64,000 nucleotides of DNA from a bacterium. Lineage in GTDB: Bacteria > UBP6 > UBA1177 > G963667425. Position 1 is the stretch's first letter. Each line of letters starts with the position of its first letter. The translations under genes and the position numbers were made by a program. The stretch covers positions 1,930,281-1,994,280 of the forward strand of contig OY763407.1 in assembly GCA_963667425.1 (NCBI GenBank). Direction: 5' to 3'. This document shows, piece by piece, positions 1 to 64,000 of the stretch. The notes beneath the pieces were generated by a model. It ran no database searches. It saw only the letters and a list, made by a program, of their open reading frames with translations, and was not told the DNA's origin.

Positions 1-1365
1 TTTATCCCAGCCTTCTATATTAATGTTAAAAAATCAGAAAAAAAAGAAGAAGAACTTTTCACAATACTTTCATTTTTCTTCATATTCCTCTTTTTTACAC
101 TCTCGGCAACTAAATTTCCTCACTATATTTTTCCAGCCATTCCATTTTTTGCAATAATTGTTGCATCAATATTTTCTGAGCACATAAAAGGAAAAGGCTC
201 AGAGCTCATACTCTTCACATCAATGATGGGAGCAATGACACTTGGACTTATAACAAAAGATATTGGAACCGGTATGAACTATCGTGACTTCCTCTACATC
301 ATAACTACACACAAAGTTCAAAACTGGTTTGGAAGAGTATTTGACATGAGACCATGGCTTTACTATCTTATTCCTCCAATAATACTTTCAGTCCTGCTTC
401 CTTTAGTTGTAAAATCCTTATCTTTTGTGATAAAGCCTCTAAAAACAAAAGTAGAATGTTCTCTCAAAGCATCCGCAATACTTTTCGCACTTTCAGCATT
501 TGCATTTTCAGCCTACATAAACTACAACTGGGTACCGAATATGCTTGAAGTGTTCTCTTCCCAGAAAATGGCAGAGAAATTCTTAAGCGAGAAAAAACCA
601 GGCGACATAATTATTGATTTTGACAACTGGAAAAACAGAGGTCTTATCTATTACATTGGAACAGAAAACAATCTTCTTCGTCTCACAAGACCTGAACAAG
701 TTGCAAAAACAATTGAAACACATCCTGAAAACACAGTTTATATAACAACAAAAATAAATAAAATACCTGAACTCAGAGCAATAATATCTTCAAAACCAGG
801 CATACCTCTCGAAAGAATAATGGATGATGAAGTTGATACGTATAAAGAAATAGAACTTCTGAAAGCATCAATGAAAGATAAAGATAAAATGGATGATTCA
901 TGGAAAAAAGGACTCATTCAGGAAAGCGATATCCCTAAAAACATAAACAAACTTGGTGGAACCCTTGGAAACGGTTCAGTTGAATTCATAGGATACACAA
1001 TAAACAAAACATACTTTAAACAAAGCGAACCTATCGAAATCACGCTTTATTACAAAACAATGAAAAAACTTGACAGCAACTACCATTTCTTTTTCCATCT
1101 TGATGTTGCAGACGGAGCACTACCATACAGCATCAAACTTGACGAATATCCTCTCAAAGGATTCTACCCTGCAACAAAATGGGAAGAAGGAACAATCGTA
1201 AAACAGACATTTGAAACAGATGTTCCATCAAAACACCCTGGAGGCGGAATAAAAATATATGGTGGACTTTACGAAGGAGGCAACAGGCTCCCCGTTGATC
1301 AGGACAACTTTAATGATGGTGAAAACCGATTTATATTAGGACAATTCAGAATAAGGATAAAATAA
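1..1365 (+). CDS. 5'-truncated polytopic membrane protein, possibly C-terminal part of a GT-C fold (ArnT/PMT-like) glycosyltransferase
   Basis: Frame 1 is open from window position 1 to the stop at 1363-1365 (first in-frame Met at 223, so the gene starts upstream of the window). Hydrophobic helices (FAIIVASIFS, LIPPIILSVLLPLVV, ILFALSAFAFSAYI) precede a ~270-aa hydrophilic domain. Family call is weak inference. Confidence 0.4.
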   Translation, partial: FIPAFYINVKKSEKKEEELFTILSFFFIFLFFTLSATKFPHYIFPAIPFFAIIVASIFSEHIKGKGSELILFTSMMGAMTLGLITKDIGTGMNYRDFLYIITTHKVQNWFGRVFDMRPWLYYLIPPIILSVLLPLVVKSLSFVIKPLKTKVECSLKASAILFALSAFAFSAYINYNWVPNMLEVFSSQKMAEKFLSEKKPGDIIIDFDNWKNRGLIYYIGTENNLLRLTRPEQVAKTIETHPENTVYITTKINKIPELRAIISSKPGIPLERIMDDEVDTYKEIELLKASMKDKDKMDDSWKKGLIQESDIPKNINKLGGTLGNGSVEFIGYTINKTYFKQSEPIEITLYYKTMKKLDSNYHFFFHLDVADGALPYSIKLDEYPLKGFYPATKWEEGTIVKQTFETDVPSKHPGGGIKIYGGLYEGGNRLPVDQDNFNDGENRFILGQFRIRIK

Positions 1366-1368
1366 TTA

Positions 1369-2028
1369 ATGGAAATACTTTTTGAAGACAACCATCTTCT
1401 TGTTACAGTCAAACCACAGGGAATTCCTGTACAGGAAGACAGTTCAAAAGATGAAGATTTTCTCTCTATGCTTAAAAACATGATTAAAGCAAGAGATAAC
1501 AAACCAGGCAACGTCTACCTTGCTCTAGTACATCGTCTTGACAGACCGACTGGAGGCGTAATGGTTTTTGCCAAATCATCCAAAGCGGCATCAAGACTTG
1601 CCGAACAATTTAGAGAAAGAGAAGCTGGAAAACATTATCTTGCCATAGTTCACGGAGTTTTAAAAGAATCAAAAAGACTCGAAAACTGGATACTTAAAGA
1701 CAATGCAACAAACATCTCAAAAATTGTTTCCGAAAAGACAAAAGGGGCAAAACAGGCAGTACTTAATCTGAAAACAAAACAGTATACAGATAAAATGACA
1801 CTGCTTGAAATAGAACTCGAAACAGGAAGAAGCCATCAGATAAGAGCTCAACTTGCAAACATCAAATATCCAATCTACGGTGATCACAAATACGGAACAT
1901 CAAAAGGAAAAGCGGAACTTGCACTCTGGGCATACAAACTTACACTCATTCATCCAGTAAGCAAAGCCAAATATACATTTGAAGCCGAACCACCCAAAGA
2001 ATATCCATGGGATAAATTCAACATCTGA
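1369..2028 (+). CDS. rluA: RluA-family 23S/tRNA pseudouridine synthase
   Basis: Catalytic motif HRLDRPTGGVMVFAKS and downstream HQIRAQL motif typical of the RluA family; 4 nt after the upstream stop. Confidence 0.8.
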   Translation: MEILFEDNHLLVTVKPQGIPVQEDSSKDEDFLSMLKNMIKARDNKPGNVYLALVHRLDRPTGGVMVFAKSSKAASRLAEQFREREAGKHYLAIVHGVLKESKRLENWILKDNATNISKIVSEKTKGAKQAVLNLKTKQYTDKMTLLEIELETGRSHQIRAQLANIKYPIYGDHKYGTSKGKAELALWAYKLTLIHPVSKAKYTFEAEPPKEYPWDKFNI

Positions 2029-2146
2029 AAATATATCACTAAAAACAAATTTCATAATATTTATTTTCATTAATTGCTTTAATACCCTTTTCCAAATATA
2101 ATCCAGATGCTGTTTTTTATTATAAATTTTAAGGAAATAACTGAAA

Positions 2147-3010
2147 ATGAAATTACAAATTTATGTTATTTTTTCACTTCTATGCTTAATAACAATGGTA
2201 TCATGTTCCGATGACTGCAACTGTAAAACATGTCAGTCATGTAATGATTCCGACTGCACTTTGAATGACGCTGACACAGAAAATGACACCGAAACAGAAG
2301 ATGCAGACAGCGATACCGAGTTCGTTGAAGATGAAAATTCAGACAGCGACACCGAAATTGTATGTACTGAAATTACAATTAAAGAACTATTTCTTGATGG
2401 CGAAGAAACATCGACAAATTACTATGGTATCATAAATGAAAGTCTCGGCAGCGCAGACAAATGGGATGGAATACTTCTTCAGTTTTATTTATCTGAAAAT
2501 GAAACTCTCAAGACAGGCACATACGACCTTGGAACTGAACAAAATATAAGTTTTGCACAGTGCACGGAATGTCTTTTTATTGTTGAAGACTATGATGAGG
2601 AAAGCGAACTTCCTGCAAAATTCTATTTTCAGGAAACAGGAACACTAAATGTAACTGAAATAAAAGAAGGAACAGGAGAATCAAAAGGAATTATGAACGC
2701 AAAACTTGTTGAAGTTTTCCTGAATGCAGTAACAATGGATACAGTTAAAGTTGAAGGCGGAGCCTGCCTTGAATTAAAGAATCAGGAATGGAACACCATC
2801 TGCACACCTCAATGTGAAGGAAAAGTCTGCGGTTCTGATGGATGTTATGGAGAATGCGGCGAATGCGGCGAAAACGAAACATGCAGTGAAGACGGCACAA
2901 CATGTGAAACTTCAACAGATACGGATATTGATGAAGATATGGAAACTGACATAGACGAAATTTATACCGATGATGACACATTGGTCATTACAGATGAAGA
3001 TTCTATCTAG
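2147..3010 (+). CDS. Cys-rich acidic secreted lipoprotein (hypothetical)
   Basis: Signal peptide plus lipobox (LITMVSC), then an acidic stretch (DTENDTETEDADSDTEF) and a C-terminal Cys cluster (CTPQCEGKVCGSDGCYGECGECG). No recognisable catalytic motif. Confidence 0.6.
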   Translation: MKLQIYVIFSLLCLITMVSCSDDCNCKTCQSCNDSDCTLNDADTENDTETEDADSDTEFVEDENSDSDTEIVCTEITIKELFLDGEETSTNYYGIINESLGSADKWDGILLQFYLSENETLKTGTYDLGTEQNISFAQCTECLFIVEDYDEESELPAKFYFQETGTLNVTEIKEGTGESKGIMNAKLVEVFLNAVTMDTVKVEGGACLELKNQEWNTICTPQCEGKVCGSDGCYGECGECGENETCSEDGTTCETSTDTDIDEDMETDIDEIYTDDDTLVITDEDSI

Positions 3011-3013
3011 TAT

Positions 3014-4816
3014 TTAGCTTCCCGCAAGCGTAGTCGCAAGAATAATAAAGACACCGGCAAGACTTTCACCAGCAATAATTCCCGAAGCGGCAGGAATGAT
3101 ATATTCAGAAAGAGCTGCTCTCTTTTTCTCGATAATAAGAACAATAAGTGCTCCGATAAACATTGAAAGACAGTTCCAGAACGGAATTACGAAAGCAAGT
3201 CCGATTCCCATTGATGACGGGATAAACTTTGATGCTTTCGGAAAATATTTTTCAAGCAGAGGAATAATAACGCCGACAGCCACACCGGCAATCATTGCTA
3301 TTTTAGCAGTATAATGAAGTGAACCGATCCCCTGACCCAGAAGTTTTGCAACACCTGCCCAAACCTGAGCAGCCGGCGCAGGAAAGTAATCGCTCCCAAG
3401 CACATCAGGAGTCGGAACAATAAGATAAAAAGCAGGAACGATAACAGCTGTTCCGGCAAAAATACCTATAAACTGTGCAATAAACATTTTTCTTGAATTT
3501 GCGCCTAAAAGATAGCCTGTTTTAAGGTCAGTTAGAAGATCAGCTGAAGAACCGGCAATACCGGAAGTAACTGAAGCAGTCATAAGGGTTGTAACCATGC
3601 TTCCCGGTCTTATCATTCCGTAAAAAGCCTGCGTAACCTGACCAAGTGCGCCAACCGGCGTTGTATCCGTCTCACCAGTTGCACGACATGCAACGATGGC
3701 AAGAAAAAATGAAAGAACAATCGCAAGAGCCGATACCCATACTGCAATATCAAAAACGTAGTACATAATAAAAGCAATACCAGCGCCGCCAATTAAAATT
3801 CCCCAGAAAAACCAGCTCATAGGAACTTCAACTTTTTCAATTGCAGTAAGCTCTCTTTTTTCTCTTGAGAAAATATCTTTTACACCTGAAAACGCTTTAA
3901 GAGCAACCTTCCACTGCATAAAAAATGAAGTGAAACCTGCCGCAACCATTACAGAAGCACCAAACCATAAACTCCAGCGGCTGATTCCCTTGTAACCGAG
4001 TTCTGTTATGACTCCTGCATCAAAAAGCTGAGGCGCAAGAATGATATAGTTGAGAATTCCGCCAAAAAGTATACTCCATGCTGTTCTCCAGCCCATAAGA
4101 GCACCCGCAGCAACCATAATAAGACTTGTTTCCATCGAAACAGTGTAAGCTCCAAGCTTTTCGCCAAAAATAGAGTAAGTATACTTTATCCATTCAAAAA
4201 AATCTCTCACAACTGTCAGAAGAGCTCCCAGAAGAGCAAAGATAAGGAGTGAATTAGTCTGCTTTCTGCTCTCTTCGCCGGCATAAAGGCTTTTTAAAGT
4301 CTCAGCCGTTGCAGTTCCTGAAGGAAACGGAAGCTTTTCAATATTAATCATCTGCTTTTTCATTGGAATTGCCATAACAACGCCGGCAATACCTAAAAAA
4401 ACAGTCCATCCGATAAGCACCCAGAATCCGAGATGATGACCTGTAATAATAATGTAGGCGGCAATTGCGCTAACCATCGTTCCGCCAGTCGTGTAACCTG
4501 CGGAAGATGCAGTTGACTTCATCGAATTATTTTCAAGCAGCGTCATATCGGTTCTTATAAACCACGGGAAAAGTTTTCTAAGAAGTTTCCATATACTGAA
4601 GGAAAGAACACATGCGGTAATTGTAACACCAAGACCCCAGCCGGTTTTAAGTCCGATATAAAGATTTGTGAGACTCATAAAACCGCCGATTATCATTCCC
4701 ATGACAATCGCTCTGAAAGTCAGCTGTTTTACATCACCTTTGTAGACATTTTCAAGCCATAGTCTATCCGACTCCTCATGCGGATCGAGTATAGCTTCCT
4801 TTTTCTGCTCATCCAT
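3014..4816 (-). CDS. OPT-family oligopeptide transporter
   Basis: 600 aa, polytopic; N-terminal region (LTFRAIVMGMIIGGFMSLTNLYIGLKTGWGLGVTITACVLS) resembles the conserved start of bacterial OPT transporters. Confidence 0.65.
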   Translation of the reverse strand: MDEQKKEAILDPHEESDRLWLENVYKGDVKQLTFRAIVMGMIIGGFMSLTNLYIGLKTGWGLGVTITACVLSFSIWKLLRKLFPWFIRTDMTLLENNSMKSTASSAGYTTGGTMVSAIAAYIIITGHHLGFWVLIGWTVFLGIAGVVMAIPMKKQMINIEKLPFPSGTATAETLKSLYAGEESRKQTNSLLIFALLGALLTVVRDFFEWIKYTYSIFGEKLGAYTVSMETSLIMVAAGALMGWRTAWSILFGGILNYIILAPQLFDAGVITELGYKGISRWSLWFGASVMVAAGFTSFFMQWKVALKAFSGVKDIFSREKRELTAIEKVEVPMSWFFWGILIGGAGIAFIMYYVFDIAVWVSALAIVLSFFLAIVACRATGETDTTPVGALGQVTQAFYGMIRPGSMVTTLMTASVTSGIAGSSADLLTDLKTGYLLGANSRKMFIAQFIGIFAGTAVIVPAFYLIVPTPDVLGSDYFPAPAAQVWAGVAKLLGQGIGSLHYTAKIAMIAGVAVGVIIPLLEKYFPKASKFIPSSMGIGLAFVIPFWNCLSMFIGALIVLIIEKKRAALSEYIIPAASGIIAGESLAGVFIILATTLAGS

Positions 4817-4883
4817 ATTTAAATTCTCCTCAAGATTTTACACACAAGAGTATCTTGAGAAGAAATCAAGTCAATAAAAAAGA

Positions 4884-7433
4884 TTATGGAAGTTCGTAGT
4901 AAATTTCTTTAGGAACATCAACTTTTTCAGCTAAACTTCCTGTTCCAAGTTTGCCGTACCCTCCATCTCCCCAGCAGTAAACTTTACCTTCCGTATCATA
5001 AGCACATGTGTGCTGAACTCCTGTAGTTATTCCTTCAAGTTTTTTTCCATTTAAAGCACCATTCATATTAACTGAAACAGGAACTGTACTGAAGTAATCA
5101 ATATCACCTTCTTTATGATTACCATTACCAAGCTCACCAGAATTTCCTGAGCCCCAGCAGTATGCCTTGCCATCATCATCAAGAGCACATGTGTAATAAT
5201 AACCTGTTGAAATTTTTATCAGTTTTTTTCCATTTAAAACACCGGAAGAATCCACTTCTATTGGCTCAAAAACATTATAATTACCCTCTTCTTCATTATA
5301 TCTCCCATCTCCTAAAGCACCATCTAGTCCACCGCCCCAACAATATGCTTTTCCTTCATCTGAAACTGCACAGGCATGCCCTCCGACGTGTGAATTTATT
5401 GCACTTATATCAACAATCTTTTTGTCTTTAAGAACTCCTGAATAGTTAATAGGTGCAGGCAGAAAATTACAATTGGATGTCGTTCCCATAACACCATAAC
5501 CAGCGCTTCCCCAACAATAGACTTTTCCATTAACATCAATAGCACAAGTATATCCTTGTCCAGCCGTTATCTTCACAAATCTTAATTCACCTGATTTAAC
5601 AGAAAGAGGTACTGCACTAATTCTATAAGACCCTGTTCCGAGCTGTCCTTTTCCCCAGCAGTAAGCTTCACCTCTGTCATCAAGAGCACATGCATGCCCC
5701 AGAGCGACAGCTAATTTAACAAGTTTCTTCCCTTTAAGAATGTCTGACGTATCAACAGCAACCGGTACAAGACTTGTTTCTTTTAAACCATTACCAAGCT
5801 CTCCATTTTCACCGTATCCCCAGCAATATGCTTTACCCTCATCATCCAGAGCACATGTATATCCATATGCGCCGCTTGTACCTCCTGCTGATTTTATCTC
5901 TACAATCTTTTTACAGTTTAAAACACCATAAGTATTAACCCTTTTGGGCAGCATTTCATAAGAAATTCCGTTTAAGACATCGAATCCTTCAACTCCATCA
6001 CCCAATTCTCCATATTCCTGACTTCCCCAGCAGTAAGCAGTTCCTTTATCATCCACAGCACATGTATGTTCTGAACCGGCAGAAAGAGAAATAACCTTTT
6101 TCCCATATAATTCACTTCTTCTATTTAAAAAAAGAGAATGTGGAGCTATTGCATCATTCACAGAGAAATCACCAATCTCACCTGAAATACCTTTTCCCCA
6201 GCAGTAAGCCCCGCCTTCACTGTCAAGAGCACATGTGTGATAGTTACCAGTTGTTATAAAGACAATATGTTTTTCTTTAAGAACGCCTTCAGAATAAACT
6301 GCTATGGGAGCATTACACAAATTACCATCACACTCCTCTTCCTTATCTTCACCATTCCCAAGTTCTCCATAAGAATCATCTCCCCAGCAGTAAATTTCCC
6401 CTTCATTATCAAGAATACATGAATGCCAGTATCCTGGAGCAAGAGAAACCCATTTCTTTTTCATATACGCAAGTTCATCAATCATATCAGAGTTGCCATA
6501 AGCTCGATAGTACCCATAAGCCCACCTATGAAGAACACCCTCAGTATCTATAGCACCGCGACTGGTTATGGAAACAAACTTTACATCACTCAAATTGTTA
6601 TTGACCTTTTCTGGAACAAGAGCATATTCATCACTTCTGTTACCATTTTCATCACACGAAGCATGACCCCAGCAATAACCTTTCCCGTCAGAATCAAGAG
6701 CACATGTGTTTGACTTATGGGCACTTATAAATGTAAAAGAAGTATTTTCAGGAAGCATTGACAAATCTACAGCCACAGGAACAGAACTGTCCTCTATCGT
6801 ACCGTTTCCAAGCTGACCTTCATCATTTTTTCCCCAGCAGTAGATGCCGCCACTATCATCAAGTGCACATGAATGATATTCTCCCGAAGTAAGTCCAACT
6901 ATTTTTTTATCTTTCATAATACCGTTCATATCAACATCAACAGGTACCATATTTTTTTCATTAGACCCATTACCGAGCTGTCCATATTCTCCCGAGCCCC
7001 AGCAATAAATTCTTCCAGCATCATCAAGAACACACGAGTGACTGTAACCAACAGTTAATATTTTTATTTCTCCCGCATTTCTTATATCAATTTTCTGAGG
7101 CGAAGCAGAATCGTAAAGTCCACCGAAACAGTAAACAGTATTTAATTCAGTAACCGCACAGGTTGCTCCATATGCACCAATCATTTTTATCTTTATTTTA
7201 TCTTCCTGAAAATCATCATCCGGCAGACATAATTCTGAAATATCAGGATTAGGGAAATTAAAATCTTCATCGGAAAAATCTTCATCAATCAGGTCAGCAT
7301 CAGCACTCTCAGCATTATCAGCATCAGATAAAATATCAGCATCATTGTTTTCAGAATAAACCGGATTGTTTTCCTTCGTACATGAAAGAAGATTTGAAAT
7401 TAAAAGTAATAAAACAATAAACATACTTTTCAT
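4884..7433 (-). CDS. RCC1-repeat (beta-propeller) lipoprotein
   Basis: Signal peptide plus lipobox (LLSC), acidic linker (DADILSDADNAESADADLIDEDFSDEDF), then about 13 repeats of the pattern G-x-x-H-[ST]-C-A-[LV]-D-x-x-G-x-x-Y-C-W-G-x-x-x-x-G-[EQ]-L-G-[ND]-G typical of RCC1 blades. Confidence 0.8.
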   Translation of the reverse strand: MKSMFIVLLLLISNLLSCTKENNPVYSENNDADILSDADNAESADADLIDEDFSDEDFNFPNPDISELCLPDDDFQEDKIKIKMIGAYGATCAVTELNTVYCFGGLYDSASPQKIDIRNAGEIKILTVGYSHSCVLDDAGRIYCWGSGEYGQLGNGSNEKNMVPVDVDMNGIMKDKKIVGLTSGEYHSCALDDSGGIYCWGKNDEGQLGNGTIEDSSVPVAVDLSMLPENTSFTFISAHKSNTCALDSDGKGYCWGHASCDENGNRSDEYALVPEKVNNNLSDVKFVSITSRGAIDTEGVLHRWAYGYYRAYGNSDMIDELAYMKKKWVSLAPGYWHSCILDNEGEIYCWGDDSYGELGNGEDKEEECDGNLCNAPIAVYSEGVLKEKHIVFITTGNYHTCALDSEGGAYCWGKGISGEIGDFSVNDAIAPHSLFLNRRSELYGKKVISLSAGSEHTCAVDDKGTAYCWGSQEYGELGDGVEGFDVLNGISYEMLPKRVNTYGVLNCKKIVEIKSAGGTSGAYGYTCALDDEGKAYCWGYGENGELGNGLKETSLVPVAVDTSDILKGKKLVKLAVALGHACALDDRGEAYCWGKGQLGTGSYRISAVPLSVKSGELRFVKITAGQGYTCAIDVNGKVYCWGSAGYGVMGTTSNCNFLPAPINYSGVLKDKKIVDISAINSHVGGHACAVSDEGKAYCWGGGLDGALGDGRYNEEEGNYNVFEPIEVDSSGVLNGKKLIKISTGYYYTCALDDDGKAYCWGSGNSGELGNGNHKEGDIDYFSTVPVSVNMNGALNGKKLEGITTGVQHTCAYDTEGKVYCWGDGGYGKLGTGSLAEKVDVPKEIYYELP

Positions 7434-7725
7434 TACTGACTCCTCAATAATTTTTTAACAAAAAGATATTATTTATCAAATACTTTAACATTTCATATTA
7501 CAACAACAAAGATTATCACTGAAATATTTTAAATCAAGAAACATTACAACATAATTTATAAATAAGATGCTCCAGACACTGTCAAAACTGTTTTTTCCTG
7601 CTGTTAATAACCTTGGGAGGAACAATTGCTCCTTATTGAGTGCCCATTCTCTCTTTGCGGATAGTGATTGATCCTTATTATGTAATGATTCTCACTTTTC
7701 TTGTTCTGTTTTTGTTACTGCGTGT

Positions 7726-8038
7726 AGTGATTGCAGTCAATTTTGGTCTGAACGCTCTCAATCATGGACTGAACGGACCAAATATTGGTCTCATCGTCTC
7801 CAATTTTGGTCTGATTGCCTCCAATTGACGAGTGATTACTCTCCATCGTGGTCTGAACGTTCACAATCATGGACTGAACGCACCAAATATTGGTCTAATC
7901 CTCTCCGATTTTGGTCTGATTGCACCCAATTGACGAGTGATTACTCTCCATCGTGGTCTGAACGCTCTCAATCATGGACTGAACGCGCCAAATATTGGTC
8001 TAATCTTCTCCAATTTTGGTCTGAGTGTTCTAAATTTT
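7726..8038. repeat. Tandem direct repeat, ~105-bp unit in ~3 copies, with an internal GGTCTGA-type core motif recurring about every 21-31 bp
   Basis: Near-identical units beginning GTGATT(GCAGTCAA/ACTCTCCATCGT)TTTTGGTCTGAACG...CAATCATGGACTGAACG...CCAAATATTGGTCT..ATC...TTTTGGTCTGATTGC..CCAATTGACGA at about 7726, 7832 and 7937. The array is intergenic, between the 3' end of the DUF3332 gene and the start of the RCC1 gene. Confidence 0.7.
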
Positions 8039-8068
8039 CAGGTAATTGCTAAATTATTCTGACTTTGT

Positions 8069-8491
8069 TTAATGATTTTCCTGGGCAAGTTCAACGATTG
8101 TCCATGAGCCTGCTGATGTTGAATATGCAACAACTTTCTGTTCGTCCGTTTCTTTGTCTTTTACTGTAAAGCCTTTGTTTGTAGCGGTCACTTCATAGAT
8201 TTTTCCGGCGTATTCTATCTCTTCGGTCTCACTTTCTCCGTCATTCATTGCCATAGGATTTTTCCCACCCCAGAATTCGATTACGTTCAAGACTAGAATG
8301 TCACCTGCTAAAGAAACTATATAGACCGGTATTATCCAGAATGCAAAGTGAACTGCCGAACGGGCATATTTGTTGTTTATTGTACCGTTCCACTTGTTCA
8401 TTCTGTTGAACATCTGATTTGAACCGAAGCATCCGCTTAGCATTACTGCTGCCATAAACATAAGAATTATGTTTCTTATTTGTTTTTTCAT
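8069..8491 (-). CDS. DUF3332-family lipoprotein
   Basis: Start placed at the internal Met (MKKQIRNIILMFMAAVMLSGCFGSN...) whose ATG overlaps the MATE stop in an ATGA arrangement. Lipobox LSGC followed by the motif WIIPVYIVSLAGDILVLNVIEFWGGKNP characteristic of DUF3332. The longer 232-aa ORF would overlap the MATE gene. Confidence 0.6.
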   Translation of the reverse strand: MKKQIRNIILMFMAAVMLSGCFGSNQMFNRMNKWNGTINNKYARSAVHFAFWIIPVYIVSLAGDILVLNVIEFWGGKNPMAMNDGESETEEIEYAGKIYEVTATNKGFTVKDKETDEQKVVAYSTSAGSWTIVELAQENH

Positions 8492-9867
8492 ATTACTCTC
8501 CTTTTCCATTTGCCGCTTTTTAAAAAAGCGAGGGCTATTATAACTGTAAAGAAGTTTCCAAGTGTCATTCCGATCCATGCTCCGCCGGATCCGTATCCTA
8601 AAAATATGCCGAGAAGATAAACTAACGGCAGTCTGAATATCCATAGTCTGAAGATTCCGAGTATTAATACCGGCATGTTTACGCCTGCGGCACTGAATGT
8701 GGCGTTTACAGATCTGAGTATTCCGAATAATGGTATTGCCGAGCCGAAATATAGAAGGAATCTGCATCCTTCTTCTATTATGTCAGGTTCATCAGGGATA
8801 AATACCGAAACTAGTTCTCTTCTGAAAAAAACCATCAGCGCTGTTTCGGCCAGCAGGACTACAAACATTGTGAGCATCCCTTCTTTTACCGATTTTGCTG
8901 CCGATTTTATCATGTCTGCGCCAAGTTTCTGTCCTATGATTGTGGTCAGTGACTGCGCGAATCCCATCATTGCAATTGATGCAAGGCTTATAAGTCTGCT
9001 TCCTATTCCGTAAGCCGCCAGGGCTGTTCTTGAATTGTCGAGCTGTCCTATTATAAAAGATAGAATTACAAATCCTAATGCTTCGGCTGAGTGTCCGACT
9101 GCTGCCGGGAAACCTACTTTTACAACTTTTTTTATCCACAAAAGGTCAGGTACCATGTTTTTCAGGTTTATGCTGATTCCTTTTTTTCCTTCAAAGAGAT
9201 AGTAAACTGCAACGAGCGCCGAAAATACGCCTGAGATTACTGTTGCTATTGCGGCTCCTTTAACGCCCATTGCCGGTATAGGTCCGATTCCTGTTATAAA
9301 GAAGGGATCGAGTATTACATTTATGATGTTGCTTATAATTGTGATTACCATTGGGGTAAAACTGTTCCCTGTTGATGTGAGCAGCGAACGGAAAACTCCG
9401 TTGATGAACATAAACGGCAGCCCAACAGCCAGAACTGTTATGTATTCGGACGAAGCTTTAAGTATGGCGGCATCTGAGGTAACAAAGCTTAAAACTTTTC
9501 CTCCTGCAATAAAAAGAAGTGCCGATGAAACGACTCCACTTATTAATGCAAGCGATAAAACTTGTGCGCCTGCTTTATCTGCTTCATCAATTCTCCCTGC
9601 TCCGTTAAACTGGCTTACAAATGCTACACCAGCCATCGAGAATCCCATTATAAATGCAACAAGAAACCATATTATCGGAAAACTTATCTGAAGTGCGGCA
9701 ACGGAATTGCCTCCTTCTCCTCCTGAAAGCCTGCCAAGCCAGAAAGTATCAACAAGCTGATAAACTGTGTCGAGAAGGCTTGCCAGCATTATCGGCCAGC
9801 CTAGTTTCAAGAGCAGTTTGGGCGTGCTTAAAGAGAGTATTTCTTCTGTGGATATTTTTTTTTTCAT
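8488..9867 (-). CDS. MATE-family multidrug/efflux transporter
   Basis: 459 aa, about 12 TM helices; N-terminus (LLKLGWPIMLASLLDTVYQLVDTFWLGRL) is typical of NorM/DinF-type MATE proteins. Confidence 0.8.
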   Translation of the reverse strand: MKKKISTEEILSLSTPKLLLKLGWPIMLASLLDTVYQLVDTFWLGRLSGGEGGNSVAALQISFPIIWFLVAFIMGFSMAGVAFVSQFNGAGRIDEADKAGAQVLSLALISGVVSSALLFIAGGKVLSFVTSDAAILKASSEYITVLAVGLPFMFINGVFRSLLTSTGNSFTPMVITIISNIINVILDPFFITGIGPIPAMGVKGAAIATVISGVFSALVAVYYLFEGKKGISINLKNMVPDLLWIKKVVKVGFPAAVGHSAEALGFVILSFIIGQLDNSRTALAAYGIGSRLISLASIAMMGFAQSLTTIIGQKLGADMIKSAAKSVKEGMLTMFVVLLAETALMVFFRRELVSVFIPDEPDIIEEGCRFLLYFGSAIPLFGILRSVNATFSAAGVNMPVLILGIFRLWIFRLPLVYLLGIFLGYGSGGAWIGMTLGNFFTVIIALAFLKSGKWKRRVI

Positions 9868-9868
9868 T

Positions 9869-10348
9869 TTAATAGTACCTTAAAAAAGCCTGATCGCCTA
9901 CTTTAAGGTTTAAAGAGTCATAAGAATTTACTTCGAGAACAAAAACTGTACTTACTTTGCTGTAAACAGGAATCATTGAGAATGGTTTTCCATATTCTAT
10001 CGAATTTATTTTCATGTTCATGTCAAAATAAATTATAGAAAGGGGAATTTGTGTATCTTTCATCCAGAATGCACGCCTTTCAGGTACATCAAACAGAAAG
10101 AAAAGTCCTCTTTCCTTTGACAGTAACTGACAATTCATCAGCCCCTGTTTATGTTCCTGAGGTGTTTCAGCTATCCCTGACTGAAAAGTTTTTATCAGCT
10201 TTCCTTCTCTTTTTATTTCTATTTCAACTTCATTTTTGTATCCGCATATAGTTTCAGCAGAAACTACGAAAGAAAAAAATATAAGAAAAAGAGTTAAAAT
10301 AATAAGAAAAAATTTTCTGTATAAAAGCATTGATTTTAAGTAATTCAA
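9869..10348 (-). CDS. DUF192 (COG1430) family exported protein
   Basis: Signal peptide, then conserved DUF192 blocks (QGLMN, FWMKDTQIPLSIIYFD, VFVLEV). Its stop is 1 nt from the MATE start. Confidence 0.6.
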   Translation of the reverse strand: MNYLKSMLLYRKFFLIILTLFLIFFSFVVSAETICGYKNEVEIEIKREGKLIKTFQSGIAETPQEHKQGLMNCQLLSKERGLFFLFDVPERRAFWMKDTQIPLSIIYFDMNMKINSIEYGKPFSMIPVYSKVSTVFVLEVNSYDSLNLKVGDQAFLRYY

Positions 10349-10538
10349 ATGAAAAAACCTTAAAAATTAACCGGAAGAATAATATTCATAGAGGTAAAAA
10401 TTACAATTTTTTATAGTTATATAGGGCATTTTCAGAATTTTGTCCTTAAATAGAATCAATCTATTTTAAAATAATTGAGATTTTTTTTAAAACTTTGTAC
10501 AATCGACAAGGTTTTTGCTTTATGGAGGTACTTTTAAA

Positions 10539-11420
10539 ATGAAAAAATCAACTATTATTGCATTACTGCTTATTATTCTTGCTATTCCGGTTTTGTTTTT
10601 TTCAAGAAAGGTCATGATAGAATCTCCAAGAGAAGAGATAGAAACTATTGATTCTCTGCCTGAACCTGAATTTGCAAAAATAATGTTTCTTGGCTTTGAT
10701 GCTCTTGCTGCAGATTTTCTTTACACAAGACTTCAGTATTATTTTGGCGGTCATTATATAACAGATCACTCTTTTCCTCTTATGGAAAGATGGGTCGGAG
10801 TTGTTATGGCTCTTAATCCGACACTTAAGTTCATTATAAGGTTTGGAGACTCGGTTTTATCGTCAATCAGCAGCGATGGAGAAGAAGCAGTACTTGCCGC
10901 AAACAGAATACTTGATTTGGGTCACAAACTTTATCCTGATGATTACGAATTTGTATTTAGAAAAGGCTACAATTATTTCTATGCGCTTAAAGATATGAAA
11001 AAAGCTTATCCCCTTATGTATGAAGGGTCAAGAATGAAGGGCGCTCCCGAAAATCTTTTCTGGCTTGTAACACAGGTGACATTTAAAGGGGGCGATTATA
11101 AATTGGGTCTTACTTTTGCCAAACAGCGTTACGATAATGAAAAAGATCCTAAAATGAAAGAGGCTTTTTTAACAAGAATTAAATTTTTCTCAAATCTGAT
11201 TGCTCTTACCGATGCAGTTCAGGAATATGAGAACAAAACCGGCAAAACTCCCGATAAGGATCTTAAATCACTTATAACTTCAGGCATAATCAAGGAAATA
11301 CCGGAGCATCCTTACGGTGGTTCATACTTTTATGACGAGAAGGACGGCAAAGTTAAATCAACTGAAGATTTTTATATAAGAAAAAATAAAAAAACAGCAT
11401 CGGAAGGTAAAAATGGCTGA
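10539..11420 (+). CDS. Hypothetical exported protein
   Basis: ATG at 10539 preceded by GGAGG (track start is an upstream TTG). N-terminal signal/TM segment (MKKSTIIALLLIILAIPVLFF). No recognisable motif. Overlaps the Hsp20 start by 8 nt. Confidence 0.5.
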   Translation: MKKSTIIALLLIILAIPVLFFSRKVMIESPREEIETIDSLPEPEFAKIMFLGFDALAADFLYTRLQYYFGGHYITDHSFPLMERWVGVVMALNPTLKFIIRFGDSVLSSISSDGEEAVLAANRILDLGHKLYPDDYEFVFRKGYNYFYALKDMKKAYPLMYEGSRMKGAPENLFWLVTQVTFKGGDYKLGLTFAKQRYDNEKDPKMKEAFLTRIKFFSNLIALTDAVQEYENKTGKTPDKDLKSLITSGIIKEIPEHPYGGSYFYDEKDGKVKSTEDFYIRKNKKTASEGKNG

Positions 11421-11850
11421 TAAATATGATAATTTAAGACTTTTCCGAAGATTTGCCGAAGTTAGAGATGAACTTGAAAATCTTGTAAATGCTTTTCTTG
11501 CACCTCTTCAGGTTCAATCGGGCAAGAATATTCATTTTCCTATGGATATTTATGTAGAAAATGGCAGTCTGATAATAGAAATAGAAATGCCTGGAGTCGA
11601 AAGGGAATCTTTTACTCTGGAAGCAGCATCTTCTTTTCTCCAGATCAGCGGCAGAAAAGATACTTTAAAAAGAAAATATCAGACATGTCTTTCACTGGAA
11701 AGGGAAAGCGGAGCTTTTCATAAAATAGTTTATCTTGAAAAATCTGTAAATTTTGCAAAAGCCCAGACGGTTCTCGATAATGGAATCCTCACTATAACTA
11801 TTCCATTAATTGAAGAAAGAAGAAAAAGAAAAACCATAGATATAGTATGA
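11413..11850 (+). CDS. Hsp20/alpha-crystallin family small heat-shock protein
   Basis: Alpha-crystallin domain signature (PMDIYVENGSLIIEIEMPGVERESF ... ILTITIP). Confidence 0.75.
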   Translation: MADKYDNLRLFRRFAEVRDELENLVNAFLAPLQVQSGKNIHFPMDIYVENGSLIIEIEMPGVERESFTLEAASSFLQISGRKDTLKRKYQTCLSLERESGAFHKIVYLEKSVNFAKAQTVLDNGILTITIPLIEERRKRKTIDIV

Positions 11851-11869
11851 TAAAACAGAGGTAGAAAAA

Positions 11870-14191
11870 ATGGAAACAACAAGAATTCCGTTACTGGTAT
11901 TAAAAGACTCCATTCTTTTTCCCGGAATGATAATGCCGGTATTTGTGAGTCGTAATTTTTCTATTGCGAGCGTCAATATGGCGGTTTCAAATGACAGAAG
12001 AATTATGGTGCTGGCTCAGAAAAATTCCGATAGTAAAGAAATAGCTACCGATACAGTATATAAAATAGGTACTGTCGCAAGTGTTCTTAAAATGCAGACA
12101 CTTTATGACGGACATATCAAGCTTCTTATTCAGGGCGGAGAAAAAATGTATGTCGAGTCGGTTGAATATGATGATGAAGCCGGCTGTTATTTTGCGAACA
12201 TAAGAGAGCTTGAAGAGATAAAGGAAACCGAAAACACAGTTGCTATTGAGGCAATGATAAAAAACATCAGAGATAATCTTGAAAAGCTTGCCAATATGGG
12301 CAGTAAAGTTTTTACCCGTGATATAATTAATATCCTTAAAAACATAACTGAACCGGCAAGACTTGCCGAGCTTATAATAAGTAACGTTTCTGCGCCTATT
12401 GAAACTTCTCAGGCAATTCTTGAAGAAACTAATTCATTAAAAAAGCTTGAATATGTCAACGATTATATCTTCAGAGAACTCTCTTTAATGGAAGTTCAGA
12501 CAGATATTCAGACAAAGGCAAAGGAAAAACTGGGACAGGCTCAAAAGGAATACTTCTTAAGAGCTCAGATGAAACAGATTCAGCAGGAACTTGGTAATGA
12601 CGACCCTTATGCTGCTGAAATTGAAGAATACGAAAACAAATTAAGGGAAAAAGAACTCCCTGAAAATGTAAGAGAAGAAGCGGAAAAGCAGATAACAAGG
12701 CTTAGAGGTATGAGTCCTTCTCAATCTGAAGCGCCTGTAATAAAAAATTATCTTGATATACTTCTTGAACTCCCATGGAGCGAAAAAAGCATAGACAATA
12801 AAGATATTAACAGAGCCAAAGAGATTCTCGAAGAAGATCATTACGGTCTTGAAGATATAAAGGAGAGAATACTTGAATTTCTTGCAGTGCGTCAGGTAAA
12901 AAACAACAGCAAAACGCCTATCCTTTGTTTTATCGGGCCTCCCGGAGTAGGAAAAACATCTCTTGGACGTTCAATATCAAGAGCACTTGACAGAAAATTC
13001 TTCCGTCAGTCCTTCGGAGGTCTTCACGATGAAGCTGAAATAAGGGGACACAGAAGAACATACGTAGGTGCAATGCCTGGAAAAATAATTGAAGGGATTA
13101 AATCTGTCGGTGTAAAGAATCCGGTATTTATGCTGGATGAAATAGATAAAGTAGGAAATGATTTCAAAGGAGATCCAAGTTCAGCATTACTGGAAGTGCT
13201 TGATCCTGAACAGAATTATGCTTTTAAAGATAACTACCTTGGAATACCTTTTGATTTAAGTGAAGTTTTCTTTATTGCAACAGCAAACTGGGAAGAAACT
13301 ATTCCTGCTCCGCTTAAAGACAGAATGGAAATAATAAGACTTTCAGGTTATACAGATCTTGAAAAAATAGAAATCTCAAAAACATATCTAATTCCGAGAC
13401 AGCTTGATAACAACGGGCTTGAATCAGATGAAATACATTTTACAGATGAAGCAATACTCTTTCTCATAAGAAGATACACTAAAGAATCAGGAGTAAGAAA
13501 CCTTGAAAGAACAATAGGCTCAATTTGCAGAAAAACAGTTGTAAAAAAAGTAAGTGATAAACCATATTCAAAGAAAATAACTCCTGAAGTTGCAAAAGAA
13601 CTTCTAAAAGAACCTCCATTTAGTGATAAACAATTGGATAAAACCCCTCAGGTTGGCGTAGTGAACGGCCTGGCATGGACAATGTTTGGTGGAGATACAC
13701 TTAAAATTGAAGTCAACAGTATGCCTGGAAAAGGAAGTCTCATTCTTACAGGTCAGCTTGGCGATGTTATGAAAGAATCTGCAAGAATTGCTCTTTCATA
13801 CATCAAAAGCAATACTGAAAAATTCTCTCTTCCTGAAGGATTTGACACCGATTTAATTGATATTCACATTCACGTTCCGGCTGGAGCAGTTCCAAAAGAC
13901 GGCCCTTCAGCAGGTGTAACAATAACAACGGCTCTTCTTTCTCTGTTCTTAAAAAAAGCTGTAGATCCTTACACAGCAATGACTGGTGAAATAAGTTTGA
14001 CCGGCAAAGTTCTCCCCATCGGAGGGCTTAGAGAAAAACTTCTTGCAGCTAAAAGAAATGGAATAAAAAGAGTTATAATTCCTGAAGATAATAAATCACT
14101 GTATGAAAGTGTTCCTGAGGAAATCAAGGAATCTATAGAGATAGTATTTGTTGAAGAGTACAGTGAAATATTTAAAGTCCTTTTTATCTAA
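11870..14191 (+). CDS. lon: ATP-dependent Lon protease
   Basis: N-terminal LON domain, AAA+ Walker A (GPPGVGKTS), Walker B (MLDEIDK), and protease Ser-Lys dyad region (PKDGPSAG ... TGEISLTGKVLPIGG). Confidence 0.95.
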   Translation: METTRIPLLVLKDSILFPGMIMPVFVSRNFSIASVNMAVSNDRRIMVLAQKNSDSKEIATDTVYKIGTVASVLKMQTLYDGHIKLLIQGGEKMYVESVEYDDEAGCYFANIRELEEIKETENTVAIEAMIKNIRDNLEKLANMGSKVFTRDIINILKNITEPARLAELIISNVSAPIETSQAILEETNSLKKLEYVNDYIFRELSLMEVQTDIQTKAKEKLGQAQKEYFLRAQMKQIQQELGNDDPYAAEIEEYENKLREKELPENVREEAEKQITRLRGMSPSQSEAPVIKNYLDILLELPWSEKSIDNKDINRAKEILEEDHYGLEDIKERILEFLAVRQVKNNSKTPILCFIGPPGVGKTSLGRSISRALDRKFFRQSFGGLHDEAEIRGHRRTYVGAMPGKIIEGIKSVGVKNPVFMLDEIDKVGNDFKGDPSSALLEVLDPEQNYAFKDNYLGIPFDLSEVFFIATANWEETIPAPLKDRMEIIRLSGYTDLEKIEISKTYLIPRQLDNNGLESDEIHFTDEAILFLIRRYTKESGVRNLERTIGSICRKTVVKKVSDKPYSKKITPEVAKELLKEPPFSDKQLDKTPQVGVVNGLAWTMFGGDTLKIEVNSMPGKGSLILTGQLGDVMKESARIALSYIKSNTEKFSLPEGFDTDLIDIHIHVPAGAVPKDGPSAGVTITTALLSLFLKKAVDPYTAMTGEISLTGKVLPIGGLREKLLAAKRNGIKRVIIPEDNKSLYESVPEEIKESIEIVFVEEYSEIFKVLFI

Positions 14192-14196
14192 AAAAC

Positions 14197-15102
14197 ATGT
14201 CTGATAAAACTGAATGGTCTTTCATACAGCTTTCTGCAGGAAAGAATAATCCTTATATTGGCGATGACTGTGTTTATCTGAAAGATGAAAACCTTTTAAT
14301 CACGACCGATCATATGGTTGAAAATGTCCATTTTGATTTTTCATTCATGACTCCCGAAGAAGTTGGAAAAAGACTTATGGCGGCAAATACAAGCGATATA
14401 ATTTCAATGGGAGGAACAGCAGAAAAATACCTTCTTAACATAGCAATACCTAAAGAAAGATCTGAAGAAGGAAAAAAAATCATAGAAGGAATAAACAAAT
14501 ATGCAGAAAAACACAGTCTGATGCCGATTGGAGGAGATACAACTGGTGGAGCACTCTTTTTTATCGGTATAACAATGTTTGGAAAACCTAACGGAAAGAT
14601 TTTAACAAGAAATGGATGCAGAGCTGGAGATAAAATTGCCATTCCAAATGCTTATCCCGGACTTTCAAAAGCAGGTCTTATAAACCTTCAGAAAAAACGG
14701 GAAGGATTTGAAGAAAGCAAAAAAAGATTTCTTACTCCTGAACCTTACGATTTCATTTTTGCAAATAAAGACATCAATGGAGCAATAGATATCAGCGATG
14801 GACTCTACTCGGAGCTTAAGCTGCTATCTGAAATGAGTAAAGTTGAAATAGAAGTAGATATTGACAAAATACCTGTTCATGAAGAAATCAGAAAAACTGC
14901 CGAACTTGAAAATTTAAATATTACTGCATTTTTACTCGGAAGCGGTGAAGAATTTTTCACAATGGTATCAGCCGAGAAAATTCCTGAAGGGTGGATAGAA
15001 ATAGGATACGTGAAACAGAAATCAGAGAAAGGAAAATTAACCATAAAGAATGGAAACGAAACTATTTTGTTTGATGAAAAGCACCTTTATTCACATTTCT
15101 GA
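14197..15102 (+). CDS. thiL: Thiamine-monophosphate kinase (AIR synthase-related family)
   Basis: Blocks matching ThiL: GDDCVYL, TTDHMVENVHF, AANTSDIISMGG, IGGDTT, DISDGL, GSGEEF. Confidence 0.75.
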   Translation: MSDKTEWSFIQLSAGKNNPYIGDDCVYLKDENLLITTDHMVENVHFDFSFMTPEEVGKRLMAANTSDIISMGGTAEKYLLNIAIPKERSEEGKKIIEGINKYAEKHSLMPIGGDTTGGALFFIGITMFGKPNGKILTRNGCRAGDKIAIPNAYPGLSKAGLINLQKKREGFEESKKRFLTPEPYDFIFANKDINGAIDISDGLYSELKLLSEMSKVEIEVDIDKIPVHEEIRKTAELENLNITAFLLGSGEEFFTMVSAEKIPEGWIEIGYVKQKSEKGKLTIKNGNETILFDEKHLYSHF

Positions 15103-15112
15103 TGAGGTTAAG

Positions 15113-15598
15113 ATGAAATCGTTCTACATTTTTCTTTTCATGATTTTAACTTGTTTTACAACTTCCTGCGATGACTCTGAAGATGAGACATGGAGAGATC
15201 CTGAGACAGGATATACATGGTCATCAAAAGTTAGAGATAAAACATGGAACGAAGCAGTGGAATACTGCAACAATCTTTCAGAAGGGGGCCACAAAGACTG
15301 GTTACTTCCAACAATATCCAAATTAAGAACACTTATAACTTCATGCAGCGCAACAGTAACTGGAGGCACATGTAAAGTCTCGGATACCTGCCTTCTTTCA
15401 TCATGTAAAGATGAAAACTGCAATGGATGCACAGATCTTCCTGATGGATATTCTAAACTTGGAGACACAGAAGGATTCTGGTCATCATCAACCAACAGTG
15501 ATCTTGATGAAAGCGTTTGGGTAATTTATATAGGTTTTGCAAAAATAGATTACATTCAGCAGGAAGGGTTTAGAAAAACTGTCAGATGCGTAAGATAA
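15113..15598 (+). CDS. DUF1566 (Lcl C-terminal domain)-like Cys-rich lipoprotein
   Basis: Start at internal ATG 15113 (MKSFYIFLFMILTCFTTSCDDSEDE); lipobox followed by acidic residues; WNEAVEYCNNLSEGGHKDWLLPTISKL resembles the DUF1566 core. Confidence 0.5.
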   Translation: MKSFYIFLFMILTCFTTSCDDSEDETWRDPETGYTWSSKVRDKTWNEAVEYCNNLSEGGHKDWLLPTISKLRTLITSCSATVTGGTCKVSDTCLLSSCKDENCNGCTDLPDGYSKLGDTEGFWSSSTNSDLDESVWVIYIGFAKIDYIQQEGFRKTVRCVR

Positions 15599-15609
15599 AG
15601 GCTACAGAT

Positions 15610-16611
15610 TTACTTTCCAAAAGGTTCATTGACTATCCACTTTCCATCTTCATTTTTCAGAGCTGCTTTTGTTACTTCCGGTTTTTGTCTATTTATAAGT
15701 AATCTAAGTTTTGTTGCATCTATCAGAAAATGATAATCTGTATCACTGTCTCCTGCTGCAAAAACTGTTCTGTTATTTATATTTTCTGAAGGATAAACAG
15801 CTTCTTTTCCTGTTATTTTAAAAATCACTTCATTTATCCAGCATCTTTTACCAAGTCTGTAAGTTATAAGAGTGTTTTCTTTAAAAGGACCAGCTCCTTG
15901 TAAAGAATTTTGAATAATCCCATTTTTTATTTCAGTACGCACACCTATAACTTTATTGTTTTCTATACCGGCAAGTTTGGCAAATGTTTCAACTAAAAGC
16001 TGTGGAGAAGCGCTAATTACCCATACTTCAAAACCATTTTCTTTAAGATTGTTTATCAGCCACTGCATTTCAGGATAAATATAGAGAGTTTTTTCTCTAA
16101 TTGCATCAGTTACAGCTTTTTCACATAAATTTTTCATTTCTTCAACAGAATAGCCAGCCATCATTTCAGCAAGTAATGCATAAGATGGTTCAAAAATATC
16201 AGGATCATAACCTGAAAAAACTTTGATGCCATCCGGTAAAACTGCTTTATAATAAACTTCGGAAAGGAATTTATTGCATTTCTGATTTCTGCTATTAATA
16301 AAACCATCTTTATTTTTACACTTTTTTTCAAATTCCATTACTGCCTTTTCAGTAATATAAGGAGAAATTTCTTTGAAATTCTGATATTTAAAATAACCTC
16401 TATCGAGCATCCACTGAAAGAAATAATCTCCAATATCGTTGTGAATCACTGTGTTATCCCAATCAAATGCGACAACAGCTCTTCCTGATTTCAGAGGTTT
16501 TTCTCTTTGGATAAAGTTATTTATAATTTCATAATTATTTTTATCCCAACCTGAGGCCATTAAATTATTTCCTATGAGTATTAATGTTACAAATAAAAAT
16601 ATTTTTTTCAT
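15610..16611 (-). CDS. Secreted HAD-superfamily hydrolase
   Basis: Signal peptide; HAD motif I (AFDWDNTV) and motif IV (AAGDSDTD). Confidence 0.65.
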   Translation of the reverse strand: MKKIFLFVTLILIGNNLMASGWDKNNYEIINNFIQREKPLKSGRAVVAFDWDNTVIHNDIGDYFFQWMLDRGYFKYQNFKEISPYITEKAVMEFEKKCKNKDGFINSRNQKCNKFLSEVYYKAVLPDGIKVFSGYDPDIFEPSYALLAEMMAGYSVEEMKNLCEKAVTDAIREKTLYIYPEMQWLINNLKENGFEVWVISASPQLLVETFAKLAGIENNKVIGVRTEIKNGIIQNSLQGAGPFKENTLITYRLGKRCWINEVIFKITGKEAVYPSENINNRTVFAAGDSDTDYHFLIDATKLRLLINRQKPEVTKAALKNEDGKWIVNEPFGK

Positions 16612-16818
16612 AAAGGCTTATTCTCTTTACCATAAATAATATTAAAATTATAGAGACCAATATTGTCAATTTTTTAGCAGCAAGTTAATTTTATATGTAT
16701 TTTAATGATAATTTTACCTTAAACTTGTTTTTTTAGAAGATGAAATATAATCTCATGGAATAAATCGGGACTTGTTGTTGTTTAAAATGAGTCTTGTAAA
16801 CTTTTATTGGAGCTTGAG

Positions 16819-17796
16819 ATGGACGCAACTTTCATTAATGAAAGAATTAAAGAAGAATATATCAATCTACGCACTTTAAAAAGTGAAATGCATAAGATAG
16901 TCGTGGGTCAGGAAGAGATGATAGACGCTCTGATTATGGCAGTAATTGGTGAAGGGCATATATTACTTGAAGGTGTTCCTGGCTTGGCAAAGACAACTGC
17001 TGTAAAAGCTTTTTCAAATGCTGTTGATCTCTCATTCAAAAGAATTCAGTTTACTCCTGATCTTCTTCCTGCTGATATTATAGGAAGCAGAATTTTTAAT
17101 ATGGAAAAACATGATTTTGATATAAAAAAGGGTGTTGTTTTTGCAAATGTTATTCTCGCTGACGAAATTAACCGTTCTCCAGCTAAAGTTCAAAGTGCAC
17201 TTCTTGAAGCAATGCAGGAAAGACATGTTACTATTGGAGACACCACTTTTAAACTCCCTGATCCTTTTATTGTTCTTGCAACTCAAAACCCTCTGGAGCA
17301 GGAAGGCACATATCCTCTTCCTGAAGCACAGGTTGACAGGTTTATGTTTAAAGTTCTAATTGATTATCCTACAAAAGAAGAGGAACTTTCAATTATAGAG
17401 AAGTTTGAGCACAATGAATTTGCGACAGTATTAAACAAAGTTGCTGATGTTTCCAGAATAAAACAGTGGAAAGATATCGTTTCATCAATTTATACTGATG
17501 AGAGAATAAAAAAATATGTTATTTCTCTGGTTTTTGAGACAAGAAACTCTGCCACCAAAGAGACAGCGGCGCTCATTGATGTCGGTTGCAGTCCAAGGGC
17601 GAGTATGAATCTTATTCTTGCTGGAAGAATAAAGGCTTTTATGGATGGAAGAAGTTTTGTAACACCTGAAGATATTAAAGAAGTCGCTTTCCCGGTAATG
17701 AGACACAGAATTATTCCAAGTTTTGAGGCTGAGGCTGAAAAAATCACTACAGATGAAATAATAAGAAAAATCCTTAATCAGGTTGAGGTTCCATAA
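16819..17796 (+). CDS. MoxR-family AAA+ ATPase
   Basis: Walker A GVPGLAKT, Walker B ILADEINR, sensor region, about 325 aa; ATG at 16819 with an upstream GGAG. Confidence 0.85.
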   Translation: MDATFINERIKEEYINLRTLKSEMHKIVVGQEEMIDALIMAVIGEGHILLEGVPGLAKTTAVKAFSNAVDLSFKRIQFTPDLLPADIIGSRIFNMEKHDFDIKKGVVFANVILADEINRSPAKVQSALLEAMQERHVTIGDTTFKLPDPFIVLATQNPLEQEGTYPLPEAQVDRFMFKVLIDYPTKEEELSIIEKFEHNEFATVLNKVADVSRIKQWKDIVSSIYTDERIKKYVISLVFETRNSATKETAALIDVGCSPRASMNLILAGRIKAFMDGRSFVTPEDIKEVAFPVMRHRIIPSFEAEAEKITTDEIIRKILNQVEVP

Positions 17797-17799
17797 AAT

Positions 17800-18615
17800 T
17801 TGAAAAAAATTAAAGCTATTCTCTCTCTCTACAGAAAAGATGTTTTTTCTGTAATCTTTGTTGTTTCGGTTATCGGTTTTTATGTTTCATATAAAGCTGT
17901 AAACTTGCAGTTTATATTAAAAGCTCTTTTCATAGCTGGTGTTTTATATAATTTTGTATATAGTGCAAATTCTATTTCAGATATAAGGGAAGATACGCTT
18001 AATAATAAGAAAAAGCCTTTAGTTACGGGTGCTCTTTCAGTTAAAACAGCGTATGTTTATTCATTTATTTTGATCATGGCATCCACACTGTTTTCTCCAT
18101 TTCTGTTTAACGGCTGGAATCTGCTTGCAGCTTATCTTGTTATTTTGATGGGGATTTTATATTCTTTTGGTAAAAATCCTCTTAAAAACAGACCTTTTTT
18201 GGCACCAATAGTTACTGGATGGGGAATTGTAAATCCACTTTTTATAACAGGAACTTCAGAAATCTTACCAATTGTTCCGGGGGCACTCCTCTTTACGATA
18301 GGAACAACGCTTTTAAAAGATTTGGCAGATAAAGAAGGCGACACTATTGCAGGAAGAAAAACAATAGCCACACTCTTTACAGCAAGAGATGTTACTAAAA
18401 TTACTTTTATACTTACGACAATAGCAACCATACTGATACTTTTTCAGAAATACTGGCAGGTAATGGTCATTCCTCTTTTTATAGCAGTAACTACTCTTAT
18501 TCATTTAATAAGGCATAACGACAGATACATTTCAAAAAATGTGTATAGGGATTCGAGACATATAACAATGCTATCTACTGTGATAACGTTACTGCTTATT
18601 ATCTTTTTTAATTAA
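17800..18615 (+). CDS. UbiA-family membrane prenyltransferase
   Basis: TTG start 3 nt after the MoxR stop. First Asp-rich motif (NSISDIREDTLNNKKKPLVTGALS) and second (KDLADKEGDTIAGRKT) typical of UbiA prenyltransferases; about 8 TM helices. Confidence 0.6.
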   Translation: MKKIKAILSLYRKDVFSVIFVVSVIGFYVSYKAVNLQFILKALFIAGVLYNFVYSANSISDIREDTLNNKKKPLVTGALSVKTAYVYSFILIMASTLFSPFLFNGWNLLAAYLVILMGILYSFGKNPLKNRPFLAPIVTGWGIVNPLFITGTSEILPIVPGALLFTIGTTLLKDLADKEGDTIAGRKTIATLFTARDVTKITFILTTIATILILFQKYWQVMVIPLFIAVTTLIHLIRHNDRYISKNVYRDSRHITMLSTVITLLLIIFFN

Positions 18616-19560
18616 TATATCATATATTTTTACAGAAACGCTATTTTCTTCATCATTGATAGAGAGAGCTTTAACTTCTTTTTCTCCTAAAAACGAAATA
18701 TTCATTCCAGTCATTGAGTCTATTTCTACAGGAAATCCAAGATCTTTTTGAACGTAAGTATGGGAATTCTGAGAAAAATATGTAAAGAAAGCATCTTCTT
18801 TTTTCACATAGAATATTGAGAAAGGAGCTTTTTCTGCATTAATGTAACTGGAAATGAAGTGCTGCTGATTCTTTTTACTATTAAGAGCATAAAGATTTAT
18901 CTGAATTCTGTTACCTCTGGGCATGATTGTGGAGAAAAGAATGCTGTCATCAACACACTGAATATTAAAGGGTGTCTCATCTGCGAGCATATCAAGTTTT
19001 AAAAGATATTCAGGATCTTTTGTTCTTTCTGCAATAGATCTGAGTTTTGCCATATATTCCACTTCGGCATCACTGTAATTTTTTGATGTTCCAATGAAAT
19101 AATTATCCCAGAAACTAAAATTAAGATCTGTTTTTGAAATGAAATATTTATTATTATCTTTCTCTTCCGATTTAAAAAGAAACCAGAGATTTTTATCTGA
19201 AAAAGATGAATCGAGAACAGAAACATTAGAAGGAAGTGTATAAGTGTTTTTTAAGGAATCTTTTTCAAAAATAAAAAGTTTAATTCCGGTATAACCCATA
19301 TTTTTGGAAACGACAATATCTCCATCAGTACTGACATAAAGGGGCGTTTGTCCTAAATGATTAAAAGGAAGGTCTTTTATTTCATTATCAGCAAAATAAG
19401 CCCACTTTTCAGATGAATACTGAACAATTTTAAAAATATTGTCAGAAAAAAGAGAAACACTGCAATCTTCGCCATTACATAAAATATCAGAAGAATATTC
19501 CTTGTTGCAGGAAAAGAAAAGAAATGTTATGAAAAGTATTAAGGTAATATATCGGAACAA
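18589..19560 (-). CDS. Hypothetical lipoprotein
   Basis: TTG start; signal peptide plus lipobox (FLFFSCNKEY). Begins 2 nt after the stop of the upstream ER/K-rich gene. Confidence 0.5.
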   Translation of the reverse strand: MFRYITLILFITFLFFSCNKEYSSDILCNGEDCSVSLFSDNIFKIVQYSSEKWAYFADNEIKDLPFNHLGQTPLYVSTDGDIVVSKNMGYTGIKLFIFEKDSLKNTYTLPSNVSVLDSSFSDKNLWFLFKSEEKDNNKYFISKTDLNFSFWDNYFIGTSKNYSDAEVEYMAKLRSIAERTKDPEYLLKLDMLADETPFNIQCVDDSILFSTIMPRGNRIQINLYALNSKKNQQHFISSYINAEKAPFSIFYVKKEDAFFTYFSQNSHTYVQKDLGFPVEIDSMTGMNISFLGEKEVKALSINDEENSVSVKIYDILIKKDNKQ

Positions 19561-19564
19561 AAGG

Positions 19565-21043
19565 CTATTCCAGTTCTTTCAAGGTTTTTTCTGCTTTTTT
19601 GTAAGTATCATTATCTGCATTTACAAGCTTAAGAATAGATCTTAAAAGCTCTTTTGCTTTTGTAGGATTAAAATTCTTAGTTACATTAGCCTTTGAGTAA
19701 AGCTTTTTAACCAATTCATCCTTACTGTCAAGCCATTCCTGACATTCTGATTTATCCGGATCTTTATCTATACATTTTTCATAATTTTCATTTGCTGCAA
19801 CATAGTCATCCTTCTTTTCCATAGCAAGAGCTTTTGCATAGTAACCTATCGCATAAACTTTATCTACACTTTGAGAGAAGTTTGTACCGCCATCAACAAT
19901 TTCCTTATCAAGAGAAACAGCTGCTTCAAGATTGTCCAGGATAAGGTTATGATTTAAAAGTTTTATACCTTCAACAATTTTTGAACGAACTTTGTTAAAA
20001 GCCATAAGCTGTGTTTTAAGCGCAAGAACTTTTGCATCTTCTTCACATTCACATTTATATTTCTCAACTTTAAGAATCATTCTGATAGCATCATTGTATT
20101 TTCCTTCAGAACACATATCTATAACTTTATTTCTTGCAGATTCGAGCTTGGAAGCATTCGTCTTAAGCTGTCCTTCTTTATTTTTTGCTTTCTGTGAACG
20201 TTCCATTTCTCTCTGACGTCTTTCATTCTCAAGACGTTCCATCTCATCCTGTCTTCTTTTACGTTCAACATTTGCTTTTCTTTTTACTTCTTCTCTTTCT
20301 CTTCTTTTCTTTTCTTCTTCTATTCTACGCTGTTGTTCAAGCTCTCTTCTACGAGTTTCTTTTTCTTCAGCGATTTTTCTTTCTCTTTCTTCTTCTTTTC
20401 TTCTCTCAATTTCTTCACGTTTTTGTCTTTCTGCTTCTCTTTTCTGTTTAAGCTCGTCTTCTCTTTTCTGTCTGTCACGTTCTTCCTGAAGTCTTTTTTC
20501 TTCACGTTCTCTTCTTTCTCTTTCCATTGAAGAATTTCTTGAACTTGAACGATCATTACTTCTAGCTCCAGCTTTTACTTCATCATAAACACTTGAAAGT
20601 GCACTTTTAGAGAGTTTCCACAAAGCTGCGGCTGAAATATCTTTTGCTCGACCAAAAGAGTTACTCGAAGAACCAATAATTTCTTCATCAAGAAGACTTA
20701 TTGCTATCATTTTCACAAGCATTTCATCGTTATCGTCAATTTTTACTGACGTAAGAACAGCATAGTCAAATCCTGCCCTTTCCGCTGCATCAGCATTCTC
20801 ACCCCAACAGAATTCATCACTGCCACAAGAAGCAACCTTTTGAGCAAGAGACCTGTTTGATGAAAGAAGATCATCATACGAGATGAAATTAAACTTCTTC
20901 TTAAAAACAGTATAGAGATTTTTGTCAATTTTCTTTGCATCACTTCTGTTAATATCTTTCGTAACTGGAGACATTAAAAGAACCTTTCCTGCAAAAAGTG
21001 GCAACGTAACCAATAAAACTATAAGGACTAAATACCTTTTCAC
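19565..21043 (-). CDS. Exported protein with ~125-aa E/R/K-rich predicted single alpha-helix and a C-terminal helical (TPR-like) domain
   Basis: GTG start with AGGAGG 5 nt upstream; signal peptide (MKRYLVLIVLLVTLPLFAG); central low-complexity ERREREEKRLQEERDRQKRE... region; C-terminal helical region. Hypothetical. Confidence 0.55.
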   Translation of the reverse strand: MKRYLVLIVLLVTLPLFAGKVLLMSPVTKDINRSDAKKIDKNLYTVFKKKFNFISYDDLLSSNRSLAQKVASCGSDEFCWGENADAAERAGFDYAVLTSVKIDDNDEMLVKMIAISLLDEEIIGSSSNSFGRAKDISAAALWKLSKSALSSVYDEVKAGARSNDRSSSRNSSMERERREREEKRLQEERDRQKREDELKQKREAERQKREEIERRKEEERERKIAEEKETRRRELEQQRRIEEEKKRREREEVKRKANVERKRRQDEMERLENERRQREMERSQKAKNKEGQLKTNASKLESARNKVIDMCSEGKYNDAIRMILKVEKYKCECEEDAKVLALKTQLMAFNKVRSKIVEGIKLLNHNLILDNLEAAVSLDKEIVDGGTNFSQSVDKVYAIGYYAKALAMEKKDDYVAANENYEKCIDKDPDKSECQEWLDSKDELVKKLYSKANVTKNFNPTKAKELLRSILKLVNADNDTYKKAEKTLKELE

Positions 21044-21157
21044 GTTTTCCTCCTAAGAGATACAAACTTCAATATATACTAAATTCCCTATTATTTAATT
21101 CATATTTTTCTTTTTATCAAGTTTTTAGATGTTTTTTTAAATAAATAAAACAATTTA

Positions 21158-22525
21158 TTAAATACCTAATATCAATTTGACGACATTAAAATATACTGTA
21201 ATCCCCATCAAATCTGCAATTGTAGTTACAGCAGGCATAGCAACAACAGATGGATCCAGTTTAAATTTTCCTGCTATAAGAGGCAATGTCGATCCAACAG
21301 CTGTCGCTGAAACTATTTGAGCAACAAGGGCAATAGAAATTGCAGCAGCAATTTTGACAGATTCAGGATCAGCTCCCAGATTTACTACAAATACTCTGGT
21401 AAAAAGAATTGAAGCCAGAATAGAGCCCATTAAAAGAGCAACTCTGAATTCTTTAAATATGACTTTAAAAAAATCTTTAAAACTGATTTCTTTTAAAGTT
21501 AATGCTCTCAAAACAACAGAGGCTGCCTGAGAACCGGTATTTCCTCCAGTTGCAGTAATAAGAGATATAAAAGATGCAAGTAAAACATATTTATTAAGTA
21601 CTGAATCAAAATGATCTATAATGCTTGCAGAAAAATTACCTACAAGGAATAAGGAAAGAAGCCATGGAATTCTTTTTTTAAAGTGAACAAGAAGAGGAAT
21701 GTCAAGATAATCTCTTTCCTCAACTTCACCGCTGATAGCCATAAGTCTTTCAACATCTTCAGTCTGCTCTTCCTGCAAAATATCAATAACATCATCGTGT
21801 GTAACAATACCCAAAAGTTTTCCATAAGAATCCACAACAGGAATTGCAAGAAGGTCATATTCTTCTATTTTTCTGGCTATATCTTCCTGATCTTCTGAAA
21901 TATGACACGTTACAGGATCTTCCTGCATTATGTCTTTAATTATTTCATACGGTTCAGCAAGAAAAAGATCTTTAAGACTTAAAACACCTGTTAGAACATC
22001 ATCTTTATTAACAACATAAATATAATATATTGTTTCTTTACCTTGAGCAACTTCTTTAACATGTTTGAATACTTCAGAAACCCTATGATCCGATCTACAC
22101 GTAACGTAATCGGTACTCATTACAGAACCAGCTTCACCTTCTTCATATGAAAGCAGTTTTTCTACATCTGCTCTCTCATCTTCAGGAAGAACAGAAATAA
22201 GACTTTTATAACTGTTTTCATCAAGAACTTTAAAAAGATCAGCTCTGTCATCTGAAGAAAGATTTTCAAGAAGAGGGCGAACTTTGTCAGTAGACGCGGT
22301 TTTTACCAGTTCAACCTGAAATTCCAGTTCAAAATAACTGAAAACAGTACTAGCATCTTCTATTTCCATAAGTGAAAGAATATACCATATATCACCGGAA
22401 CCAAGTTCTTCCAGAAATTCAGCTGACTGTCTTGGATGGTGATCTTCAAAAAATTCTTTTAATGTCTCGTTATCACCTTCAACAATAAGTCTCTTTATTT
22501 CAGGCATAAGAATGATATGTGACAT
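21158..22525 (-). CDS. mgtE: Magnesium transporter MgtE
   Basis: MgtE N-domain, tandem CBS domains, C-terminal TM domain. Start set at ATG 22525 (MSHIILMPEIK) with GGAGG 7 nt upstream, rather than the GTG at 22537. Confidence 0.85.
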   Translation of the reverse strand: MSHIILMPEIKRLIVEGDNETLKEFFEDHHPRQSAEFLEELGSGDIWYILSLMEIEDASTVFSYFELEFQVELVKTASTDKVRPLLENLSSDDRADLFKVLDENSYKSLISVLPEDERADVEKLLSYEEGEAGSVMSTDYVTCRSDHRVSEVFKHVKEVAQGKETIYYIYVVNKDDVLTGVLSLKDLFLAEPYEIIKDIMQEDPVTCHISEDQEDIARKIEEYDLLAIPVVDSYGKLLGIVTHDDVIDILQEEQTEDVERLMAISGEVEERDYLDIPLLVHFKKRIPWLLSLFLVGNFSASIIDHFDSVLNKYVLLASFISLITATGGNTGSQAASVVLRALTLKEISFKDFFKVIFKEFRVALLMGSILASILFTRVFVVNLGADPESVKIAAAISIALVAQIVSATAVGSTLPLIAGKFKLDPSVVAMPAVTTIADLMGITVYFNVVKLILGI

Positions 22526-22676
22526 TAAAGCCTCCACGAAACAAGCTGCATTGAAGCAAAAAACCGTGGAAGCATATATGAAAGCGAATTAATTGTCAAA
22601 TTGTGGTAAAACTCTATTTAAAAGCAATTAAAGAATTATAAGAAAGATTAAAAAAATCTGTAGATAATCACATTTT

Positions 22677-23399
22677 TTATTTTGAAATAGGCTGAAAAGA
22701 AAGCTTAAATGAATTCACACTGTCAATATCATCACAATCAATATCAATATAACCTTCCCGAAAAAACCATGTTGGAATAGGTGGATCAAGATAAAACTCA
22801 ATAGCTGTATCATCACCTAACAGATCATGATCAACAATATCAAAAGAAAGTTTATCATTTTTAGTTAAGGATAAAAGTGTGTTACTTACAAAATCAGCAC
22901 AGTATGAATCAGCCTCTTCCTCTGTCTGGAAAACGAAGTTATCATTTAACAAGACTTTTACGTAAAGATCGGGTGCATGACAATATGCTGCAATGCATTC
23001 AGGGCTTGGATCCCATTCCACATCCTCAGAAACACATGTCGAAATTTTGGAAACAAGCCAGTTAACCTCAAAAGGACTCACACATTCCGATTCGTAACAT
23101 ATTTCATCATCAGCACACTCAGTATGTTCACGGCAACCTTCAAAAGTATCAATATCCGGTTCATTTTCAACAAGATCTTCATCTGGTTCATCAGGAATAA
23201 TCTCTTCAGGAGTTTCAATGGCAACACATTTAGTATCTTTGCATTCATAGCCTGTTTCACAATCCTGAGAAATAAGACATTCAGGTTCACCAATTGAATC
23301 ATCAACTGATTCGCCAGCATTATCATCTCCATCACTTCCACAGGAAACAAAAACAATTAAAAAAGAAAATATAGAAAGAAACCATAGGAAAAATTTCAT
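22677..23399 (-). CDS. Cys-rich acidic lipoprotein (paralog of 23420..24118)
   Basis: Lipobox (VFVSCGSDGDD); two C-x-x-x-x-D-C-x-x-G-Y-x-C-type modules (CLISQDCETGYECKDTKCV; CREHTECADDEICYESECV) and a ~120-aa C-terminal domain. Confidence 0.6.
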   Translation of the reverse strand: MKFFLWFLSIFSFLIVFVSCGSDGDDNAGESVDDSIGEPECLISQDCETGYECKDTKCVAIETPEEIIPDEPDEDLVENEPDIDTFEGCREHTECADDEICYESECVSPFEVNWLVSKISTCVSEDVEWDPSPECIAAYCHAPDLYVKVLLNDNFVFQTEEEADSYCADFVSNTLLSLTKNDKLSFDIVDHDLLGDDTAIEFYLDPPIPTWFFREGYIDIDCDDIDSVNSFKLSFQPISK

Positions 23400-23419
23400 A
23401 TATAATACCTCGAAAAATA

Positions 23420-24118
23420 TTAATTAGCAGGCTCAAATTTAGCAGAAAAGCTAATTACATTGCTAAAATCAGTTTCATTTATAGCCTGATTTCTGAAAAC
23501 AGATATTGGAACAGGAGAATATGTAATAGTTCCGGCTTTAGTGTAATCAAAAGTATCAGCATCTCTTATTTCTATCACAAAAGAATCATTTTCATCAAGA
23601 ACCAGTTCCACAGATTCTATAAAAGTTGCAGTAAAAGTATCTGAAGCGACATCAGTTTCAAGCACTTTTGCACCATTAAGATAAACAATAATCATAGGAT
23701 CAGGCTGAACAGCTTCGCCTCCGAGACCTATTTCATCCCAGATTTTATCAGTACTCAATGAAACTTTCATATCAGAAAGTCTCCATATTTTATCAAAAGG
23801 ATTAAGACATTGTTTGTACTGACATATTTTATCAGCATCACAATCTGAAGAGGTTTTACAAGAGCCATCATTTGAATCTGTTATAATTTCTGTAACATCA
23901 TCATCAATATCTTCTTCATAAAGAGGATTCCCTTCTGTTTCATCTCCAGGAACACAATAAAAATTATCACCGCATATATAACCTCTGGGGCAATCAGACA
24001 GTGTTTTACAGTTCAAAACTGAAGACTCATTATCAGTTTCATTTCCTTCAGAAGAATCACATCCGAAGGAAAAAAAGAATGAAAAGAAAATAGCTAAAAT
24101 CAAAACACATATCTTCAT
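23420..24118 (-). CDS. Cys-rich acidic lipoprotein (paralog of 22677..23399)
   Basis: Lipobox (SFGCDSSEGNE); same two Cys modules (CKTLSDCPRGYICGDNFYCV; CKTSSDCDADKICQYKQCL) with matching spacing and the motif NPFD/SPFE-x-W after the second module. Confidence 0.6.
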   Translation of the reverse strand: MKICVLILAIFFSFFFSFGCDSSEGNETDNESSVLNCKTLSDCPRGYICGDNFYCVPGDETEGNPLYEEDIDDDVTEIITDSNDGSCKTSSDCDADKICQYKQCLNPFDKIWRLSDMKVSLSTDKIWDEIGLGGEAVQPDPMIIVYLNGAKVLETDVASDTFTATFIESVELVLDENDSFVIEIRDADTFDYTKAGTITYSPVPISVFRNQAINETDFSNVISFSAKFEPAN

Positions 24119-24323
24119 TTAATTTTTCTCCTAATTCAAAATCTTATCATCAATTATCTGAAATAATTTTTTTTTGTCAAGTGAAGTGAATAAGAACTCA
24201 TATATTTAAAATGTTTTTTAAACAAATTAACTTATTCTTTTAATTTAGACTATAATTTGACTTTATTTTACTTTTCGGTAATGATTTTACTGTTCTGTTG
24301 TTTTACTATAAAGGAGTTTTATC

Positions 24324-24737
24324 ATGAAAAAGGTTTTTATCTTTTTTGCATTTATCTTTTTCTATACATCAGTCTGGTCTTGTGCTGCTATTGCCGAAGC
24401 CAGAAACAAAGCCGGTAATTCAGTTTCATGGACTATTTACAATCAGGAAAAAATACCAGTAGCAAAATGTGTAACTCTTGCTAAATCAAAACTTCAGGCA
24501 GGAAATGGAATGAGCGTTATAGCACCTGCAAGCACATCTCTAAATCATGGATTCTTTGTTATGATTTCTGCTGCTTATGATCCAGGCAATGGAAAGGCAA
24601 GAGAAAGAAATGGTTATGGCTTCAGTAGCAAATCTGCAAAAGATGCAGAACTTGAAGCTGTAAAAAATTTAAAGAAAAATGACAACCTGTGGAAAAAAGA
24701 AGAAGGTTATCAGGTTGATAAATCTGTTAGTTTTTAA
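24324..24737 (+). CDS. Small secreted protein (hypothetical)
   Basis: AAGGAG Shine-Dalgarno 6 nt upstream of ATG; signal peptide (MKKVFIFFAFIFFYTSVWSCAA); 137 aa; no recognisable motif. Confidence 0.5.
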   Translation: MKKVFIFFAFIFFYTSVWSCAAIAEARNKAGNSVSWTIYNQEKIPVAKCVTLAKSKLQAGNGMSVIAPASTSLNHGFFVMISAAYDPGNGKARERNGYGFSSKSAKDAELEAVKNLKKNDNLWKKEEGYQVDKSVSF

Positions 24738-24752
24738 ATAAAAAGCTTTAAT

Positions 24753-24786
24753 AAAAAAAGGGGAGCAATAAGCTCCCCTTTTTTTA
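24753..24786. terminator. Bidirectional Rho-independent terminator between convergent genes
   Basis: A-run, GGGGAGC-aataa-GCTCCCC stem-loop, T-run; lies between the stop of 24324..24737 (+) and the stop of rplQ (-). Confidence 0.8.
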
Positions 24787-24805
24787 TAATATTTTCAAGC
24801 AAAAT

Positions 24806-25219
24806 CTATTCAGAAGCTGTTTCTTCCTCTTTGATTTCCTTTGGCACTATATTAGCATCGGCACCAACATATTCAACGATAGCAGTTTCAGCACCATCAC
24901 CACGTCTGAAGCCAAGCTTTATAACTCTTGTGTAACCACCCTGTCTATCCTGTAAACGGGGAGCTATTTCTTTTACAAGCTTTGTAATAACAAGAGTTCT
25001 TTCGTATTTTAAATGTCTTGCGAGCTGAATCATAGAAGCATCAGTTCCTTTCTTAGCAAGAGTAATAACTTTGTCTGCTATTTTTGAAAGTTCTTTTGCT
25101 CTAACAAGTGTAGTTACAATTCTTTCATGCTTAACAAGCGAGGCAAGAAGATTCGTCATCATAGCTTTGCGATGAGCTGACGGTCTACCAAGCCTTTTTC
25201 CAGCTTTCCTGTGTCTCAT
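24806..25219 (-). CDS. rplQ: 50S ribosomal protein L17
   Basis: MRHRKAGKRLGRPSAHRKAM... L17 signature; last gene of the alpha operon. Confidence 0.95.
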   Translation of the reverse strand: MRHRKAGKRLGRPSAHRKAMMTNLLASLVKHERIVTTLVRAKELSKIADKVITLAKKGTDASMIQLARHLKYERTLVITKLVKEIAPRLQDRQGGYTRVIKLGFRRGDGAETAIVEYVGADANIVPKEIKEEETASE

Positions 25220-25224
25220 TTTAT

Positions 25225-26247
25225 TTACTCCTTATCCTGATCTTTTTTTCTTTCAAGCTCTTCTATTATCTTTTCATCAGGGAAACTGTTAATATCCATT
25301 CCGAAATGCAATCCCATGTTCAAAAGAATAAGCTTAATCTCATTAAGAGATTTTCTTCCAAAGTTTTTTGTCTTAAGCATTTCTGATTCGCTTCTTTTAA
25401 CAAGCTCTCCAAGATACTTAATATTTGCATTCTTAAGACAGTTATAGGAACGAACAGAAAGATCAAGATCTTCTATTCTCTTGTAAAGATTCCAGTTAAC
25501 CTCCTCTGAATGTTCGGAAGAATCAAGACCTCTTTCCTGCTCCATTGAGAAATTAATAAAGAAACGTGTATGTTCATTAAGAATCATTGCCGCATAGGCA
25601 AGAGCATCTCTTGGAGCAATTGAACCATCTGTTTCTATGTCAAATGTAAGCTTATCATAATTAAAGCTATTCTTAACTCTTGCACTTGTTATCTTATAGT
25701 TAACATGTGTAACTGGGGAGAAGAATGAATCAACAGCTATATATCCCTCAGGGATGAAAGAAGGATCATGCTCTTCGGCAGGCACATAACCTCTACCTGA
25801 ACTTACAAGCAGCTCCATCTCAAAATCTATATTCTCATCCATTTCAAATAGAACAAGATCTTTATTAAGCACTTTCAATTCAGCTGTTTCTGTAATCTCT
25901 CCAGCTGTAACGACACCTTTTTCGCTCTTTTTCAGAACTATATGATGAAGTTTGTCCTGATACGCTACGAAACGGATCTGTTTTATGTTGAGAATTATAT
26001 CAACAACATCCTCTCTTACGCCTGGAATAGAGGTAAATTCATGTTCAACACCTTTGATTTTTATGGCAACTATAGCTGCACCTCTAAGTGTTGAAAGAAG
26101 TATTCTTCTTAACGAATTACCAAGAGTTATTCCGTAACCCTTCATAAGGGGTTCACATGTAAATCTGGCATAATGACCATCATCACTCTGCTTTATTACC
26201 CTTACATCCTTCGGCATTATAAGTGTATTCCAGTTGGAATGAAACAT
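25225..26247 (-). CDS. rpoA: DNA-directed RNA polymerase alpha subunit
   Basis: N-terminal domain (EPLMKGYGITLGNSLRRILLS) and C-terminal domain (LSVRSYNCLKNANIKYLGEL). Confidence 0.95.
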   Translation of the reverse strand: MFHSNWNTLIMPKDVRVIKQSDDGHYARFTCEPLMKGYGITLGNSLRRILLSTLRGAAIVAIKIKGVEHEFTSIPGVREDVVDIILNIKQIRFVAYQDKLHHIVLKKSEKGVVTAGEITETAELKVLNKDLVLFEMDENIDFEMELLVSSGRGYVPAEEHDPSFIPEGYIAVDSFFSPVTHVNYKITSARVKNSFNYDKLTFDIETDGSIAPRDALAYAAMILNEHTRFFINFSMEQERGLDSSEHSEEVNWNLYKRIEDLDLSVRSYNCLKNANIKYLGELVKRSESEMLKTKNFGRKSLNEIKLILLNMGLHFGMDINSFPDEKIIEELERKKDQDKE

Positions 26248-26264
26248 CTGCCTATCCCCCTCTA

Positions 26265-26894
26265 TTATTTAGAATAAAGCTCTACTATAAGGTTCTCTTT
26301 TATATCATCTGTAATGTCTTCTCTTTCAGGCATTCTGACAACCTTACCTTTAAATTCATCTTTGCTGAGCTCAAGCCATGCAGGAATCGGAGTTCTTTCG
26401 CCTGCAGACTCAAGAGAAGTTTTAAAAGCAGAGCTTTTTCTGCTCTTTTCTTTTATTTCAACAACATCACCTTCTTTAACTACAAATGAAGGAATATTGG
26501 TTATTTTCCCATTTACAAGAAAGTGCCTATGGTTAACAAGCTGTCTTGCCTGATTTCTGCTCATTGCCATACCAAGTCTGAAAACAACATTGTCAAGTCT
26601 TCTCTCAAGAAGAGCAAGAAGATTTTCACCAGTAACACCTTTTTTCAGAACAGCTCTTGAATAGAAAATTCTGAACTGTTTTTCAAGCATACCATATATT
26701 GATCTTACTTTCTGTTTTTCTCTTAACTGAATTTTATAGTCTGTAACTCTTTTACGACCTTTTCCATGCATACCAGGGCTATAAGGTCTTTTATCAAATG
26801 AACATTTTTCTGAGTGGCATCTCTCGCCTTTAAGAAAGAGTTTTACCCCCTCTCTTCTACAGAATCTGCATACTGAACCTGTATACTTTGCCAA
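26265..26894 (-). CDS. rpsD: 30S ribosomal protein S4
   Basis: MAKYTGSVCRFCRREG... S4 signature with zinc-ribbon cysteines. Confidence 0.95.
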   Translation of the reverse strand: MAKYTGSVCRFCRREGVKLFLKGERCHSEKCSFDKRPYSPGMHGKGRKRVTDYKIQLREKQKVRSIYGMLEKQFRIFYSRAVLKKGVTGENLLALLERRLDNVVFRLGMAMSRNQARQLVNHRHFLVNGKITNIPSFVVKEGDVVEIKEKSRKSSAFKTSLESAGERTPIPAWLELSKDEFKGKVVRMPEREDITDDIKENLIVELYSK

Positions 26895-26944
26895 AGCTTC
26901 CTCCTTTTAACAAAATAAAAGTTTACGCCAAATATAAACTTTTT

Positions 26945-27325
26945 TTACACTCTTCTTCTTTTTTTCTGTCTACAGCCATTGTGAGGGATAGGAGTAACAT
27001 CTCTAAGTAAAGTGAGATTGTAACCCATATTTGCCAATCCTCTAATTGCTGCTTCTCTACCACTTCCAGGACCTTTAACATAAACACTAAGTGTTCTTAA
27101 GCCGTAATCCTGTGCTTTCTTTCCAGCATCTTCTGCCGCCATCTGAGCAGCATAAGGCGTGCTTTTTTTAGAACCTCTAAAACCCATGAGACCAGCACTT
27201 GACCATGAAAGCGCGTTTCCACTTACATCAGTAATTGTTACAATTGTATTGTTGAAACTACACTGAATATAAGCAAGTCCCGTCTGGATACTCTTTTTTA
27301 CTTTTTTCTTTCTATCTACAGCCAT
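26945..27325 (-). CDS. rpsK: 30S ribosomal protein S11
   Basis: S11 signature ([10 protein letters not shown] ... KKSTPYAAQ). Confidence 0.95.
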
Positions 27326-27343
27326 TTCTTCTTATCCTCCAGC

Positions 27344-27709
27344 CTACTTCTTTTTTCTGGCCATTGTGCGTTTAGGTCCTTTTCTGGTTCTTGCATTGGT
27401 AGAAGTTCTCTGACCTCTCACAGGAAGTCCCTTCCTATGTCTGAGACCTCTATAACTACCAAGATCCATAAGCCTTTTAACATTCATAATAACTTCCTGA
27501 CGAAGATCTCCCTCGACTCTGTAACCTTCATCGATAACAGATCTAAGGGCTGCAACATCCTGATCTGTAAGCATGCCAGCTCTCATATTCTTGTCAAGAC
27601 CAGCCTTCTCAATAATAACGTTAGAAGTAGTTCTACCTATACCATAGATATAAGTAAGAGCTATTTCAAGACGTTTATTCGGCAGGTCAACACCAGCAAT
27701 ACGTGCCAA
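27344..27709 (-). CDS. rpsM: 30S ribosomal protein S13
   Basis: (M)ARIAGVDLP... S13 signature; TTG start preceded by AGGAGGTGA. Confidence 0.95.
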
Positions 27710-27726
27710 ACTTCACCTCCTAAATA

Positions 27727-27840
27727 CTATCCTTGTTTTTGTTTATGTTTAGGGTTTTCACAGATAACCCTTAATACACCGCTTCTCTTAACAATTTTGC
27801 ACTTTGGGCAAATTTTCTTAACAGATGCTCTGACTTTCAT
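27727..27840 (-). CDS. rpmJ: 50S ribosomal protein L36
   Basis: Not in the ORF track (below length cutoff). Manual translation of the minus strand gives [37 protein letters not shown] (37 aa) with the C-x-x-C...C zinc-ribbon pattern of L36; sits between infA and rpsM. Confidence 0.9.
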
Positions 27841-27867
27841 AAAACCCTCCATATATACAAATATATA

Positions 27868-28104
27868 TTAATCATTATTCCTGGGATTTTTCATTCTATG
27901 AACTATCCTGCCTCTAGTAAGGTCGTAAGGAGAAAGTTCAACTTCAACCTTATCTCCAGGAAGTATCCTTATAAAAAACTTCCTCATCTTCCCAGATATA
28001 TGAGCAAGTACTTTATGTCCGTTTTCAAGCTCCACTTTAAACATTGCATTAGGTAAGGTGTCAACAATAACACCCTGCACAGTAATTCCTTCTTCTTTAC
28101 CCAT
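27868..28104 (-). CDS. infA: Translation initiation factor IF-1
   Basis: S1-like OB fold signature ([31 protein letters not shown]). Confidence 0.95.
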
Positions 28105-28424
28105 GAATCTCCCTCAAACACAAAATCACAGAGAATTTACAGAAAATGCAGAGTTTTGCAAGTTATTTTCAAGATTTAGCAACAACCTCCGAAGTTTACT
28201 GTATATTTGCACGCCATAAAAAGAAACGTAAAATTCTGTAATCTTATTTTTCTTACAATTTTCTATAAAACCCAACATTGAAGCAATTATACCAAAAAAA
28301 CACTTTTTAGTTTTTTCGGTTGCAAAGTATAAAAATAGACAAAGAACACCTGACATCAGTTTAAACAGATTGACAAGTGTTCTTTTATTTTTATTGAAAA
28401 AGAAAGAACAAGAAAGCATTATTG

Positions 28425-29744
28425 TTAACCTCTTCTTCCCTTTACAAGAGCTTGCTTACTTCCTATTGTAAAACCATCGTAATTGTTACTGATAAGATAA
28501 GACTCTATCTGATTAGCCATATCCATTGCAACACCAACAACGATTAGAATTGATGTTCCACCAAGATAAACAGGAATATTAAGCGTATTTCTTAATATAT
28601 CAGGAAGAATACATACTGCTGTAAGGTAAATAGCTCCACCGAAAGTAACTCTTCCTACAACAGAATTGAGATAACTTACTGTCTCTTTGCCAGGTCTTAT
28701 ACCAGGAACATAACCACCCTGTTTGTTAAGATTTTCTGCCACATCTTCAGTTTTAAACTGTATAAAAGTGTAAAAATAGGCAAAAAATACAATAAGAGCA
28801 ATGTATGAAAGATTATATAGCCAACCTCCATGAGAGAAAGCAGCTTCAATTGGACCCATCCATGCAAGATCAAAAAATTTAGCCATTGTTGCAGGGAAAA
28901 TAAGAAGAGAGCTTGCAAATATAGGAGGAATAACTCCTGATATATTTATTTTTATTGGAAGATGGCTGTTCTGAACAGTTTTTCCTCCTGCAATTCTTCT
29001 TGCATACTGAACCGGTATTCTTCTCTGTCCGCTTTCAACAAAAACAATTACAGCAAATGTTATAACGAATATAAAAAGGAAAAGAGCAACATCAAAAGGT
29101 TTTATAGCATTCTGCTTAACCATGTTGAAGACCTGGAAAAACATATCAGGAAATCTCGTTACAATGGAAGCAAATATAATGAGAGAGATGCCGTTTCCAA
29201 TACCTCTGTCAGTTATTCTTTCTCCAATCCACATAATAAACATTGTACCTGTAGTAAGAGTTACGACTGTCATTATACGGAAAAACCAACCAGGATTAGA
29301 TACTACCATTTCTCCAGCCGGTCCTGTAAGATTTTCAAGAAATCTTGACATCATAAAACCCTGAAAGATACAGAGCAGAACTGTACCGTATCTTGTATAT
29401 TGCGTAATCTTTTTCTGACCTGCTTCACCTTCTTTTTGAAGTTCAGCAATACTTGGAACAGCAACAGCAAGAAGTGAAAGAATAATACTTGCTGAAATAT
29501 AAGGCATAATTCCAAGGGCAAAAATCGAAAGTTTAGATAACGCACCACCGGAAAACATATTGAACATACCTAATAGAGTACCTGATCCTTCAGTTGTCAT
29601 TATCTTTTCCATAACTGTACGGTCAACACCGGGAGTCGTTATAAAGACTCCCAGTCTGTAAACCGCAAGCATAAAAAGTGTATAGAGCAACTTTTCTCTA
29701 AGATCGGGTATTCTAAAAATATTTTTAAGTACTCGACTAATCAA
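28425..29744 (-). CDS. secY: Preprotein translocase subunit SecY
   Basis: 439 aa, 10 TM helices, conserved SecY blocks (GIMPYISASIIL, GTSILIVVGVAMD). Confidence 0.95.
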   Translation of the reverse strand: MISRVLKNIFRIPDLREKLLYTLFMLAVYRLGVFITTPGVDRTVMEKIMTTEGSGTLLGMFNMFSGGALSKLSIFALGIMPYISASIILSLLAVAVPSIAELQKEGEAGQKKITQYTRYGTVLLCIFQGFMMSRFLENLTGPAGEMVVSNPGWFFRIMTVVTLTTGTMFIMWIGERITDRGIGNGISLIIFASIVTRFPDMFFQVFNMVKQNAIKPFDVALFLFIFVITFAVIVFVESGQRRIPVQYARRIAGGKTVQNSHLPIKINISGVIPPIFASSLLIFPATMAKFFDLAWMGPIEAAFSHGGWLYNLSYIALIVFFAYFYTFIQFKTEDVAENLNKQGGYVPGIRPGKETVSYLNSVVGRVTFGGAIYLTAVCILPDILRNTLNIPVYLGGTSILIVVGVAMDMANQIESYLISNNYDGFTIGSKQALVKGRRG

Positions 29745-30180
29745 GAGTAATCTCCTCTACTTTACCGCCAGCTTTTTCTATAGATTCCTTTGCACCTGCT
29801 GAAAATTTATGAGCCTTTACTGTAAGTGCATTTTTTAGTTCTGAGTTTCCAATTACTTTTATGTAATCTTCTCTACCTGAACAAAGACCAAGCTCAATCA
29901 TTCTGTCAGGGTCAATAACACATGATTCCATATCAGCAAAATACTGAATATTGATTTCAGCAACTTTTTTGCTCCATTTGTTATGAAATCCTCTTTTAGG
30001 AAGAATTCTGTTAAGCGGCATCTGACCACCTTCAAAACCTCTTCTTACTCCGCCACCAGATCTTGATTTCTGACCTTTGTGACCCTTGCCGGAAGTACTA
30101 CCTGTACCTGAAGCATCACCTCTTCCGATTCTTTTTCTATTTTTAGAGCCTTCAGGCTTCTTCAGATTGTGAAGTTCCAT
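29737..30180 (-). CDS. rplO: 50S ribosomal protein L15
   Basis: L15 signature (GRGDASGTGSTSGKGHKGQKSRSGG); directly follows rpsE with no rpmD between. Confidence 0.95.
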   Translation of the reverse strand: MELHNLKKPEGSKNRKRIGRGDASGTGSTSGKGHKGQKSRSGGGVRRGFEGGQMPLNRILPKRGFHNKWSKKVAEINIQYFADMESCVIDPDRMIELGLCSGREDYIKVIGNSELKNALTVKAHKFSAGAKESIEKAGGKVEEITLD

Positions 30181-30183
30181 TTT

Positions 30184-30714
30184 TTACTCCTTATCTTCTC
30201 TTAACTGATAATCTCTTATTTCAACGCCTCTCTTAGCCTGGCAGGACTCAAGATTTTCTACACCTGTAAGAGCTTCAAGAGTAGCTTTTGCCATATTATG
30301 AGGATTGTTGGAACCAATACTCTTTGAAAGAATATCTGTAACTCCAGCAGCCTCAAGAACAGCTCTAACTGCTGAACCTGCAATAACACCAGTACCGGAA
30401 GATGCCGGTCTCAGGAAAACTTTTCCAGCTCCATAAATACCAAGTATTTCATGAGGAACCGTTCCATTTTCAAGAATAACTCTTTTTAAATTTCTTTTTG
30501 CCTTTGCGACACCCTTTCTTATAGCTTCTGGAACTTCTCTTGCTTTTCCAAGACCTATTCCTACAACACCATTACCGTCACCAACAACCATTAGTGCTGC
30601 GAAACTGAAATTCTTACCACCTTTTACAACCTTTGCAACTCTGTTAACGTAGATAAGCTTCTCACTAAGTTCCAGAGCTTCAGGATTTATAGGTTTATCT
30701 TTTATATTTTTCAT
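30184..30714 (-). CDS. rpsE: 30S ribosomal protein S5
   Basis: S5 signature ([26 protein letters not shown]). Confidence 0.95.
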
Positions 30715-30730
30715 CTATCTTCTCCAAAAA

Positions 30731-31084
30731 TTAAAAGTTAAGACCACCTTCTCTGGCACCATCAGCAAGAGCTTTTACTCTGCCGTGATAAATATATCCA
30801 TTCCTATCAAATATAACGGCTGTTATATTTGCTTCCTTACAGAGAGCAGCAACAAAAAGTCCGACATGCTTTGCAATAGTTTTTTTGTCACCTTCAGGAG
30901 CCTCAAATCTTTTGTCTTTTGTAGAAGCAGAAAGAAGTGTTTTTCCATCAACGTCATCAATCATCTGAACATAAATATGATTATGACTTCTAAAAACACT
31001 CATTCTTGGTCTTTCTGCTGTCCCGAATACTTTTTTTCTTATCCTTTTTTTACGGGTAAGTCTTTTTTCTATTTTACCTTTCAT
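30731..31084 (-). CDS. rplR: 50S ribosomal protein L18
   Basis: L18 signature ([20 protein letters not shown]). Confidence 0.95.
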
Positions 31085-31101
31085 CTTATCAACCTCTCAG
31101 A

Positions 31102-31638
31102 TTACTTGCCTGCGGCTTTTCCAGCCTTTCTTAAAATCTTCTGACCTTGATAGAAAATGCCTTTACCTTTGTAAGGCTCTACTGGTCTAAGCTTCTTTAT
31201 AACAGCTGCAAAATTACCAAGAAGCTCTTTATCAAAAGAAACCAAAGTAAGCTGATCCGGTTTAACGTCAGCGGAAATCCCTTTAGGTATTTCCATCTCT
31301 ACAGGATGTGAAAAACCTAAAGAAAATCCAATCTTTGTACCTTTGCTTTCAAACTTGTAGCCGGTACCTTTAAGTTGTAAAACTTTTGTAAAACCTTCGC
31401 TGACACCTACGACCATGTTATTGATGAGTGCTCTAAAAAGACCATGAAGAGCTCTTGTTTCTCTTTCATCATCAACTCTTACAACGGCAATGACATTGTT
31501 TTCCACATTTACAGATATTTTCGGGTGAAGCTCTCTTTCAAGTGTTCCCTTAGGACCCTTTACGGTTAACTTGTTATCTGAAACTGTCACCTGAACATTG
31601 GCACCAAAATGAATTGGAGCATTTCCTATTCTAGACAC
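31102..31638 (-). CDS. rplF: 50S ribosomal protein L6
   Basis: MSRIGNAPI... L6 signature. Confidence 0.95.
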   Translation of the reverse strand: MSRIGNAPIHFGANVQVTVSDNKLTVKGPKGTLERELHPKISVNVENNVIAVVRVDDERETRALHGLFRALINNMVVGVSEGFTKVLQLKGTGYKFESKGTKIGFSLGFSHPVEMEIPKGISADVKPDQLTLVSFDKELLGNFAAVIKKLRPVEPYKGKGIFYQGQKILRKAGKAAGK

Positions 31639-31656
31639 CTTAATCCTCCTCTTTCA

Positions 31657-32055
31657 CTACCAGACTCTACAGATAACTTCTCCACCCACATTAAGTTCTC
31701 TTGCCTTTGCATCTGAAAGAACTCCTTTGGATGTAGAAATAACAGCAAGACCCAATCCTTTTCTTACGTAAGGAACTGTATCAGCAGCTGCGTATATTCT
31801 TCTGCCTGGTTTACTTATTCTTTCTATTTTGGAAATTACATTTTTCCCTTTGTAGAACTTAAGATCTACAGAAATTGTTCTTCTTGCACCAACCTGTGTT
31901 ACATGATAATCCTTTATATAGCCCTCTTCTTTAAGAACTCTGGATATTTCAACGATAACGTTGGAACAAGGTATCGCATCAACATTTTCATGGTGTGCAA
32001 TTATAGCATTTCTTACTCTTGTAAGATAGTTTGCTACAAGATCATTCATTGTCAT
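31657..32055 (-). CDS. rpsH: 30S ribosomal protein S8
   Basis: S8 signature (DLVANYLTRVRNA). Confidence 0.95.
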   Translation of the reverse strand: MTMNDLVANYLTRVRNAIIAHHENVDAIPCSNVIVEISRVLKEEGYIKDYHVTQVGARRTISVDLKFYKGKNVISKIERISKPGRRIYAAADTVPYVRKGLGLAVISTSKGVLSDAKARELNVGGEVICRVW

Positions 32056-32072
32056 GACTTTATACCTCTTTA

Positions 32073-32258
32073 TTACCAGCTGGACTTTGTTACGCCAGGG
32101 ATCTCTCCCTTATTTGCCATAGTTCTGAAACATATTCTGCACATGTCGAACTTTCTTATATATCCTCTAGGTCTTCCACACAGAGGACAGCGATTACCTT
32201 TTCTTACACTGAACTTTGGCTTTCTCTGAGCTTTAAGCCTCATACTAAGTTTTGCCAA
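32073..32258 (-). CDS. rpsZ: 30S ribosomal protein S14 type Z (zinc-binding)
   Basis: 61 aa with C-x-x-C...C-x-x-C ([20 protein letters not shown]), the short zinc-ribbon S14 form. Confidence 0.9.
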
Positions 32259-32273
32259 TTTTCCCTCCAGATA

Positions 32274-32831
32274 TTAACTGTTAAAAGGCATACCAAAATG
32301 TCTAAGAAGAGCTTTCGCATCCTTATCATTTGTTGCCGTTGTTACTATTGTAATATTCATTCCCTTTGTCTTTTCAACTTTATTGAAATCTATTTCAGGG
32401 AAAATCATGAAATCCTTGATACCAAGAGAATAGTTTCCTCTTCCATCAAAACCCTTTCCGGAAATTCCTCTAAAGTCCTTTACACGAGGAAGAGCTACAT
32501 TAACAAGTCTGTCAAGAAAATCATACATCATATCTTTTCTAAGAGAAACTGAAACACCTATTGGCATTCCCTCTCTAACTTTAAAGCTGGCTATAGATTT
32601 TTTTGCCTTACGAACAACAGGTTTCTGTCCTGCAATCGCTGTAAGCTCTTTTACAGCATCTTCAAGTATTTTCTTATTCTGAATAGCTTCACCAACACCC
32701 ATATTGATAGATATCTTTTCTATTTTAGGAATAGCATTGATATTCTCTATGGCAAGCTCGCTTTTCAGATCAGACTTTATCTCTTCTTCATAAAGCTTTC
32801 TAAGTCTGCTTACATATTTCTCGCTCATCAA
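32274..32831 (-). CDS. rplE: 50S ribosomal protein L5
   Basis: L5 signature and spc-operon position. Confidence 0.95.
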
Positions 32832-32840
32832 ATATCTCCG

Positions 32841-33164
32841 TTAATCAACAGTTTCACCAGTTTTCTTAAAAAACCTAACTCTAGATCCATCTTCCAGAGT
32901 CTTTACCCTTATTCTGTCTGTCTTGTCAGTTTTAGGGTCAACCGGCATAACATTGGAAATATGTATCGGCATTGGCTTTTCTATTTTTCCGCCTTCCTGA
33001 TTTGTCATAGTCGGCTTCTGATGTTTAATAGCGATATTAACACCTTCGACAACAACTTTTTCAGATTTGCGAAGAACTTCTAAAACCTTACCTCTTTTTC
33101 CTTTGTCCTTTCCGGCAATAATCTCAACAAGGTCGTTCTTCTTAATATTCGACATTTTAGACAT
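32841..33164 (-). CDS. rplX: 50S ribosomal protein L24
   Basis: KOW motif (KKNDLVEIIAGKDKGKRGKV). Confidence 0.95.
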   Translation of the reverse strand: MSKMSNIKKNDLVEIIAGKDKGKRGKVLEVLRKSEKVVVEGVNIAIKHQKPTMTNQEGGKIEKPMPIHISNVMPVDPKTDKTDRIRVKTLEDGSRVRFFKKTGETVD

Positions 33165-33174
33165 CGTATTCTCC

Positions 33175-33543
33175 TTAAAGCACTTCCGGGGCGAGAGAAA
33201 TAATCTTCATAAAACCTTTAGCACGAAGCTCTCTGGCAACAGGTCCGAAAACACGTGTTCCTATTGGTTCATATGAATCATCTACCATAACAACTGCATT
33301 CTGGTCAAATCTTATATAAGAACCGTCCTCTCTACGTATTTCCTTACATACTCTGACTATTACAGCGTTTTTTACATCGCCCTTTTTTATTTTTCCTTTA
33401 GGTTCTGCATCCTTTACAGCAACCTTTATTACATCACCAATGCCGGCATATCTTTTCTTGGAACCTCCAAGAACTTTGATACATGCAACTTTTTTTGCTC
33501 CGGAATTGTCTGCAACTTCGAGTTTCGTCATTTCCTGTATCAT
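33175..33543 (-). CDS. rplN: 50S ribosomal protein L14
   Basis: [19 protein letters not shown]... L14 signature. Confidence 0.95.
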
Positions 33544-33545
33544 GA

Positions 33546-33803
33546 TTATTTCCCCTCAGAAACAACTTCTTTTACGAACCATTTCTTTCTTTTGCTTATA
33601 GGTGCGCATTCCTGGATACGAACAACATCACCAACATTACACTGATTATTTTCGTCATGAGCCAAATATTTTTTTCTGGCTGTAACCATTTTTTTGTAAA
33701 GTGCATGCTGGTATCTTCTGAGAACTAAAACAGAAACTGTCTTTTCAGCTCCATTTGTGACTACAGTACCCGTAAGCACTCTCCTTCTCTTCACATCAGC
33801 CAT
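33546..33803 (-). CDS. rpsQ: 30S ribosomal protein S17
   Basis: Start set at internal ATG 33803 ([15 protein letters not shown]), giving the usual 8-nt overlap with rpmC; the longer track ORF would overlap rpmC by 29 nt. Confidence 0.9.
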
Positions 33804-33999
33804 TTCTTTCCTCTCGTTCAACATTTGATAAGATGGTCTTGATTCTAGCTATATCTTTACGAACCTGACCTATTCTTGAACTATTTTCCAATTGTCCGAG
33901 ACTATGCTGAACCCTAAGATTGAACTGTTCTTCTTTTCTTGCAAGAAGAAGTTCTTTAAGTTCTGCAACACTCTTTTCTTTAAGTTCAGATGCTTTCAT
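33796..33999 (-). CDS. rpmC: 50S ribosomal protein L29
   Basis: 67 aa, L29 signature ([19 protein letters not shown]). Confidence 0.9.
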
Positions 34000-34415
34000 C
34001 TCAGTTCATCTCCCTTTTTAATAAATTTCGTCCTAAGAGGAAGTTTATAAGCAGCAAGCCTAAGAGCATCTTTTGCAACTTCTGGATCTACATCGCCAAC
34101 TTCGAAAAGCATTCTGCCTGGCTTTATAACACAAACCCACTCTTCCGGATTTCCTTTTCCCTTACCCATACGAACTTCAAGAGGTTTCTTTGTTATAGGT
34201 TTGTCAGGAAAAATTCTAATCCAAAGTCTTCCACCTCTTTTCATTCTTCTCATAATAGCAACACGAGCCGCCTCGATTTGTCTGCTATTTATCCAGCCAC
34301 ACTCTGTAGCTTTAAGACCGCAATCACCAAAATCAACTGAATTACATGATGTTGCAACGCCTTTCATTCGGCCCTTCTGAACCTTTCTATGTTTCACTCT
34401 ATTCGGCATCAACAT
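33996..34415 (-). CDS. rplP: 50S ribosomal protein L16
   Basis: [19 protein letters not shown]... L16 signature. Confidence 0.95.
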
Positions 34416-34427
34416 GGTATAAGCCCT

Positions 34428-35111
34428 CTAAGATTTTTTTCTTCTTTTTTTCTGATTCTTATCTTTGCCAAAAAGCTGTGCCTGTGTAATTTCCCCTCTG
34501 GAAACCCACACCTTCACACCTATTTTTCCATAGGTTGTATCAGCTTCAGCAAAACCGTAATCAATATATGTCCTAAGAGTATGAAGAGGCGTTCTACCTT
34601 CCTGATATCTTTCTGTTCTGGACATTTCTGCTCCACCGAGTCTTCCTGAAAGAGCAACCTTCACACCCTCAGCACCACTCTTCATAGCGGAAGTAATAGA
34701 TTTTTTCATAACTCTTCTAAAATGAGCTCTTTTCTCAAGCTGTTCTGCGATACCCTCAGCAACAAGCTGTGCATCAACTTCAGGCTTTTTTACTTCTTCA
34801 GGCTGAACATAAACTTCATCAGCACTCTTAGCTATTTTTTTAACCATAGCTTTGATTTTTTCTATGCCAGCACCTTTTCTGCCAACAATAACACCAGGTT
34901 TTGCTGCATGAATTATAAGCTTCAGCTTCTGACCTGATCTCTCAATAGACATACTGGATACGCCTGCAACATAAAACTCTTTTTTAAGTACCTTTTTTAT
35001 CTTAAGATCCTCATGCAGCCACATTCCATAATCTTTATGTGTGTACCACACGGAATCCCAGGTACGATTAATTCCGAGTCTTAGTCCGACGGGATTAACC
35101 TTCTGTCCCAA
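34428..35111 (-). CDS. rpsC: 30S ribosomal protein S3
   Basis: MGQKVNPVGLRLG... with KH domain; S3 signature. Confidence 0.95.
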   Translation of the reverse strand: MGQKVNPVGLRLGINRTWDSVWYTHKDYGMWLHEDLKIKKVLKKEFYVAGVSSMSIERSGQKLKLIIHAAKPGVIVGRKGAGIEKIKAMVKKIAKSADEVYVQPEEVKKPEVDAQLVAEGIAEQLEKRAHFRRVMKKSITSAMKSGAEGVKVALSGRLGGAEMSRTERYQEGRTPLHTLRTYIDYGFAEADTTYGKIGVKVWVSRGEITQAQLFGKDKNQKKRRKKS

Positions 35112-35140
35112 AATTTCACCTCCTGGTATATATCTTACAA

Positions 35141-35491
35141 CTATTTACTTTCAGCCAGTTCAACTGTAACATGCGCAGTTCTTTTCTTTATAAGACTTGC
35201 ACGACCCTGAGCTCTTGGCATAAATCTCTTATATGCAGGACCTTCGTCAACAGTGATAGTCTTAACATAAAGAGTATCAACATCCATGCCGAAATTATTC
35301 TCAGCATTTGCAACAGCTGAATCAAGAAGTTTTTTTATCGCAACAGCTGCTTTTCTGTTTGTAAACTCAAGTATATTACGTGCATCTTCAGCGCCTTTTC
35401 CTCTTACAAGGTCGGCAACTTCCCTCATTCTTCTCGGGGAAGACCTGAAATACTTCAACTTGGCTTTAACAATTTTGTCGGAACTCATCAT
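35141..35491 (-). CDS. rplV: 50S ribosomal protein L22
   Basis: L22 signature (KLKYFRSSPRRMREVADLVRGK). Confidence 0.95.
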   Translation of the reverse strand: MMSSDKIVKAKLKYFRSSPRRMREVADLVRGKGAEDARNILEFTNRKAAVAIKKLLDSAVANAENNFGMDVDTLYVKTITVDEGPAYKRFMPRAQGRASLIKKRTAHVTVELAESK

Positions 35492-35553
35492 ATTCTCCTA
35501 ACATAAATTTTTAGCGGGAGCATCTTACATACGTTTTATTAAAAGTCAAGTAT

Positions 35554-35820
35554 TTACTTTTTGCTACCCGAATGTCCTCTAAAAGTTCTGGTCGGAGAAA
35601 ACTCACCAAGTTTAAAACCAACCATATCTTCTGTTACAAAAACAGGGATAAATTTTTGACCATTATAAACAGCAAATGTGAGACCAAGCATCTCAGGAAG
35701 AATAGTTGATCTTCTTGACCATGTTTTAATAGGTTTTTTTACACCACTATCCAATGCTTTTTCTACTTTGTCCCAAAGATGTTTGTCTATAAAAGGACCT
35801 TTCTTAACTGAACGAGGCAA
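35554..35820 (-). CDS. rpsS: 30S ribosomal protein S19
   Basis: [12 protein letters not shown]... S19 signature. Confidence 0.95.
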
Positions 35821-35850
35821 AGCTACCCTCCACTTCTACAAAAGTTATTA

Positions 35851-36684
35851 TTAATTGCTTTTTCTTCTTCTTACTATGAACTTGTCAGTTCTGCGGTTGT
35901 TTCTGGTTCTGTAACCTTTTGTCGGTTTTCCCCATGGAGTTACAGGATGTCTACCGCCTGAAGTTTTACCTTCACCACCACCGTGTGGATGGTCAACAGG
36001 GTTCATAACAACACCTCTAACTTTTGGTCTCTTACCAAGCCATCTTGATTTTCCGGCTTTTCCAACTCTTATATTGGATATTTCGGAATTTCCTACAGTA
36101 CCAACTGATGCTCTGCAATCAAGATGAATAAGTCTGATTTCTGAAGAAGGCATTCTTACTGTTGCATAGTCCTTTTCCTTACCAAGGATCTGAACTCCAG
36201 AAGCAGCTGATCTAGCTATCTGACCACCTTTGCCAACTTTAAGCTCAACGTTGTGAATAAATGTACCAACAGGGATGAAACGAAGCTTCATTGAATTTCC
36301 TGGCTTTACATCTGCTTCACTTTCTTTAGCAGAAACTACCATATCTCCAACTTTAATTTTATCTGGAGCTATAATGTATCTCTTTTCACCATCAAGATAG
36401 TGAATAAGAGCGATCCTTGCATTTCTATTTGGATCGTATTCTATTGCGGCAACTTTTCCCGGAACATCATATTTATTTCTTTTAAAATCGATGATTCTGT
36501 AGAGTCTTTTATGTCCACCACCTCTTCTTCTCATGGTTATACGACCATAAGAGTTACGTCCACCTGTTTTTTTAAGTGGAGTTGTCAATGATTTTTCCGG
36601 AGAAGTTTTTGTTATTTCAGAAAAATCAACATTCGAAGCGTTTCTACGTCCGGGGGATGTTGGATTATAAACCTTAATTCCCAT
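35851..36684 (-). CDS. rplB: 50S ribosomal protein L2
   Basis: L2 signature ([21 protein letters not shown]). Confidence 0.95.
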
Positions 36685-36704
36685 TTTTATCAGCTCCTAT
36701 AATA

Positions 36705-37106
36705 CTAGTTTGTACCATCAATATAGTTGATAGTGTGTCCTTCCTTTAATGTTACATAAGCTTTCTTCCAGTTAGATCTCTTTCCGAAAACTTTACCAAC
36801 TCTCTTAAGCTTTCCTCTTACGAGAACTGTATTTACACTTTCAACTTCAACATTAAAAATTTTCTCTACAGCCTGCTTAATCTCTAACTTAGTTGCCTTA
36901 ATGTCAACCTGATAAACAAAATTTCTATTGTCTTCTCCTGTTGAAGCCATTGCAGCTTTTTCAGTCATAAGAGGCTTTCTGATTATGTCATAGCAACGTT
37001 CTTTGCTGATAGCTACATCAGTTCTTTTAGAAACGTTATAACCAGATTCTTTACCTGCAGCACGACGAATCTTTTTATTCATGCTGTAAACATCTACTTT
37101 TTTCAT
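36705..37106 (-). CDS. rplW: 50S ribosomal protein L23 (N-terminally extended)
   Basis: L23 core (IIRKPLMTEKAAMAS ... FNVEVESVNTVLVRGK) preceded by a ~35-aa basic extension; the ATG overlaps the rplD stop (ATGA). Exact start uncertain. Confidence 0.85.
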   Translation of the reverse strand: MKKVDVYSMNKKIRRAAGKESGYNVSKRTDVAISKERCYDIIRKPLMTEKAAMASTGEDNRNFVYQVDIKATKLEIKQAVEKIFNVEVESVNTVLVRGKLKRVGKVFGKRSNWKKAYVTLKEGHTINYIDGTN

Positions 37107-37735
37107 CCAAGCACCTCATTCAAGTGTTTTGCTGCCTCTTCGGTAAGAATTATGTTCTTATAGTTCATAATATCATAAAGATTTACCTCTGAGCAATCAA
37201 TCCAGTTGTAATCTCTGAGATTTTCCACTGAACGAATAAAGTTTTCCTCTTTCTGCATTCCACAAATAACAATAGCGCTTTCAAGATTCCAAACATTCTT
37301 GAACATGTTGAACGCATCTTTTGTTTTGGGTGCATCAAAAAGAAACTTATCAACAACAAAAAGTCTTTCTGTTGCAAATCTTTCAGAAAGGACTGCCTTT
37401 ACAGCAGCCTTTCTTTTCTTTGCATTAACTTTTATAGTATAATCTCTTGGCTGAGGAGAAAATGCTTTTGCTCCACCTCTAAGTGTAGAAGCTCTCATTG
37501 TTCCTCTTCTGGCTCTTCCTGTTCCTTTCTGTTTAAAAGGCTTGGAATTTCCGCCTGAAATTGTATTATATGTTTTTGTTGCGTGTGTACCAGCTCTCCA
37601 GGCAGCCATTCTTGCCTTGATTACTTCATGAACAAGAACGTCCTTGCCTTCGTAGTCAGTCTTAAAAACAGAATCGTTAAGCTCTATCTCGCCGATTTTA
37701 GTTTTTTCTCTGTTATATAAATCACAAACAGCCAT
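37103..37735 (-). CDS. rplD: 50S ribosomal protein L4
   Basis: L4 signature and S10-operon position. Confidence 0.95.
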   Translation of the reverse strand: MAVCDLYNREKTKIGEIELNDSVFKTDYEGKDVLVHEVIKARMAAWRAGTHATKTYNTISGGNSKPFKQKGTGRARRGTMRASTLRGGAKAFSPQPRDYTIKVNAKKRKAAVKAVLSERFATERLFVVDKFLFDAPKTKDAFNMFKNVWNLESAIVICGMQKEENFIRSVENLRDYNWIDCSEVNLYDIMNYKNIILTEEAAKHLNEVLG

Positions 37736-37748
37736 CTTTTTACCTCAA

Positions 37749-38369
37749 TTATTTCTTAATATAAACCAGATTGCCGTTCGGACCAGGGATGGCACCTTTT
37801 ACTGCAATTGTGTTCTGTTTGGAATCTACCTTTACTACAAGAAGGTTCTTTACAGTTACCTGCTCATTACCGTATCTTCCCGCCATTTTTTTATTCTTCC
37901 ATACTTTAGATGGAAAAACGCACTGTCCGATTGAACCGGTATGTCTATGAAATTTAGATCCGTGTGTTTTTCTTCCACCACCGAAATTCCATCTTTTTAC
38001 AACACCACTAAAACCACGTCCTTTTGTAAAGCCGATAACTTTTACTTTATCGCCTGCGTTAAAAAGTTCAGCATTTATCTCATCGCCAAGAGCATATGCA
38101 TCAAGCTCTTCAGGAGAAACTCTAAATTCTTTAAGTTTCTTATAAACACCCTTTCCCGCATTCTTAAAGTGCCCTGCTTCAGGTTTGGAAACATTTTTCT
38201 CCTTCTTGGCAAAACCAAGCTGAAGAGCTGTGTAACCATCTTTTTCAGCGTTCTTTTTCTGAACGACTGTACAAGGACCTGCCTCTATAACAGTTACAGG
38301 AACCACCTTACCGTCTTCTGTGAAGATCTGTGTCATTCCTATTTTTTTTCCTATTAGTCCAGCAGTCAT
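37749..38369 (-). CDS. rplC: 50S ribosomal protein L3
   Basis: [29 protein letters not shown]... L3 signature. Confidence 0.95.
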
Positions 38370-38438
38370 TTTTTCCCTCTCTGCTTTTCAATAATTCTCA
38401 AAACATTCTCTCTCAAACTACTCTAACCAAGCCCTAAA

Positions 38439-38747
38439 TTAATAGGTCTTGATTTCAATCTCAACACCTGCGCTGAGATCGGTTTTCATCAGTTCGTCCA
38501 TAGTCTGATTGGTCGGGCTAAGAATATCAATTATTCTTCTATGAATTCGCATTTCAAACTGTTCTCTGGACTTCTTATTAACATGCGGGGAGCGAAGCAC
38601 AGTGTACTTGTGTATTTTAGTAGGAAGTGGAATAGGTCCAGCAACCTTTGCACCGGTACGTATAACAGTGTCAATAATTTCTCCAACCGACTGGTCAAGA
38701 ATCTTATGGTCAAAAGCTTTCAGCTTTATTCTAATCTTCTCGTTCAC
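38439..38747 (-). CDS. rpsJ: 30S ribosomal protein S10
   Basis: [16 protein letters not shown] ... GPIPLPT S10 signature. Confidence 0.95.
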
Positions 38748-38772
38748 TTTGACACCTCAAATATATATCAAT

Positions 38773-39966
38773 TTATCCAACAATTTTAGAAACAACACCT
38801 GAACCTACTGTTCTGCCACCTTCTCTGATAGCAAATCTAAGTCCTTCTTCCATAGCGATAGGAGATATAAGCTCAACTGTTATTGTTACGTTATCGCCCG
38901 GCATTACCATCTTTACATCTTCAGGAAGATTAAGAACTCCTGTAACGTCTGTTGTTCTGAAGAAGAACTGTGGTCTGTATCCTGTAAAGAACGGTGTATG
39001 TCTTCCACCTTCATCTTTAGTAAGTACGTAAACCTCTCCCTCAAACTTCGTATGAGGAGTAATCGATCCCGGTTTAGCAAGTACCTGACCTCTTTCAACT
39101 TCTTCCTTCTTGATTCCTCTTAACAGACATCCTACGTTGTCGCCTGCCTGGCCTTCATCAAGAAGCTTTCTGAACATTTCAACGCCTGTACATGTAGTTT
39201 CTTTGGTTTCGGTAATTCCTACTATCTGTACTTTTTCGCCTACTCTAACTATTCCTCTTTCTATTCTTCCTGTAACAACTGTTCCTCTTCCTGATATTGT
39301 GAAAACATCTTCTATCGGCATAAGGAATGGTTTGTCAACACTTCTTTCCGGCTCCGGAATATAGCTGTCTACTGCATCCATGAGATCATATATACACTGT
39401 ACTTCAGGTGATTCAGGATCATCTGAATTAAGTGCATTAAGCGCTGATCCTCTTACTATTGGTGTATCGTCGCCAGGAAATTCATACTGATCAAGAAGCT
39501 CTCTGATTTCCATCTCAACAAGGTCAAGAAGTTCTTCGTCATCAACCTGATCAACTTTATTAAGAAATACTACTATATAAGGAACACCAACCTGTCTTGA
39601 AAGAAGGATGTGCTCTCTTGTCTGTGGCATAGGACCGTCTGCTGCTGATACAACAAGGATTGCTCCGTCCATCTGGGCAGCTCCGGTGATCATGTTCTTT
39701 ACGTAGTCAGCGTGACCAGGACAGTCAACGTGTGCATAATGTCTGGTTGCTGTCTGATATTCAACGTGTGCCGTTGCTATTGTGATTCCTCTTTCTCTTT
39801 CTTCCGGTGCTTTGTCTATATTGTCAAAGCTTACGTACTCTGAAAGACCTTTTGATGCAAGAGTCTTGGTTATAGCTGCTGTAAGTGTTGTCTTACCGTG
39901 ATCTACGTGTCCTATCGTTCCAATGTTAACATGTGGTTTGGACCTGTCAAACTTTGCCTTAGCCAT
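38773..39966 (-). CDS. tuf: Elongation factor Tu
   Basis: [16 protein letters not shown]-loop, [13 protein letters not shown]-motifs; 397 aa. Confidence 0.98.
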
Positions 39967-39987
39967 TTTTTTCTCCTTTTATATAAG

Positions 39988-42057
39988 TTAACCGTAAATA
40001 CGTTCTCTAATTTTCGCAGGAACTTCACCATATTTTGCAAACTGCATGGTAAAGACACCTCTTCCCTGAGTTTTAGATCTTAGATCCGTGGAATACCCAA
40101 ACATCTCAGAAAGAGGAACCAGGGATTTAACAGTTCTAGCACCTGAATTTTCATCATCTTCCATACCAAGTACAGTTCCTCTTCTACTCTGAATATCAGA
40201 AAGAACATCTCCGGTATAGTCTTCAGGGATAGTAACATCAACACCCATAAGAGGTTCAAGAAGTATTACACCTGCTTTTTCTTCGGCCTTTTTAAAACAC
40301 TGAATAGCAGCAATTTTAAATGCTGTATCAGAAGAGTCAACTTCATGGGCCGAACCATCAACCAGTGTAGCTTTTACATCAACAACAGGATATCCATGCA
40401 CGCCGCTTGCAGCAGCAGCTTTTATTCCATATTCAACAGAAGAAATAAATTCTCCAGGAATAGCACCACCCTTGATTTTGTTTTCAAAAACAACACCACC
40501 GTTTTCATTAGGTTCGAATTCAATAACGACATTAGCAAACTGACCTTTACCACCAGTCTGTTTCTGATGTTTGTATGCAAAAGAAATTGGCCCGGCAAAT
40601 TTTTCTCTGTAACTTACCTGGGGACGTCCAACATTTGCGTCAACTTTAAATTCTCTCCTAAGTCTTTCAACCAATATTTCAAGATGAAGCTCTCCCATGC
40701 CAGAAATTATAGTCTGACCAGTTTCTTCATCAGTCTTTACTTTAAAACTAGGATCCTCCTTTGCCAGTTTTCCCAAAGACATTGACAGTCTATCACTATC
40801 AACCTTAGTCTTGGGTTCTATAGCAACATGAATAACAGGTTCAGGAAACTGCATTGACTCAAGAACGAACTGGTCGTTCTTTGTACACAGTGTCGAACCA
40901 GTAATAGCATACTTAAGGCCCACAACAGCACCAATATTACCCGAACTGATGACATCAGTCTCTTCTCTTTTATTAGCATGCATTCTTAAGAGACGGCCAA
41001 TTCTTTCAGCCTTACCGGCAGACGAATTGTAAACCATATCTCCAGATTTAAGTTCGCCTGAGTAAACTCTTACAAACGCCAGCTCACCAACAAAAGGATC
41101 TGTCATAATTTTAAAAACAAGAGCACTAAGTCTTGGATCTTCAGAAGAAATCTCAACTTCACGCTCTCTGTCATCATGGGCAATTACAGGAGGTATATCC
41201 ATAGGAGAAGGCATATAATCAACTATCGCATCAAGCAAAAGCTGTACACCTTTATTTTTAAAAGCCGTACCACAACAAACAGGAAAGAATCCTGTTGTAA
41301 GAACAGCCTTTCTTATAACTTTTTTTATTTCAGAAACAGAGATATCTTCACCTGAAAGATATTTCTCCATAAATTCTTCATCATAATCTGATAAAGACTC
41401 TAAAAGAGTTTCTCTTTTTTCAGAAGCATAATCTTCCATATCTGCAGGAACACCTTCTTCAACTCTATAAGTAGAACCGAGAGCATCTTCATCATAGTAA
41501 CATGTTCTCCACTCAACGAGATCTATTATAGCTCTAAAAGTATCTTCCGCACCAATAGGCAACTGAATTGCAACAGCATTTGCTCCCAAACGAGTCTTCA
41601 TCTGTTTAAGAACGTTTTCAAAATTAGCTCCAATTCTGTCCATTTTATTAACAAACGCAAGCCTTGGAACTTTATATTTATTTGCCTGACGCCAAACAGT
41701 TTCAGACTGAGGCTGAACACCTCCAACGGCACAGAAAACAGCAACCGCGCTATCAAGAACTCTAAGAGAACGTTCCACTTCCGCTGTAAAATCAACGTGT
41801 CCAGGAGTATCAATAATATTAATTCTCTTTTCTCTCCAATAGCACGTAGTAGCAGCAGAAGTTATTGTAATACCTCTCTCCTGCTCCTGCTCCATCCAAT
41901 CCATAACCGCAGTACCTTCATGAACCTCACCCAACTTATGAGAAACACCAGTATAGAACAGTATTCTTTCAGTAGTAGTAGTCTTGCCGGCATCGATGTG
42001 CGCCATAATTCCAATATTTCTAATCTCACTTAGAGGCAGTGTTTTTACTGCAGCCAT
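39988..42057 (-). CDS. fusA: Elongation factor G
   Basis: [26 protein letters not shown]-motifs; 689 aa with the EF-G domain order. Confidence 0.98.
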
Positions 42058-42074
42058 AACAATCCGCTCCCGAT

Positions 42075-42545
42075 CTATCTTTTGTAATGAGCAAAAGCCT
42101 TATTAGCTTCCGCCATTTTATGTGTATCTTCTCTTTTCTTGAAAGCAGTTCCTCTCTTATGATAAGCATCATCAAGCTCTGCATGAAGCTTTGCCATCAT
42201 AGTTTTTTCAGACCTTGCTCTTGAAACAGTAATAATCCATCTCATAGCGATAGCTATTGATTTTTCAAGAGAAATTTCTGTAGGAACCTGATAAGTAGCT
42301 CCACCAATTCTTGTTGACTTAACCATAACAAGTGGACGTGCAGATTCCAATGCTTTCTTAAACGCGCCAACTGGTCCTTCCTCTTTTCCTTCAGCAAGTC
42401 TTTCCATAGCACTATAGACTATACCTTCTGCTGTAGATTTTTTACCAGCCTTCATAATCTTATTTATAAACTGCTGAACAATCAGATCTCCATATTTAGG
42501 ATCTGGCATTATTTCTCTTTTCGATGAAAAGCTTTTCCTAGGCAT
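42075..42545 (-). CDS. rpsG: 30S ribosomal protein S7
   Basis: S7 signature ([26 protein letters not shown]). Confidence 0.95.
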
Positions 42546-42563
42546 CTTACAAATTCCTCCTGA

Positions 42564-42938
42564 TTAAGACCTTGGTCTCTTTGCTCCATATTTTGAACGG
42601 CTCTGTTTTCTTCCATCAACGCCAGAAGAGTCAAGAGTACCTCTCACAATATGGTACCTAACACCCGGAAGGTCTTTAACCCTGCCGCCTCTAACAAGAA
42701 CAACACTGTGCTCCTGAAGATTGTGGCCTTCACCGGGGATATAACTTGTAACTTCAAAACCACTAGTAAGTCTAACTCTTGCAACTTTTCTAAGAGCAGA
42801 ATTAGGTTTCTTAGGTGTGGTAGTGTAAACTCTAACACAAACACCCTTTCTCTGAGGACAAGCCTTAAGTGCAGGACATTTGCTCTTTTTTACCGCTGAG
42901 TCTCTTCCTTTTCTTATCAGCTGGTTAATAGTAGGCAT
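42564..42938 (-). CDS. rpsL: 30S ribosomal protein S12
   Basis: Start set at ATG 42938 ([12 protein letters not shown]) with AGGAG 7 nt upstream; the track ORF carries a 20-codon upstream extension. Confidence 0.95.
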
Positions 42939-43521
42939 TCTCATACTCCTAATATCAGATACTAACACAAAAAAATCAACGGGATTATATACCCCCATCC
43001 CAAGCTGTCAAACTATTTTTGTACAACACAAGCAAGTAGTTGTAATCACTGGATTTAATAGCCAAGAGACTCAATGGACGTTTTTAATTTTTACCCTCTT
43101 AAAGATATTTTTTCAACATTTTTCATAAAAAAATTTGACATTTTTTTAACTAATTGCTCTTTCTAAAGAATTCAAACACTTACATTTAATTGCAGTCACT
43201 TATACATAAAAAATGTAGCACAAAACAACAAATAGCCTAAAAATAAAAAAATGTTTACTTATAAAAAAACTCAACATTTTTTCTACACTGGAAATACAAA
43301 GACTTTTTATTGTTTTTTTTAAAATTAATGTTTTACTAAAAATAAAGGAATTTAAAAATAAAAAAAACTTTAAATATCATTATAAGCAATAACTTTATCA
43401 CTATAAACCACAGTGTTTTAAATTTTAAGTGCAAAACGTCATAACTATATAAGTATCTTGAAAAAAAAGTTAATTATATTATGATTAAGAGTCTTTATGT
43501 AATATTGCAGTGAGATGTGCA

Positions 43522-45960
43522 ATGAAAAGTATTTACCGCAAAAATAATAAGATTATTTTTATATTGTTTATTCTAATTGCGGTCATTACATTTATCTTTA
43601 TTGTATTTATGCATGAAAGCAAACTAAAAGAAGAAGTATCTGATACTATCAAAAAACATGCCAATGTTATAAAAACATCTTTATGGACTTATGAAAAAAA
43701 TGCTCATGTATCATATCTTGAACTTGCAATGAAGTCCAACAATTATGACGAACTGACGGTTTTTGATGATATGGGAAAAGTCTTTATTCAGTTGAAATCT
43801 GAAAAGCCATCTTTTTTAAAAGAATTTTTAATGTCTATTGGAATTATAAGTATAGAAAAAATAAAAACAGATATTATTTATGAGTCAAAAAAAGTAGGTG
43901 AACTTCAAATATTATGGAGAAATGAATCAGTTTTTTTCTATGCCTATATAGTTTTGTTTATCTCTCTTATTTTTCTGGCATTCTGGCTTTTTATGAGACT
44001 TTCTATAATTAACAGCTCCCTGTTAGTCCAATCGGAATTATTAAAAAAAGCTAAGAATACTGCGGAAGAAGCAAGTAAATCAAAAAGCTCATTTCTTGCC
44101 AATATGAGTCATGAAATACGAACACCTATGAATGCAATCATTGGTCTTAATCATCTTATTTCAAAGACAGAATTAACCAAAAAACAGCGGGATTATTTTT
44201 CAAAACTTGAAAGTTCAAGTCAACATCTATTACAAATAATCAACAACATACTTGATTTTTCCAAAATAGAAGCTGATAAAATGGAACTTGAAAATTCAAA
44301 TTTCTCTCTTAGCGAAATTATGGAAAACATCAAAAGTGTTCTTATATACAGGATTGAACAAAAAGGACTGAATTTTAATATAAAAATAGATAAAAATGTT
44401 CATGATATTTTTAAAGGCGACTCGCTAAGGCTTACTCAGATTCTTACCAACCTACTCAATAATGCCATAAAATTCACTGAGACTGGTAGTATTACAATTG
44501 AAATTAAAGAAAAAATCCTTGATTCCAACCATGCAGAACTGAAATTTTCTATAAAAGATTCAGGAATTGGAATTGATGCTGAAGGGCAGAAACACCTTTT
44601 TACCCCATTTGAACAGACAGATTCTTCAACAACACGAAAATATGGAGGAACAGGATTAGGACTAAGCATATGTAAAAGGCTTGTGGAAATGATGGGGGGA
44701 AATATCTCGGTTGACAGTTTTCCTGGAGTAGGATCTACATTTCATTTTATCATAATTTGCGAACAGATTTCTTTAGGCGTACTTCCCCCTGACATTTCTG
44801 ATAGCTTTGCACTTATTGTCGAAGATAACTATGCAGCACAAAACACACTTGGATCAATGCTTAAAGAGTTGACAATAAATTATGACGTGGCAATAAGCGG
44901 AGAAAGTGCATTGGAAATTCTTCTTGAAAATCCTGAAAAATACAAATTTTTGTTTCTGGACTGGCAGCTACCCGGCATGGATGGATTCAGCATGATAAGA
45001 GAACTGCGTAATAATAGTAAAATCTCAGAACCAATTACTTTTATAACAACAGCATATGGTACTTCAGAAGTTATACAACAGGCTAAAAATTTGAACACTG
45101 CGGGATTGCTCATAAAGCCTTTTTCGAAAGAAATAGTTATAGAATCAATAATATCAGCATTAGCGGCTTTTAAAAATGAAACATCAAAAAGTAATAAAAA
45201 ACCATCTGAACAGAAATCTTTAAATATAGACATTCTGCTTGCTGAAGATAATGCTATAAATCAACAGGTTCTTACAGAAATCTTAAAAGATTATGGATGT
45301 AATTCAACTGTAGCGGAAAATGGAAAAATTGCTGTAGAAAAAGCAACAAGTTACAAATATGATTTAATCATCATGGATCTTCAGATGCCTGTAATGGACG
45401 GTTTCGAAGCCACAGAACGGATAAGAAAACATGAAACAAGTCTTGGATATAGAACACATATAATTGCAATGAGTGCAAGTATTCTCAAAGATGATATGGA
45501 AAAAGCAAAACTTGCCGGAGTTGATGAGTACATAACAAAACCAGTAGACCCTAACAACTTATTTAATGTTTTAAATAAAATTTCACAAAACATTAAAAAG
45601 GAACTTTTTTCATCAAGTCAGGCAAAGTCTGTAAATATAGAAAAAGGTCTTGAAATAGTTATGGGAAATAAAAAACTGTACTACAAACTTCTCAATCAGT
45701 TTCATGAGCAACATAGAGATTCCGGCATTAGGTTAAATGCTGCCTTGAGAACAAAAGATTATGATGCTGCCAGAAAAATAGCTCATACAATTGCGGGAGT
45801 ATCATCAAATCTTGGTGCTGTAGATCTTTTTCAGACAGCTGTAAATCTGGAAATGGCTTTATATAAAAAACAGAGCGATGTGGAATTGATTGCCAGAAAA
45901 TTTCATCATGAACTTAACAAAACCATGGCTGAGATATTGATTTTAAATCAGACATTATAA
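43522..45960 (+). CDS. Hybrid sensor histidine kinase with two receiver domains and a C-terminal Hpt domain
   Basis: N-terminal TM helices flanking a ~120-aa extracytoplasmic segment; HisKA H-box (SHEIRTPMNAIIGL); HATPase_c (GTGLGLSICKRLVEMMGG); two REC domains with conserved Asp (FLDWQLPGMDG; IIMDLQMPVMDG); Hpt helix (AHTIAGVSSNLGA). Confidence 0.85.
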   Translation: MKSIYRKNNKIIFILFILIAVITFIFIVFMHESKLKEEVSDTIKKHANVIKTSLWTYEKNAHVSYLELAMKSNNYDELTVFDDMGKVFIQLKSEKPSFLKEFLMSIGIISIEKIKTDIIYESKKVGELQILWRNESVFFYAYIVLFISLIFLAFWLFMRLSIINSSLLVQSELLKKAKNTAEEASKSKSSFLANMSHEIRTPMNAIIGLNHLISKTELTKKQRDYFSKLESSSQHLLQIINNILDFSKIEADKMELENSNFSLSEIMENIKSVLIYRIEQKGLNFNIKIDKNVHDIFKGDSLRLTQILTNLLNNAIKFTETGSITIEIKEKILDSNHAELKFSIKDSGIGIDAEGQKHLFTPFEQTDSSTTRKYGGTGLGLSICKRLVEMMGGNISVDSFPGVGSTFHFIIICEQISLGVLPPDISDSFALIVEDNYAAQNTLGSMLKELTINYDVAISGESALEILLENPEKYKFLFLDWQLPGMDGFSMIRELRNNSKISEPITFITTAYGTSEVIQQAKNLNTAGLLIKPFSKEIVIESIISALAAFKNETSKSNKKPSEQKSLNIDILLAEDNAINQQVLTEILKDYGCNSTVAENGKIAVEKATSYKYDLIIMDLQMPVMDGFEATERIRKHETSLGYRTHIIAMSASILKDDMEKAKLAGVDEYITKPVDPNNLFNVLNKISQNIKKELFSSSQAKSVNIEKGLEIVMGNKKLYYKLLNQFHEQHRDSGIRLNAALRTKDYDAARKIAHTIAGVSSNLGAVDLFQTAVNLEMALYKKQSDVELIARKFHHELNKTMAEILILNQTL

Positions 45961-46470
45961 TCCTGAAACAATAAGCCACTTTCCATTTTCCTTAACAAAC
46001 TGAATTTGATTAACATCATCCACACTGTACCATTTTGGTTTTTCTTCTTCAAGAATTGTTTTTCCATCAGGTCCGAGTCTGCTATCAGACTGAAATCTTA
46101 AATCATAATAGTAGTAAACCAGAGCAAAACCTTTATCAGCGTCAACAGTCATATCCTTTATGATTATTGAAATATTTATCTTAAGAATTTCAGCATATTT
46201 TTCAGATTTCATAAAAGCTACTATTCCATCATAATCTACATCATCTGCTGCAATATCGGTACCGTTTTTATCATAGTATGAATCAGAAATAAGAGTTATT
46301 ATTTTTGCCGAATCTTTAGTCTTAACTGCATTGACATATTCATCAAAAACCTTTAAAACCTCTTTGTTATCAGGAGTATCTTCAATATCTGTTCCTTTAA
46401 TTTTTGATGGAGAACATGAAGCAAAACTGATAATAAGCGTCAACAGAAGGAGCATAAGAATTTTTCTCAT
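45955..46470 (-). CDS. Lipoprotein, last gene of the gsp operon (possible accessory or pilotin-like factor)
   Basis: Signal peptide plus lipobox (ISFASCSPS); 171 aa; 4-nt overlap with the upstream gspN-like gene. Function unknown. Confidence 0.5.
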   Translation of the reverse strand: MRKILMLLLLTLIISFASCSPSKIKGTDIEDTPDNKEVLKVFDEYVNAVKTKDSAKIITLISDSYYDKNGTDIAADDVDYDGIVAFMKSEKYAEILKINISIIIKDMTVDADKGFALVYYYYDLRFQSDSRLGPDGKTILEEEKPKWYSVDDVNQIQFVKENGKWLIVSGL

Positions 46471-47375
46471 TTAGACCTCTCTTTTTTTATAGTAGGATTT
46501 GTAAACATACCTTTTACACTAAATCTATATGTTAGATTCTGTTTCTCTTTTTCATCTTTAAATTGTTCAAGTGCAAGATCTATCGGAGAAAGTGAAGCAA
46601 TTGTTCCCTTTTCCTTTTCTATGACAGTAACTACTATTTCAGGTCTTGAAAAGTTAAGCCTTGTAGGATTTAGAACAACTTTGCCTGTTATATTTATTTT
46701 AAGAGCTCCAGATATATCAGCTTTTTTTATAGTAAGTTTGTTATCTTTTATTGATGCATGTAAGGATAAAGTTCCAAGTTTTAAAGGCTTAACAGTAAGA
46801 CCTTTAATTTTACCTCCAAAAACAAGATTATTTCCGGTAATATCTATCTCGCCATTCATTTTCTTTGATCTGCAAAAAGAAACAGTACCGTTTAAAGTAC
46901 CTTTACCCGCCATATCAGGAAGCAGCGTTTTAAGTAGCAGAAAAGAAACATCTTCAGCATCAACATCAAAACATACGGAAGCTTTTTCAACATCAACATT
47001 GCCGGCAAGTTCTCCGCCACTACTATTGAAATCGTTCAAAACAAAATCAACAGATTTAGACAAACCAAGCATAGTTCCTAATGAAGGAGAAATTTGTGCA
47101 CCTTGAACGCCAATAATCTTCTTACCGCTTTCCAGCAGAGAAAAATCATCAAAAGAAACAGTTTTTAAAGGAGAATAATAAGAATCTACAGCCTTAACTG
47201 AATAATCTGTTTTAAGCATTGCTTCATTTATTTTTGAAATAACAAAATCTCCAGGAAAAAACAATTTTAAAGCAATAATTATCCCGATCAGGGCAGCAAT
47301 CTCATAAAATATAATTTTTTTAATAACATTTATAATATTGGCAGGTGCTAAAAATTTTTTTAATCTCTTTTTCAT
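46467..47375 (-). CDS. T2SS GspN-like bitopic membrane protein (positional assignment)
   Basis: N-terminal TM helix (IIFYEIAALIGIIIALKLFF) followed by a periplasmic domain; position after the L/M-like genes. Confidence 0.4.
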   Translation of the reverse strand: MKKRLKKFLAPANIINVIKKIIFYEIAALIGIIIALKLFFPGDFVISKINEAMLKTDYSVKAVDSYYSPLKTVSFDDFSLLESGKKIIGVQGAQISPSLGTMLGLSKSVDFVLNDFNSSGGELAGNVDVEKASVCFDVDAEDVSFLLLKTLLPDMAGKGTLNGTVSFCRSKKMNGEIDITGNNLVFGGKIKGLTVKPLKLGTLSLHASIKDNKLTIKKADISGALKINITGKVVLNPTRLNFSRPEIVVTVIEKEKGTIASLSPIDLALEQFKDEKEKQNLTYRFSVKGMFTNPTIKKERSK

Positions 47376-47911
47376 TCTACAGCATCTCCTTTAAGGGTCG
47401 CAACAACAATTGCCGTATCATAATTTCGCTTATCATATCTCTTTTTTATGGAAACAGACTCAACAAAAACAAAACGATTATCATTTTCTATTGAATATAG
47501 AAACGTCATCAGCTCAGGAAGAGGAACCGCTCTCAAGGAAAGTTCTATTCTTTCTATTTTTGTTTTCCCCTTTATTACCGGTTTTAATTCTTTTATTGTA
47601 CTTATTTCAATATTGACCGACTCTTTTATGCCGCTAATATATGAATTAAGATTAGTATGATTGTCAGCAAGCTTTTTATAGACTCTTTCTTCCGCTTCTT
47701 TTGAACGATTGTAAAGATTTTTATAACCTGCAATTTTCTGAAGCATTTTTGTTTTGCTCCTTGCATCTGAAGTTGCAGTTTCCAGAGTTGAATCCATAAT
47801 ATACCAAACGAACATGGTCATTATAAGAAACATTACAAGGACAAAAGCTCCGAGCAGACCTTTTTCACGTTGACTTAAAGATGAAATATAGTTAGTTATT
47901 TTATCTTTCAT
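47372..47911 (-). CDS. T2SS GspM-like bitopic membrane protein
   Basis: 179 aa, single N-terminal TM helix (LLGAFVLVMFLIMTMFVWYI); size and topology match GspM; overlaps neighbouring genes. Confidence 0.45.
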   Translation of the reverse strand: MKDKITNYISSLSQREKGLLGAFVLVMFLIMTMFVWYIMDSTLETATSDARSKTKMLQKIAGYKNLYNRSKEAEERVYKKLADNHTNLNSYISGIKESVNIEISTIKELKPVIKGKTKIERIELSLRAVPLPELMTFLYSIENDNRFVFVESVSIKKRYDKRNYDTAIVVATLKGDAVE

Positions 47912-49329
47912 TAGTTTGCTCCCTTGGTTTTCTTGGATTTGTCTTCTTTTGCCTTTTTTTCAGATTCCGTAACAAAATCAAATCCTATAGAAAAATCATT
48001 TTTCCCTTTTATATTTCTGATTTGCCCCTTATTGAGGTTTTTAACATTTTTGTGTGCTTCAAGATTTTCAACCATCTTATTGAAATCTTCAAGTTTGTCA
48101 CAGTTTCCTACGAACCTTACCTTTCCATCTTTAAAAGAAAACTCTCTTATTTCAATTGAACTTTCTTCAAAAGTCAGAAGCGGAAAAAGTTCTTCCATAA
48201 CGTAAAGAGATGAATAAGGATAAACTTTTTTCTTTTCGTTAATTTCATCACCTTTAATTGTTTTCTCCATCACAGACACAGCCTGCCTCAGACTGGGATA
48301 TTCTTTTCCAAGAATTTCTTTGGTCAGAGTTTTTGTTCTACTGTCAAGTTTTTCTATTTCACTATTCACGTTGGATATTTTTATCTGCATAGAAATTATA
48401 AAAATGATAAAAGCGGAAAAAAGCATTATGGAAACAGCTATCATTTTCCTCTTGTAAAATTCAAAACCGCCTTTATACGCAAATTCATCTTTTGCAAAAT
48501 TTGCTATTGCACCTTTTTCTATTGCTGACGGCATTTCTGCAAGAACATCAGAAAGGAAAATGGTCTTTGCTTCTTTTAAAGATGTTTTTAAATAACTTTC
48601 AATGGCTGATGGAATCAATGCTGTAATAAAAAAGAGCGCTGGTTTGCCTGAGAAAAAATCTGAATATGTTGAAACAGTGTTTTCAATAACGCTATCTATA
48701 CTTTTTTTGATCAGAATTTCTTCTTCCGAACTGCTTTCAGCATCTATTTTTCCCAAAGAACCAAGCCAATCCTTATATTCCGCATCATCTGAAATCCTTG
48801 ATATGCTTCTAAGTTCAATTTCCTTTACACCATCTCCTGCAACTATCTGGGATTTGTCATCAAGCATTGCGGAATAATCATCTCCAATAATTACAGATTT
48901 TTCTCTTTCACCTGAAGAGATAAATTCATGTTCAGGAATAATACTTCTTATTTTAGAACTGTGGTTTATGAAGCGGTCAACAATTTCAGCAACATCGCTT
49001 TTTTTGACAATATACACTGTAACCTGTCCGTTTTCCTGCTGTTTTATATCAAAAATTATTTCCGCAGTTTTAAAATGCGTTATAGTTTCTATATCCTGCT
49101 CTATTATCATTTCAAGCTGATTTTTTTTAACAACAGGATACTGCTTTATAAAATATAAAACTTTTGATGCCGGAAAAAGTATGTCAATAAAATCGAACTC
49201 TTTTAAAAAATCTTCAAGACCGGCAAAATCAATTTCTTTTGAACCTAGAAAAGAGACTTTATTATAATCTTTTTCAAACTTATAAAAAACAGCCGAACTT
49301 TCACCCATCCTGCATGAAGCGTATTTCAT
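47911..49329 (-). CDS. T2SS GspL-like protein (cytoplasmic domain, TM helix, periplasmic domain)
   Basis: 472 aa; ~290-aa N-terminal cytoplasmic region, one TM helix (MIAVSIMLFSAFIIFIISM), ~160-aa periplasmic region; position between the K and M homologs. Confidence 0.45.
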   Translation of the reverse strand: MKYASCRMGESSAVFYKFEKDYNKVSFLGSKEIDFAGLEDFLKEFDFIDILFPASKVLYFIKQYPVVKKNQLEMIIEQDIETITHFKTAEIIFDIKQQENGQVTVYIVKKSDVAEIVDRFINHSSKIRSIIPEHEFISSGEREKSVIIGDDYSAMLDDKSQIVAGDGVKEIELRSISRISDDAEYKDWLGSLGKIDAESSSEEEILIKKSIDSVIENTVSTYSDFFSGKPALFFITALIPSAIESYLKTSLKEAKTIFLSDVLAEMPSAIEKGAIANFAKDEFAYKGGFEFYKRKMIAVSIMLFSAFIIFIISMQIKISNVNSEIEKLDSRTKTLTKEILGKEYPSLRQAVSVMEKTIKGDEINEKKKVYPYSSLYVMEELFPLLTFEESSIEIREFSFKDGKVRFVGNCDKLEDFNKMVENLEAHKNVKNLNKGQIRNIKGKNDFSIGFDFVTESEKKAKEDKSKKTKGAN

Positions 49330-49338
49330 CTAAACCTC

Positions 49339-50508
49339 TTACTGTTCACGGTAATAATATAGGTTACCTTCTCTATCAACAACCATTTCAATGGTACTTA
49401 CGACACCATCTTTTTCTCCTGTAGAGACAATTTTGTAAATTGAACCCTTAACCTCAAGTATATTTTTAACATTACTGTTTAATGTAATTCCTTCTTTAGA
49501 TACAACGGAAATAAAATTATCAACATTTGTAAAACCAGTTTTGGCTCTTTCTGCAAGAACTTTTCCCATAAGTTCTCTCATAGCATCTTCATTTGAGAAA
49601 ATAGACAGACTTTTATCTTCAGCATAAGCTCTGATAATAGCTTCAAGCATTTGATAATCTGCTTTGACAATGTTTATCTTACCAGTGGAATAAATAGTTA
49701 TATAAGGATAAAGTATCTTATATATAACATTGTTTACACCATAAACCATATAAAGCTCATCCAGCGTATCCAATCTTGCATTTTTTAATTTATATGAAGG
49801 AATAAAATCATCATAAAGAGGAGAATCTCCGCCAGCCATATCGATCCAGTCCTTTATATTAGCAATAAGTTCTTCTCTTGATACAAATTCTTTTCTATCT
49901 GTTCCTTCAACAAACACAAAATCATAAATATCATCACTAATCATGCTTTGAAGAATAGAAACAATTGAATCAGACATACTTGAATCGAGCATATTGAGAT
50001 TTATTTTCCCATCTTCATTTGCAAATGCCAAACTGAAATCGCCGGGAAATTCAAAGAAAGGATCACCTTCATCTTCCTTCTTAACAGCAGCAGAACCTTC
50101 ACCGCCTTTTTCTCCAGAGCTTTTCTCTTCAGCCTCTTCTTTTTTATAAATATCTGTAATATCCGCAAAAGGTCCGGCTGCTGTAAATTCTCTAAGTATT
50201 GCTGTATCAAAAGGAACTATATCCCAAATTTCAAAAGAGGCTGCACTATCACCCAAAAACTGTTTAAGAGAAGTTTCAAGCTGCTTCTGAAGGTCAAACA
50301 CGACAACTGCAAAGTTAGCTCCTGACTGAGCGAGAGCTCTGGCTTCAGCTTTTTTCTTGTACTGCATAGCAAGTTCATATTCGACTTTGGCATTGCTGTT
50401 CATATCAAAAGCTATTGGGAGCATTATAGCTATCATAACTATGACAATAAGCATTGCAATTCCTCTGTTCGAATTGATATTTTTAAACCATAAAAGCAGT
50501 TTCTTCAT
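49339..50508 (-). CDS. gspK: T2SS minor pseudopilin GspK-like
   Basis: N-terminus NRGIAMLIVIVMIAIMLPIAF lacks the Glu+5 of other pseudopilins, as in GspK; large periplasmic domain. Confidence 0.55.
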   Translation of the reverse strand: MKKLLLWFKNINSNRGIAMLIVIVMIAIMLPIAFDMNSNAKVEYELAMQYKKKAEARALAQSGANFAVVVFDLQKQLETSLKQFLGDSAASFEIWDIVPFDTAILREFTAAGPFADITDIYKKEEAEEKSSGEKGGEGSAAVKKEDEGDPFFEFPGDFSLAFANEDGKINLNMLDSSMSDSIVSILQSMISDDIYDFVFVEGTDRKEFVSREELIANIKDWIDMAGGDSPLYDDFIPSYKLKNARLDTLDELYMVYGVNNVIYKILYPYITIYSTGKINIVKADYQMLEAIIRAYAEDKSLSIFSNEDAMRELMGKVLAERAKTGFTNVDNFISVVSKEGITLNSNVKNILEVKGSIYKIVSTGEKDGVVSTIEMVVDREGNLYYYREQ

Positions 50509-51161
50509 TAAAAAGTCAAAGGCCTCTTCATTTTTATATTAAAAACAGTCTCAATTTTAAGCGGCTTTGTATCGCCATCTGTCTCAGGCATTTCCAAAGT
50601 AAGTTTTATTTTTGGAGGAAGCGAGTTTGAGTAATCCATAGATTCACTATTCCATAAAGGTCGCCAATCTTTATCTGTTTCATTCCAGTATTCAAAAACA
50701 ATTTTTTCAAAACCTTTAAGTAGGGGAAAAGTCTGTCCGCCTTTCTCAGGGTCACCGTCAACCCACGAACTTTCACGCCTGTAAAGAACGTTTACTCCAT
50801 CTTCCTCTTCTCCATAGTATTCAATTTCTGTCTGACTGCATTCCTTAACATTTTCCTGCATCTTTATGTGATTAAAAGAAGTAAATGTAACATGTGTCAC
50901 CGGTTCGTCTTCTTCAGATTTAAAGATTGTTTTATGCGTAATTTCAGGAACACCCTGATGGGTTGTTAAAAACGCATTTTCCATATCTTTTCTGATAAGT
51001 TCAACCGTGAAAAATATCTTTCTTATCCCGTTTAAGCGCTCTTTTGTTCTCGATTTTCCAGTAAGAATATTTGAAAATGAAAAATATACAGAAGAAATTA
51101 TTACAGCAGTAACTGTCATTGCGATAAGGACTTCAAGTACTGTAAAACCTTTGTTTTTCAT
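50508..51161 (-). CDS. Prepilin-type pseudopilin (GspJ-like by position)
   Basis: MKNK-G-FTVLEVLIAMTV prepilin peptidase site with Glu+5. Confidence 0.6.
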   Translation of the reverse strand: MKNKGFTVLEVLIAMTVTAVIISSVYFSFSNILTGKSRTKERLNGIRKIFFTVELIRKDMENAFLTTHQGVPEITHKTIFKSEEDEPVTHVTFTSFNHIKMQENVKECSQTEIEYYGEEEDGVNVLYRRESSWVDGDPEKGGQTFPLLKGFEKIVFEYWNETDKDWRPLWNSESMDYSNSLPPKIKLTLEMPETDGDTKPLKIETVFNIKMKRPLTF

Positions 51162-51168
51162 AATTCTT

Positions 51169-51792
51169 TTATTTTCCCATTTTTAAAGGAGTGTTTTTTA
51201 ACATAGGAGAAGGACCTCTTGTTTTTGATGCAGAGTTTGAAGAAGATGTACCAGTTGTTGAAGTTGAAATAGATCTTGAACTTTGAGAGAAATCTGTAAC
51301 TGTTCCTGGAACATTTATGAATTTTGTAAGCTCAACTTTTTCAGATTCTTTAACCCCTTCTCCCCACATTATTTTTACAGTAAGCTTTCTGACTCTTACC
51401 TTAAAAAAATCTTCAATCATAGGCTGCACCATAGAAAGAGTGCTTGCAGCCTCAGTCATTTCATCATTAACATCATCAGCTTCAGAACCGACATTAAGAT
51501 CCGGCATAGGCATATAAACTTTCTTTATGCTGTAATACCATCTGAAACCTTCATAAAGATTATCTTCAAAATCACCTTCTTCTTCCTTATCCATAGTAGG
51601 AATACCATTTTTATCTATTTCAACATCAACATCATGCATTTTAAGCCATGCGAGCTCTGTTCCCTGATAAATTTTCTCAACTTTTTCAGAGTAACGATAG
51701 CTGTACATCACTATTCTACTTATAGAAACTAACGTTCCTGCAAGAATAACTATTGCAATAACAGCTTCGAGAAGAGTAAAACCTTTTCTCAT
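51169..51792 (-). CDS. Prepilin-type pseudopilin (GspI-like by position)
   Basis: MRK-G-FTLLEAVIAIVILAG prepilin motif. Confidence 0.6.
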   Translation of the reverse strand: MRKGFTLLEAVIAIVILAGTLVSISRIVMYSYRYSEKVEKIYQGTELAWLKMHDVDVEIDKNGIPTMDKEEEGDFEDNLYEGFRWYYSIKKVYMPMPDLNVGSEADDVNDEMTEAASTLSMVQPMIEDFFKVRVRKLTVKIMWGEGVKESEKVELTKFINVPGTVTDFSQSSRSISTSTTGTSSSNSASKTRGPSPMLKNTPLKMGK

Positions 51793-52640
51793 TTTCCCTC
51801 CACATCTTCCGAGTATTCAAACATTTTCTTGAAATCTCCAAGATCTTCGGGAATATCGCCTCTTGTTATTTTTGTATCTGCAAAAAAATCACTTTCTATA
51901 TAAAACAGCGGATCACCATCTTCTTCAGCAATTGAAAGATAGAAAGGGGTTACTCTGCCTGTTGGAAAGATATAAATTACTGATTGAGCAAGTGTTTTTC
52001 TTTTAAGTTTTGCAAGCTCTTCTTCAGAAAGTTCTTCTTCATTTACATCTTCCTGAGATTCCAATAGCTCTTCTCTTATAAGAGGAACCGGCGTACTGTA
52101 AGTAAAAAATTTATCCCAGACAAGACCGGAAGGAAGTGTCATCTTTTTTGATTCAGGATTATATTCCGGTAGTAAAACCTCTTTTATACTTTTTTGCGGA
52201 GGAACAAAATTTTCCCAATTATAATAGTCATTCATCTCATCAGATTCAGATGCTTTTGTTTTCATGATATCATAAAAAGTGTTTGCACCAAGATGCGAAC
52301 CATCACCTTCAAAAGTGTCACTTTTATCTTCTATATCTTCAAGAAGTTTTTCATTACGCTTTAAAACTTTTTCAATATCATCACCGGGAATTAATGAAAA
52401 AGGAGTTTCAGTACTTTCGGCATAATATTCGCCATTTTTTATATCTACTATAATTCTGATATATTTCTGTTCTCTTATAGACTTAAGGAACATTTTTTTC
52501 AGCAAAATATTGAAGTTACCAAGTTCAGCACTGGCTCTTGATTTAGTAATGTTCATGACGCTAGGCACAGCAACACCAAGCAATAGTGCCACCAAGGCCA
52601 TAGCCACAAGCATTTCTATCATCGTAAACCCCTTTTTCAC
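51789..52640 (-). CDS. Prepilin-type pseudopilin (GspH-like by position; unusually long, 283 aa)
   Basis: MKK-G-FTMIEMLVAMALVA prepilin motif. Confidence 0.6.
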   Translation of the reverse strand: MKKGFTMIEMLVAMALVALLLGVAVPSVMNITKSRASAELGNFNILLKKMFLKSIREQKYIRIIVDIKNGEYYAESTETPFSLIPGDDIEKVLKRNEKLLEDIEDKSDTFEGDGSHLGANTFYDIMKTKASESDEMNDYYNWENFVPPQKSIKEVLLPEYNPESKKMTLPSGLVWDKFFTYSTPVPLIREELLESQEDVNEEELSEEELAKLKRKTLAQSVIYIFPTGRVTPFYLSIAEEDGDPLFYIESDFFADTKITRGDIPEDLGDFKKMFEYSEDVEGK

Positions 52641-52656
52641 AAAGAACTCCCTTTAA

Positions 52657-53097
52657 TTACTCTTCTTCTTCGTTTTCCCAGTTTGCAATATCATCACCGC
52701 CACCTTCTTTTCCATCCGGTCCAAAAGAATAGAGATCGTAACCATCTTCACCGTTTGAACCTGGAAAAATATAGATATAGCTGTTTTTCCATGGATCTAA
52801 AGGGACTTTTTTCCCATCAAGAATCTTTTCTTTTACAAGAGAATCAAGTCCTTCTTCTCCGGCAGGATATTTACCTTTTTCGCTCTTATAAAGATCAAGA
52901 GCATTCCCAAGAGTTTTTATATCCATATTAGCCTGTTTGATCTTAGATTTTTCAAGCTGTTTCATAAGACCAATACCGACACCGCCCATAACAACAGCAA
53001 GAATTGTTATGGCAATCATAATTTCCATAAGAGAAAAACCTTTTTCATTTCTTTTTTCCGAAAAAAGTTCTTTTAAGAAATTCTTAATAAAATTCAT
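52657..53097 (-). CDS. gspG: T2SS major pseudopilin GspG
   Basis: G-FSLMEIMIAITILAVVMG prepilin site plus the GspG-specific C-terminal signature (DPWKNSYIYIFPGSNGEDGYDLYSFGPDGKEGGGDDIANW); GGAGG Shine-Dalgarno upstream. Confidence 0.85.
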   Translation of the reverse strand: MNFIKNFLKELFSEKRNEKGFSLMEIMIAITILAVVMGGVGIGLMKQLEKSKIKQANMDIKTLGNALDLYKSEKGKYPAGEEGLDSLVKEKILDGKKVPLDPWKNSYIYIFPGSNGEDGYDLYSFGPDGKEGGGDDIANWENEEEE

Positions 53098-53110
53098 TGT
53101 TTCCTCCGTT

Positions 53111-54340
53111 TTATCCTATAGATTCATTAATTTTAAAAATAGGCACAATAATTGAGAAAATTATAAAACCAATAACCAGTCCAAGTGTCGCAAGCATTAT
53201 AGGCTCTATCATTGAAGTGAGTCTTTCAAGAGTATAGCGAACCTCTTTCTCATAAGAATCTGCTAATGTCTCAAGCATTGATTCAAGTTCACCGCTCTGC
53301 TCTCCAATACTTATCATACTTATAACTATCGGAGGGAATTCTCCAGACCTTTTAAGAGGAACCGAAATGGATTCACCCTCTTTTATATTTTCTTTTGCAA
53401 CAGCAATAGCAGTTTCAAGAACTTTGTTTCCAACAACTTTTTTAACTATGTCAAGTGCTTTAAGAATAGGAACACCGGCATTTAAAAGAGTTGCAAGTGT
53501 TTTTGCAAAACGGGAAATAGCTATCATTCTATTAATTCTGCCGAAAATCTTTACATTTATAAGAAACTTATCCCATCTGAAAAGACCTTTTTCCGTTTTT
53601 ATGTAACGTTTAAAAGAAATAAAGCCTCCGACAGCAACTATAATAACAAGCCACCAGTAATTAGAAAAGAATGAACTTAAACCTATCATAAATTTTGTCT
53701 GTATAGGCAGTTCCATATCCATGGAATCAAACATTTCGGAAAGTTTCGGAACAACGACAATAAACATTATAGAAATAACAATTATTGACATGACAAGCAG
53801 AATAATAGGATAAGTCATGGCAGAACGAACTCTGTTTTTAAGGTCCAGCTGCGATTCAAGAAAATCGGCAAGTCTCAAAAGAACTTTGTCTAATGCACCA
53901 CTTTCTTCACCTGCTGCTATCATATTGCAGTAAAGATCAGAAAATGTATCAGGAAAATCCTTGGCACTTCTTGAAAAGCTGTAACCTTCCTGAATTTTGT
54001 TTTTAACAAGCATCATCGTTTCTTTAAGATATGCATTCTGCTGTTGTTCTGCAACTGCTCCAAGCGCTTCAACAAGCGGAATACTTGCCTTCTGAAGTGT
54101 TGCGAGAAGTCTTGTCATGGAAGCGACTTCATCTAAAGAAGCTTTTTTTGAACGGAGAGAAAGAAGCATTTTAAGATTTGTAAGATCAAAAGCATCTTTT
54201 GATGATTTTTCCTTTATATCCGAAACAAAAAGTCCTTCTGACTGAAGTTTCATTTTCAAAGTATTTCTACTCTCACTTTCAGTAATACCTTTTATCTCTT
54301 TTCCGCTTTTATCAACTACTTTATATGAAAAAAGAGGCAT
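53111..54340 (-). CDS. gspF: T2SS inner-membrane platform protein GspF
   Basis: 409 aa, two repeated GspF/PilC-type cytoplasmic domains and three TM helices. Confidence 0.85.
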   Translation of the reverse strand: MPLFSYKVVDKSGKEIKGITESESRNTLKMKLQSEGLFVSDIKEKSSKDAFDLTNLKMLLSLRSKKASLDEVASMTRLLATLQKASIPLVEALGAVAEQQQNAYLKETMMLVKNKIQEGYSFSRSAKDFPDTFSDLYCNMIAAGEESGALDKVLLRLADFLESQLDLKNRVRSAMTYPIILLVMSIIVISIMFIVVVPKLSEMFDSMDMELPIQTKFMIGLSSFFSNYWWLVIIVAVGGFISFKRYIKTEKGLFRWDKFLINVKIFGRINRMIAISRFAKTLATLLNAGVPILKALDIVKKVVGNKVLETAIAVAKENIKEGESISVPLKRSGEFPPIVISMISIGEQSGELESMLETLADSYEKEVRYTLERLTSMIEPIMLATLGLVIGFIIFSIIVPIFKINESIG

Positions 54341-56031
54341 TATGAATCCTCCTGAGTAACACGAAGAATTTCATCAGGTGATGTTATTCCTTTTACCGCT
54401 TTTAAAGCACCATCTTCTCTTAAAGTCAGCATTCCATTTGAAGAAGCTATTTTCTTTATTTCAGAAGAACTGCTTCTGTTTACAACAGCACGTCTCATTT
54501 CATCATCTATTTTTATAAGCTCAAAAATACCTGTTCGTCCCTGATAACCTATACCTCGACACAAATCACACCCTTCGGCACGATAAAAAATATGAGATTC
54601 ATATTCTTGCGGATCCAGACCCAAATCCTCAAGTATAGCAGGTTCAGGATGATATGGTTTTTTACAGTGGGGACACAGTATTCTTACAAGTCGTTGCGCA
54701 AGAACACCAACAATAGTTGATGTCAGAAGAAATGGCTCAACACCCATATCAGTAAGCCTTGTAAAAACAGAAGGAGCATCATTTGTGTGTATAGTGCTCA
54801 AAACAAGGTGACCTGTAAGTGCAGCCTGTATTGCTATGTCAGCTGTATCTTTATCTCTGATTTCTCCAACCATTATAATATCAGGATCCTGACGAAGAAT
54901 AGATCTTAAACCATGAGCAAAAGTAAGCCCTATTTTACTGTTTATATGAATCTGATTTATACCTTTAAGCTGAATTTCAACAGGATCTTCTTCTGTTATG
55001 ATTTTTACATCAGGAGAATTTATTTCTGTTAAAGCGGAATAAAGAGTTGTCGTTTTTCCACTTCCGGTAGGACCGCAGACAAGAAATATTCCATGCTTTT
55101 TATTTATCAGCTCTCTCATTGTTTTAAGATCTCTGGATGTAAAGCCTGAAGCATCAAGAGAAAGTTTCTGTGATTTTTTATCCAGAATTCTGAGTACTAC
55201 AGACTCGCCATGAGTAGAAGGAAGAGTTGAAAGTCTTAAATCTATATCATTTCCGGCAATCCTTACTTTGATATTACCATCCTGAGGAAGTCTTTTTTCA
55301 GAAATATTAAGTTTACCCATAATTTTAAGCCTTGTAATAAGACCCGCCTGAGCAGCTTTAGGAACTCTCTGAAAAACATTAAGTTTGCCATCTTTTCTGA
55401 ATCTGACCAGAACTTCATCTTCAAAACTTTCAAAATGAATATCACTTACTCTGTCTTTTGCAGCTCTGGCAATAGTATTATTGACAAAACGGATAATTGG
55501 AGCTTCATCATTACTGTCAATAAGATCAGGAATTGATGTATCATCTTCGGCAGACATTTCCTTAAATTCTTCTGCATTAAGACCTTTGTCTGCAGTTTCG
55601 ACACGACTATAGAGATTGTTAATGATATCCATTATCTTAATATCATTTACAAGAAAAGGAACCGCTGTTTTTCCATAAATAAGATAAAGCTGATTAAAAA
55701 GAAGAGAAATCTCATTGCTGGAAGTAACCACAATCAGTTTGTTGTTCTCTTCACATAAAGGAATTGCCATATACCGTTTTGCAAGAAAAATAGGAAACTG
55801 CTCTAGCATAACAAGATCTGCCTTTTCAAGATCCTTTTCATCAAAAAACTTAAAACCGGATTGTTCCTGAAGAGAATTAAAGAGATTTTCAATAGTCAGA
55901 GATGTTTCTTCCCTAAGTATCGAACCTATTTTCTGGTTCTGATTCTTAGACTGAGAAACAAGAGCATCACCAAGCTCTTTTTCTGTTATAAAACCTTTTT
56001 CCAGAAGTATTTCGCCTATTTTCTTTTTCAT
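54340..56031 (-). CDS. gspE: T2SS ATPase GspE with N-terminal MshEN-like domain
   Basis: Walker A (GPTGSGKTT), Asp/His boxes, tetracysteine zinc motif (CPHCKK ... CDLCRGIGYQGR); N-terminus KIGEILLEKGFITEKELGDALVSQ. Start set at ATG 56031, which overlaps the gspD stop. Confidence 0.9.
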   Translation of the reverse strand: MKKKIGEILLEKGFITEKELGDALVSQSKNQNQKIGSILREETSLTIENLFNSLQEQSGFKFFDEKDLEKADLVMLEQFPIFLAKRYMAIPLCEENNKLIVVTSSNEISLLFNQLYLIYGKTAVPFLVNDIKIMDIINNLYSRVETADKGLNAEEFKEMSAEDDTSIPDLIDSNDEAPIIRFVNNTIARAAKDRVSDIHFESFEDEVLVRFRKDGKLNVFQRVPKAAQAGLITRLKIMGKLNISEKRLPQDGNIKVRIAGNDIDLRLSTLPSTHGESVVLRILDKKSQKLSLDASGFTSRDLKTMRELINKKHGIFLVCGPTGSGKTTTLYSALTEINSPDVKIITEEDPVEIQLKGINQIHINSKIGLTFAHGLRSILRQDPDIIMVGEIRDKDTADIAIQAALTGHLVLSTIHTNDAPSVFTRLTDMGVEPFLLTSTIVGVLAQRLVRILCPHCKKPYHPEPAILEDLGLDPQEYESHIFYRAEGCDLCRGIGYQGRTGIFELIKIDDEMRRAVVNRSSSSEIKKIASSNGMLTLREDGALKAVKGITSPDEILRVTQEDS

Positions 56032-58553
56032 CAATACTCCTCATCATCGATAGCAGGAACTTTTTCCTTTGCAGAATCAAATATTTCATCCTTAATCTGG
56101 GTATCCTGCATACTTCCATCAGGAGTTATTATTTTTGCATCTATTTTACTGTTTATATGCTGTTCAATAAGTTCATCTTCTCTTTTCGATTCAGAGTTTA
56201 TTTTCTGGAAAAGAGAAAGCAGCATTCCTCTTTTCTTTTCCATAAATATGTTATTCTGGACATCTTTTATTTTACCGTAAAACTTCTTTGCGAATTCTTC
56301 TCTCTCTTTTGTCTTTTTCTGATAAATTCTGTCAAAATCTATTTTACTTTCAATAATATGAGGAGTGAGAATAAGAAGAAGATTCGATTTCTTATTTGTT
56401 TTTGTAGTGTATTTAAAAAGATTTCCAAGAACAGGAATATCGCCAAGTAAAGGAATTTTGTTTTCATATTCAGAAACGTAATCCTTCATAAGACCGCCGA
56501 TAACTATCGTCTGCTCATTTTCAGCATTTACAATAGTTTTAGCAGATCTTTTAGTAGTAATATAACCGTAGCTAGTCTGGGCACCAAGTTCTGTAACCTC
56601 CTGCTGAACATCAAGTGTCATATAACCACCGTCATTGATTTGAGGTTTTATTTTAAGTTTAAGCGCAACATCTTCTCTTGTATAAGTTACAGTACTTCCT
56701 GCCGTGCTGTTAATAATCGTACCTGAAGGGAAAGGAACTGTTTCACCTACTGTGATTTCAGCTTCTTCGTTATCTGTGGTAAGAATATGAGGAGTCGACA
56801 TAACATTAACGTTAGTATCACTTTTAGCTGCATTAAGAAGCATACCAACAGAAGGAACTCCACCAAAAACACCAATACCAGGAATATCTTCTGTACTGCT
56901 TACCGTTGAAGAACTAAGCATACCTGAAACAAAACCAGGAGTTGGAGTTGTAAGAGCCTTTCCAAAGAATATAGGCACTTTTTCTCCATTAATGTTTGCA
57001 TTATAACCACCGGCAGCATAAGCAAGACCATATTCTGAGTCTTCCTGCACATTTACTTCCATAATTATTGCTTCAACAAAAACCTGTTTTCTTCTCTGAT
57101 CCAGCTCCTTTATAACATTTTTCAGACTTTTATAATCCCTAAGAGAAGCAACAACAACCAGAGAATTTGTAGATTCATCAGCAGAAAGGCTGACCTCACC
57201 TTCAAAAATGGAAGAACCTTTTGAATTTTTCTGATTTCCTTTATATTGAGCAACCTTTGAAAGAGTTGTTACAAGATCTTTTGCTTTGGCATTCTGAAGA
57301 GGAACAACATGAACTTCTCCCTCACCCTCAACTTGAGTATCAAGTTTAGAAAGAATTGTTATTGCAAGTTTATAGTTTGCCTTTGTTGTAAGAAAGACAA
57401 GCTGTTCACTTCTGTCATCAGCAACAATATGAATAAAGTTTGCAACATCATCATCAGAAGATGCAGTAATATCTTTTTTATTTCTAGCTTTATTGTTATT
57501 GTTTGCATTAACCCCTGCTTTATTTGATATTTCAGCAAGAGAAGGGACTTCAGCACTGTTTTTGTTTCTCTTGTTCATCTGGGAAGCAAGCGGCTTAAAA
57601 ATTTCTTCCAGTGTTTTCTTGGCATCTGTGGGGGAAACATGTTTAAGCTTTACAAAGAAAAATTCAGGAATTTCTGTTTCCGGCCTTGGTTTATCAAGAT
57701 CTGCAACAACTTTAAGCATTTTTCTAATATTTGCGGCATAATCAACAATAAGAATAGTCTTGTCATCAAAAACCAGAAGACTTCCACCCTTGCCTCTGAA
57801 AATATTAAGAACTTTCTGCATCTCCTTAGCATCTGTATTTGCGACTCTTATTATTGTTGCAACCATTGTAAAAGTGTAAGGTATAGCATTTTCTTTACCA
57901 TAATATGGAATATTAGTTGAAACCGCATCTTTCTCGGACATAACGATAGTATATTTCCCATCTGGAACCACGGTTACATTGTTTACAGAAAGAACAGTAA
58001 GAAATGTTTTATATGCATCTTTTATAGTAACGGAAGAAGGAGACATTATTGTGACTTTTGATTTAGCAAGACGTTCCTGAAGAATAAAATTCTTTTTCAT
58101 TTTTTCGCTAAACCATTTTATAACATCAAGAAGAGGTGTTTCCTGAAAATCAAGCCAGACTTTAGCATCATCAGGAAGAGGTTTGTCAGTGTGAACAGAT
58201 TCAATTTTTATTGTATCTGAAGCTGTAGTTTTTCTTGAAGAATCATATTCCGGAACAGAAGGAACTGCAGGAGTTGTTGTAGCTCTGTTAACAACTTTTG
58301 CCTGCGGAGCTTTTACTTCTTGTTTTACAGAATCATCCTTTTTTTCCTCTTTATTGGAATCTTCCTCTTTCTTTTCACTATCTTCATCCTTTTTTTTATC
58401 TTTTTCAGGCATTTTCTTTAATTTTGTATCACCCAGTCTTGCCTTTGTAAGAGGAAATTTTATCTTACTCGGATCTAGTTTCATCTGAGCATCCAGGACC
58501 AGAGGTAAAACAAAAATAATTAAAAACAAAATCGAGAGCAATCTGCTTTTCAT
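56031..58553 (-). CDS. gspD: T2SS outer-membrane secretin GspD
   Basis: Signal peptide; N0/N1-type domains; C-terminal secretin domain (IPLLGDIPVLGNLFKYTTKTNKKSNLLLILTPHII); ~100-aa charged low-complexity insertion after the signal peptide. Confidence 0.9.
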   Translation of the reverse strand: MKSRLLSILFLIIFVLPLVLDAQMKLDPSKIKFPLTKARLGDTKLKKMPEKDKKKDEDSEKKEEDSNKEEKKDDSVKQEVKAPQAKVVNRATTTPAVPSVPEYDSSRKTTASDTIKIESVHTDKPLPDDAKVWLDFQETPLLDVIKWFSEKMKKNFILQERLAKSKVTIMSPSSVTIKDAYKTFLTVLSVNNVTVVPDGKYTIVMSEKDAVSTNIPYYGKENAIPYTFTMVATIIRVANTDAKEMQKVLNIFRGKGGSLLVFDDKTILIVDYAANIRKMLKVVADLDKPRPETEIPEFFFVKLKHVSPTDAKKTLEEIFKPLASQMNKRNKNSAEVPSLAEISNKAGVNANNNNKARNKKDITASSDDDVANFIHIVADDRSEQLVFLTTKANYKLAITILSKLDTQVEGEGEVHVVPLQNAKAKDLVTTLSKVAQYKGNQKNSKGSSIFEGEVSLSADESTNSLVVVASLRDYKSLKNVIKELDQRRKQVFVEAIIMEVNVQEDSEYGLAYAAGGYNANINGEKVPIFFGKALTTPTPGFVSGMLSSSTVSSTEDIPGIGVFGGVPSVGMLLNAAKSDTNVNVMSTPHILTTDNEEAEITVGETVPFPSGTIINSTAGSTVTYTREDVALKLKIKPQINDGGYMTLDVQQEVTELGAQTSYGYITTKRSAKTIVNAENEQTIVIGGLMKDYVSEYENKIPLLGDIPVLGNLFKYTTKTNKKSNLLLILTPHIIESKIDFDRIYQKKTKEREEFAKKFYGKIKDVQNNIFMEKKRGMLLSLFQKINSESKREDELIEQHINSKIDAKIITPDGSMQDTQIKDEIFDSAKEKVPAIDDEEY

Positions 58554-58593
58554 CTTTTCAAACTCCGTTTATATAAAATTTAAATTCTTCAAA

Positions 58594-59565
58594 TTATTCT
58601 ATGGTATACTCCATAGATTCAGGTTTTCCGCCTCTTACAATATTAAGAGAAATCTTATCGGCATTTCTAAGCCTCTGATAAGCTTCAAGAGCTTTATCAG
58701 GACTCGAAATATCAATTCCATTTATGTTTTTTATGACATCTCCATTCTGAAGTCCTATTTGACTGTAAAGGCTGTTCGGCCTTATCGAAAAAATCTTAAA
58801 ACCAGCTTCGCCTCTGGCAGGAACAATTCTGGCCTGTCTTGCAAGAACGTTAAGATTTGTTGTCGCTTTCATTATTTCGCTTCTTGAAACGACATAACTA
58901 TGATCATCTATTTTTCTAATATTTACATCCTGTTGAGTCGGCATAGCATTATTTATTGGTGCTTTTACAGCGACATCTTTATTTTTCGGCCTATTGGTTA
59001 TTGCATCACCAAGACACCTTACACCTGAAGGTGTTTCAAAAACAACTATATTTCTATCAACATAAAGAAGTTTGGTTCCTTTATCAACCTCTTCCCCAAC
59101 AGAAATTACAGTGGGAGGAATCTCATCTTTTGTTGCTTTTTGTTCAACAGAAATGGAAGAATACTCCACAGGAATTGCAGGAACAATAGCCGTAAGCTTA
59201 ACACCATCCAAAGCCTGACATTTATCAGGATTGTTAAGATAATAGTTGATATCAGTAGGCTCGTTCTTAGATTCTTTTACAAGAGCTCCGTCAGTATTTA
59301 TTCCAGGTACAACAACAGAAAGATCTATCTGGCGCTGTTCCAGATCAAAAATATTATGCTCTGAAACAGATGTTTTATCTTCTCCAAAGAAAACTATTTT
59401 TTTATTATTAATATTACCTTCTGTTTTTTCGTAATAATCTTTTCCAAGCGGAACATAAATAATGTTTTTACCAACAGCAACTGAAATTGCAAAACCTGTC
59501 AATGCAAAGAAAAGAAAGGCAAGTGAAACAAAAACAGCGATATCAAAAAGAGTTCTATTTCTCAT
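58594..59565 (-). CDS. gspC: T2SS GspC-like protein with C-terminal PDZ domain
   Basis: Start at ATG 59565 with GGAAGGAG upstream; N-terminal TM helix (IAVFVSLAFLFFALTGFAI); C-terminal PDZ-like segment (GFKIFSIRPNSLYSQIGLQNGDVIKNINGIDI); first gene of the operon, immediately upstream of gspD. Confidence 0.6.
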   Translation of the reverse strand: MRNRTLFDIAVFVSLAFLFFALTGFAISVAVGKNIIYVPLGKDYYEKTEGNINNKKIVFFGEDKTSVSEHNIFDLEQRQIDLSVVVPGINTDGALVKESKNEPTDINYYLNNPDKCQALDGVKLTAIVPAIPVEYSSISVEQKATKDEIPPTVISVGEEVDKGTKLLYVDRNIVVFETPSGVRCLGDAITNRPKNKDVAVKAPINNAMPTQQDVNIRKIDDHSYVVSRSEIMKATTNLNVLARQARIVPARGEAGFKIFSIRPNSLYSQIGLQNGDVIKNINGIDISSPDKALEAYQRLRNADKISLNIVRGGKPESMEYTIE

Positions 59566-59674
59566 CGGCTCCTTCCAGAAAAATTTCAACGATGCCGATA
59601 TAAGCAAAAAAAATGCCAAAACCCTTTTCTTTAAATATCAACGGGTTACAAAACCGTTTTTGTATGCCAAAAAA

Positions 59675-59704
59675 TCATTTTGTCATATTGACATGACAAA
59701 ATGA
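59675..59704. promoter_or_regulatory. Perfect 12-bp inverted repeat (TCATTTTGTCAT-N6-ATGACAAAATGA), candidate operator in the divergent gspC / radical-SAM intergenic region
   Basis: Read directly from the sequence; it contains a TTGACA hexamer at 59688..59693 and lies between two divergently transcribed operons. Confidence 0.4.
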
Positions 59705-59755
59705 CTGTCAGATAAACTTGTTTCAAGTTATATAAAAGCAAAGCATAATTCTCCA

Positions 59756-59783
59756 TTGCCCAAAAATTTTTATTGTATATAAT
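59756..59783 (+). promoter_or_regulatory. Putative sigma70-type promoter for the radical-SAM/DUF4130 operon
   Basis: TTGCCC-N16-TATAAT about 45 nt upstream of ATG 59828, which has a GAGGGA Shine-Dalgarno. Prediction by eye only. Confidence 0.3.
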
Positions 59784-59827
59784 CACGAATCTTGTGAGAA
59801 TATATTTCTCATAAAACTGAGGGAATT

Positions 59828-61075
59828 ATGGAAACTGGCGATAAGCTCATAATTCTTGGTGAAGCAGCAAAATATGATGCCAGCTGCTCATCAAGCGGAA
59901 GTGAAAGAAAAGGAAAAACAGGAGAAACCGGAAGCGGACACAAAGCCGGAATATGTCACAGCTGGGCAAGCGACGGCAGATGTATAAGTTTACTCAAAAT
60001 TCTCCTTACCAACTATTGCATTTATGACTGTGCATACTGCATAAACAGAAGAAGCAACGATGTAAAAAGAGCAGCATTTACAGTTGATGAAGTGGTTTCA
60101 CTTACAATGAATTTTTATAAAAGAAACTACATCGAAGGCTTGTTTTTAAGTTCAGGTATAGTGAAAAATCCAGATTACACAATGGAACGAATGATGCTCG
60201 TTGCAAAAAAGCTAAGAAATGAAGAACATTTCAATGGATATATTCATTTAAAAGCTATTCCAGGAGCAAGCGAGACACTTATAAAAGAAGCAGGACTGTA
60301 TGCTGACAGAATGTCCGTTAACATCGAACTACCTTCAGAAAGAAGTCTGCTTTTACTTACAAACAAAGATAGGGGCTCCATTCTCTCTCCGATGAAACAG
60401 ATAACAACAACTATCCATGAAAACACTGAAGAGAGGAAATTTTCAAAAAAACTTCCTATTTTTGCACCGGCAGGTCAGACAACCCAGCTGATAGTTGGAG
60501 CAACACCGGAAAACGACCTCAAAATCATAAAACTCACAGAAGCAATGTATAAGAAATACAATCTAAAAAGAGTCTATTATTCAGCATTTGTTCCTGGAAG
60601 TAATGATAAACGTCTTCCTGTTGTTTCAACGCCGCCTCTTGCACGTGAACACAGACTTTATCAGGCAGACTGGCTGTTAAGATTTTATAATTTTGAGGCC
60701 GATGAAATAATTTCTCCTGAATCACCATTTCTTTCAGAAGAAGTAGATCCTAAAGCATCATGGGCAATGAGAAATCTTAACCTTTTTCCAGTTGAAATAA
60801 ATAAAGCGTCACTTGAGACACTTTTAAGAGTACCTGGTATCGGAAAAACTTCCGCTCTTAAAATTGTCAGTGCAAGAAAAAATGGAAAACTCGACTTTGA
60901 ACATCTTAAAAGAATGAATGTTGTCCTTAAAAGAGCCCGTTTTTTTATAACATGCAAAGGAAAAATGATGGAAGGAACACTTCTTAAAGAAAATATAATT
61001 TACGAAGCAATGAAAAAGACATCAACAAAAGCCGGAAGTACAGACCACATTTATGAACAGCTATCTTTATTTTAA
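59828..61075 (+). CDS. Radical SAM protein of the putative DNA modification/repair family (TIGR03916-like) with C-terminal helix-hairpin-helix
   Basis: C-x3-C-x2-C radical SAM cluster motif (CIYDCAYC); ~415 aa; C-terminal HhH motif (LLRVPGIGKTSALKIV). Confidence 0.75.
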   Translation: METGDKLIILGEAAKYDASCSSSGSERKGKTGETGSGHKAGICHSWASDGRCISLLKILLTNYCIYDCAYCINRRSNDVKRAAFTVDEVVSLTMNFYKRNYIEGLFLSSGIVKNPDYTMERMMLVAKKLRNEEHFNGYIHLKAIPGASETLIKEAGLYADRMSVNIELPSERSLLLLTNKDRGSILSPMKQITTTIHENTEERKFSKKLPIFAPAGQTTQLIVGATPENDLKIIKLTEAMYKKYNLKRVYYSAFVPGSNDKRLPVVSTPPLAREHRLYQADWLLRFYNFEADEIISPESPFLSEEVDPKASWAMRNLNLFPVEINKASLETLLRVPGIGKTSALKIVSARKNGKLDFEHLKRMNVVLKRARFFITCKGKMMEGTLLKENIIYEAMKKTSTKAGSTDHIYEQLSLF

Positions 61076-61077
61076 AA

Positions 61078-61833
61078 ATGATATTTATATATGATGGCAC
61101 GTTTGAAGGAATGCTTTCAGCTGTATTTGATGCAATTCTTGTAAATGAAGAAATATTTATTGAGACAGAAGAAAATCATACTCCAAGACTTTTTCACGAA
61201 ATAACTAAAATTCAAACATCGACTGACAAAGCAAAAAGAGTTTCCAGAAAAATTATAGAAAACATGGGAACATTTACATTTTCAGTTGTTGCATATCTTT
61301 TTCTTTCCGAAGATAAAGAAAGAGGAACATTAGCATTTCATCTCATAAAGGAAGGGCTAAAACATGGCAGAAACGTTACATCATTTCTGCAAAATAAAGA
61401 AGTAGCAAAAGCAATGGGAATAAGAAAAAAAGTTGCAAACGAAAAACACCGTCTTCTTGGATTAATAAGATTTTCAGAGCTTTCAAATAACATTCTATAT
61501 GCTCCATTTGAACCTGACCACAACATTATAACACTATTGATTTCTCACTTTAAAGAGCGGCTTTCAGCCGACAGATGGATGATTCACGATATAAAAAGAG
61601 GACTCGCCATTTTTCATGAAAACGGAACCATTCAAAATATTGAATTTAAAGATGAAGAAATATCAAAAACCAATCTGGAAACACTTTACGGCATTTCAGA
61701 AAATGAAAAAAAGCTGTCATCAATGTGGAAAGAATTCTTTAAAGCCGTTGCAATAGAAGAGAGAATAAATCCGAAACTGCAAAAGCAGTATATGCCTAAA
61801 AGATACTGGAAATATCTTAAAGAGACACATTAA
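61078..61833 (+). CDS. DUF4130 / TIGR03915-like probable DNA metabolism protein, partner of the radical SAM gene
   Basis: Characteristic N-terminus (IFIYDGTFEGMLSAVFDAIL); ~250 aa; 2 nt downstream of the radical SAM gene. Confidence 0.65.
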   Translation: MIFIYDGTFEGMLSAVFDAILVNEEIFIETEENHTPRLFHEITKIQTSTDKAKRVSRKIIENMGTFTFSVVAYLFLSEDKERGTLAFHLIKEGLKHGRNVTSFLQNKEVAKAMGIRKKVANEKHRLLGLIRFSELSNNILYAPFEPDHNIITLLISHFKERLSADRWMIHDIKRGLAIFHENGTIQNIEFKDEEISKTNLETLYGISENEKKLSSMWKEFFKAVAIEERINPKLQKQYMPKRYWKYLKETH

Positions 61834-61836
61834 GAC

Positions 61837-63147
61837 CTATTTCAGAACAACGCCCCATTCAAGAAGTGAAAACCCTTTTCTTTCAAAACTTTTTATCTCT
61901 GGCTTAGCAAGAAAATCCCTGCAGGTATCATCTTTTTTTATGACATAAAAAAGACGCTGAACAGAATCAGGAGTTTTGGAAATATTTATTTTTATCAGCT
62001 TATCTATCTCATCTGCTGTCTGAGGATAAATATCATAACAGCTTTCATTAAGTCTTGGAATCCACCATTCAATAAAATCTTCCACTTCCTTACCTTTAAA
62101 ACCGTAACGAGCAAGATTTTCTCTGAAAAATTTCTCCAGATTATCCTTTTTCACTGTCCAGCCAGTTTTATACTGATAAAAATCAGGATGCTGAGCTTCA
62201 TAAAAAAGATATCCATATTCACCATTAATCGTTCCATCAGGTTCAACCGTAACATTCCATCCATCACCATATTCAGGAATAGATTTTGTTACAAAACCGC
62301 CCTGAGGAAATTCAAGTGAAAGAGAAATATCCATTTTTTCTTCAGGATAAAGGTAAATATTTGGCTTATAATCCTGAGCCATCGCAGAAACTCTTATATC
62401 AATATAATTTGAATCTATAGAAACCGGCTCATCATATTGAGAACCATCAGAATCAGTAAAACTAAAAATATAATCGCCGATTGGAATATCAATAACAAAT
62501 TTACCGTTGGTACTAAAACAACCAACTTTTTTTCCATCTTTGTCATAAACTGTAACATCTGCAAATAAAGAAGAAGGACCAAAATAATCCTGAACTATAA
62601 AGATATTTCCATTAACATAGTTTTTCATAATGGGATCAAGATTTACCGATATGTTATCACCATATTCTGCATAAGTATAATTTGTAAAAAAACCTTCTGA
62701 TGTCTCATAAATAAAATATGAAGGAGTCTCGCCGTTGTAAGGATTTTCCTCATCAACTTCAATAACCTTGTTACCTTCACTTTGCATAGTTAAAGTATCA
62801 AGAAGATTCCCCCAGCCATTTGAATATACTGAAAGAATAATATTTTTTGCATCAGTATCAAGATTTTCATTACTGTATTCAACACTTAAATCTTTACATT
62901 CTGAAACAATATCATCATCTGCTGCTTCATCGTTTGTTTCATCAGAAATTTCATCATTTATCTCGTCAGCCACTTCATCTGCAGTTTCGTCGTTTATTTC
63001 ATCTGCAACTTCATCACTGATTTCATCAATATCAGTTTTAGGTTCAGCTTTATCATTGTCACATGAAATAAAAATAAAAATTAGTAAAAATACAAAAATT
63101 AAACTCTTCATAACATACCTCTTTATTATTTCTGCACAACGCCCCAT
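61837..63147 (-). CDS. Lipoprotein with acidic repeat linker (tandem paralog A)
   Basis: Signal peptide plus lipobox (FIFISCDND); repeats of DE[VI][AS]DE[IT]ND; beta-sandwich-like middle region and conserved C-terminal domain (FRENLARYGFKGKEVEDFIEWWIPRL ... LLEWGVVLK). Confidence 0.65.
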   Translation of the reverse strand: MGRCAEIIKRYVMKSLIFVFLLIFIFISCDNDKAEPKTDIDEISDEVADEINDETADEVADEINDEISDETNDEAADDDIVSECKDLSVEYSNENLDTDAKNIILSVYSNGWGNLLDTLTMQSEGNKVIEVDEENPYNGETPSYFIYETSEGFFTNYTYAEYGDNISVNLDPIMKNYVNGNIFIVQDYFGPSSLFADVTVYDKDGKKVGCFSTNGKFVIDIPIGDYIFSFTDSDGSQYDEPVSIDSNYIDIRVSAMAQDYKPNIYLYPEEKMDISLSLEFPQGGFVTKSIPEYGDGWNVTVEPDGTINGEYGYLFYEAQHPDFYQYKTGWTVKKDNLEKFFRENLARYGFKGKEVEDFIEWWIPRLNESCYDIYPQTADEIDKLIKINISKTPDSVQRLFYVIKKDDTCRDFLAKPEIKSFERKGFSLLEWGVVLK

Positions 63148-64000
63148 TCAAGAAGTGAAAAGCCTTTTCTTTCAAAACTTTTTATCTCTGGCTTAGCAAG
63201 AAAATCCCTGCAGGTATCATCTTTTTTTATAACATAAAAAAGACGCTGAATAGAATCAGGCGTTTTAGAAACATTTATTTTTATAACCTTATCTATCTCT
63301 TCTGCTGTCTGAGGATAAATATCATAACAGCTTTCATTAAGTCTTGGAATCCACCATTCAACAAAATCTTCTATTTCCTTACCTTTAAAGCCGTAACGAT
63401 CAAGATTTTCTCTGAAAAATTTCTCCAGATTATCTTTCTTTACCGTCCAACCGGTTTTATACTGATAAAAATCGGGTTGCTTTGCTTCGTAGAAAAGATA
63501 GCCGTATTCACCATCAATTGTTCCATCAGGTTCAACCGTAACATTCCACCCATCACCATATTCAGGAATAGATTTAACAACAGTTCCTCCTTTAGGAAAC
63601 TCAAGTGAAAGAGATATATTTTCTCTCTTTTCAGGGTAAAGATAAATATTTGGCTTGTCTACCTGAACAAGAGCATCTACAATAATTTCAATATAATTAG
63701 AATTTACAGTAACCGATTCATTATATTCAGAGTCATCAGAATCTGTAAAATTGAAAGTATAGTTTCCTGTAGGAAGATCAATTACAAACCTTCCATTTGC
63801 ATCAGCAGTAAAACAGCCAAATTTATTTCCATCACCATCGTAAACAGTCACATTACCTGTAAGCATTGAAGGACCAAAGTAATTCTGTAAAATAAAAATA
63901 TTTCCATTAATATAATTTTTCATAACCGGGTCAAGATCGACAAACACTGTTTCACCATATTTTGCATATTGAACATATGTAAAAAAACCTTCAGCTCTTT
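63126..64000 (-). CDS. Lipoprotein tandem paralog B (5' end beyond the window edge)
   Basis: The C-terminal ~270 aa align with paralog A at high identity (my estimate by eye, not computed). The reading frame stays open past the track start at 63947 to the window end and keeps aligning with paralog A (AEGFFTYVQYAKYGETVFV vs SEGFFTNYTYAEYGDNISV). Confidence 0.65.
   Translation of the reverse strand, partial: RAEGFFTYVQYAKYGETVFVDLDPVMKNYINGNIFILQNYFGPSMLTGNVTVYDGDGNKFGCFTADANGRFVIDLPTGNYTFNFTDSDDSEYNESVTVNSNYIEIIVDALVQVDKPNIYLYPEKRENISLSLEFPKGGTVVKSIPEYGDGWNVTVEPDGTIDGEYGYLFYEAKQPDFYQYKTGWTVKKDNLEKFFRENLDRYGFKGKEIEDFVEWWIPRLNESCYDIYPQTAEEIDKVIKINVSKTPDSIQRLFYVIKKDDTCRDFLAKPEIKSFERKGFSLLEWGVVQK

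Follow-up and report, generated by a model that had tools for sequence, protein, structure and literature searches.

A predicted lipoprotein with two RCC1-type propellers and paired blade cysteines in an uncultured bacterium

The 64-kb window, by which we mean the whole stretch of DNA that was analysed, contains a genuine gene for an RCC1-repeat protein, at exactly the coordinates given in the initial annotation and coded on the minus strand (Table 1). Its ATG lies at 7433-7431 and its stop codon at 4884-4886, a GAGGAG ribosome-binding site precedes the start, and a protein identical to the product is present in NCBI/ENA (P0001), where a 2.95-Mb contig carries it. No second RCC1-type gene was found in the window, and a 21-nt repeat upstream of the gene had no match in the fetched loci of relatives or in the metagenome collection. 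The downstream neighbour encodes an OPT-family oligopeptide transporter.

Table 1. Coordinates of the RCC1-repeat gene, its parts and its downstream neighbour.
Feature	Position in window	Strand	Basis or remark
RCC1-repeat lipoprotein precursor gene	4884..7433	minus	849 aa; ORF list and translation
GAGGAG ribosome-binding site of the RCC1 gene	7440..7445	minus	6 nt 5′ of the ATG; direct sequence reading
Predicted signal peptide with lipobox, residues 1-18 MKSMFIVLLLLISNLLSC	7380..7433	minus	sequence pattern and relatives
Acidic disordered tether, residues 19-82	7188..7379	minus	composition and low pLDDT
First propeller, RCC1 repeats 1-7, about residues 83-440 (boundary approximate)	6114..7187	minus	
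Degenerate repeat 5, about residues 286-325	6459..6578	minus	both Cys replaced
Second propeller, RCC1 repeats 8-14, about residues 441-849	4887..6113	minus	Pfam, repeats, predicted structure
OPT-family oligopeptide transporter gene, downstream neighbour	3014..4816	minus	Pfam OPT 1.1e-91

The protein comprises 14 RCC1 repeats of 42-69 residues, a pattern that by profile score is far above chance. Three Pfam profiles exceed their curated cut-offs: WD40_RLD (PF25390; E 1.6e-128, 429.5 bits against 150), RCC1_2 (PF13540; E 1.8e-88, 288.8 bits against 22, in 11 stretches) and RCC1 (PF00415; E 9e-87, 286 bits against 21.7, in 10 stretches). These scores, and an arrangement in sevens that fits the seven ~50-60-residue repeats expected of such a seven-bladed propeller, place the protein in the RCC1-like domain superfamily. 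PDB matches and the predicted structure support the same beta-propeller fold, as initially proposed; the proposed count of about 13 repeats has to be raised to 14, arranged as two propellers of seven blades, while the two cysteines said to mark every repeat are indeed present in 13 of them. The exception is repeat 5, in which G293 and R303 occupy the two cysteine positions; the insertion that comes after it, which includes a short helix, is modelled with low confidence (pLDDT <50 at residues 305-325); the closest relatives keep HTCAID...YCWG at this place. Recent amplification of blades or duplication of a whole propeller was considered and rejected, as the blades share 40% core identity on average and repeats i and i+7 share 42%.

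The top PDB hits are eukaryotic RCC1-like proteins of the cytosol or nucleus; the RCC1-like domain of HERC1, for example, matches residues 584-835. Propellers of other families can be enzymes, and the two described here might likewise use their central channel as, for example, a lyase or hydrolase. We consider this highly improbable: all strong matches are to non-enzymatic RCC1-like domains, no enzyme family was found for the protein in Pfam or NCBIfam, and we know of no catalytic function for the RCC1-type propeller fold.

The N-terminus was compared with a lipoprotein pattern consisting of a positive residue, a hydrophobic core and the lipobox [LVI][ASTVIL][GAS]-C. Read as a sequence pattern, it fits: M-K-S is followed by MFIVLLLLISNLL and then by L-L-S-C18, a lipobox that closes the signal peptide and in which Cys18 is the predicted lipidated residue. 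The Asn at lipobox position -4 is atypical and lies outside the usual PROSITE set. The predicted structure has a helix at residues 2-15, and the lipobox cysteine falls at the same place in the related proteins P0007, P0010, P0122 and P0123 and one column off in P0073. The region that follows is strongly acidic, with 22 D/E against 4 K/R in residues 19-85 (pI ~4.05), and is predicted to be disordered, with pLDDT <50 across residues 16-81. Linkers in the closest relatives are rich in D, E and N and vary in length, and all five of the proteins named above share the layout of lipobox and acidic linker. The tethered, extracytoplasmic protein of the initial annotation is supported by the lipobox and the acidic disordered linker, both kept in the closest relatives; the protein is exported and probably lipid-anchored, although we infer lipidation itself from the pattern.

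In 13 of the 14 repeats, two cysteines stand exactly 10 residues apart in the arrangement H-[ST]-C-A-[LV]-D ... Y-C-W-G (C-F-G in repeat 1). Specifically, the pairs are 92/102, 134/144, 189/199, 244/254, 339/349 and 401/411 in the first propeller, and 458/468, 527/537, 582/592, 630/640, 688/698, 749/759 and 810/820 in the second. The protein has 33 cysteines in total: one in the lipobox, 26 in pairs and six others (69, 260, 368, 373, 507 and 655), which are not conserved among the closest relatives. Structure prediction had been proposed as a check on whether the cysteines are placed to pair; in the model, the members of each pair do occupy successive strands of a single hairpin.

The two cysteines also come and go together. 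We counted blades with a cysteine-masked blade HMM over the best 139 of 164,204 cluster representatives, a length-biased sample, and found both cysteines in 1288 blades, neither in 2422 and a single one in 9. Within proteins of mixed blade type the counts were 117, 544 and 9 (Fisher p = 6e-120, a value that overstates independence, as do all such tests here, because the blades counted are related by descent). The pattern of C-x9-C-W-G with its two cysteines present or absent together applies to 1941 of 1950 blades from 122 relatives, and P0073 has two blades without either cysteine, the same joint loss as in repeat 5 here.

A structural precedent for such pairs comes from plants. The ectodomain of the receptor kinase CRINKLY4/ACR4 is an extracellular seven-bladed RCC1-type propeller with the motif C(x~10)CWG, and its crystal structures (PDB 7a0j, 7a0k) show one disulfide per blade. 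We aligned the ACR4 chain, its sequence verified at 100% against 7a0j, locally to our protein, and the cysteine pairs of the two matched column for column; the disulfide is proven for ACR4, and here we infer it. Because the cysteines occupy the columns of the crystallographic ACR4 disulfides, and because they are gained and lost together across relatives, the disulfide per blade suggested in the initial annotation is well supported, if indirectly, by homology and covariation. When the ACR4 cysteines are mutated to alanine, the receptor still functions; thus, by analogy, the blade disulfides may add stability without being indispensable.

The cysteines also bear on where the protein works. The best-studied bacterial RCC1-repeat proteins are the Legionella effectors LegG1, PpgA and PieG, which act on host Ran, and this, with the cytosolic or nuclear character of the strongest PDB matches, could suggest that the signal peptide has been misread and that the protein stays in the cytoplasm as an RCC1-like regulator or guanine-nucleotide exchange factor, or else is translocated as an effector in the manner of LegG1/PieG. 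However, 26 strictly paired cysteines would make no sense in a reducing cytoplasm, their coupling is family-wide, relatives share the clear hydrophobic signal sequence and its lipobox, and a good ribosome-binding site stands at the start of the ORF, all of which makes this reading scarcely credible. The Legionella effectors are set apart by their description, as they enter the host cytosol by type IV secretion and target the Ran cycle, whereas our protein bears a Sec/lipoprotein signal, and its cysteines suit an oxidising compartment. The eukaryotic RCC1, RCC2, UVR8, HERC1/2 and RPGR domains also differ from it: they are cytosolic or nuclear, have no signal peptide, and carry A/S/T- and G/S/T-type residues at its two cysteine positions in our alignments. 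Nothing in a bacterial envelope corresponds to what they do (Ran exchange factor, UV-B sensing, ubiquitin-ligase scaffolds); guanine-nucleotide exchange is not expected of an exported RCC1 protein, nor is it a defining property of the fold family.

Among bacterial propellers, the beta-lactamase inhibitory protein BLIP-II of Streptomyces exfoliatus (PDB 1jtd, 3qhy) is a secreted protein binder. It consists of one small propeller of ~270 residues, in contrast to the two described here, and is without the blade disulfide pattern and the lipid anchor. BLIP-II was absent from the sequence-level PDB matches to our protein, which, having no sequence-level similarity to it and not being a single small secreted propeller, falls outside that group.

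The closest affinities are with a far larger bacterial set. An exhaustive HMMER search returned 164,204 RCC1-type cluster representatives at E<=1e-3 and 38,963 at E<=1e-30. With more than 160,000 cluster representatives, bacterial RCC1-type propellers are very abundant, and the initial statement that they are uncommon was wrong; these proteins already fall under COG5184 and Pfam RCC1_2, and RCC1/BLIP-II propellers have been described as mostly bacterial among highly repetitive propellers. Secreted proteins of the 'alpha-tubulin suppressor-like RCC1 family' (COG5184 / RCC1_2, PF13540) have the same H-T-C-A-L...Y-C-W-G repeat, likewise come in multiples of seven blades (14, 21, 28), likewise bear signal peptides or lipoboxes, and are 30-41% identical to our protein over 80-100% of its length. 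Even the nearest relative is only ~41% identical, and a scan of GTDB representative genomes gave a sole match, a Saccharibacteria relative at 35% identity. With C-x9-C-W-G in 13 of its 14 blades, the protein belongs to the cysteine-paired bacterial RCC1_2 subgroup; within COG5184 / RCC1_2 it is distinguished as one of a small subgroup with a lipobox, an acidic tether, exactly two propellers and no extra domains. About half of the best 139 of the 164,204 representatives, again a length-biased sample, are fully or partly cysteine-paired. Judged by these comparisons, the paired cysteines are a family-wide hallmark and no peculiarity of this gene, and the design of exported RCC1 propellers with cysteine-paired blades is common to many thousands of bacterial proteins, of which this is an ordinary member. 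No member of the cysteine-paired bacterial class was among the solved structures matched in our PDB searches, and a literature search found no functional study of one.

The surrounding genes give few clues to a pathway. The RCC1 and OPT genes lie on the same strand, and their 67-bp gap holds no terminator-like site or hairpin, so the two may be co-transcribed. The lipoprotein could then capture peptides or proteins for the transporter, the pair forming an uptake operon. We think this very unlikely, as no OPT gene adjoins the RCC1 gene in any of the six related loci examined, and OPT transporters are not known to depend on binding proteins. Downstream of the P0007 and P0010 genes lie PALP-Rrf2-radical SAM genes instead, the genes around P0073 and L007 are unrelated, and no conserved neighbourhood pointing to a pathway emerged from these loci.

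The best match to the host's EF-G, among metagenome-assembled genomes, is 68% identical. The type II secretion system of the host includes a secretin, which indicates that the cell has an outer membrane (diderm). In such a cell the lipoprotein could face the periplasm, from the inner leaflet of the outer membrane or from the inner membrane, reach a partner by means of its long tether, and serve as an envelope scaffold or regulator rather than as a surface adhesin. A lipobox followed by a ~64-residue disordered linker in a diderm host would suit this arrangement, the sequence bears no sign of surface export, and there are precedents in BamB, a propeller lipoprotein, and LpoB, a lipoprotein with a long linker. 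However, many relatives are clearly extracellular, with pilin-like N-termini, FN3/Ig stalks or giant size, and no envelope-biogenesis genes adjoin the RCC1 gene; we therefore regard a periplasmic scaffold as a rather unlikely reading, albeit one to be taken seriously.

We favour, with moderate confidence, an exported, lipid-anchored double propeller whose stapled blades form a rigid binding platform at the envelope or cell surface. The precursor would be exported by the Sec route, cleaved by signal peptidase II and anchored through a lipid on Cys18, after which the ~64-residue tether would keep the two consecutive seven-bladed propellers off the membrane. In every blade but repeat 5, the cysteine of the H-[ST]-C-A-[LV]-D strand would bond with that of the next strand, Y-C-W-G, the two strands being joined by a tight D-x-G turn. 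Such hairpin staples would make the propeller more stable in extracytoplasmic surroundings, as in the CRINKLY4/ACR4 ectodomain, and the propellers would most likely serve as an adhesin or capture module whose ligand is a protein or a glycan. In favour of a binding role, relatives fuse RCC1 propellers to fibronectin-III, Ig-like/TIG or FG-GAP domains or to prepilin-type N-termini, and BLIP-II is a protein binder. A surface adhesin or binding protein is a reasonable, if tentative, assignment.

The resemblance to CRINKLY4 has limits. The structural paper on CRINKLY4 describes these receptor kinases as 'plant-unique' and applies 'unique' to their blade disulfides; the ACR4 ectodomain and our protein both match Pfam RCC1_2 and both contain C(x~10)CWG. 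However, the bacterial repeats are 42-69 residues long against the compact ~39-residue blades of CRINKLY4, a propeller with a pore-filling N-terminal strand that continues into a TNFR-like cysteine-rich domain, a transmembrane helix and a kinase; in the bacterial protein nothing comes after repeat 14. By this architecture, the protein is a relative that shares the CRINKLY4 staple and is not a member of the CR4 family. In a 12-blade profile search of the PDB, HERC2 and UVR8 dominated and ACR4 fell below threshold. The stapled RCC1_2 blade (C-x9-11-C-W-G) might be an ancient extracytoplasmic module, by common descent in the bacterial family and the CRINKLY4 ectodomain; this we consider unlikely. 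If true, proteins like the one described here would be the bacterial counterpart, or the gene-transfer source, of the crinkly repeats, and bacterial ligands could hint at the ligand of ACR4.

In itself the locus carries little weight, as it contributes a further exported RCC1-repeat protein, so far uncharacterised, of a lineage that has been poorly sampled. The large bacterial RCC1 family to which it belongs is little-studied, and the occurrence in it of a cysteine staple at the same columns as the 'unique' disulfide of ACR4 is a small correction for researchers working on these receptors and on propeller evolution.

The gene reported in the initial annotation is a real ORF with exact coordinates, and it lies on the minus strand. 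It starts with an ATG at 7433, with GAGGAG just upstream (7445-7440), and the N-terminus of the encoded RCC1-repeat protein (MKSMFIVLLLLISNLLSC) is of the exported type: a single positive charge and a hydrophobic core precede the lipobox L-L-S-C18. Residues 19-85 are acidic (22 Asp/Glu versus 4 Lys/Arg), and because residues 16-81 have a pLDDT <50 in an AlphaFold2 model, this stretch is a disordered tether.

An RCC1 β-propeller had been proposed for this protein, and structure prediction, Foldseek, and Pfam agree with that proposal. Specifically, Pfam returned WD40_RLD (1.6e-128), RCC1_2 (1.8e-88, 11 stretches), and RCC1 (9e-87, 10 stretches); NCBIfam has no model for it. Sequence matches in the PDB are UVR8 (1e-41), HERC2, RCC1, and RPGR, with a weak match (1.3e-7) to the ectodomain of the plant receptor kinase ACR4 (7a0j). 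The AlphaFold2 model, made from a 40-sequence alignment, has a mean pLDDT of 81.2 and a pTM of 0.62, with 449 residues at pLDDT >=90; it places ~4 strands in each repeat, and confidence is low only in the linker, an insertion after repeat 5 (305-325), and a few loops. A Foldseek search of the PDB gave UVR8 (5e-34), and single RCC1-like domains of HERC2 reached TM-scores of 0.72-0.73. Together, these results confirm the predicted RCC1 propeller fold.

The motif H-[ST]-C-A-[LV]-D-x5-Y-C-W-G occurs in 13 units, with a Cys-Cys spacing that is always 10 positions (unit 1 has C-F-G), and repeat 5 is a fourteenth, degenerate unit (...SRGAIDTEGVLHRWAY...) in which both Cys positions are replaced (G293 and R303). 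The earlier count of about 13 repeats therefore becomes 14, in two sets of seven, and the Cys pair described for every blade is present in 13. The 14 repeats, taken with full-length matches to seven-bladed domains, suggest two closed seven-bladed rings. Among the 33 cysteines, 26 are paired and one belongs to the lipobox; the nearest relatives do not retain the other six (69, 260, 368, 373, 507, 655). Mean core identity between blades is 40%, and repeats i and i+7 are no more similar (42%); these values rule out recent blade amplification or propeller duplication. Judged by their sequences, the blades are old.

Four independent lines of evidence support the putative pairing of the cysteines within each blade. 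First, each of the 13 pairs spans two consecutive strands of a single hairpin in the AlphaFold2 model, as with C134 (strand 132-137) and C144 (strand 142-146); a three-residue D-x-G turn would make the two direct cross-strand neighbors, in a register that we infer. Second, every ‘crinkly’ repeat of the CRINKLY4 family carries C(x~10)CWG; the ACR4 crystal structure has a disulfide in each blade, and the paper on it described the blade disulfide as unique to that family. When the 7a0j chain is aligned with our protein, both Cys columns coincide and the ACR4 turn is longer by one residue; ACR4 also matches Pfam RCC1_2 above threshold. Third, the two cysteines are lost together: relatives retain HTCAID...YCWG where repeat 5 lacks both, and in the relative P0073 both are gone from two other blades. 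Fourth, blades were counted with an HMM in which both Cys columns were masked. In 122 relatives from a word-index search, 1941 blades have both cysteines, 8 neither, and 1 a single Cys; in 139 representatives from an exhaustive HMMER search the counts are 1288, 2422, and 9. Within proteins holding both blade types they are 117, 544, and 9 (Fisher p = 6e-120, a value inflated because blades are not independent samples); even so, the near-absence of single-Cys blades is clear. The protein thus has a strictly coupled Cys pair per blade in two RCC1-like propellers, and the disulfides suggested initially fit all four lines, from which we infer the bond itself.

The claim that bacterial RCC1 proteins are uncommon does not hold. 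At least 7,684 proteins matched at E<=1e-10 among 8,000 candidates scored in the word-index search, and the exhaustive search of 1.84 billion cluster representatives returned 164,204 at E<=1e-3 (a total that takes in eukaryotic RCC1 proteins), 108,888 at <=1e-10, and 38,963 at <=1e-30. The literature agrees: highly repetitive RCC1/BLIP-II propellers are mostly bacterial, myxobacteria have multiple RCC1-like copies, a ‘pangenomic’ RCC1-like superfamily has been noted, and giant RCC1 proteins outside the cell have been described, as have Legionella effectors. JGI annotates relatives as ‘alpha-tubulin suppressor-like RCC1 family protein’ (COG5184). Calling these proteins mostly unstudied was fair, as no Cys-paired bacterial member is among the PDB matches from sequence or Foldseek searches. 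Nearly all of the best 120 word-index matches have 12-27 C-x9-C-W-G pairs, with clusters at 14 and 21 blades. Matches in the exhaustive search reach 7,235 aa; among representatives P0244-P0383, bacterial-type repeat proteins reach 4,000-7,235 aa, and as many as 44 stretches of a protein match. Whole RCC1 repeat proteins tend to be all Cys-paired or all Cys-less (52 and 68 of 139 representatives, with 19 mixed), a split that describes top-scoring, mostly very long proteins and is not a family-wide proportion.

The identical protein is encoded on a 2.95-Mb contig in NCBI/ENA. The nearest relatives (P0007/P0122, P0010/P0123, P0073, and that at locus L007) are only 35-41% identical and, like this protein, have a lipobox, a tether (rich in D/E/N), and 14 blades. 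The loci of the two closest, P0007 and P0010 (L002 1-11050 and L005 1906-11032), have a conserved neighborhood that is absent from the window, with a ~960-aa ankyrin-repeat protein and a DEAD-box helicase upstream, and PALP (a pyridoxal-phosphate enzyme), an Rrf2 regulator, and a radical SAM protein downstream; the neighbors of P0073 and at L007 are unrelated. In the window, an OPT oligopeptide transporter gene (Pfam 1.1e-91) lies 3′ of the RCC1 gene on the same strand. No terminator-like hairpin was found in the 67-bp gap, and co-transcription is possible; the pairing is not conserved at the loci of P0007, P0010, P0073, or L007. Upstream are genes for a small DUF3332 protein and a MATE transporter. 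The listed 232-aa ORF (8069-8767, minus) overlaps the MATE gene (8488-9867, minus), and its DUF3332 match spans only residues 99-227. From an internal start (MKKQIRNIILMFMAAVMLSGC) at ~8491, immediately past the MATE stop codon, the frame encodes a small protein that has a lipobox of its own (LSGC), so the true DUF3332 gene probably spans about 8069-8491.

The intergenic region directly 5′ of the RCC1 gene, 7744-8024 (read on the minus strand, from 8023 down to ~7730), holds ~14 consecutive 21-nt units (consensus CAGACCAnnATTGGnGnnnnT); a higher-order repeat of 105 nt (5 x 21) groups them into 2.7 copies that are 92% identical. The array, which might serve to bind a protein or act as a small RNA, was not found in the rest of the window, related loci, or the metagenome collection. 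A 75-aa TTG-start ORF (7825-8052, plus) runs through it with a heptad pattern and a Trp every seven residues (SWSERSQ SWTERTK YWSNPLR FWSDCTQ ...); the 21-nt periodicity probably accounts for this ORF, which is then not a gene.

The type II secretion cluster with its secretin indicates a diderm host; several ORFs near it have no Pfam match. Among 5.8 billion proteins, no full-length match to EF-G exceeds 68% identity, and the best ones come from ‘bacterium’ MAGs, which places the genome in a poorly sampled deep lineage. By their sizes, small ORFs around EF-G (~25-42 kb) may be a ribosomal-protein cluster. No tRNA or Rfam match was found anywhere in the 64 kb, and for at least eight ORFs of considerable size (171-492 aa) Pfam returned no family at E<=1e-3.

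Coordinates of the RCC1 gene and other features of the window
Feature	Positions	Strand	Content
ORF without Pfam family	223-1365		
ORF without Pfam family	2147-3010		
RCC1-repeat protein gene	4884-7433	minus	ORF, 849 aa
ORF without Pfam family	10515-11420		
ORF without Pfam family	18589-19560		
ORF without Pfam family	19565-21043		
ORF without Pfam family	22677-23399		
Elongation factor G gene	39988-42057	minus	
Type II secretion cluster	about 45955-58553	minus	includes GspK-like, GspM-like proteins
ORF without Pfam family	45955-47375		
ORF without Pfam family	47911-49329		
GspF	53111-54340	minus	type II secretion cluster
ATPase GspE	54340-56034	minus	type II secretion cluster
Secretin GspD-like	56031-58553	minus	type II secretion cluster

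We propose that Lgt/LspA processing would leave a lipid anchor at Cys18, that periplasmic oxidation of 13 hairpin disulfides would rigidify the blades, and that the propellers would form a binding platform, facing outside or the periplasm, that the tether keeps away from the membrane. Three observations point to such a platform: every strong match (PDB sequence and Foldseek) is to a non-enzymatic form of the fold, BLIP-II and ACR4 are extracellular binders or receptors, and family members carry fused fibronectin-III, TIG/Ig, or FG-GAP domains or prepilin-type N-termini. Surface structures typically contain such elements. A prepilin-type motif (G-F-T-[IL]-[IV]-E-L, Pfam N_methyl) or similar N-terminus opens some Cys-paired RCC1 double propellers; P0027, P0045, P0056, and P0110 are prepilin-type, P0003, P0021, P0106, and P0116 have a similar hydrophobic, pseudopilin-like N-terminus, and one of these relatives comes from a Patescibacteria MAG. 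Such N-termini suggest display of propellers on pilus-like fibers.

The initial observation is thus confirmed and its interpretation supported in part. The protein is a divergent member of an already known family, the RCC1-like superfamily with its Cys-paired RCC1_2 bacterial subgroup, and is distinct from BLIP-II. It would work like the CRINKLY4 ectodomain, with the same staple, but blade size, domain architecture, and anchor differ and it is not a member of that family. The shared Cys columns may reflect either common descent or convergence. What is new is mild: the alignment columns of the blade disulfide described as unique to CRINKLY4 also hold the Cys pairs of bacterial blades, tens of thousands of them.

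Follow-up and report, generated by a model that had tools for sequence, protein, structure and literature searches.

Tandem repeats in bacterial genomes alter their copy number through slipped-strand misalignment, and a variable-number tandem repeat (VNTR) is a repeat whose copy number differs between strains at one locus with conserved flanks (PMC1781188). The bacterial minisatellite has been delimited operationally as a motif of at least 20 bp, present in at least two copies at 90% identity or more (PMC2884548). The locus described here, an intergenic array with a period of 105 bp, 2.7 copies, 92% matches and an identity of 0.90 at lag 105, is a bacterial minisatellite in this sense, with each 105-bp unit itself composed of 21-bp subunits. 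Descriptions of higher-order repeat structure come more often from eukaryotic satellites than from bacterial loci.

Regularly spaced direct repeats are also found in other bacterial settings. LytTR regulators recognise 9-bp direct repeats 21 bp apart, with the consensus [TA][AC][CA]GTTN[AG][TG], and their operators have two or three such sites, whereas the array considered here has twelve or more. CRISPR repeats measure approximately 23-47 bp and alternate with unique spacers of about the same length, and cas genes are usually found close by. The array was analysed within its window, i.e. the whole stretch of 64 kb under study, taken from the 2.95-Mb genome of a bacterium of the lineage UBP6.

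Architecture of the repeat array

The array lies in a spacer that extends from the stop codon of a DUF3332 gene to the start of an RCC1-like gene, with all flanking genes on the minus strand (Table 1). Tandem Repeats Finder reported it at 7744..8024 with a period of 105, 2.7 copies, 92% matches, no indels and a score of 492, which is far above the score of every other tandem repeat in the window. When laid out as 21-mers, the 105-bp unit resolves into exactly five 21-bp subunits, designated types A to E, and the third copy is truncated and diverges in its last subunit. A TGG(A/T)CTNA core is borne by 12 of the 14 phased 21-mers in 7744..8037, at a spacing of exactly 21 bp. An earlier note on this DNA had described an array at 7726-8038 of about three 105-bp units, with approximately 12 sites spaced roughly two helical turns apart, in a 635-bp intergenic region between the DUF3332 and RCC1-like genes; the period, the copy number, the four cores that it quoted, the number and spacing of the sites and the spacer length are all confirmed.

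Identity within the array reaches 0.90 at lag 105 and 0.61 at lag 21, and the inner copies are 88-92% alike. In the subunit identity matrix, subunits of the same type are identical across copies at 18-21 of 21 positions, compared with 7-17 of 21 for subunits of different types, indicating that a 21-bp array diversified first and that the five-subunit block was amplified later.

Table 1. Coordinates of the array, its subunits, the surrounding spacer and the flanking genes within the window.
Feature	Coordinates	Strand	Remarks
RCC1-like gene	4884..7433	-	849 aa; Pfam RCC1, RCC1_2, WD40_RLD; lipoprotein-type N-terminus (..LLSC); array upstream
Repeat-free AT-rich part of spacer	7434..7638	-	Immediately upstream of RCC1-like gene
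Decayed fourth copy (copy 0)	7639..7743	none	RCC1-proximal side; subunits resemble E type (xGTGATT)
Open frame across array	7687..8052	+	Heptads WSERSQS WTERTKY WSHRLQF WSDCLQL TSDYSPS; judged no gene
Array, well-preserved part	7744..8037	none	2.8 copies of 105-bp unit = 14 phased 21-mers
Copy 1	7744-7848		
Copy 2	7849-7953		
Copy 3	7954-8037		
Subunit A of 105-bp unit			TGGTCTGAACGCTCTCAATCA
Subunit B of 105-bp unit			TGGACTGAACGGACCAAATAT
Subunit C of 105-bp unit			TGGTCTCATCGTCTCCAATTT
Subunit D of 105-bp unit			TGGTCTGATTGCCTCCAATTG
Subunit E of 105-bp unit	7828..7848; identical copy 7933-7953	none	ACGAGTGATTACTCTCCATCG; without core; sets 105-bp higher-order period
Last 21-mer	8038..8058	none	TCAGGTAATTGCTAAATTATT; barely recognisable; distal edge of array
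DUF3332 lipoprotein gene	8069..8491	-	140 aa; Pfam; last gene of DUF192-MATE-DUF3332 operon
MATE transporter gene	8488-9867	-	Pfam
DUF192 gene	9869-10348	-	Pfam

The well-preserved copies are preceded, on the side of the RCC1-like gene, by a more divergent stretch of one unit length (copy 0). Compared in register with copy 1, it is identical at 45 of 105 positions, against 28.2 +/- 4.3 in shuffles (p = 0.0004), and the in-register offset is the best among the 21 offsets compared. Identity at lag 21 is likewise elevated in 7597-7743 (p = 0.0045); there is no lag-21 signal in 7434-7638, nor past the distal side of the array, where it fades beyond approximately 8020. Together, the match of copy 0 and the raised lag-21 identity point to an array of about four units with an eroded edge toward the RCC1-like gene, so that the extent given in the earlier note covers the core array but begins too late to take in the decayed copy. 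At the opposite edge, the last 21-mer stops 10 nt short of the DUF3332 stop codon at 8069-8071. In all, the array occupies two thirds of the spacer. Its GC content is 44%, compared with 30% for the remainder of the spacer and 35% for the genome, which is unusual for drifting intergenic DNA.

Differences between copies are unevenly distributed along the subunits. A 13-14-bp block, CAAwwwTGGwCTgA, spans the subunit junction and shows little or no variation among the 12 core-type subunits, leaving a variable stretch of 7-8 bp per subunit between successive blocks. Only nine columns vary between full copies, eight of them at phases 11-17 of the 21-mer, and this clustering within a 7-bp stretch has a probability of approximately 0.008 after correction for any 7-phase window. 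Within the block there are short inverted repeats at the subunit junctions (CCAAATATTGG, CCAATTTTGG and CAATTG), which also explain the local hairpins in predicted folds. Two sequences, GATAGTGATT and CCAATTTTGG, bear a weak, by-eye resemblance to Fur-box or CArG-like sites. Intrinsic bending through helically phased A/T was also considered and was dropped, the 10.5-bp A/T periodicity not being significant against column-permuted arrays (p = 0.087).

The repeat is confined to this one place within the DNA covered. The degenerate core TGGWCTVAWYS has 10 matches in 64 kb, all within the array, where 1.45 +/- 1.14 would be expected in the window; all six matches to TGGTCTGA in the window are likewise within the array; and the E subunit, searched with up to 3 mismatches allowed, is found in the window only as its two exact copies in the array. 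By the core, the conserved block and the E subunit, there is thus no copy of the array unit beyond the array in the 64-kb window of the 2.95-Mb genome.

Genomic setting

The window is ordinary chromosome, encoding Lon, ThiL, MgtE, a ribosomal-protein/RpoA block, a hybrid histidine kinase and a type II secretion cluster. Upstream of the array in the direction of transcription, the ATG of the DUF3332 gene overlaps the MATE stop codon. On the other side, the promoter of the RCC1-like gene likely lies, judging by its sequence, in the repeat-free part of the spacer (7434..7638), which contains sigma-70-like matches at 7496-7468 and 7479-7450 (consensus matches only; 9 against 4.4 +/- 2.3 expected), and a GGAG ribosome-binding site precedes the RCC1-like ATG at 7433. 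Annotation of approximately 50 window ORFs with Pfam and NCBIfam identified no rep or cas gene in the 64 kb, no dnaA, par or integrase gene and no gene for a DNA-binding regulator in the vicinity of the array, and no LytTR or other DNA-binding response regulator anywhere in the window, the sole two-component protein of which is the hybrid kinase. Many of the window ORFs have no Pfam or NCBIfam match, or have scores below the curated cut-offs, and such sparse family matches fit a deep-branching, poorly sampled lineage that uses Shine-Dalgarno sites. No tRNA gene was found in the 64-kb window.

Several other repeats were observed in the window. Within the RCC1-like gene, eleven RCC1 blades are recognisable in 4938-7040 as DNA direct repeats (60-80% identity over 52-75 nt) spaced approximately 165-330 bp apart, which suggests a fairly recent internal amplification. 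A 300-nt direct repeat with 95% identity occupies 61838-62137 and 63127-63426, 1.29 kb apart, and a 125-nt direct repeat with 78% identity occupies 62573-62697 and 63868-63992 at the same 1.29-kb spacing; both fall in the 3' parts of the adjacent minus-strand ORFs 61837-63147 (no Pfam match) and 63126-63947, an arrangement that resembles the outcome of a recent tandem gene duplication or of conversion still under way. The former ORF also contains 24/36-bp coding tandem repeats at 62925-63028. Finally, T/C-rich tandem repeats with periods of 5-24 lie at 20271-20485, inside the minus-strand ORF 19565-21043 (492 aa, no Pfam family), where they probably encode a low-complexity stretch rich in Glu, Lys and Arg.

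Conservation in relatives

The RCC1-like, DUF3332, MATE and Lon proteins are all singleton clusters at 90% identity, and the exact sequences of the flanking proteins are indexed on no other contig. No other strain and no near relative of the organism has been recorded. The RCC1-like protein has no homologue above approximately 40% identity and therefore provided no synteny. The closest MATE relative is 83% identical and is encoded on a contig of 2.4 kb, which stops 63 bp beyond the gene, while MATE homologues at approximately 50% identity have different neighbourhoods and are not syntenic. For the DUF3332 protein there is one relative (P0306, 67% amino acid identity), from the same sequencing run as the 83% MATE relative. 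Its contig, L075, carries the DUF3332 gene and, after a spacer of 498 bp, the beginning of a further lipoprotein gene in the same orientation, of which the 86 residues present are too few to call RCC1 orthology. Identity between L075 and the window at the DNA level is 76% over 382 bp, the similarity ending inside the DUF3332 gene.

The 498-bp spacer of L075 contains neither a tandem repeat nor a TGGWCTNA core, and the CCAA-N2-3-TTGG palindrome is likewise missing. Given this absence at the orthologous position in one fairly distant relative, the array does not appear to be a conserved part, or a conserved regulatory element, of the locus. The earlier note had raised the prospect of a widespread intergenic filler without positional conservation; positional conservation is indeed lacking by the comparison with L075, but the repeat is not widespread, occurring once in 64 kb.

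The downstream lipoprotein gene of L075 has an 18-bp coding tandem repeat at 1320-1405, GATGGAAATGATGGTGAA, giving DGNDGE, and the RCC1-like gene of the window has a 9-bp coding repeat at 7299-7324 in the equivalent acidic linker, so that both downstream lipoproteins have N-terminal linkers built from repeats. A separate observation concerns the MATE gene end in the relatives. Contigs L004 (2300-2407) and L075 (190-245) have in common approximately 45 bp of the MATE 3' end and the first 13 bases of the next gene, and then diverge, L004 having DUF192-MATE followed by unrelated sequence and L075 a non-MATE ORF, a remnant of the MATE end and then DUF3332. This junction reflects either two related genomes with a rearrangement or an assembly branch point.

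Look-alike arrays in other genomes

Three loci matched when 185,579 species genomes were scanned for a pair of TGGWCTGAACG cores at a distance of 21 bp; they belong to Chondromyces apiculatus, a Saprospiraceae MAG and a Draconibacterium MAG, and all are 21-bp tandem arrays. None has the arrangement seen in the window, the source genome of which may be missing from the collection. The extended block, when searched for in metagenomes, matched 18 loci, which once more are all 21-bp arrays. The look-alikes, with GC contents of 35-63%, have nothing in common with the window except the specified bases, and their neighbours are unrelated, including MazG and a PKD/T9SS protein in one case and TPR and DNA methylase genes in another. 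In a viral collection searched for three units at 21-bp spacing, the true core returned 9 loci and permuted cores of the same composition returned 7, 28 and 5.

A search pattern that consists of the same word twice at a fixed distance selects tandem repeats by design, and the unrelated units and neighbours, together with the permuted-core counts, indicate that the look-alikes were drawn by chance from a very large pool of 21-bp minisatellites. On the same evidence, a cross-phylum family of 21-bp arrays sharing GG(A/T)CTGAACG was rejected. More generally, searches of large databases for a short core at fixed spacing can be expected to return mostly unrelated minisatellites, and a permuted-core control is needed before a family is claimed. 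The Draconibacterium locus (L003, 500-830) is an unrelated 21-bp array of TGGTCTGMACGGTCRCTCCGT with approximately 10 units, flanked by three copies of CTTTGCAAAATA and adjoining DNA methylase and DUF6996/DUF6997 genes.

Coding, RNA and replication signals

The plus-strand frame that is open across the array has no ATG or GTG start, and its earliest possible start, a TTG at 7825, lies 138 bp in. None of the candidate starts at 7640, 7685, 7825 and 7937 is preceded by a Shine-Dalgarno sequence; GGAG-type sites are present at the right distance for the RCC1, DUF3332 and OPT genes. The nine variable columns of the array split 3:3:3 over codon positions, with no third-position bias, and all three minus-strand frames over the array contain stops. 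A HMMER search with the 121-residue translation against 1.84 billion representative proteins gave 63 matches at E <= 0.001, with 15-41% identity, and no orthologue of the array translation among them; the five matches that were inspected comprise a TPR protein and other heptad-repeat translations, e.g. WTEYSKY(n) and VWSFRTQ(n). Judged by their sequences, these are matches of periodicity and not of orthology. The earlier suggestion that the ORFs called here merely translate the repeat is borne out by the start codons, the ribosome-binding sites, the variable columns and the protein matches alike, and ORF callers evidently turn arrays of this kind into spurious heptad 'proteins'.

A search of Rfam 15 gave no match in the 64-kb window at gathering score, despite the presence of a ribosomal-protein/EF-Tu/EF-G/RpoA block, and none in 7639-8058 at E <= 10. 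Ribosomal leader RNAs are often found in such blocks. No intrinsic terminator was predicted in 7200-8600, which makes read-through from the DUF3332 operon into the array plausible. Fold z-scores of the array are -2.4 on the minus strand and -2.7 on the plus strand, values that are not unusual for a tandem repeat containing small palindromes.

The cumulative GC skew shows no turn at the array, DnaA boxes (TTATCCACA, at most 1 mismatch) number 21 in the window against 18.2 expected with none in 7434-8068, and plasmid and phage records contain no match to the array. A CRISPR array was considered and rejected, the units being contiguous, the variable part only 7-8 bp and no cas family being present in the window.

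Discussion

The array is best explained as a young, lineage-specific, non-coding higher-order minisatellite that arose by slippage or unequal recombination, a reading to which a probability of approximately 0.6 is assigned. Under this scenario, a 21-bp motif would first have been amplified head-to-tail, with the copies diverging into subunit types A to E. The five-subunit 105-bp block would then have multiplied, through replication slippage or unequal homologous recombination, until about four copies were present; of these, the outer one on the side of the RCC1-like gene would since have decayed. Most probably the array itself serves no sequence-specific function, and any effect would be exerted via its length, e.g. 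as spacing or insulation between the end of the operon and the next promoter. A 105-bp repeat with 92% identity would also be expected to gain and lose units.

The main alternative is an operator array, in which the 12 core-type sites, or up to approximately 19 phased 21-mers if E-type and decayed units are counted, would be bound by a sequence-specific, probably dimeric DNA-binding or nucleoid-associated protein. Seated on one helix face every two turns, such a protein might form a cooperative filament or a wrapped complex at 310-600 bp from the RCC1-like lipoprotein gene, on its upstream side, and activate or silence it. This is considered an unlikely but tenable explanation. The exact 21-bp spacing, the short inverted repeats at the junctions, the position upstream of the RCC1-like gene and the GC content above that of the rest of the spacer are all as it would predict, as is the conserved 13-14-bp block with differences clustered in the variable 7-8 bp between blocks, which matches the expectation of purifying selection on binding sites. 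The clustering, however, has a neutral explanation in conversion between subunit types, which alters only positions that already differ and so confines variation to them as well. Moreover, the spacer of L075 is without such sites, annotation of the 64 kb revealed no gene for a DNA-binding protein, the array is more than 250 bp from the likely promoter, the core is not enriched among 21-bp arrays elsewhere, the look-alike arrays have no common gene context and the helical-phase A/T periodicity falls short of significance. A specific lead, that of a LytTR operator, arose because the A and B cores, read as their reverse complement (..CGTTCAG..), fit the 9-bp consensus, but it was rejected, the GTT part occurring only in the A and B subunits and no LytTR gene lying nearby. 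In its most elaborate form the operator explanation becomes a 'landing strip', in which 12 or more phased, selected, palindrome-bearing sites would be cooperatively bound every two helical turns by a protein of this lineage, building a long nucleoprotein filament that switches the RCC1-like surface lipoprotein on or off, with gain or loss of 105-bp units tuning or phase-varying the response; on the sequence features available, this extended version is a speculative one and decidedly improbable. If a protein did bind the conserved block, the surface lipoprotein gene would have upstream of it a phased operator of unusual length.

An element acting at the RNA level, whether as the minus-strand 3' tail of the DUF3332 operon, as a leader of the RCC1-like gene or as a plus-strand small RNA, is a distinctly remote alternative. 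It would act via repeated motifs, such as minus-strand GGAG-type sequences that bind the anti-Shine-Dalgarno or short hairpins, and it draws on the plausibility of operon read-through, on the presence of GGAG on the minus strand in three of the five subunits and on the mildly negative fold z-scores. Those z-scores are nevertheless what short junction palindromes would produce in any tandem repeat, copy 2 of subunit D has lost its GGAG (GCACCC), Rfam gave no match even at the most permissive threshold, the array is not bracketed by a promoter-plus-terminator pair, and L075 lacks it. Translation into a small repeat protein, through either the frame at 7687-8052 with its W-x6 heptads or a 47-62-aa ORF ending at 7828, is very improbable. 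While frame +0 is free of stops through the entire array and the ORF 7640/7685..7828 opens with a hydrophobic, transmembrane-like stretch, an open frame over a thrice-repeated 35-codon unit is not improbable in itself; the long frame lacks an ATG or GTG, the Shine-Dalgarno sites seen as GGAG at neighbouring genes are absent, variation is spread evenly over codon positions, the representative proteins yielded only TPR and unrelated heptad-minisatellite translations, and the frame is absent from L075. The iteron-like element proposed as one option in the earlier note, i.e. an iteron cluster of a replication origin or integrated replicon, is effectively refuted. The same-orientation direct repeats of approximately 21 bp are within the size range of iterons, but the setting is one of chromosomal housekeeping genes (Lon, ThiL, the ribosomal-protein/RpoA block and type II secretion) with no rep, dnaA, par or integrase gene adjoining, the skew does not turn, DnaA boxes are at chance frequency with none in the spacer, and plasmid and phage records do not match.

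As it stands, the higher-order minisatellite is of little wider significance, being a clean two-level repeat (21 bp within 105 bp) from a bacterium whose deep-branching lineage has barely been sampled, although it would become a convenient strain-typing marker if more isolates appear. Its structure is tidy and the observation is solid, and nothing found here would surprise a specialist.

Comparison with known systems

The array can be compared with several described repeat classes. Cyanobacterial SDR, REP/REPIN-type and MITE families have many dispersed copies, whereas all copies in the part of the genome covered here, the 64-kb window, are in one array. Iterons of plasmid and some chromosomal origins resemble it in having same-orientation repeats of approximately 20 bp at a spacing of about two helical turns; unlike them, the array lacks an initiator gene and a mobile-element context, is not accompanied by an AT-rich unwinding element with DnaA boxes and does not coincide with a turn of the GC skew. 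LytTR operators, such as those of AgrA, AlgR and ComE, share with it direct repeats at a centre-to-centre spacing of 21 bp, but the GTT part of their sites is missing from the C, D and E subunits. A difference from the usual bacterial minisatellite and VNTR loci lies in the clear two-level 21-in-105-bp structure, and a literature search for a 105-bp tandem repeat returned no paper. Like those loci, as used in MLVA and exemplified by the mycobacterial MIRU type, it consists of head-to-tail units at least 90% alike at a single intergenic locus between co-oriented genes, is expected to vary in copy number through slippage or recombination and is translated by ORF callers, and among the options listed in the earlier note the variable-number tandem repeat appears, from its sequence organisation, to be the best fit in kind.

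What the first reader, a model, noticed from the sequence alone, without database searches (positions are those of the whole stretch)
19565..21043. Exported protein with a ~125-residue E/R/K-rich predicted single alpha-helix
After a signal peptide and a small N-terminal domain, the protein has an uninterrupted stretch of alternating Glu and Arg/Lys (ERREREEKRLQEERDRQKREDELKQKREAERQKREEIERRK...), the signature of a stable single alpha-helix, followed by a helical TPR-like C-terminal domain. If fully helical, ~125 residues would be roughly 19 nm, enough to span the periplasm, suggesting a molecular ruler or tether analogous to TolA domain II. It is co-oriented with the downstream lipoprotein 18589..19560.
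Basis: partly seen in the sequence, partly recalled or inferred. Interest (0 to 1): 0.45.

Follow-up and report, generated by a model that had tools for sequence, protein, structure and literature searches.

The report
Exported protein with long charged helix
A bacterium from an uncultured rumen/digester lineage exports a protein in which a stiff, ~18-20 nm single charged helix holds a conserved protein-binding domain away from a second domain, always encoded next to a lipoprotein partner; it is probably a cell-envelope spacer or tether of a family nobody has described, but its job is not known.

Summary
ORF 19565..21043 (-) encodes 492 aa: a Sec signal peptide, a ~140-aa N-domain, a short S/N/D-rich hinge, a 118-aa E/R/K stretch (72% E/R/K, no Pro/Gly over 132 residues) and a ~200-aa C-domain.

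The charged stretch has the sequence signature of a single alpha-helix, not a coiled coil. Favourable i/i+3 and i/i+4 charge pairs are enriched (z=+5.2) and repulsive pairs depleted (z=-5.3). Charge period is 7.8 residues, heptad core occupancy is 0.25, and AlphaFold2 gives one helix, 167-299, at pLDDT 87-97.

The C-domain models confidently (pLDDT 93) as a generic TPR-like fold.

Twenty-seven full-length orthologues, all in uncultured MAGs (UBP6 and similar labels), keep the architecture. A fast-evolving lipoprotein gene follows immediately in all 29 scorable loci. Helix length varies 71-119 aa.

Distant relatives share both end domains but mostly have short acidic or Pro-rich linkers. A third class (FHA-TM-TPR) again places a charged helix directly before the same C-domain.

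It is not TolA: there is no TM anchor or TolA C-domain, and it scores 18 bits against a 59-bit cutoff. The best reading is a passive semi-rigid spacer or tether in the envelope. A strict "ruler" role is weakened. No Pfam, NCBIfam or PDB family matches.

The parts
21049..21054 (-). Shine-Dalgarno AGGAGG, 5 nt upstream of the GTG start
   Evidence: Read directly from the sequence. It supports the GTG start. All orthologues also start at GTG or TTG.
20987..21043 (-). Signal peptide, aa 1-19 (MKRYLVLIVLLVTLPLFA|GK). SPase I type, no lipobox Cys.
   Evidence: The K/R n-region, 14-aa h-region, Pro at -4 and A/G at -1 are conserved in 27 orthologues, many with AYA|D. No signal-peptide predictor was available, so this is judged by rule.
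20564..20986 (-). N-terminal domain, aa ~20-160. Probably alpha/beta, with an invariant Cys pair C73/C79 (CGxxxxC).
   Evidence: 29-39% identical to orthologues. Homologous to the N-domain of distant relatives (hhalign probability 97.3%, E 1.7e-11). No Pfam or PDB match. Only sub-threshold hints to TolB_N, FlgO and DUF3280. The AF2 model is poor, pLDDT <50.
20528..20563 (-). Ser/Asn/Asp/Arg-rich hinge, aa ~161-172. Its length and composition vary between orthologues, where it is often acidic.
   Evidence: Alignment A2 columns 165-200. pLDDT 43-69.
20174..20527 (-). E/R/K single-alpha-helix segment, aa 173-290. The AF2 helix is 167-299 and possibly continues to aa 312.
   Evidence: Composition. 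Charge patterning z +5.2 / -5.3 and heptad occupancy 0.25. Charge period 7.8 residues and no hydrophobic periodicity. One AF2 helix at pLDDT 87-97. The first helix of the separate C-domain model covers aa 289-312.
19565..20173 (-). C-terminal TPR-like helical domain, aa 291-492, plus the stop codon. This is the most conserved part. Motifs: KCECEEDAK, LILDN, GGT.FS, NFNPTKAKELL, YKKAE. Conserved Cys: C311, C331, C333, C424, C434.
18589..19560 (-). Partner lipoprotein, 323 aa. The TTG start lies 4 nt after the target's stop. Lipobox FFSC (C18), with invariant C28, C33 and C202.
   Evidence: A lipobox protein of 303-354 aa follows immediately in all 29 scorable loci. Homology was shown by phmmer for 14 of them (E 1e-10 to 6e-15 in the small set). 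Identity is only 15-23%. No Pfam or PDB family.

Best explanation
The gene encodes a Sec-exported, probably periplasmic, three-part protein.

A globular N-domain is joined by a short flexible hinge to a long, stable single alpha-helix of the E/R/K type. By composition the helix is about 118 residues; as predicted it is 133, possibly 146 if continuous with the first helix of the C-domain. At 0.15 nm per residue this is about 18-22 nm. The helix runs straight into a TPR-like protein-binding domain.

The helix most likely acts as a passive, semi-rigid spacer. It would keep the highly conserved C-domain, which presumably binds a conserved envelope partner, at a distance from the N-domain.

The protein works with the translationally coupled lipoprotein encoded 4 nt downstream. 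That lipoprotein presumably provides the membrane anchor. I infer that it binds the faster-evolving N-domain. Together the pair would form a tether between two envelope layers.

Shown: the architecture, the helix signature, conservation of the gene pair, the TPR-like fold and the export signal. Inferred: periplasmic location, monomeric helix, lipoprotein-N-domain contact and the tethering function.
For: Gene and export:
- ORF and start.
- Signal peptide features conserved in 27 orthologues.
- The organism encodes an outer-membrane secretin and a T2SS in the same window, so it is diderm.

Helix signature:
- 94 attractive i/i+3 and i/i+4 charge pairs versus 63.7+-5.8 in shuffles; 33 repulsive versus 63.3+-5.7.
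- The same signature appears in all 28 family members: z_att 2.1-7.8, heptad a/d occupancy 0.20-0.47.
- Charge period 7.8 residues (0 of 2000 shuffles) and no hydrophobic periodicity.
- No Pro/Gly over 92-151 residues in any member.
- AF2 gives a single helix 167-299 at pLDDT 87-97.

End domains and partner:
- C-domain is TPR-like with pLDDT 93.
- Only the two-gene pair is syntenic; the flanking genes are not.
- Identity to the window protein is graded: C-domain 54-69%, N-domain 29-39%, lipoprotein 15-23%.
- A charged Pro/Gly-free helix of 34-124 aa directly precedes the same C-domain in an unrelated FHA-TM-TPR architecture. This suggests a reusable 'helix + C-domain' module.
Against: - No experiment or oligomer prediction was possible. 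An AF2 monomer model cannot exclude self-association.
- Several positions in the helix are invariant (L271, E272, E274, R275, E279, E281). At least its C-terminal third may therefore be a binding surface, not a mere spacer.
- Distant relatives with both end domains mostly lack a long helix. The function of the domains does not intrinsically need one.
- The N-domain fold is unknown, because AF2 failed with a 3-sequence alignment.
- The lipoprotein's fold, location and binding partner are unknown.
- Periplasmic retention is assumed. T2SS secretion is not excluded.
Confidence: 0.5

Rival explanations
1. The charged region is only a flexible polyampholyte linker, an entropic tether. Helicity and length would be irrelevant, and all that matters is that the two end domains are joined.
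For: - Distant relatives homologous in both the N- and C-domains have short acidic or Pro-containing linkers (P0021, P0026, P0028, P0042, P0056, P0119).
- Length varies 71-119 aa among orthologues.
- Total spacer between domain anchors varies 124-185 aa.
Against: - Charge order is strongly non-random in the helix-stabilising sense in all 28 members.
- There is not one Pro or Gly in 92-151 residues in any member.
- AF2 pLDDT is above 90.
- Specific positions are invariant.
- A separate, clearly disordered hinge already exists N-terminal to the stretch.
Confidence: 0.15
2. The region forms a homo-oligomeric coiled coil, parallel or antiparallel, as in Braun's lipoprotein Lpp or in M-protein-like fibrils.
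For: - Sparse hydrophobic residues recur every ~7-14 positions, and several are conserved: L/I/M at window 235, 241 and 271.
- Some rumen-clade orthologues reach a heptad occupancy of 0.62 in a 28-residue window.
- A monomer AF2 run cannot test oligomers.
Against: - Best-register a/d occupancy is 0.25 mean and 0.38 maximum.
- There is no hydrophobic periodicity at 3.5, 3.6, 7 or 11 residues.
- Only 10% of residues are strong hydrophobics.
Confidence: 0.12
3. The protein is a true molecular ruler or TolA-like force transducer. It would span inner to outer membrane and set or sense periplasm width.
For: - At 18-22 nm it is of the order of a Gram-negative periplasm (my own knowledge: about 20-25 nm in E. 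coli).
- It is rigidly joined to the C-domain.
- In the FHA-TM class the same helix + C-domain hangs from an inner-membrane anchor.
Against: - There is no TM anchor, SHLS motif or motor box. TolA features are as described in PMC12204202.
- TIGR02794 scores 18.2 bits against a cutoff of 59.45, on the charged region only.
- No tolQR or pal genes are nearby.
- The C-domain is TPR-like, not TolA/TonB-like.
- Helix length spreads 1.7-fold among related species.
- A flexible hinge on one side cannot transmit compression.
Confidence: 0.08
4. The protein is secreted or surface-exposed, for example as a T2SS substrate. It would act outside the cell as an adhesin or spacer towards plant fibre or other cells in the rumen.
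For: - A complete-looking T2SS cluster lies about 27 kb away in the window.
- The habitat of the orthologues is rumen, gut and digesters.
- Conserved Cys residues fit an extracytoplasmic protein.
Against: - There is no linkage to the T2SS in other genomes; only the lipoprotein is syntenic.
- There are no adhesin, carbohydrate-binding or sorting domains.
- TPR-like domains with a lipoprotein partner are typical of periplasmic assemblies (for example BamD among the fold hits).
Confidence: 0.1

Closest known systems
ER/K single alpha-helix (SAH/CSAH) domains, e.g. myosin VI/X lever extensions, the Trichomonas Kelch-motif ER/K helix, the CAF-1 KER helix (PMC10335832)
   Same: - Composition is about 72% E/R/K.
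- Blocks of ~4 acidic and ~4 basic residues give i/i+4 salt bridges.
- Charge period is about 8 residues.
- There is no hydrophobic seam.
- It is predicted as one uninterrupted helix.
- It is used as a spacer between two functional modules.
   Different: - All characterised SAHs that I know of are cytoplasmic or nuclear eukaryotic proteins; this is from my own knowledge.
- This one lies behind a bacterial Sec signal peptide and would work in the envelope.
- At 118-133 aa it is at the long end of the range.
- Its monomeric state has not been tested.
TolA domain II (Tol-Pal system)
   Same: A long, charged, helix-prone region lacking Pro/Gly separates an anchoring end from a globular C-terminal binding domain in the periplasm. 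There is a weak compositional match to TIGR02794.
   Different: - TolA is anchored by an uncleaved TM helix with an SHLS motif and a motor box.
- Its domain II is Ala/Lys/Glu-rich or Pro-rich.
- Its C-domain has the TolA/TonB fold.
- It sits in tolQRAB-pal (PMC12204202).
- None of these features is present here.
Outer-membrane lipoprotein activators LpoA/LpoB and Braun's lipoprotein Lpp (envelope-spanning spacers)
   Same: The concept is shared: a lipid-anchored component plus an elongated spacer places a binding domain at a distance across the periplasm or peptidoglycan. The N-domain gives sub-threshold hints to the TolB_N/FlgO structural class.
   Different: - Here the anchor and the spacer are on two separate polypeptides.
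- The spacer is a rigid charged helix. It is neither a disordered linker as in LpoB nor a trimeric coiled coil as in Lpp.
- There is no sequence or profile match to these families.
Periplasmic TPR scaffolds (BamD, NlpI, FimV TPR, PflB, SprE)
   Different: - Similarity is only generic: sequence identity 7-18%, Foldseek E >= 0.017, TM <= 0.37.
- It has its own conserved motifs and Cys residues.
- It is mounted on a long helix.

Membership tests
ER/K single alpha-helix (SAH/CSAH) | High E+K+R content, with opposite charges enriched and like charges depleted at i/i+3 and i/i+4 | tested here: met
   72% E/R/K. 94 attractive pairs versus 63.7+-5.8 in shuffles (z 5.2). 33 repulsive pairs versus 63.3+-5.7 (z -5.3). 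All 28 family members show the same signature.
ER/K single alpha-helix (SAH/CSAH) | Charge periodicity of roughly 6-9 residues (the criterion of FT_CHARGE-type detectors, from my own knowledge) | tested here: met
   The strongest period is 7.8 residues, with power 12.5 versus a shuffle maximum of 3.6+-1.0 (0 of 2000 shuffles).
ER/K single alpha-helix (SAH/CSAH) | No heptad hydrophobic core, i.e. not a coiled coil | tested here: met
   Best-register a/d occupancy is 0.25 mean and 0.38 maximum. There is no hydrophobic periodicity. No dedicated coiled-coil predictor was available.
ER/K single alpha-helix (SAH/CSAH) | Predicted continuous helix without breakers | tested here: met
   AF2 helix 167-299, pLDDT 87-97. 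No Pro or Gly from aa 160 to 291.
ER/K single alpha-helix (SAH/CSAH) | Monomeric, stable helix in solution (by CD, AUC or SAXS) | not testable with these tools
   This needs purified protein.
TolA (TIGR02794, Tol-Pal) | Sequence model score above the curated cutoff | tested here: not met
   18.2 bits versus a cutoff of 59.45, with the match confined to aa 172-306.
TolA (TIGR02794, Tol-Pal) | N-terminal uncleaved TM helix with SHLS/His motif and motor box (PMC12204202) | tested here: not met
   The hydrophobic segment is a 14-aa h-region followed by an SPase I site (P at -4, A at -1). It contains no His or Ser-His-Leu-Ser.
TolA (TIGR02794, Tol-Pal) | TolA/TonB-type globular C-terminal domain | tested here: not met
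   The C-domain is an all-helical TPR-like fold.
TolA (TIGR02794, Tol-Pal) | tolQ-tolR-tolA-tolB-pal gene context | tested here: not met
   The neighbours are MgtE, a novel lipoprotein, UbiA and MoxR. Only the lipoprotein is syntenic.
Tetratricopeptide repeat (TPR) domains | Match to a Pfam TPR model above the gathering score | tested here: not met
   TPR_2 E 0.0021, 18.5 bits versus a cutoff of 27, one repeat at aa 399-430. Some distant relatives just reach 27.5 bits.
Tetratricopeptide repeat (TPR) domains | Helix-turn-helix superhelical fold | tested here: met
Braun's lipoprotein-type coiled-coil spacer (Lpp) | Lipobox on the same chain, plus a heptad trimeric coiled coil | tested here: not met
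   There is no Cys at the signal cleavage site and no heptad core.
TolB_N / LpoB / FlgO-like alpha/beta domain (for the N-domain) | Profile or structural match to the family | tested here: inconclusive
   Only sub-threshold hits were found: FlgO E 0.03 in 1 of 25 members; TolB_N E 0.047 in 2 of 8 and DUF3280 E 0.013 in 1 of 8 distant relatives. PDB profile searches were negative. The AF2 model is too poor for a fold search.

The most novel reading that the evidence does not exclude
The 'charged single helix + conserved TPR-like C-domain' would be a previously unrecognised, reusable trans-envelope connector module of diderm bacteria. It appears on three kinds of anchor:
- a soluble N-domain paired with a lipoprotein (this window, UBP6-like lineage);
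- an FHA-TM inner-membrane anchor that could couple it to cytoplasmic phospho-signalling;
- alone behind a signal peptide.

In this reading the helix length tunes how far across the periplasm the C-domain reaches. That would be a TolA-like solution that evolved independently of TolA/TonB.
Probability: 0.15. Interest if true: 0.7.

Novelty: new variant of a known kind. Interest (0 to 1): 0.42.

Why it matters
ER/K single alpha-helices are established as rigid spacers and lever arms in eukaryotic cytoplasmic proteins. A conserved one behind a bacterial export signal would extend that design principle to the cell envelope. There, distances between membranes and the wall are functionally important, as with Lpp, LpoA/B, TolA and the flagellar rod.

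The family carries no annotation. The one NCBI record found is 'hypothetical protein'. It has no Pfam, NCBIfam or PDB relative.

It comes as a fixed two-gene module with a lipoprotein in an uncultured phylum-level lineage of rumen and digester bacteria.

The natural 71-119-residue length series gives a ready-made test set for asking whether reach matters. So does the existence of homologues with disordered linkers, and of an FHA-TM-anchored class.

If it is only a linker, the result is a tidy annotation of an orphan family.

Tried and rejected
- **Exact look-up of the window protein in public assemblies:** not on record.
- **Word-indexed homologue searches:** the C-domain gave only 6 fragments. 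The N-domain alone gave nothing. The N-domain profile gave 2 fragments with frameshifted tails. Assemblies seem to break inside the purine-rich ER/K coding region.
- **AlphaFold2 with the good 25-sequence alignment A2:** The N-domain had to be modelled from 3 sequences and is unusable (pLDDT <50). No fold search was run on it.
- **afdb50 fold library:** unavailable.
- **PDB profile searches:** the N-domain (A3, A8) and lipoprotein (A6) profiles gave only chance-level hits, ORC5 and PdxJ.
- **Pfam on all members of the N-domain and lipoprotein alignments:** nothing significant. There were a few beta-propeller-family hits at E 0.04-0.4 for the lipoprotein.
- **Is the lipoprotein related to the ~1000-aa TPR neighbour of distant relatives?** No hit.
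- **A third conserved gene in the locus:** none beyond clade-specific synteny. MgtE upstream is not conserved.
- **Promoter and terminator scans:** not above the shuffle expectation.
- **Tandem DNA repeats as the origin of the stretch:** only weak low-complexity arrays.
- **Gene context of the FHA-TM class:** uninformative.
- **Literature searches** for a periplasmic single alpha-helix or for the FHA-TM-TPR class found no description of this family.
Full report
**1. What is there**

The ORF 19565..21043 on the minus strand is real. It encodes 492 aa and starts at GTG, 5 nt after an AGGAGG Shine-Dalgarno at 21049..21054.

The protein reads as five parts:
- a signal peptide, aa 1-19 (MKRYLVLIVLLVTLPLFA|GK);
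- an N-domain, aa ~20-160;
- a Ser/Asn/Asp/Arg-rich hinge, aa ~161-172;
- an E/R/K-rich stretch, aa 173-290;
- a C-domain, aa ~291-492.

The charged stretch is 118 aa long. It is 30% E, 28% R, 13% K and 8% Q, with 10% strong hydrophobics. There is no Pro or Gly between G159 and G292. The opposite-strand ORFs listed over it are poly-F/L artefacts of the purine-rich coding strand. At the DNA level there is only weak low complexity and no clean tandem array.

**2. Is the charged stretch a single alpha-helix?**

Four independent sequence tests agree.
- Against 5000 shuffles of the same residues, attractive i/i+3 and i/i+4 pairs are enriched: 94 versus 63.7+-5.8, z +5.2. Like-charge pairs are depleted: 33 versus 63.3+-5.7, z -5.3.
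- The charge sequence has a sharp periodicity at 7.8 residues. Its power is 12.5, against a shuffle maximum of 3.6+-1.0, and 0 of 2000 shuffles reach it. This is blocks of about four acidic then four basic residues, the pattern that gives i to i+4 salt bridges.
- The best-register heptad a/d positions are hydrophobic in only 25% of cases (maximum 38% in any 28-residue window). There is no hydrophobic periodicity at 3.5, 3.6, 7 or 11 residues. A canonical coiled-coil core is therefore absent.
- AlphaFold2 on aa 1-300 predicts one uninterrupted helix, 167-299, with block pLDDT 87-97. The independent C-domain model starts with a helix covering aa 289-312, so the helix may run unbroken for about 146 residues into the C-domain.

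Self-association cannot be excluded by these tools.

**3. The end domains**

*N-domain.* It has no Pfam, NCBIfam or PDB match. Its AF2 model from a 3-sequence alignment is unusable. The only hints are sub-threshold hits to FlgO, TolB_N and DUF3280 in a few family members. I treat these as a lead, not a result.

**4. Relatives**

The public word-indexed protein database held only fragments. A scan of one genome per GTDB species found 31 loci. All are in uncultured MAGs from rumen, gut and anaerobic digesters. Their depositors label them 'bacterium UBP6', 'uncultured Spirochaetales' or simply 'bacterium'.

Twenty-seven of the loci carry a full-length orthologue with the same five-part architecture.
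- All start at GTG or TTG.
- The signal peptides have a K/R n-region, a short h-region, Pro at -4 to -6 and A/G at -1. Many have AYA|D and none has a lipobox Cys.
- Identity to the window protein is 54-69% in the C-domain and 29-39% in the N-domain.
- Conserved cysteines (C73/C79; C311, C331, C333, C424, C434) fit an extracytoplasmic protein.
- Every member has the SAH-type signature: z_att 2.1-7.8 and heptad occupancy 0.20-0.47.
- Several positions inside the helix are invariant: L271, E272, E274, R275, E279 and E281.

The length of the E/R/K segment varies from 71 to 119 aa, and the window's copy is the longest. The spacer between domain anchors is 124-185 aa. The Pro/Gly-free run is 92-151 aa.

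**5. The partner gene**

In the window, a 323-aa lipoprotein (lipobox FFSC, C18) starts at a TTG 4 nt after the target's stop codon.

In all 29 loci where downstream DNA is available, a 303-354-aa protein follows within about -50 to +25 nt. Each has a lipobox and the same Cys pattern: C18, C28, C33 and C202 are invariant.

This protein evolves fast. It is 15-23% identical to the window's copy. Homology is directly detectable for 14 loci by phmmer. It matches no known family.

Nothing else is syntenic across the family. MgtE upstream and UbiA downstream are clade-specific. The conserved unit is therefore a two-gene, probably translationally coupled, module.

The same window encodes a T2SS with a GspD secretin, at 56031..58553. 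The organism therefore has an outer membrane and a periplasm.

**6. The wider superfamily**

A profile of the C-domain was searched against 1.84 billion representative proteins. It found 319 hits at E<=1e-3, many of them generic TPR proteins.

Hits matching the whole C-domain in one stretch at their C-terminus fall into three architectures.
- (a) Signal peptide plus C-domain only, 210-250 aa.
- (b) Signal peptide, a homologous N-domain, a variable linker and the C-domain, about 405-626 aa. N-domain homology is supported by hhalign (probability 97.3%, E 1.7e-11). In most members the linker is short, acidic or Pro-containing. In P0031 it is a 139-aa K/A/E-rich run. In the four contexts checked (relatives P0021, P0031, P0119, P0026), the downstream gene is not the small lipoprotein. 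It is a ~1000-aa exported TPR protein, followed by CN_hydrolase and NUDIX genes.
- (c) Acidic N-terminus, FHA domain, TM helix, TPR-like region, then a charged helix and the C-domain, 540-980 aa. A Pro/Gly-free charged run of 34-124 aa ends 0-21 residues before the C-domain in at least ten proteins, for example P0104, P0065, P0046 and P0045.

Two conclusions follow.
- The two end domains can function with a disordered linker, so the helix is an elaboration rather than a necessity.
- A charged helix directly N-terminal of this C-domain has been fixed in at least two different architectures. This argues that holding the C-domain at a distance is useful.

**7. Mechanism**

The best-supported model is a passive semi-rigid spacer or tether. 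The exported protein is joined to a membrane through its lipoprotein partner. The hinge gives orientational freedom. The single helix projects the conserved TPR-like domain about 11-22 nm away, depending on species, where it binds a conserved envelope component.

I infer that the lipoprotein contacts the N-domain because both evolve fast while the C-domain is slow. This is weak reasoning and is untested.

I put 0.5 on this model as a whole. The structural half is much safer than the functional half.

Rivals:
- a merely flexible linker (0.15);
- a homo-oligomeric coiled coil (0.12);
- a secreted or surface protein (0.10);
- a genuine ruler or TolA-like force transducer (0.08).

**8. Comparison with known systems**

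The protein works like an ER/K single alpha-helix spacer. It meets every sequence-level criterion of that class. The defining biophysical property, a monomeric stable helix, cannot be tested here.

It is not TolA:
- the TIGR02794 score is 18.2 against a cutoff of 59.45;
- there is no TM anchor, SHLS motif or motor box, which are TolA features as described in PMC12204202;
- the C-domain is not of the TolA/TonB type;
- there is no tol-pal context.

It is not Lpp-like, having no lipobox on the chain and no heptads. It resembles LpoA/LpoB and BamD/NlpI only in concept or in generic fold.

Literature searches found no description of a periplasmic ER/K helix or of this family. The one named database record is 'hypothetical protein'.

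**9. Verdict**

Right:
- the single-helix signature;
- the TPR-like C-domain;
- the lipoprotein linkage.

Weak or wrong:
- the TolA analogy, which is only conceptual;
- the 'ruler' role, which is weakened by length variation and by helix-less relatives.

Novelty: a new variant of a known kind, namely an SAH spacer in an unannotated bacterial envelope family. Interest is moderate, 0.42.

Noticed in passing
window 47911..58553 (-): A type II secretion gene cluster: GspD secretin 56031..58553, GspE ATPase 54340..56034, GspF 53111..54340, and a GspK-like protein 49339..50508. It shows that the organism is diderm.
   Followed up: partly
window 19565..19570 and the orthologue C-termini (alignment A2): All 24 orthologues in alignment A2 end in an aromatic residue (…MEY, …LEY, …MEF). 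Many FHA-TM class relatives end in …SGF. The window protein instead stops one residue earlier (…KELE-TAG). This could be a real loss, a 3-nt deletion or a sequencing error. A conserved C-terminal aromatic may be a recognition tag.
   Followed up: partly
L002-L032, start codons of the orthologues: Every one of the 27 full-length orthologues, and the window gene, appears to start at GTG or TTG rather than ATG. Most of the downstream lipoprotein genes also start at TTG or GTG.
   Followed up: no
P0001-P0006, L005, L006 (public metagenome contigs): Public assemblies and gene calls of this family are mostly truncated inside or just after the ER/K coding region. The purine-rich low-complexity DNA seems to break short-read assemblies. 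This may be why the family is almost absent from protein databases.
   Followed up: no
P0044-P0046, P0057, P0065, P0080, P0089, P0104, P0134 etc. (not in the window): A large class of FHA (Yop-YscD_cpl)-TM-TPR proteins of 540-980 aa ends in the same C-domain, often preceded by a 34-124-aa charged helix. One genome (contig ctg38446l, 1.15 Mb) carries both this class and the SP-N-domain class.
   Followed up: partly
L033, L034, L036, L038: In distant relatives the homologous gene is followed by a conserved trio: a ~1000-aa exported TPR protein, a CN_hydrolase and a NUDIX gene. The N-terminus of the TPR protein has a 'VAVIDF…'-type motif that I read, untested, as TolB_N-like.
   Followed up: partly
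P0017 (572 aa, not in the window): This looks like a permuted or chimeric relative. A thioredoxin-like N-terminus (CAPC) is followed by the first half of the C-domain and then by the N-domain. It may be a misassembly or a real rearrangement.
   Followed up: no
window 22677..23399 (-) and 23420..24118 (-): Two adjacent paralogous Cys-rich exported or lipoprotein-like proteins of 240 and 232 aa. They have sub-threshold DUF7107 hits, and a C2-like hit in the second. They lie just upstream of MgtE. Function unknown.
   Followed up: no
window 4884..7433 (-): An 849-aa protein with strong RCC1-repeat / RCC1-like beta-propeller matches (E 1.6e-128).
   Followed up: no

What the first reader, a model, noticed from the sequence alone, without database searches (positions are those of the whole stretch)
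45955..59565. Complete, tightly coupled 13-gene T2SS (gsp-like) operon with atypical components
One minus-strand operon carries gspC (PDZ), gspD (secretin), gspE (ATPase), gspF, gspG (with the diagnostic DPW...DL.S.G.DG..GG...DI.NW tail), three prepilin-type pseudopilins, a GspK-like gene, L/M/N-like bitopic proteins and a terminal lipoprotein. Most junctions overlap by 1-4 nt, implying translational coupling. Several components are longer than textbook sizes (H-like 283 aa, I-like 207 aa, K-like 389 aa, D 840 aa). The L/M/N and terminal lipoprotein calls rest on topology and position only, so these may be divergent or novel accessory components. Likely substrates are the many acidic Cys-rich lipoproteins in the window.
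Basis: partly seen in the sequence, partly recalled or inferred. Interest (0 to 1): 0.6.

Follow-up and report, generated by a model that had tools for sequence, protein, structure and literature searches.

The report
Type II secretion operon plus lipoprotein
This is a genuine, complete-looking type II protein-secretion operon of the Leptospira/deltaproteobacterial style from an uncultured bacterium; it is ordinary except for a conserved extra lipoprotein gene at its end that no described secretion system has.

Summary
Thirteen minus-strand genes (45955-59565) sit head to tail. Seven of the 12 junctions overlap by 1-4 nt and the other five are gaps of 7-40 nt.

Profile searches identify GspC (delta-type), D, E, F, G, J, K, M and N (Leptospira-type). 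H and I are prepilin-type proteins whose best hits, below threshold, are GspH and GspI. The 472-aa "L-like" protein has no sequence-family hit. Its predicted structure matches cytoplasmic EpsL/GspL/PilM at the N-terminus and periplasmic EpsL/PulL at the C-terminus, so it is GspL.

Nothing points to a type IV pilus, Tad or competence system. No prepilin peptidase lies in the window.

The whole gene order recurs in about 30 genomes assembled from metagenomes (candidate phylum UBP6 and unclassified "bacterium" records). The longer-than-textbook sizes are therefore a lineage trait.

The 13th gene is the one new element. It encodes a 171-aa lipoprotein with an NTF2-like fold and an invariant acidic loop. 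It follows gspN directly in 23 of 27 related loci. It has no Pfam family and no known T2SS counterpart.

The claim that acidic Cys-rich lipoproteins are the substrates stays speculative, with only weak support from gene context.

Verdict: a new member of a known kind, of modest interest.

The parts
58594..59565 (-). gspC (323 aa from ATG 59565): one TM segment, an HR region and a C-terminal PDZ domain
   Evidence: NF041515 GspC_delta scores 185.4 bits against a cut-off of 150. PDZ_2 matches residues 273-337 of the 341-aa ORF. A Shine-Dalgarno sequence (GGAAGGAG) precedes ATG 59565.
56031..58553 (-). gspD secretin (840 aa): Sec signal peptide, N0, three Secretin_N domains and a secretin domain. 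The N-terminal ~120 aa (Lys/Glu-rich) and the C-terminal ~60 aa are poorly conserved.
   Evidence: TIGR02517 scores 454 bits against a cut-off of 351. PF00263, PF03958 (x3) and PF21305 also match.
54340..56034 (-). gspE ATPase (564 aa) with an N-terminal MshEN-type domain
   Evidence: TIGR02533 GspE scores 614.6 bits (cut-off 630), ahead of PilB at 575.9 (cut-off 676). PF00437 scores 457 bits, PF05157 MshEN 26.7 bits, and NF053729 35.4 bits against a cut-off of 38.
53111..54340 (-). gspF inner-membrane platform (409 aa)
   Evidence: TIGR02120 scores 423.9 bits against a cut-off of 424. The PilC models score 337 and 318 against cut-offs of 700.
52657..53097 (-). gspG major pseudopilin (146 aa)
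   Evidence: TIGR01710 scores 101.5 bits against a cut-off of 88.9. PF08334 T2SSG and N_methyl also match. The C-terminal DPW...DG..GG..DI.NW motif is present.
51789..52640 (-). gspH-like minor pseudopilin (283 aa)
   Evidence: The N_methyl motif is present. TIGR01708 gspH is the best hit but is below threshold (45.8 bits, cut-off 80). It is the top hit in all 14 family members scanned. The globular part finds nothing in a PDB profile search.
51169..51792 (-). gspI-like minor pseudopilin (207 aa) with a Ser/Thr-rich C-terminal tail
   Evidence: The N_methyl motif is present. The window protein has no GspI hit itself, but 8 of 13 orthologues weakly hit TIGR01707 gspI and XpsI. Its position between H and J is conserved.
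50508..51161 (-). gspJ minor pseudopilin (217 aa)
   Evidence: PF11612 T2SSJ scores 37.7 bits against a cut-off of 28. TIGR01711 gives E 9.5e-8.
49339..50508 (-). gspK minor pseudopilin (389 aa), lacking Glu+5
   Evidence: PF21687 T2SSK_1st scores 30.9 bits against a cut-off of 26.2. NF037980 GspK gives E 3.9e-19. The N-terminus reads RG|IAMLI.
47911..49329 (-). gspL (472 aa): cytoplasmic actin-like domain, one TM segment (293-311), a long helix and a periplasmic ferredoxin-like domain
   Evidence: The protein itself has no family hit. The AlphaFold2 model has pLDDT 81. Foldseek matches PilM 5eou, cyto-EpsL 1yf5, GspL 4pht and PulL 5tkw (E 1e-9 to 4e-11). The periplasmic domains of EpsL (2w7v) and PulL (5hl8) match with TM-score 0.76. 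Of 25 family members, 23 weakly hit PilN and 4 hit GspL_C.
47372..47911 (-). gspM (179 aa)
   Evidence: PF10741 T2SSM_b scores 27 bits against a cut-off of 21.7. PF04612 and NF040576 are below threshold.
46467..47375 (-). gspN (302 aa), Leptospira type
   Evidence: TIGR04411 T2SS_GspN_Lepto scores 80.1 bits against a cut-off of 50 and aligns over its full length.
45955..46470 (-). Terminal lipoprotein (171 aa, Cys19): NTF2-like fold with an invariant loop YYDxNGTDxxxDDVDY. It is an accessory gene of this T2SS operon found only in this lineage.
59675..59704 (.). Perfect 12-bp inverted repeat (TCATTTTGTCAT-N6-ATGACAAAATGA) in the gspC upstream region. It is a candidate operator.
   Evidence: The function is inferred only.

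Best explanation
The locus is one operon that encodes a type II secretion system of the Leptospira/deltaproteobacterial style.

The expected mechanism, inferred from what is known of the families:
- GspD forms the outer-membrane secretin channel.
- GspC (HR and PDZ domains) links the secretin to the inner-membrane platform of GspF, GspL and GspM, probably with GspN.
- The cytoplasmic ATPase GspE docks on the actin-like domain of GspL. It drives assembly of a short pseudopilus made of GspG, capped by GspH, I, J and K.
- The pseudopilus pushes folded periplasmic proteins out through the secretin.
- The prepilin peptidase that must process G to K is encoded elsewhere in the genome.

The 13th gene encodes a small NTF2-like lipoprotein. 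It is translationally coupled to gspN and co-inherited with the operon throughout this uncultured lineage. It is most likely a periplasm-facing, membrane-anchored accessory subunit of the machine. Its exact role is not established. Candidate roles are help with secretin assembly or anchoring, or binding of a cation or ligand through its conserved acidic loop.

Shown here: gene identities, gene order, gene coupling, conservation and predicted folds. Inferred: secretion activity, the substrates and the lipoprotein's role.
For: - Family assignments above curated cut-offs: C, D, G, J, K, M and N. E and F each score best against the T2SS model.
- GspL identified from its predicted structure.
- H and I are supported at family level.
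- All genes are on one strand. Seven junctions overlap by 1-4 nt, the largest gap is 40 nt, and terminator-like sites are not above the shuffled expectation (5 found, 7.6 expected).
- The order C-D-E-F-G-H-I-J-K-L-M-N-lipoprotein recurs in loci from about 30 metagenome-assembled genomes, with 25-69% identity per protein.
- A Myxococcales MAG shares the K-L-M-N module.
- The lipoprotein follows gspN directly in 23 of 27 loci and lies on the same strand 6-7 kb downstream in two more.
- T2SS outside Proteobacteria, with gspO as an unlinked 'loner', is established in the literature (PMC6668835).
Against: - No prepilin peptidase lies in the 64-kb window.
- GspE (614.6 vs 630.25) and GspF (423.9 vs 424) fall just under their equivalog cut-offs.
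- H and I are assigned only from hits below threshold and from position.
- There is no experimental evidence of secretion in this lineage.
- For the lipoprotein: distant relatives in Myxococcota-like contigs are not next to T2SS genes. The Myxococcales T2SS locus has no homologue. Two related loci have none in the sequence available downstream of gspN. The fold is generic.
Confidence: 0.9

Rival explanations
1. The locus builds a type IVa pilus, an MSHA-like pilus or a competence pilus, not a secretion pseudopilus.
For: GspE has a PilB/MshE-style N-terminal MshEN domain and scores 576 bits on the PilB model. The secretin scores 180 bits on PilQ. [quoted passage not shown]
Against: - The T2SS models score higher for D, E, F and G.
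- The T2SS-specific components GspC (HR and PDZ), GspJ, GspK, GspM and GspN are present above cut-off.
- PilM and PilN are fused as in GspL.
- The operon has no PilT/PilU retraction ATPase and no PilO/PilP.
- The major subunit carries the T2SSG domain and the GspG C-terminal motif.
Confidence: 0.05
2. The terminal lipoprotein is a pilotin-like factor. It would be an outer-membrane lipoprotein that binds the C-terminal region of GspD and guides or stabilises secretin assembly, replacing GspS or AspS, which the locus lacks.
For: - It is a small lipoprotein with Ser at +2, not the Asp that retains lipoproteins in the inner membrane in E. coli.
- It is encoded in the operon and conserved with it.
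- No other pilotin candidate lies in the operon.
- GspD stays conserved for about 45 residues beyond the Pfam secretin domain.
- NTF2-like cones have a cavity that could hold a helix (inference).
Against: - In rumen relatives whose gspC-F are not upstream, the gene stays with gspG-N and not with gspD.
- It is coupled to gspN, not gspD.
- The last ~60 residues of GspD are poorly conserved.
- Sister-family members occur away from T2SS genes.
Confidence: 0.25
3. The terminal lipoprotein is not part of the machine. It would be either a co-transcribed cargo or surface protein, or a passenger gene that happens to sit at the operon's end.
For: - In L019 and L025, cargo-like genes (acidic Cys-rich lipoproteins and a TSP3-repeat protein) lie between gspN and this gene.
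- It is absent from the sequence available downstream of gspN in L012 and L021.
- The related family in Myxococcota-like contigs has a different context, beside PilZ genes.
Against: - Adjacency is retained across proteins that have diverged to 35-45% identity.
- Its start overlaps the gspN stop by 4 nt in the window and in several relatives.
- Invariant residues point to a conserved molecular function.
- Flanking genes outside the operon are not conserved, whereas this one is.
Confidence: 0.2

Closest known systems
Leptospira/deltaproteobacterial-type T2SS (the systems behind NCBIfam NF041515 GspC_delta and TIGR04411 T2SS_GspN_Lepto, e.g. the L. interrogans gsp cluster with GspE LIC_11571)
   Same: Both have the delta-type GspC and the Leptospira-type GspN, each above cut-off here. 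Both have a GspE with an N-terminal MshEN domain (PMC12943098) and the full C-N gene set. The K-L-M-N order is shared with a Myxococcales MAG.
   Different: - The host is an uncultured lineage (UBP6-like and unclassified MAGs).
- GspL is too diverged for sequence profiles.
- H, I and K are longer.
- An NTF2-like lipoprotein gene is appended after gspN. It has no homologue in the Myxococcales locus examined.
I could not inspect the Leptospira locus itself.
Classical proteobacterial T2SS (Pul, Eps, Xcp, Out, Gsp)
   Same: The components are the same, gene for gene (C, D, E, F, G, H, I, J, K, L, M, N), in nearly the same order. GspG carries its C-terminal motif, GspK lacks Glu5, and GspL has the two-domain architecture matched by EpsL and PulL structures.
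   Different: - There is no gspO in the operon and no GspS/AspS pilotin or GspAB.
- E and F score at or below the equivalog cut-offs.
- M matches subtype b.
- The secretin has low-complexity N- and C-terminal extensions.
- GspE carries an MshEN-type N-domain.
Type IVa pilus machinery (PilB, C, M, N, O, P, Q, with PilT)
   Same: The ATPase, platform, secretin and prepilin-type subunits are homologous. The GspL N-domain resembles PilM and its C-terminal part resembles PilN.
   Different: The locus has no PilT, no separate PilM/N/O/P and no PilA-type major pilin. It does have GspC, J, K, M and N.
NTF2-like (SnoaL / DUF4440 / CaMKII-hub) superfamily, including the NTF2 domains of the periplasmic L,D-carboxypeptidases Csd6, Pgp2 and Bd1075
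   Different: Sequence identity is 7-19%. The protein is lipid-anchored and stands alone. It has its own invariant acidic loop and an N-terminal IKGTDI strand. It passes no Pfam family at threshold. No NTF2-like protein is described as a T2SS component (search of the held library: no paper with pilotin, NTF2 and type II secretion).

Membership tests
Type II secretion system (Gsp) | Outer-membrane secretin of the GspD type (N0, N1-N3 and secretin domains) | tested here: met
   TIGR02517 scores 454 bits against a cut-off of 351. PF21305 N0, PF03958 (x3) and PF00263 also match.
Type II secretion system (Gsp) | GspE-type assembly ATPase | tested here: inconclusive
   TIGR02533 is the best-scoring model (614.6 bits) but is under its equivalog cut-off of 630.25. 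PilB scores 575.9 against a cut-off of 675.65.
Type II secretion system (Gsp) | GspF polytopic platform protein | tested here: inconclusive
   TIGR02120 scores 423.9 bits against a cut-off of 424, which is 0.1 bit short. The PilC models score far below their cut-offs.
Type II secretion system (Gsp) | Major pseudopilin GspG | tested here: met
   TIGR01710 scores 101.5 bits against a cut-off of 88.85, and PF08334 matches.
Type II secretion system (Gsp) | Minor pseudopilins GspJ and GspK | tested here: met
   PF11612 scores 37.7 bits (cut-off 28) and PF21687 scores 30.9 bits (cut-off 26.2). K lacks Glu+5.
Type II secretion system (Gsp) | Minor pseudopilins GspH and GspI | tested here: inconclusive
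   Both have prepilin N-termini in the right positions. gspH is the best hit for all 14 H-like family members scanned, and gspI/XpsI for 8 of 13 I-like members. All these hits are below cut-off. The PDB profile search matched only the N-terminal helix.
Type II secretion system (Gsp) | GspC (T2SS-specific link between secretin and platform) | tested here: met
   NF041515 GspC_delta scores 185.4 bits against a cut-off of 150.
Type II secretion system (Gsp) | GspL: cytoplasmic actin-like domain, one TM segment and a periplasmic ferredoxin-like domain | tested here: met
   This is met by predicted structure only. The model has pLDDT 81 and both domains match solved EpsL, GspL and PulL domains. No sequence family passes threshold.
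Type II secretion system (Gsp) | GspM and GspN | tested here: met
   PF10741 scores 27 bits (cut-off 21.7) and TIGR04411 scores 80.1 bits (cut-off 50).
Type II secretion system (Gsp) | Prepilin peptidase (GspO/PilD) in the genome | not testable with these tools
   None is in the operon flanks or among the multi-TM ORFs of the 64-kb window. The rest of the ~2.95-Mb genome was not available. gspO is commonly unlinked (PMC6668835).
Type II secretion system (Gsp) | Secretes folded periplasmic proteins across the outer membrane | not testable with these tools
   This needs a secretome comparison of wild type against gspD or gspE mutants.
T2SS pilotins (GspS/PulS/OutS, AspS/GspS-beta) | Small outer-membrane lipoprotein | tested here: inconclusive
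   The lipobox with Cys19 and Ser at +2 is present. Outer-membrane localisation is inferred, not shown.
T2SS pilotins (GspS/PulS/OutS, AspS/GspS-beta) | Sequence or fold homology to known pilotins | tested here: not met
T2SS pilotins (GspS/PulS/OutS, AspS/GspS-beta) | Binds the secretin C-terminal S-domain and is needed for secretin targeting | not testable with these tools
NTF2-like superfamily | Alpha+beta cone fold: three helices packed on a curved beta-sheet | tested here: met

The most novel reading that the evidence does not exclude
The NTF2-like lipoprotein would be a previously unrecognised structural or assembly component of a T2SS, for example a new class of pilotin or outer-membrane anchor that acts with GspN. 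This machine would then specialise in exporting the lineage's abundant acidic, Cys-rich lipoproteins to the cell surface. Such lipoprotein genes sit inside or directly against the operon in several relatives.
Probability: 0.25. Interest if true: 0.55.

Novelty: new member of a known kind. Interest (0 to 1): 0.3.

Why it matters
- It documents a full T2SS in an uncultured, mostly gut and anaerobic-digester lineage (UBP6-like) that has no cultured members and no functional data. The lineage is therefore diderm and able to secrete proteins.
- It shows that the 'hypothetical' L gene is a real GspL that only structure prediction can recognise. That is useful for annotation pipelines.
- It points to one concrete unknown, a conserved NTF2-like lipoprotein coupled to gspN. 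If that protein proves to be part of the machine, it would add a new accessory class to T2SS biology.

Otherwise the locus is a normal instance of a well-understood system.

Tried and rejected
- Sequence-profile identification of the L protein against Pfam, NCBIfam and PDB failed for the window protein. It was resolved only by structure prediction.
- Profile searches of the H-like and I-like families against PDB sequences matched only the pilin N-terminal helix.
- Exact look-ups of window proteins to recover the source record found nothing on record. The cluster look-up gave only 'NCBI/ENA, 2.95-Mb contig' with no name. The organism is therefore placed only through its relatives.
- The promoter and terminator scan was uninformative: 50 promoter-like sites against 49 expected, and 5 terminator-like sites against 7.6 expected.
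- A prepilin peptidase was looked for in the flanks by Pfam and in the other window ORFs by TM count. The only 8-TM candidate (17800-18615) looks like a UbiA-type prenyltransferase from its N-terminal sequence (my reading, no family search). None was found.
- Flanking synteny outside the operon is not conserved, so it gave no help with substrates.
- I tested whether acidic Cys-rich lipoprotein genes are enriched next to the operon. About 9 of 27 loci have one as an immediate neighbour. The background density is high, about 7 per 64 kb in the window. My rough expectation from that density is about 6 of 27, so the excess is not convincing.
- The AlphaFold-database fold library (afdb50) was unavailable.
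- Rfam and tRNA scans of the window found nothing.

Full report
**Observation**

The region 45955-59619 holds 13 consecutive minus-strand ORFs. A GGAAGGAG Shine-Dalgarno sequence lies 4 nt upstream, while the longer TTG-initiated ORF is a mechanical artefact.

Seven of the 12 junctions overlap by 1 or 4 nt: D/E, E/F, H/I, J/K, L/M, M/N and N/lipoprotein. The other five are gaps of 7-40 nt. Terminator-like sites inside the region are not above the shuffled expectation. The layout fits a single, partly translationally coupled operon. Opposite-strand ORFs in the region, such as 46621-47106, are shadow ORFs. G+C is about 32-36% here, as in the rest of the window.

**Identity of the genes**

Pfam and NCBIfam gave these results:

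| Gene | Best model(s) | Score vs cut-off |
|---|---|---|
| gspC | NF041515 GspC_delta | 185 vs 150 |
| gspD | TIGR02517, with N0, three Secretin_N and secretin domains | 454 vs 351 |
| gspE | TIGR02533 (PilB model: 575.9 vs 675.65) | 614.6 vs 630.25 |
| gspF | TIGR02120 (PilC models: about 320-340 vs 700) | 423.9 vs 424 |
| gspG | TIGR01710 | 101.5 vs 88.85 |
| gspJ | PF11612 | 37.7 vs 28 |
| gspK | PF21687 (NF037980 gives E 4e-19) | 30.9 vs 26.2 |
| gspM | PF10741, subtype b | 27 vs 21.7 |
| gspN | TIGR04411 T2SS_GspN_Lepto | 80.1 vs 50 |

M and N are therefore true homologues and not merely look-alikes in topology.

The H-like and I-like proteins carry prepilin N-termini. For H, gspH is the best hit in all 14 orthologues scanned, though below threshold. 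For I, 8 of 13 orthologues weakly hit gspI and XpsI. Their globular parts are too diverged for a PDB profile search. K lacks Glu+5, as GspK proteins do.

**The L-like protein**

The 472-aa protein has no family hit itself. It has only 25 detectable homologues in a 5.8-billion-protein index, all from uncultured bacteria. Of those family members, 23 of 25 weakly hit PilN and 4 hit GspL_C.

An AlphaFold2 model built on that alignment has pLDDT 81. It shows an N-terminal actin-like domain, one TM helix, a long helix and a C-terminal alpha/beta domain. In Foldseek against the PDB:
- The N-domain matches PilM (5eou), cyto-EpsL (1yf5, 1w97), GspL in complex with GspE (4pht) and PulL (5tkw).
- The C-domain matches the periplasmic domains of EpsL (2w7v, TM-score 0.76) and PulL (5hl8).

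That is the GspL architecture.

**Is it a T2SS?**

GspC, J, K, M and N are specific to T2SS. PilM and PilN are fused as in GspL. The operon has no PilT and no PilO/PilP.

The one missing piece is the prepilin peptidase. It is not in the flanks or among the multi-TM ORFs of the window. This gene is treated as an unlinked 'loner' in T2SS models (PMC6668835), and the rest of the genome could not be examined.

**Relatives and conservation**

A scan of one genome per GTDB species with the GspL alignment returned 31 loci from MAGs. They are labelled UBP6 (UBA1177, UBA1196, UBA1209), 'bacterium' (many from rumen or digesters), 'uncultured Spirochaetales' and one Sumerlaeota. Two distant Myxococcota loci also came back.

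Where the sequence reaches far enough, the order C-D-E-F-G-H-I-J-K-L-M-N-lipoprotein is preserved, at 25-69% identity per protein. Protein lengths are also preserved: H about 270-280, I about 210-250, J 217, K about 395-411, D about 840-890 and L about 470-540 aa. The 'atypical' sizes are thus a lineage trait. In GspD the extra length lies largely in poorly conserved N- and C-terminal extensions.

In ten mostly rumen-derived MAGs, gspC-F are not within the ~6 kb upstream of gspG, so the operon is split there. A Myxococcales MAG shares K-L-M-N in order. This fits the delta-type GspC and Leptospira-type GspN assignments.

**The terminal lipoprotein**

This is the only unassigned gene. It has a lipobox (Cys19) and no Pfam or NCBIfam family. 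Across near and distant homologues, eight residues are invariant: C19, I24, T27, Y65, D67, G70, D76 and D77. They lie in an N-terminal IKGTDI strand and in an acidic loop, YYDxNGTDxxxDDVDY.

It follows gspN directly in 23 of 27 lineage loci that have downstream sequence. It lies 6-7 kb downstream on the same strand in two loci (L019, L025) and is absent from the available sequence in two (L012, L021).

An exhaustive HMM search found 555 cluster representatives at E <= 1e-3. Only about a dozen are of the T2SS-linked type. Five distant members were examined in context, one from Nannocystis pusilla and the rest from metagenome or MAG contigs. None lies next to T2SS genes. The Myxococcales T2SS locus has no homologue.

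The linkage to the T2SS is therefore specific to this lineage but strong. I read the protein as a membrane-anchored periplasmic accessory of the machine. A pilotin-like role is possible but unsupported by fold. The fact that the gene travels with gspG-N and not with gspD argues weakly against it.

**Substrates**

The window does hold several acidic, Cys-rich lipoprotein genes, including an RCC1-repeat protein and an Lcl_C-domain protein. None is syntenic with the operon in relatives.

However, in L019 the three genes inserted between gspN and the lipoprotein gene are two acidic Cys-rich lipoproteins (18 and 17 Cys) and a 1378-aa protein with thrombospondin type 3 repeats. Homologues lie just upstream of gspG in L002, just after gspN in L021, and between gspN and the lipoprotein gene in L025. 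About 9 of 27 loci have such a gene as an immediate neighbour. Given how common these genes are in the window, my rough chance expectation is about 6, so the excess is not convincing. The substrate idea remains a hypothesis with weak contextual support.

**Comparison and novelty**

The closest known systems are the Leptospira/deltaproteobacterial-type T2SS, for which NCBI already curates GspC and GspN models and whose GspE carries an MshEN domain (PMC12943098). The locus also matches the classical Gsp system component by component.

It differs in four ways: the host lineage, a GspL invisible to sequence profiles, longer minor pseudopilins, and the appended NTF2-like lipoprotein. The operon is a new member of a known kind. 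The lipoprotein is a candidate new accessory.

Interest is modest (0.3). A specialist would not be surprised by the T2SS itself and would be mildly interested in the lipoprotein and in the lineage.

Noticed in passing
window 59675-59704: A perfect 12-bp inverted repeat (TCATTTTGTCAT-N6-ATGACAAAATGA) lies in the divergent intergenic region between gspC and the radical-SAM gene. It is a candidate operator for a dimeric regulator.
   Followed up: partly
window 54340-56034 (GspE residues 5-58): GspE carries the tandem 24-residue MshEN c-di-GMP-binding motif. The first copy (KIGEILLEKGFITEKELGDALVSQ) fits the published relaxed pattern. The second deviates at three positions in the window protein but is intact in most relatives (motif from PMC5013675). 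The secretion ATPase may be controlled by c-di-GMP in this lineage, perhaps less so in this genome.
   Followed up: partly
L034 9390-10423; L037 7413-8591; L038 2687-3737; also L035 and L036: Distant relatives of the terminal lipoprotein (one from Nannocystis pusilla, the others from metagenome or MAG contigs) are not near T2SS genes. In three of five contexts they sit divergently next to a small (~105-aa) PilZ-domain gene. In the other two a PilZ gene lies 3-5 kb away.
   Followed up: partly
L019 13471-20788; L025 13466-19400; L002 5-1861; L021 8685-10511: In some relatives, large acidic Cys-rich lipoprotein genes are inserted inside the T2SS operon or abut it. In L019 they are paralogues of 517 and 536 aa with Asp/Ser-rich linkers after the lipobox, accompanied by a 1378-aa TSP3-repeat protein. 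They are possible cargo.
   Followed up: partly
window 2147-3010, 4884-7433, 15050-15598, 22677-23399, 23420-24118, 61837-63147: The window has an unusually high density of acidic lipoproteins, most of them Cys-rich (pI about 4.0-4.5; up to 33 Cys). One has RCC1 repeats and one an Lcl_C domain. Several have no family.
   Followed up: partly
L012, L015, L018, L021-L023, L025-L028 (mostly rumen and gut MAGs): In these relatives gspC-D-E-F are not within the ~6 kb upstream of gspG, so the T2SS genes are split into at least two loci there. The lipoprotein gene, where present, stays with gspG-N.
   Followed up: no
window 43510-45960 (+): A hybrid histidine kinase (HisKA, HATPase_c, two receiver domains and Hpt) converges on the operon. 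Its 3' end overlaps the 3' end of the lipoprotein gene by 6 nt.
   Followed up: no
window 59828-61833 (+): A gene pair diverges from gspC: a radical-SAM protein with an HHH motif, followed by a DUF4130 protein. A 74%-identical copy of the first gene lies upstream of gspG in L023.
   Followed up: no
window 46467-47375 compared with relatives: GspN is 302 aa in the window but 326-510 aa in related MAGs, so it is markedly shorter here.
   Followed up: no
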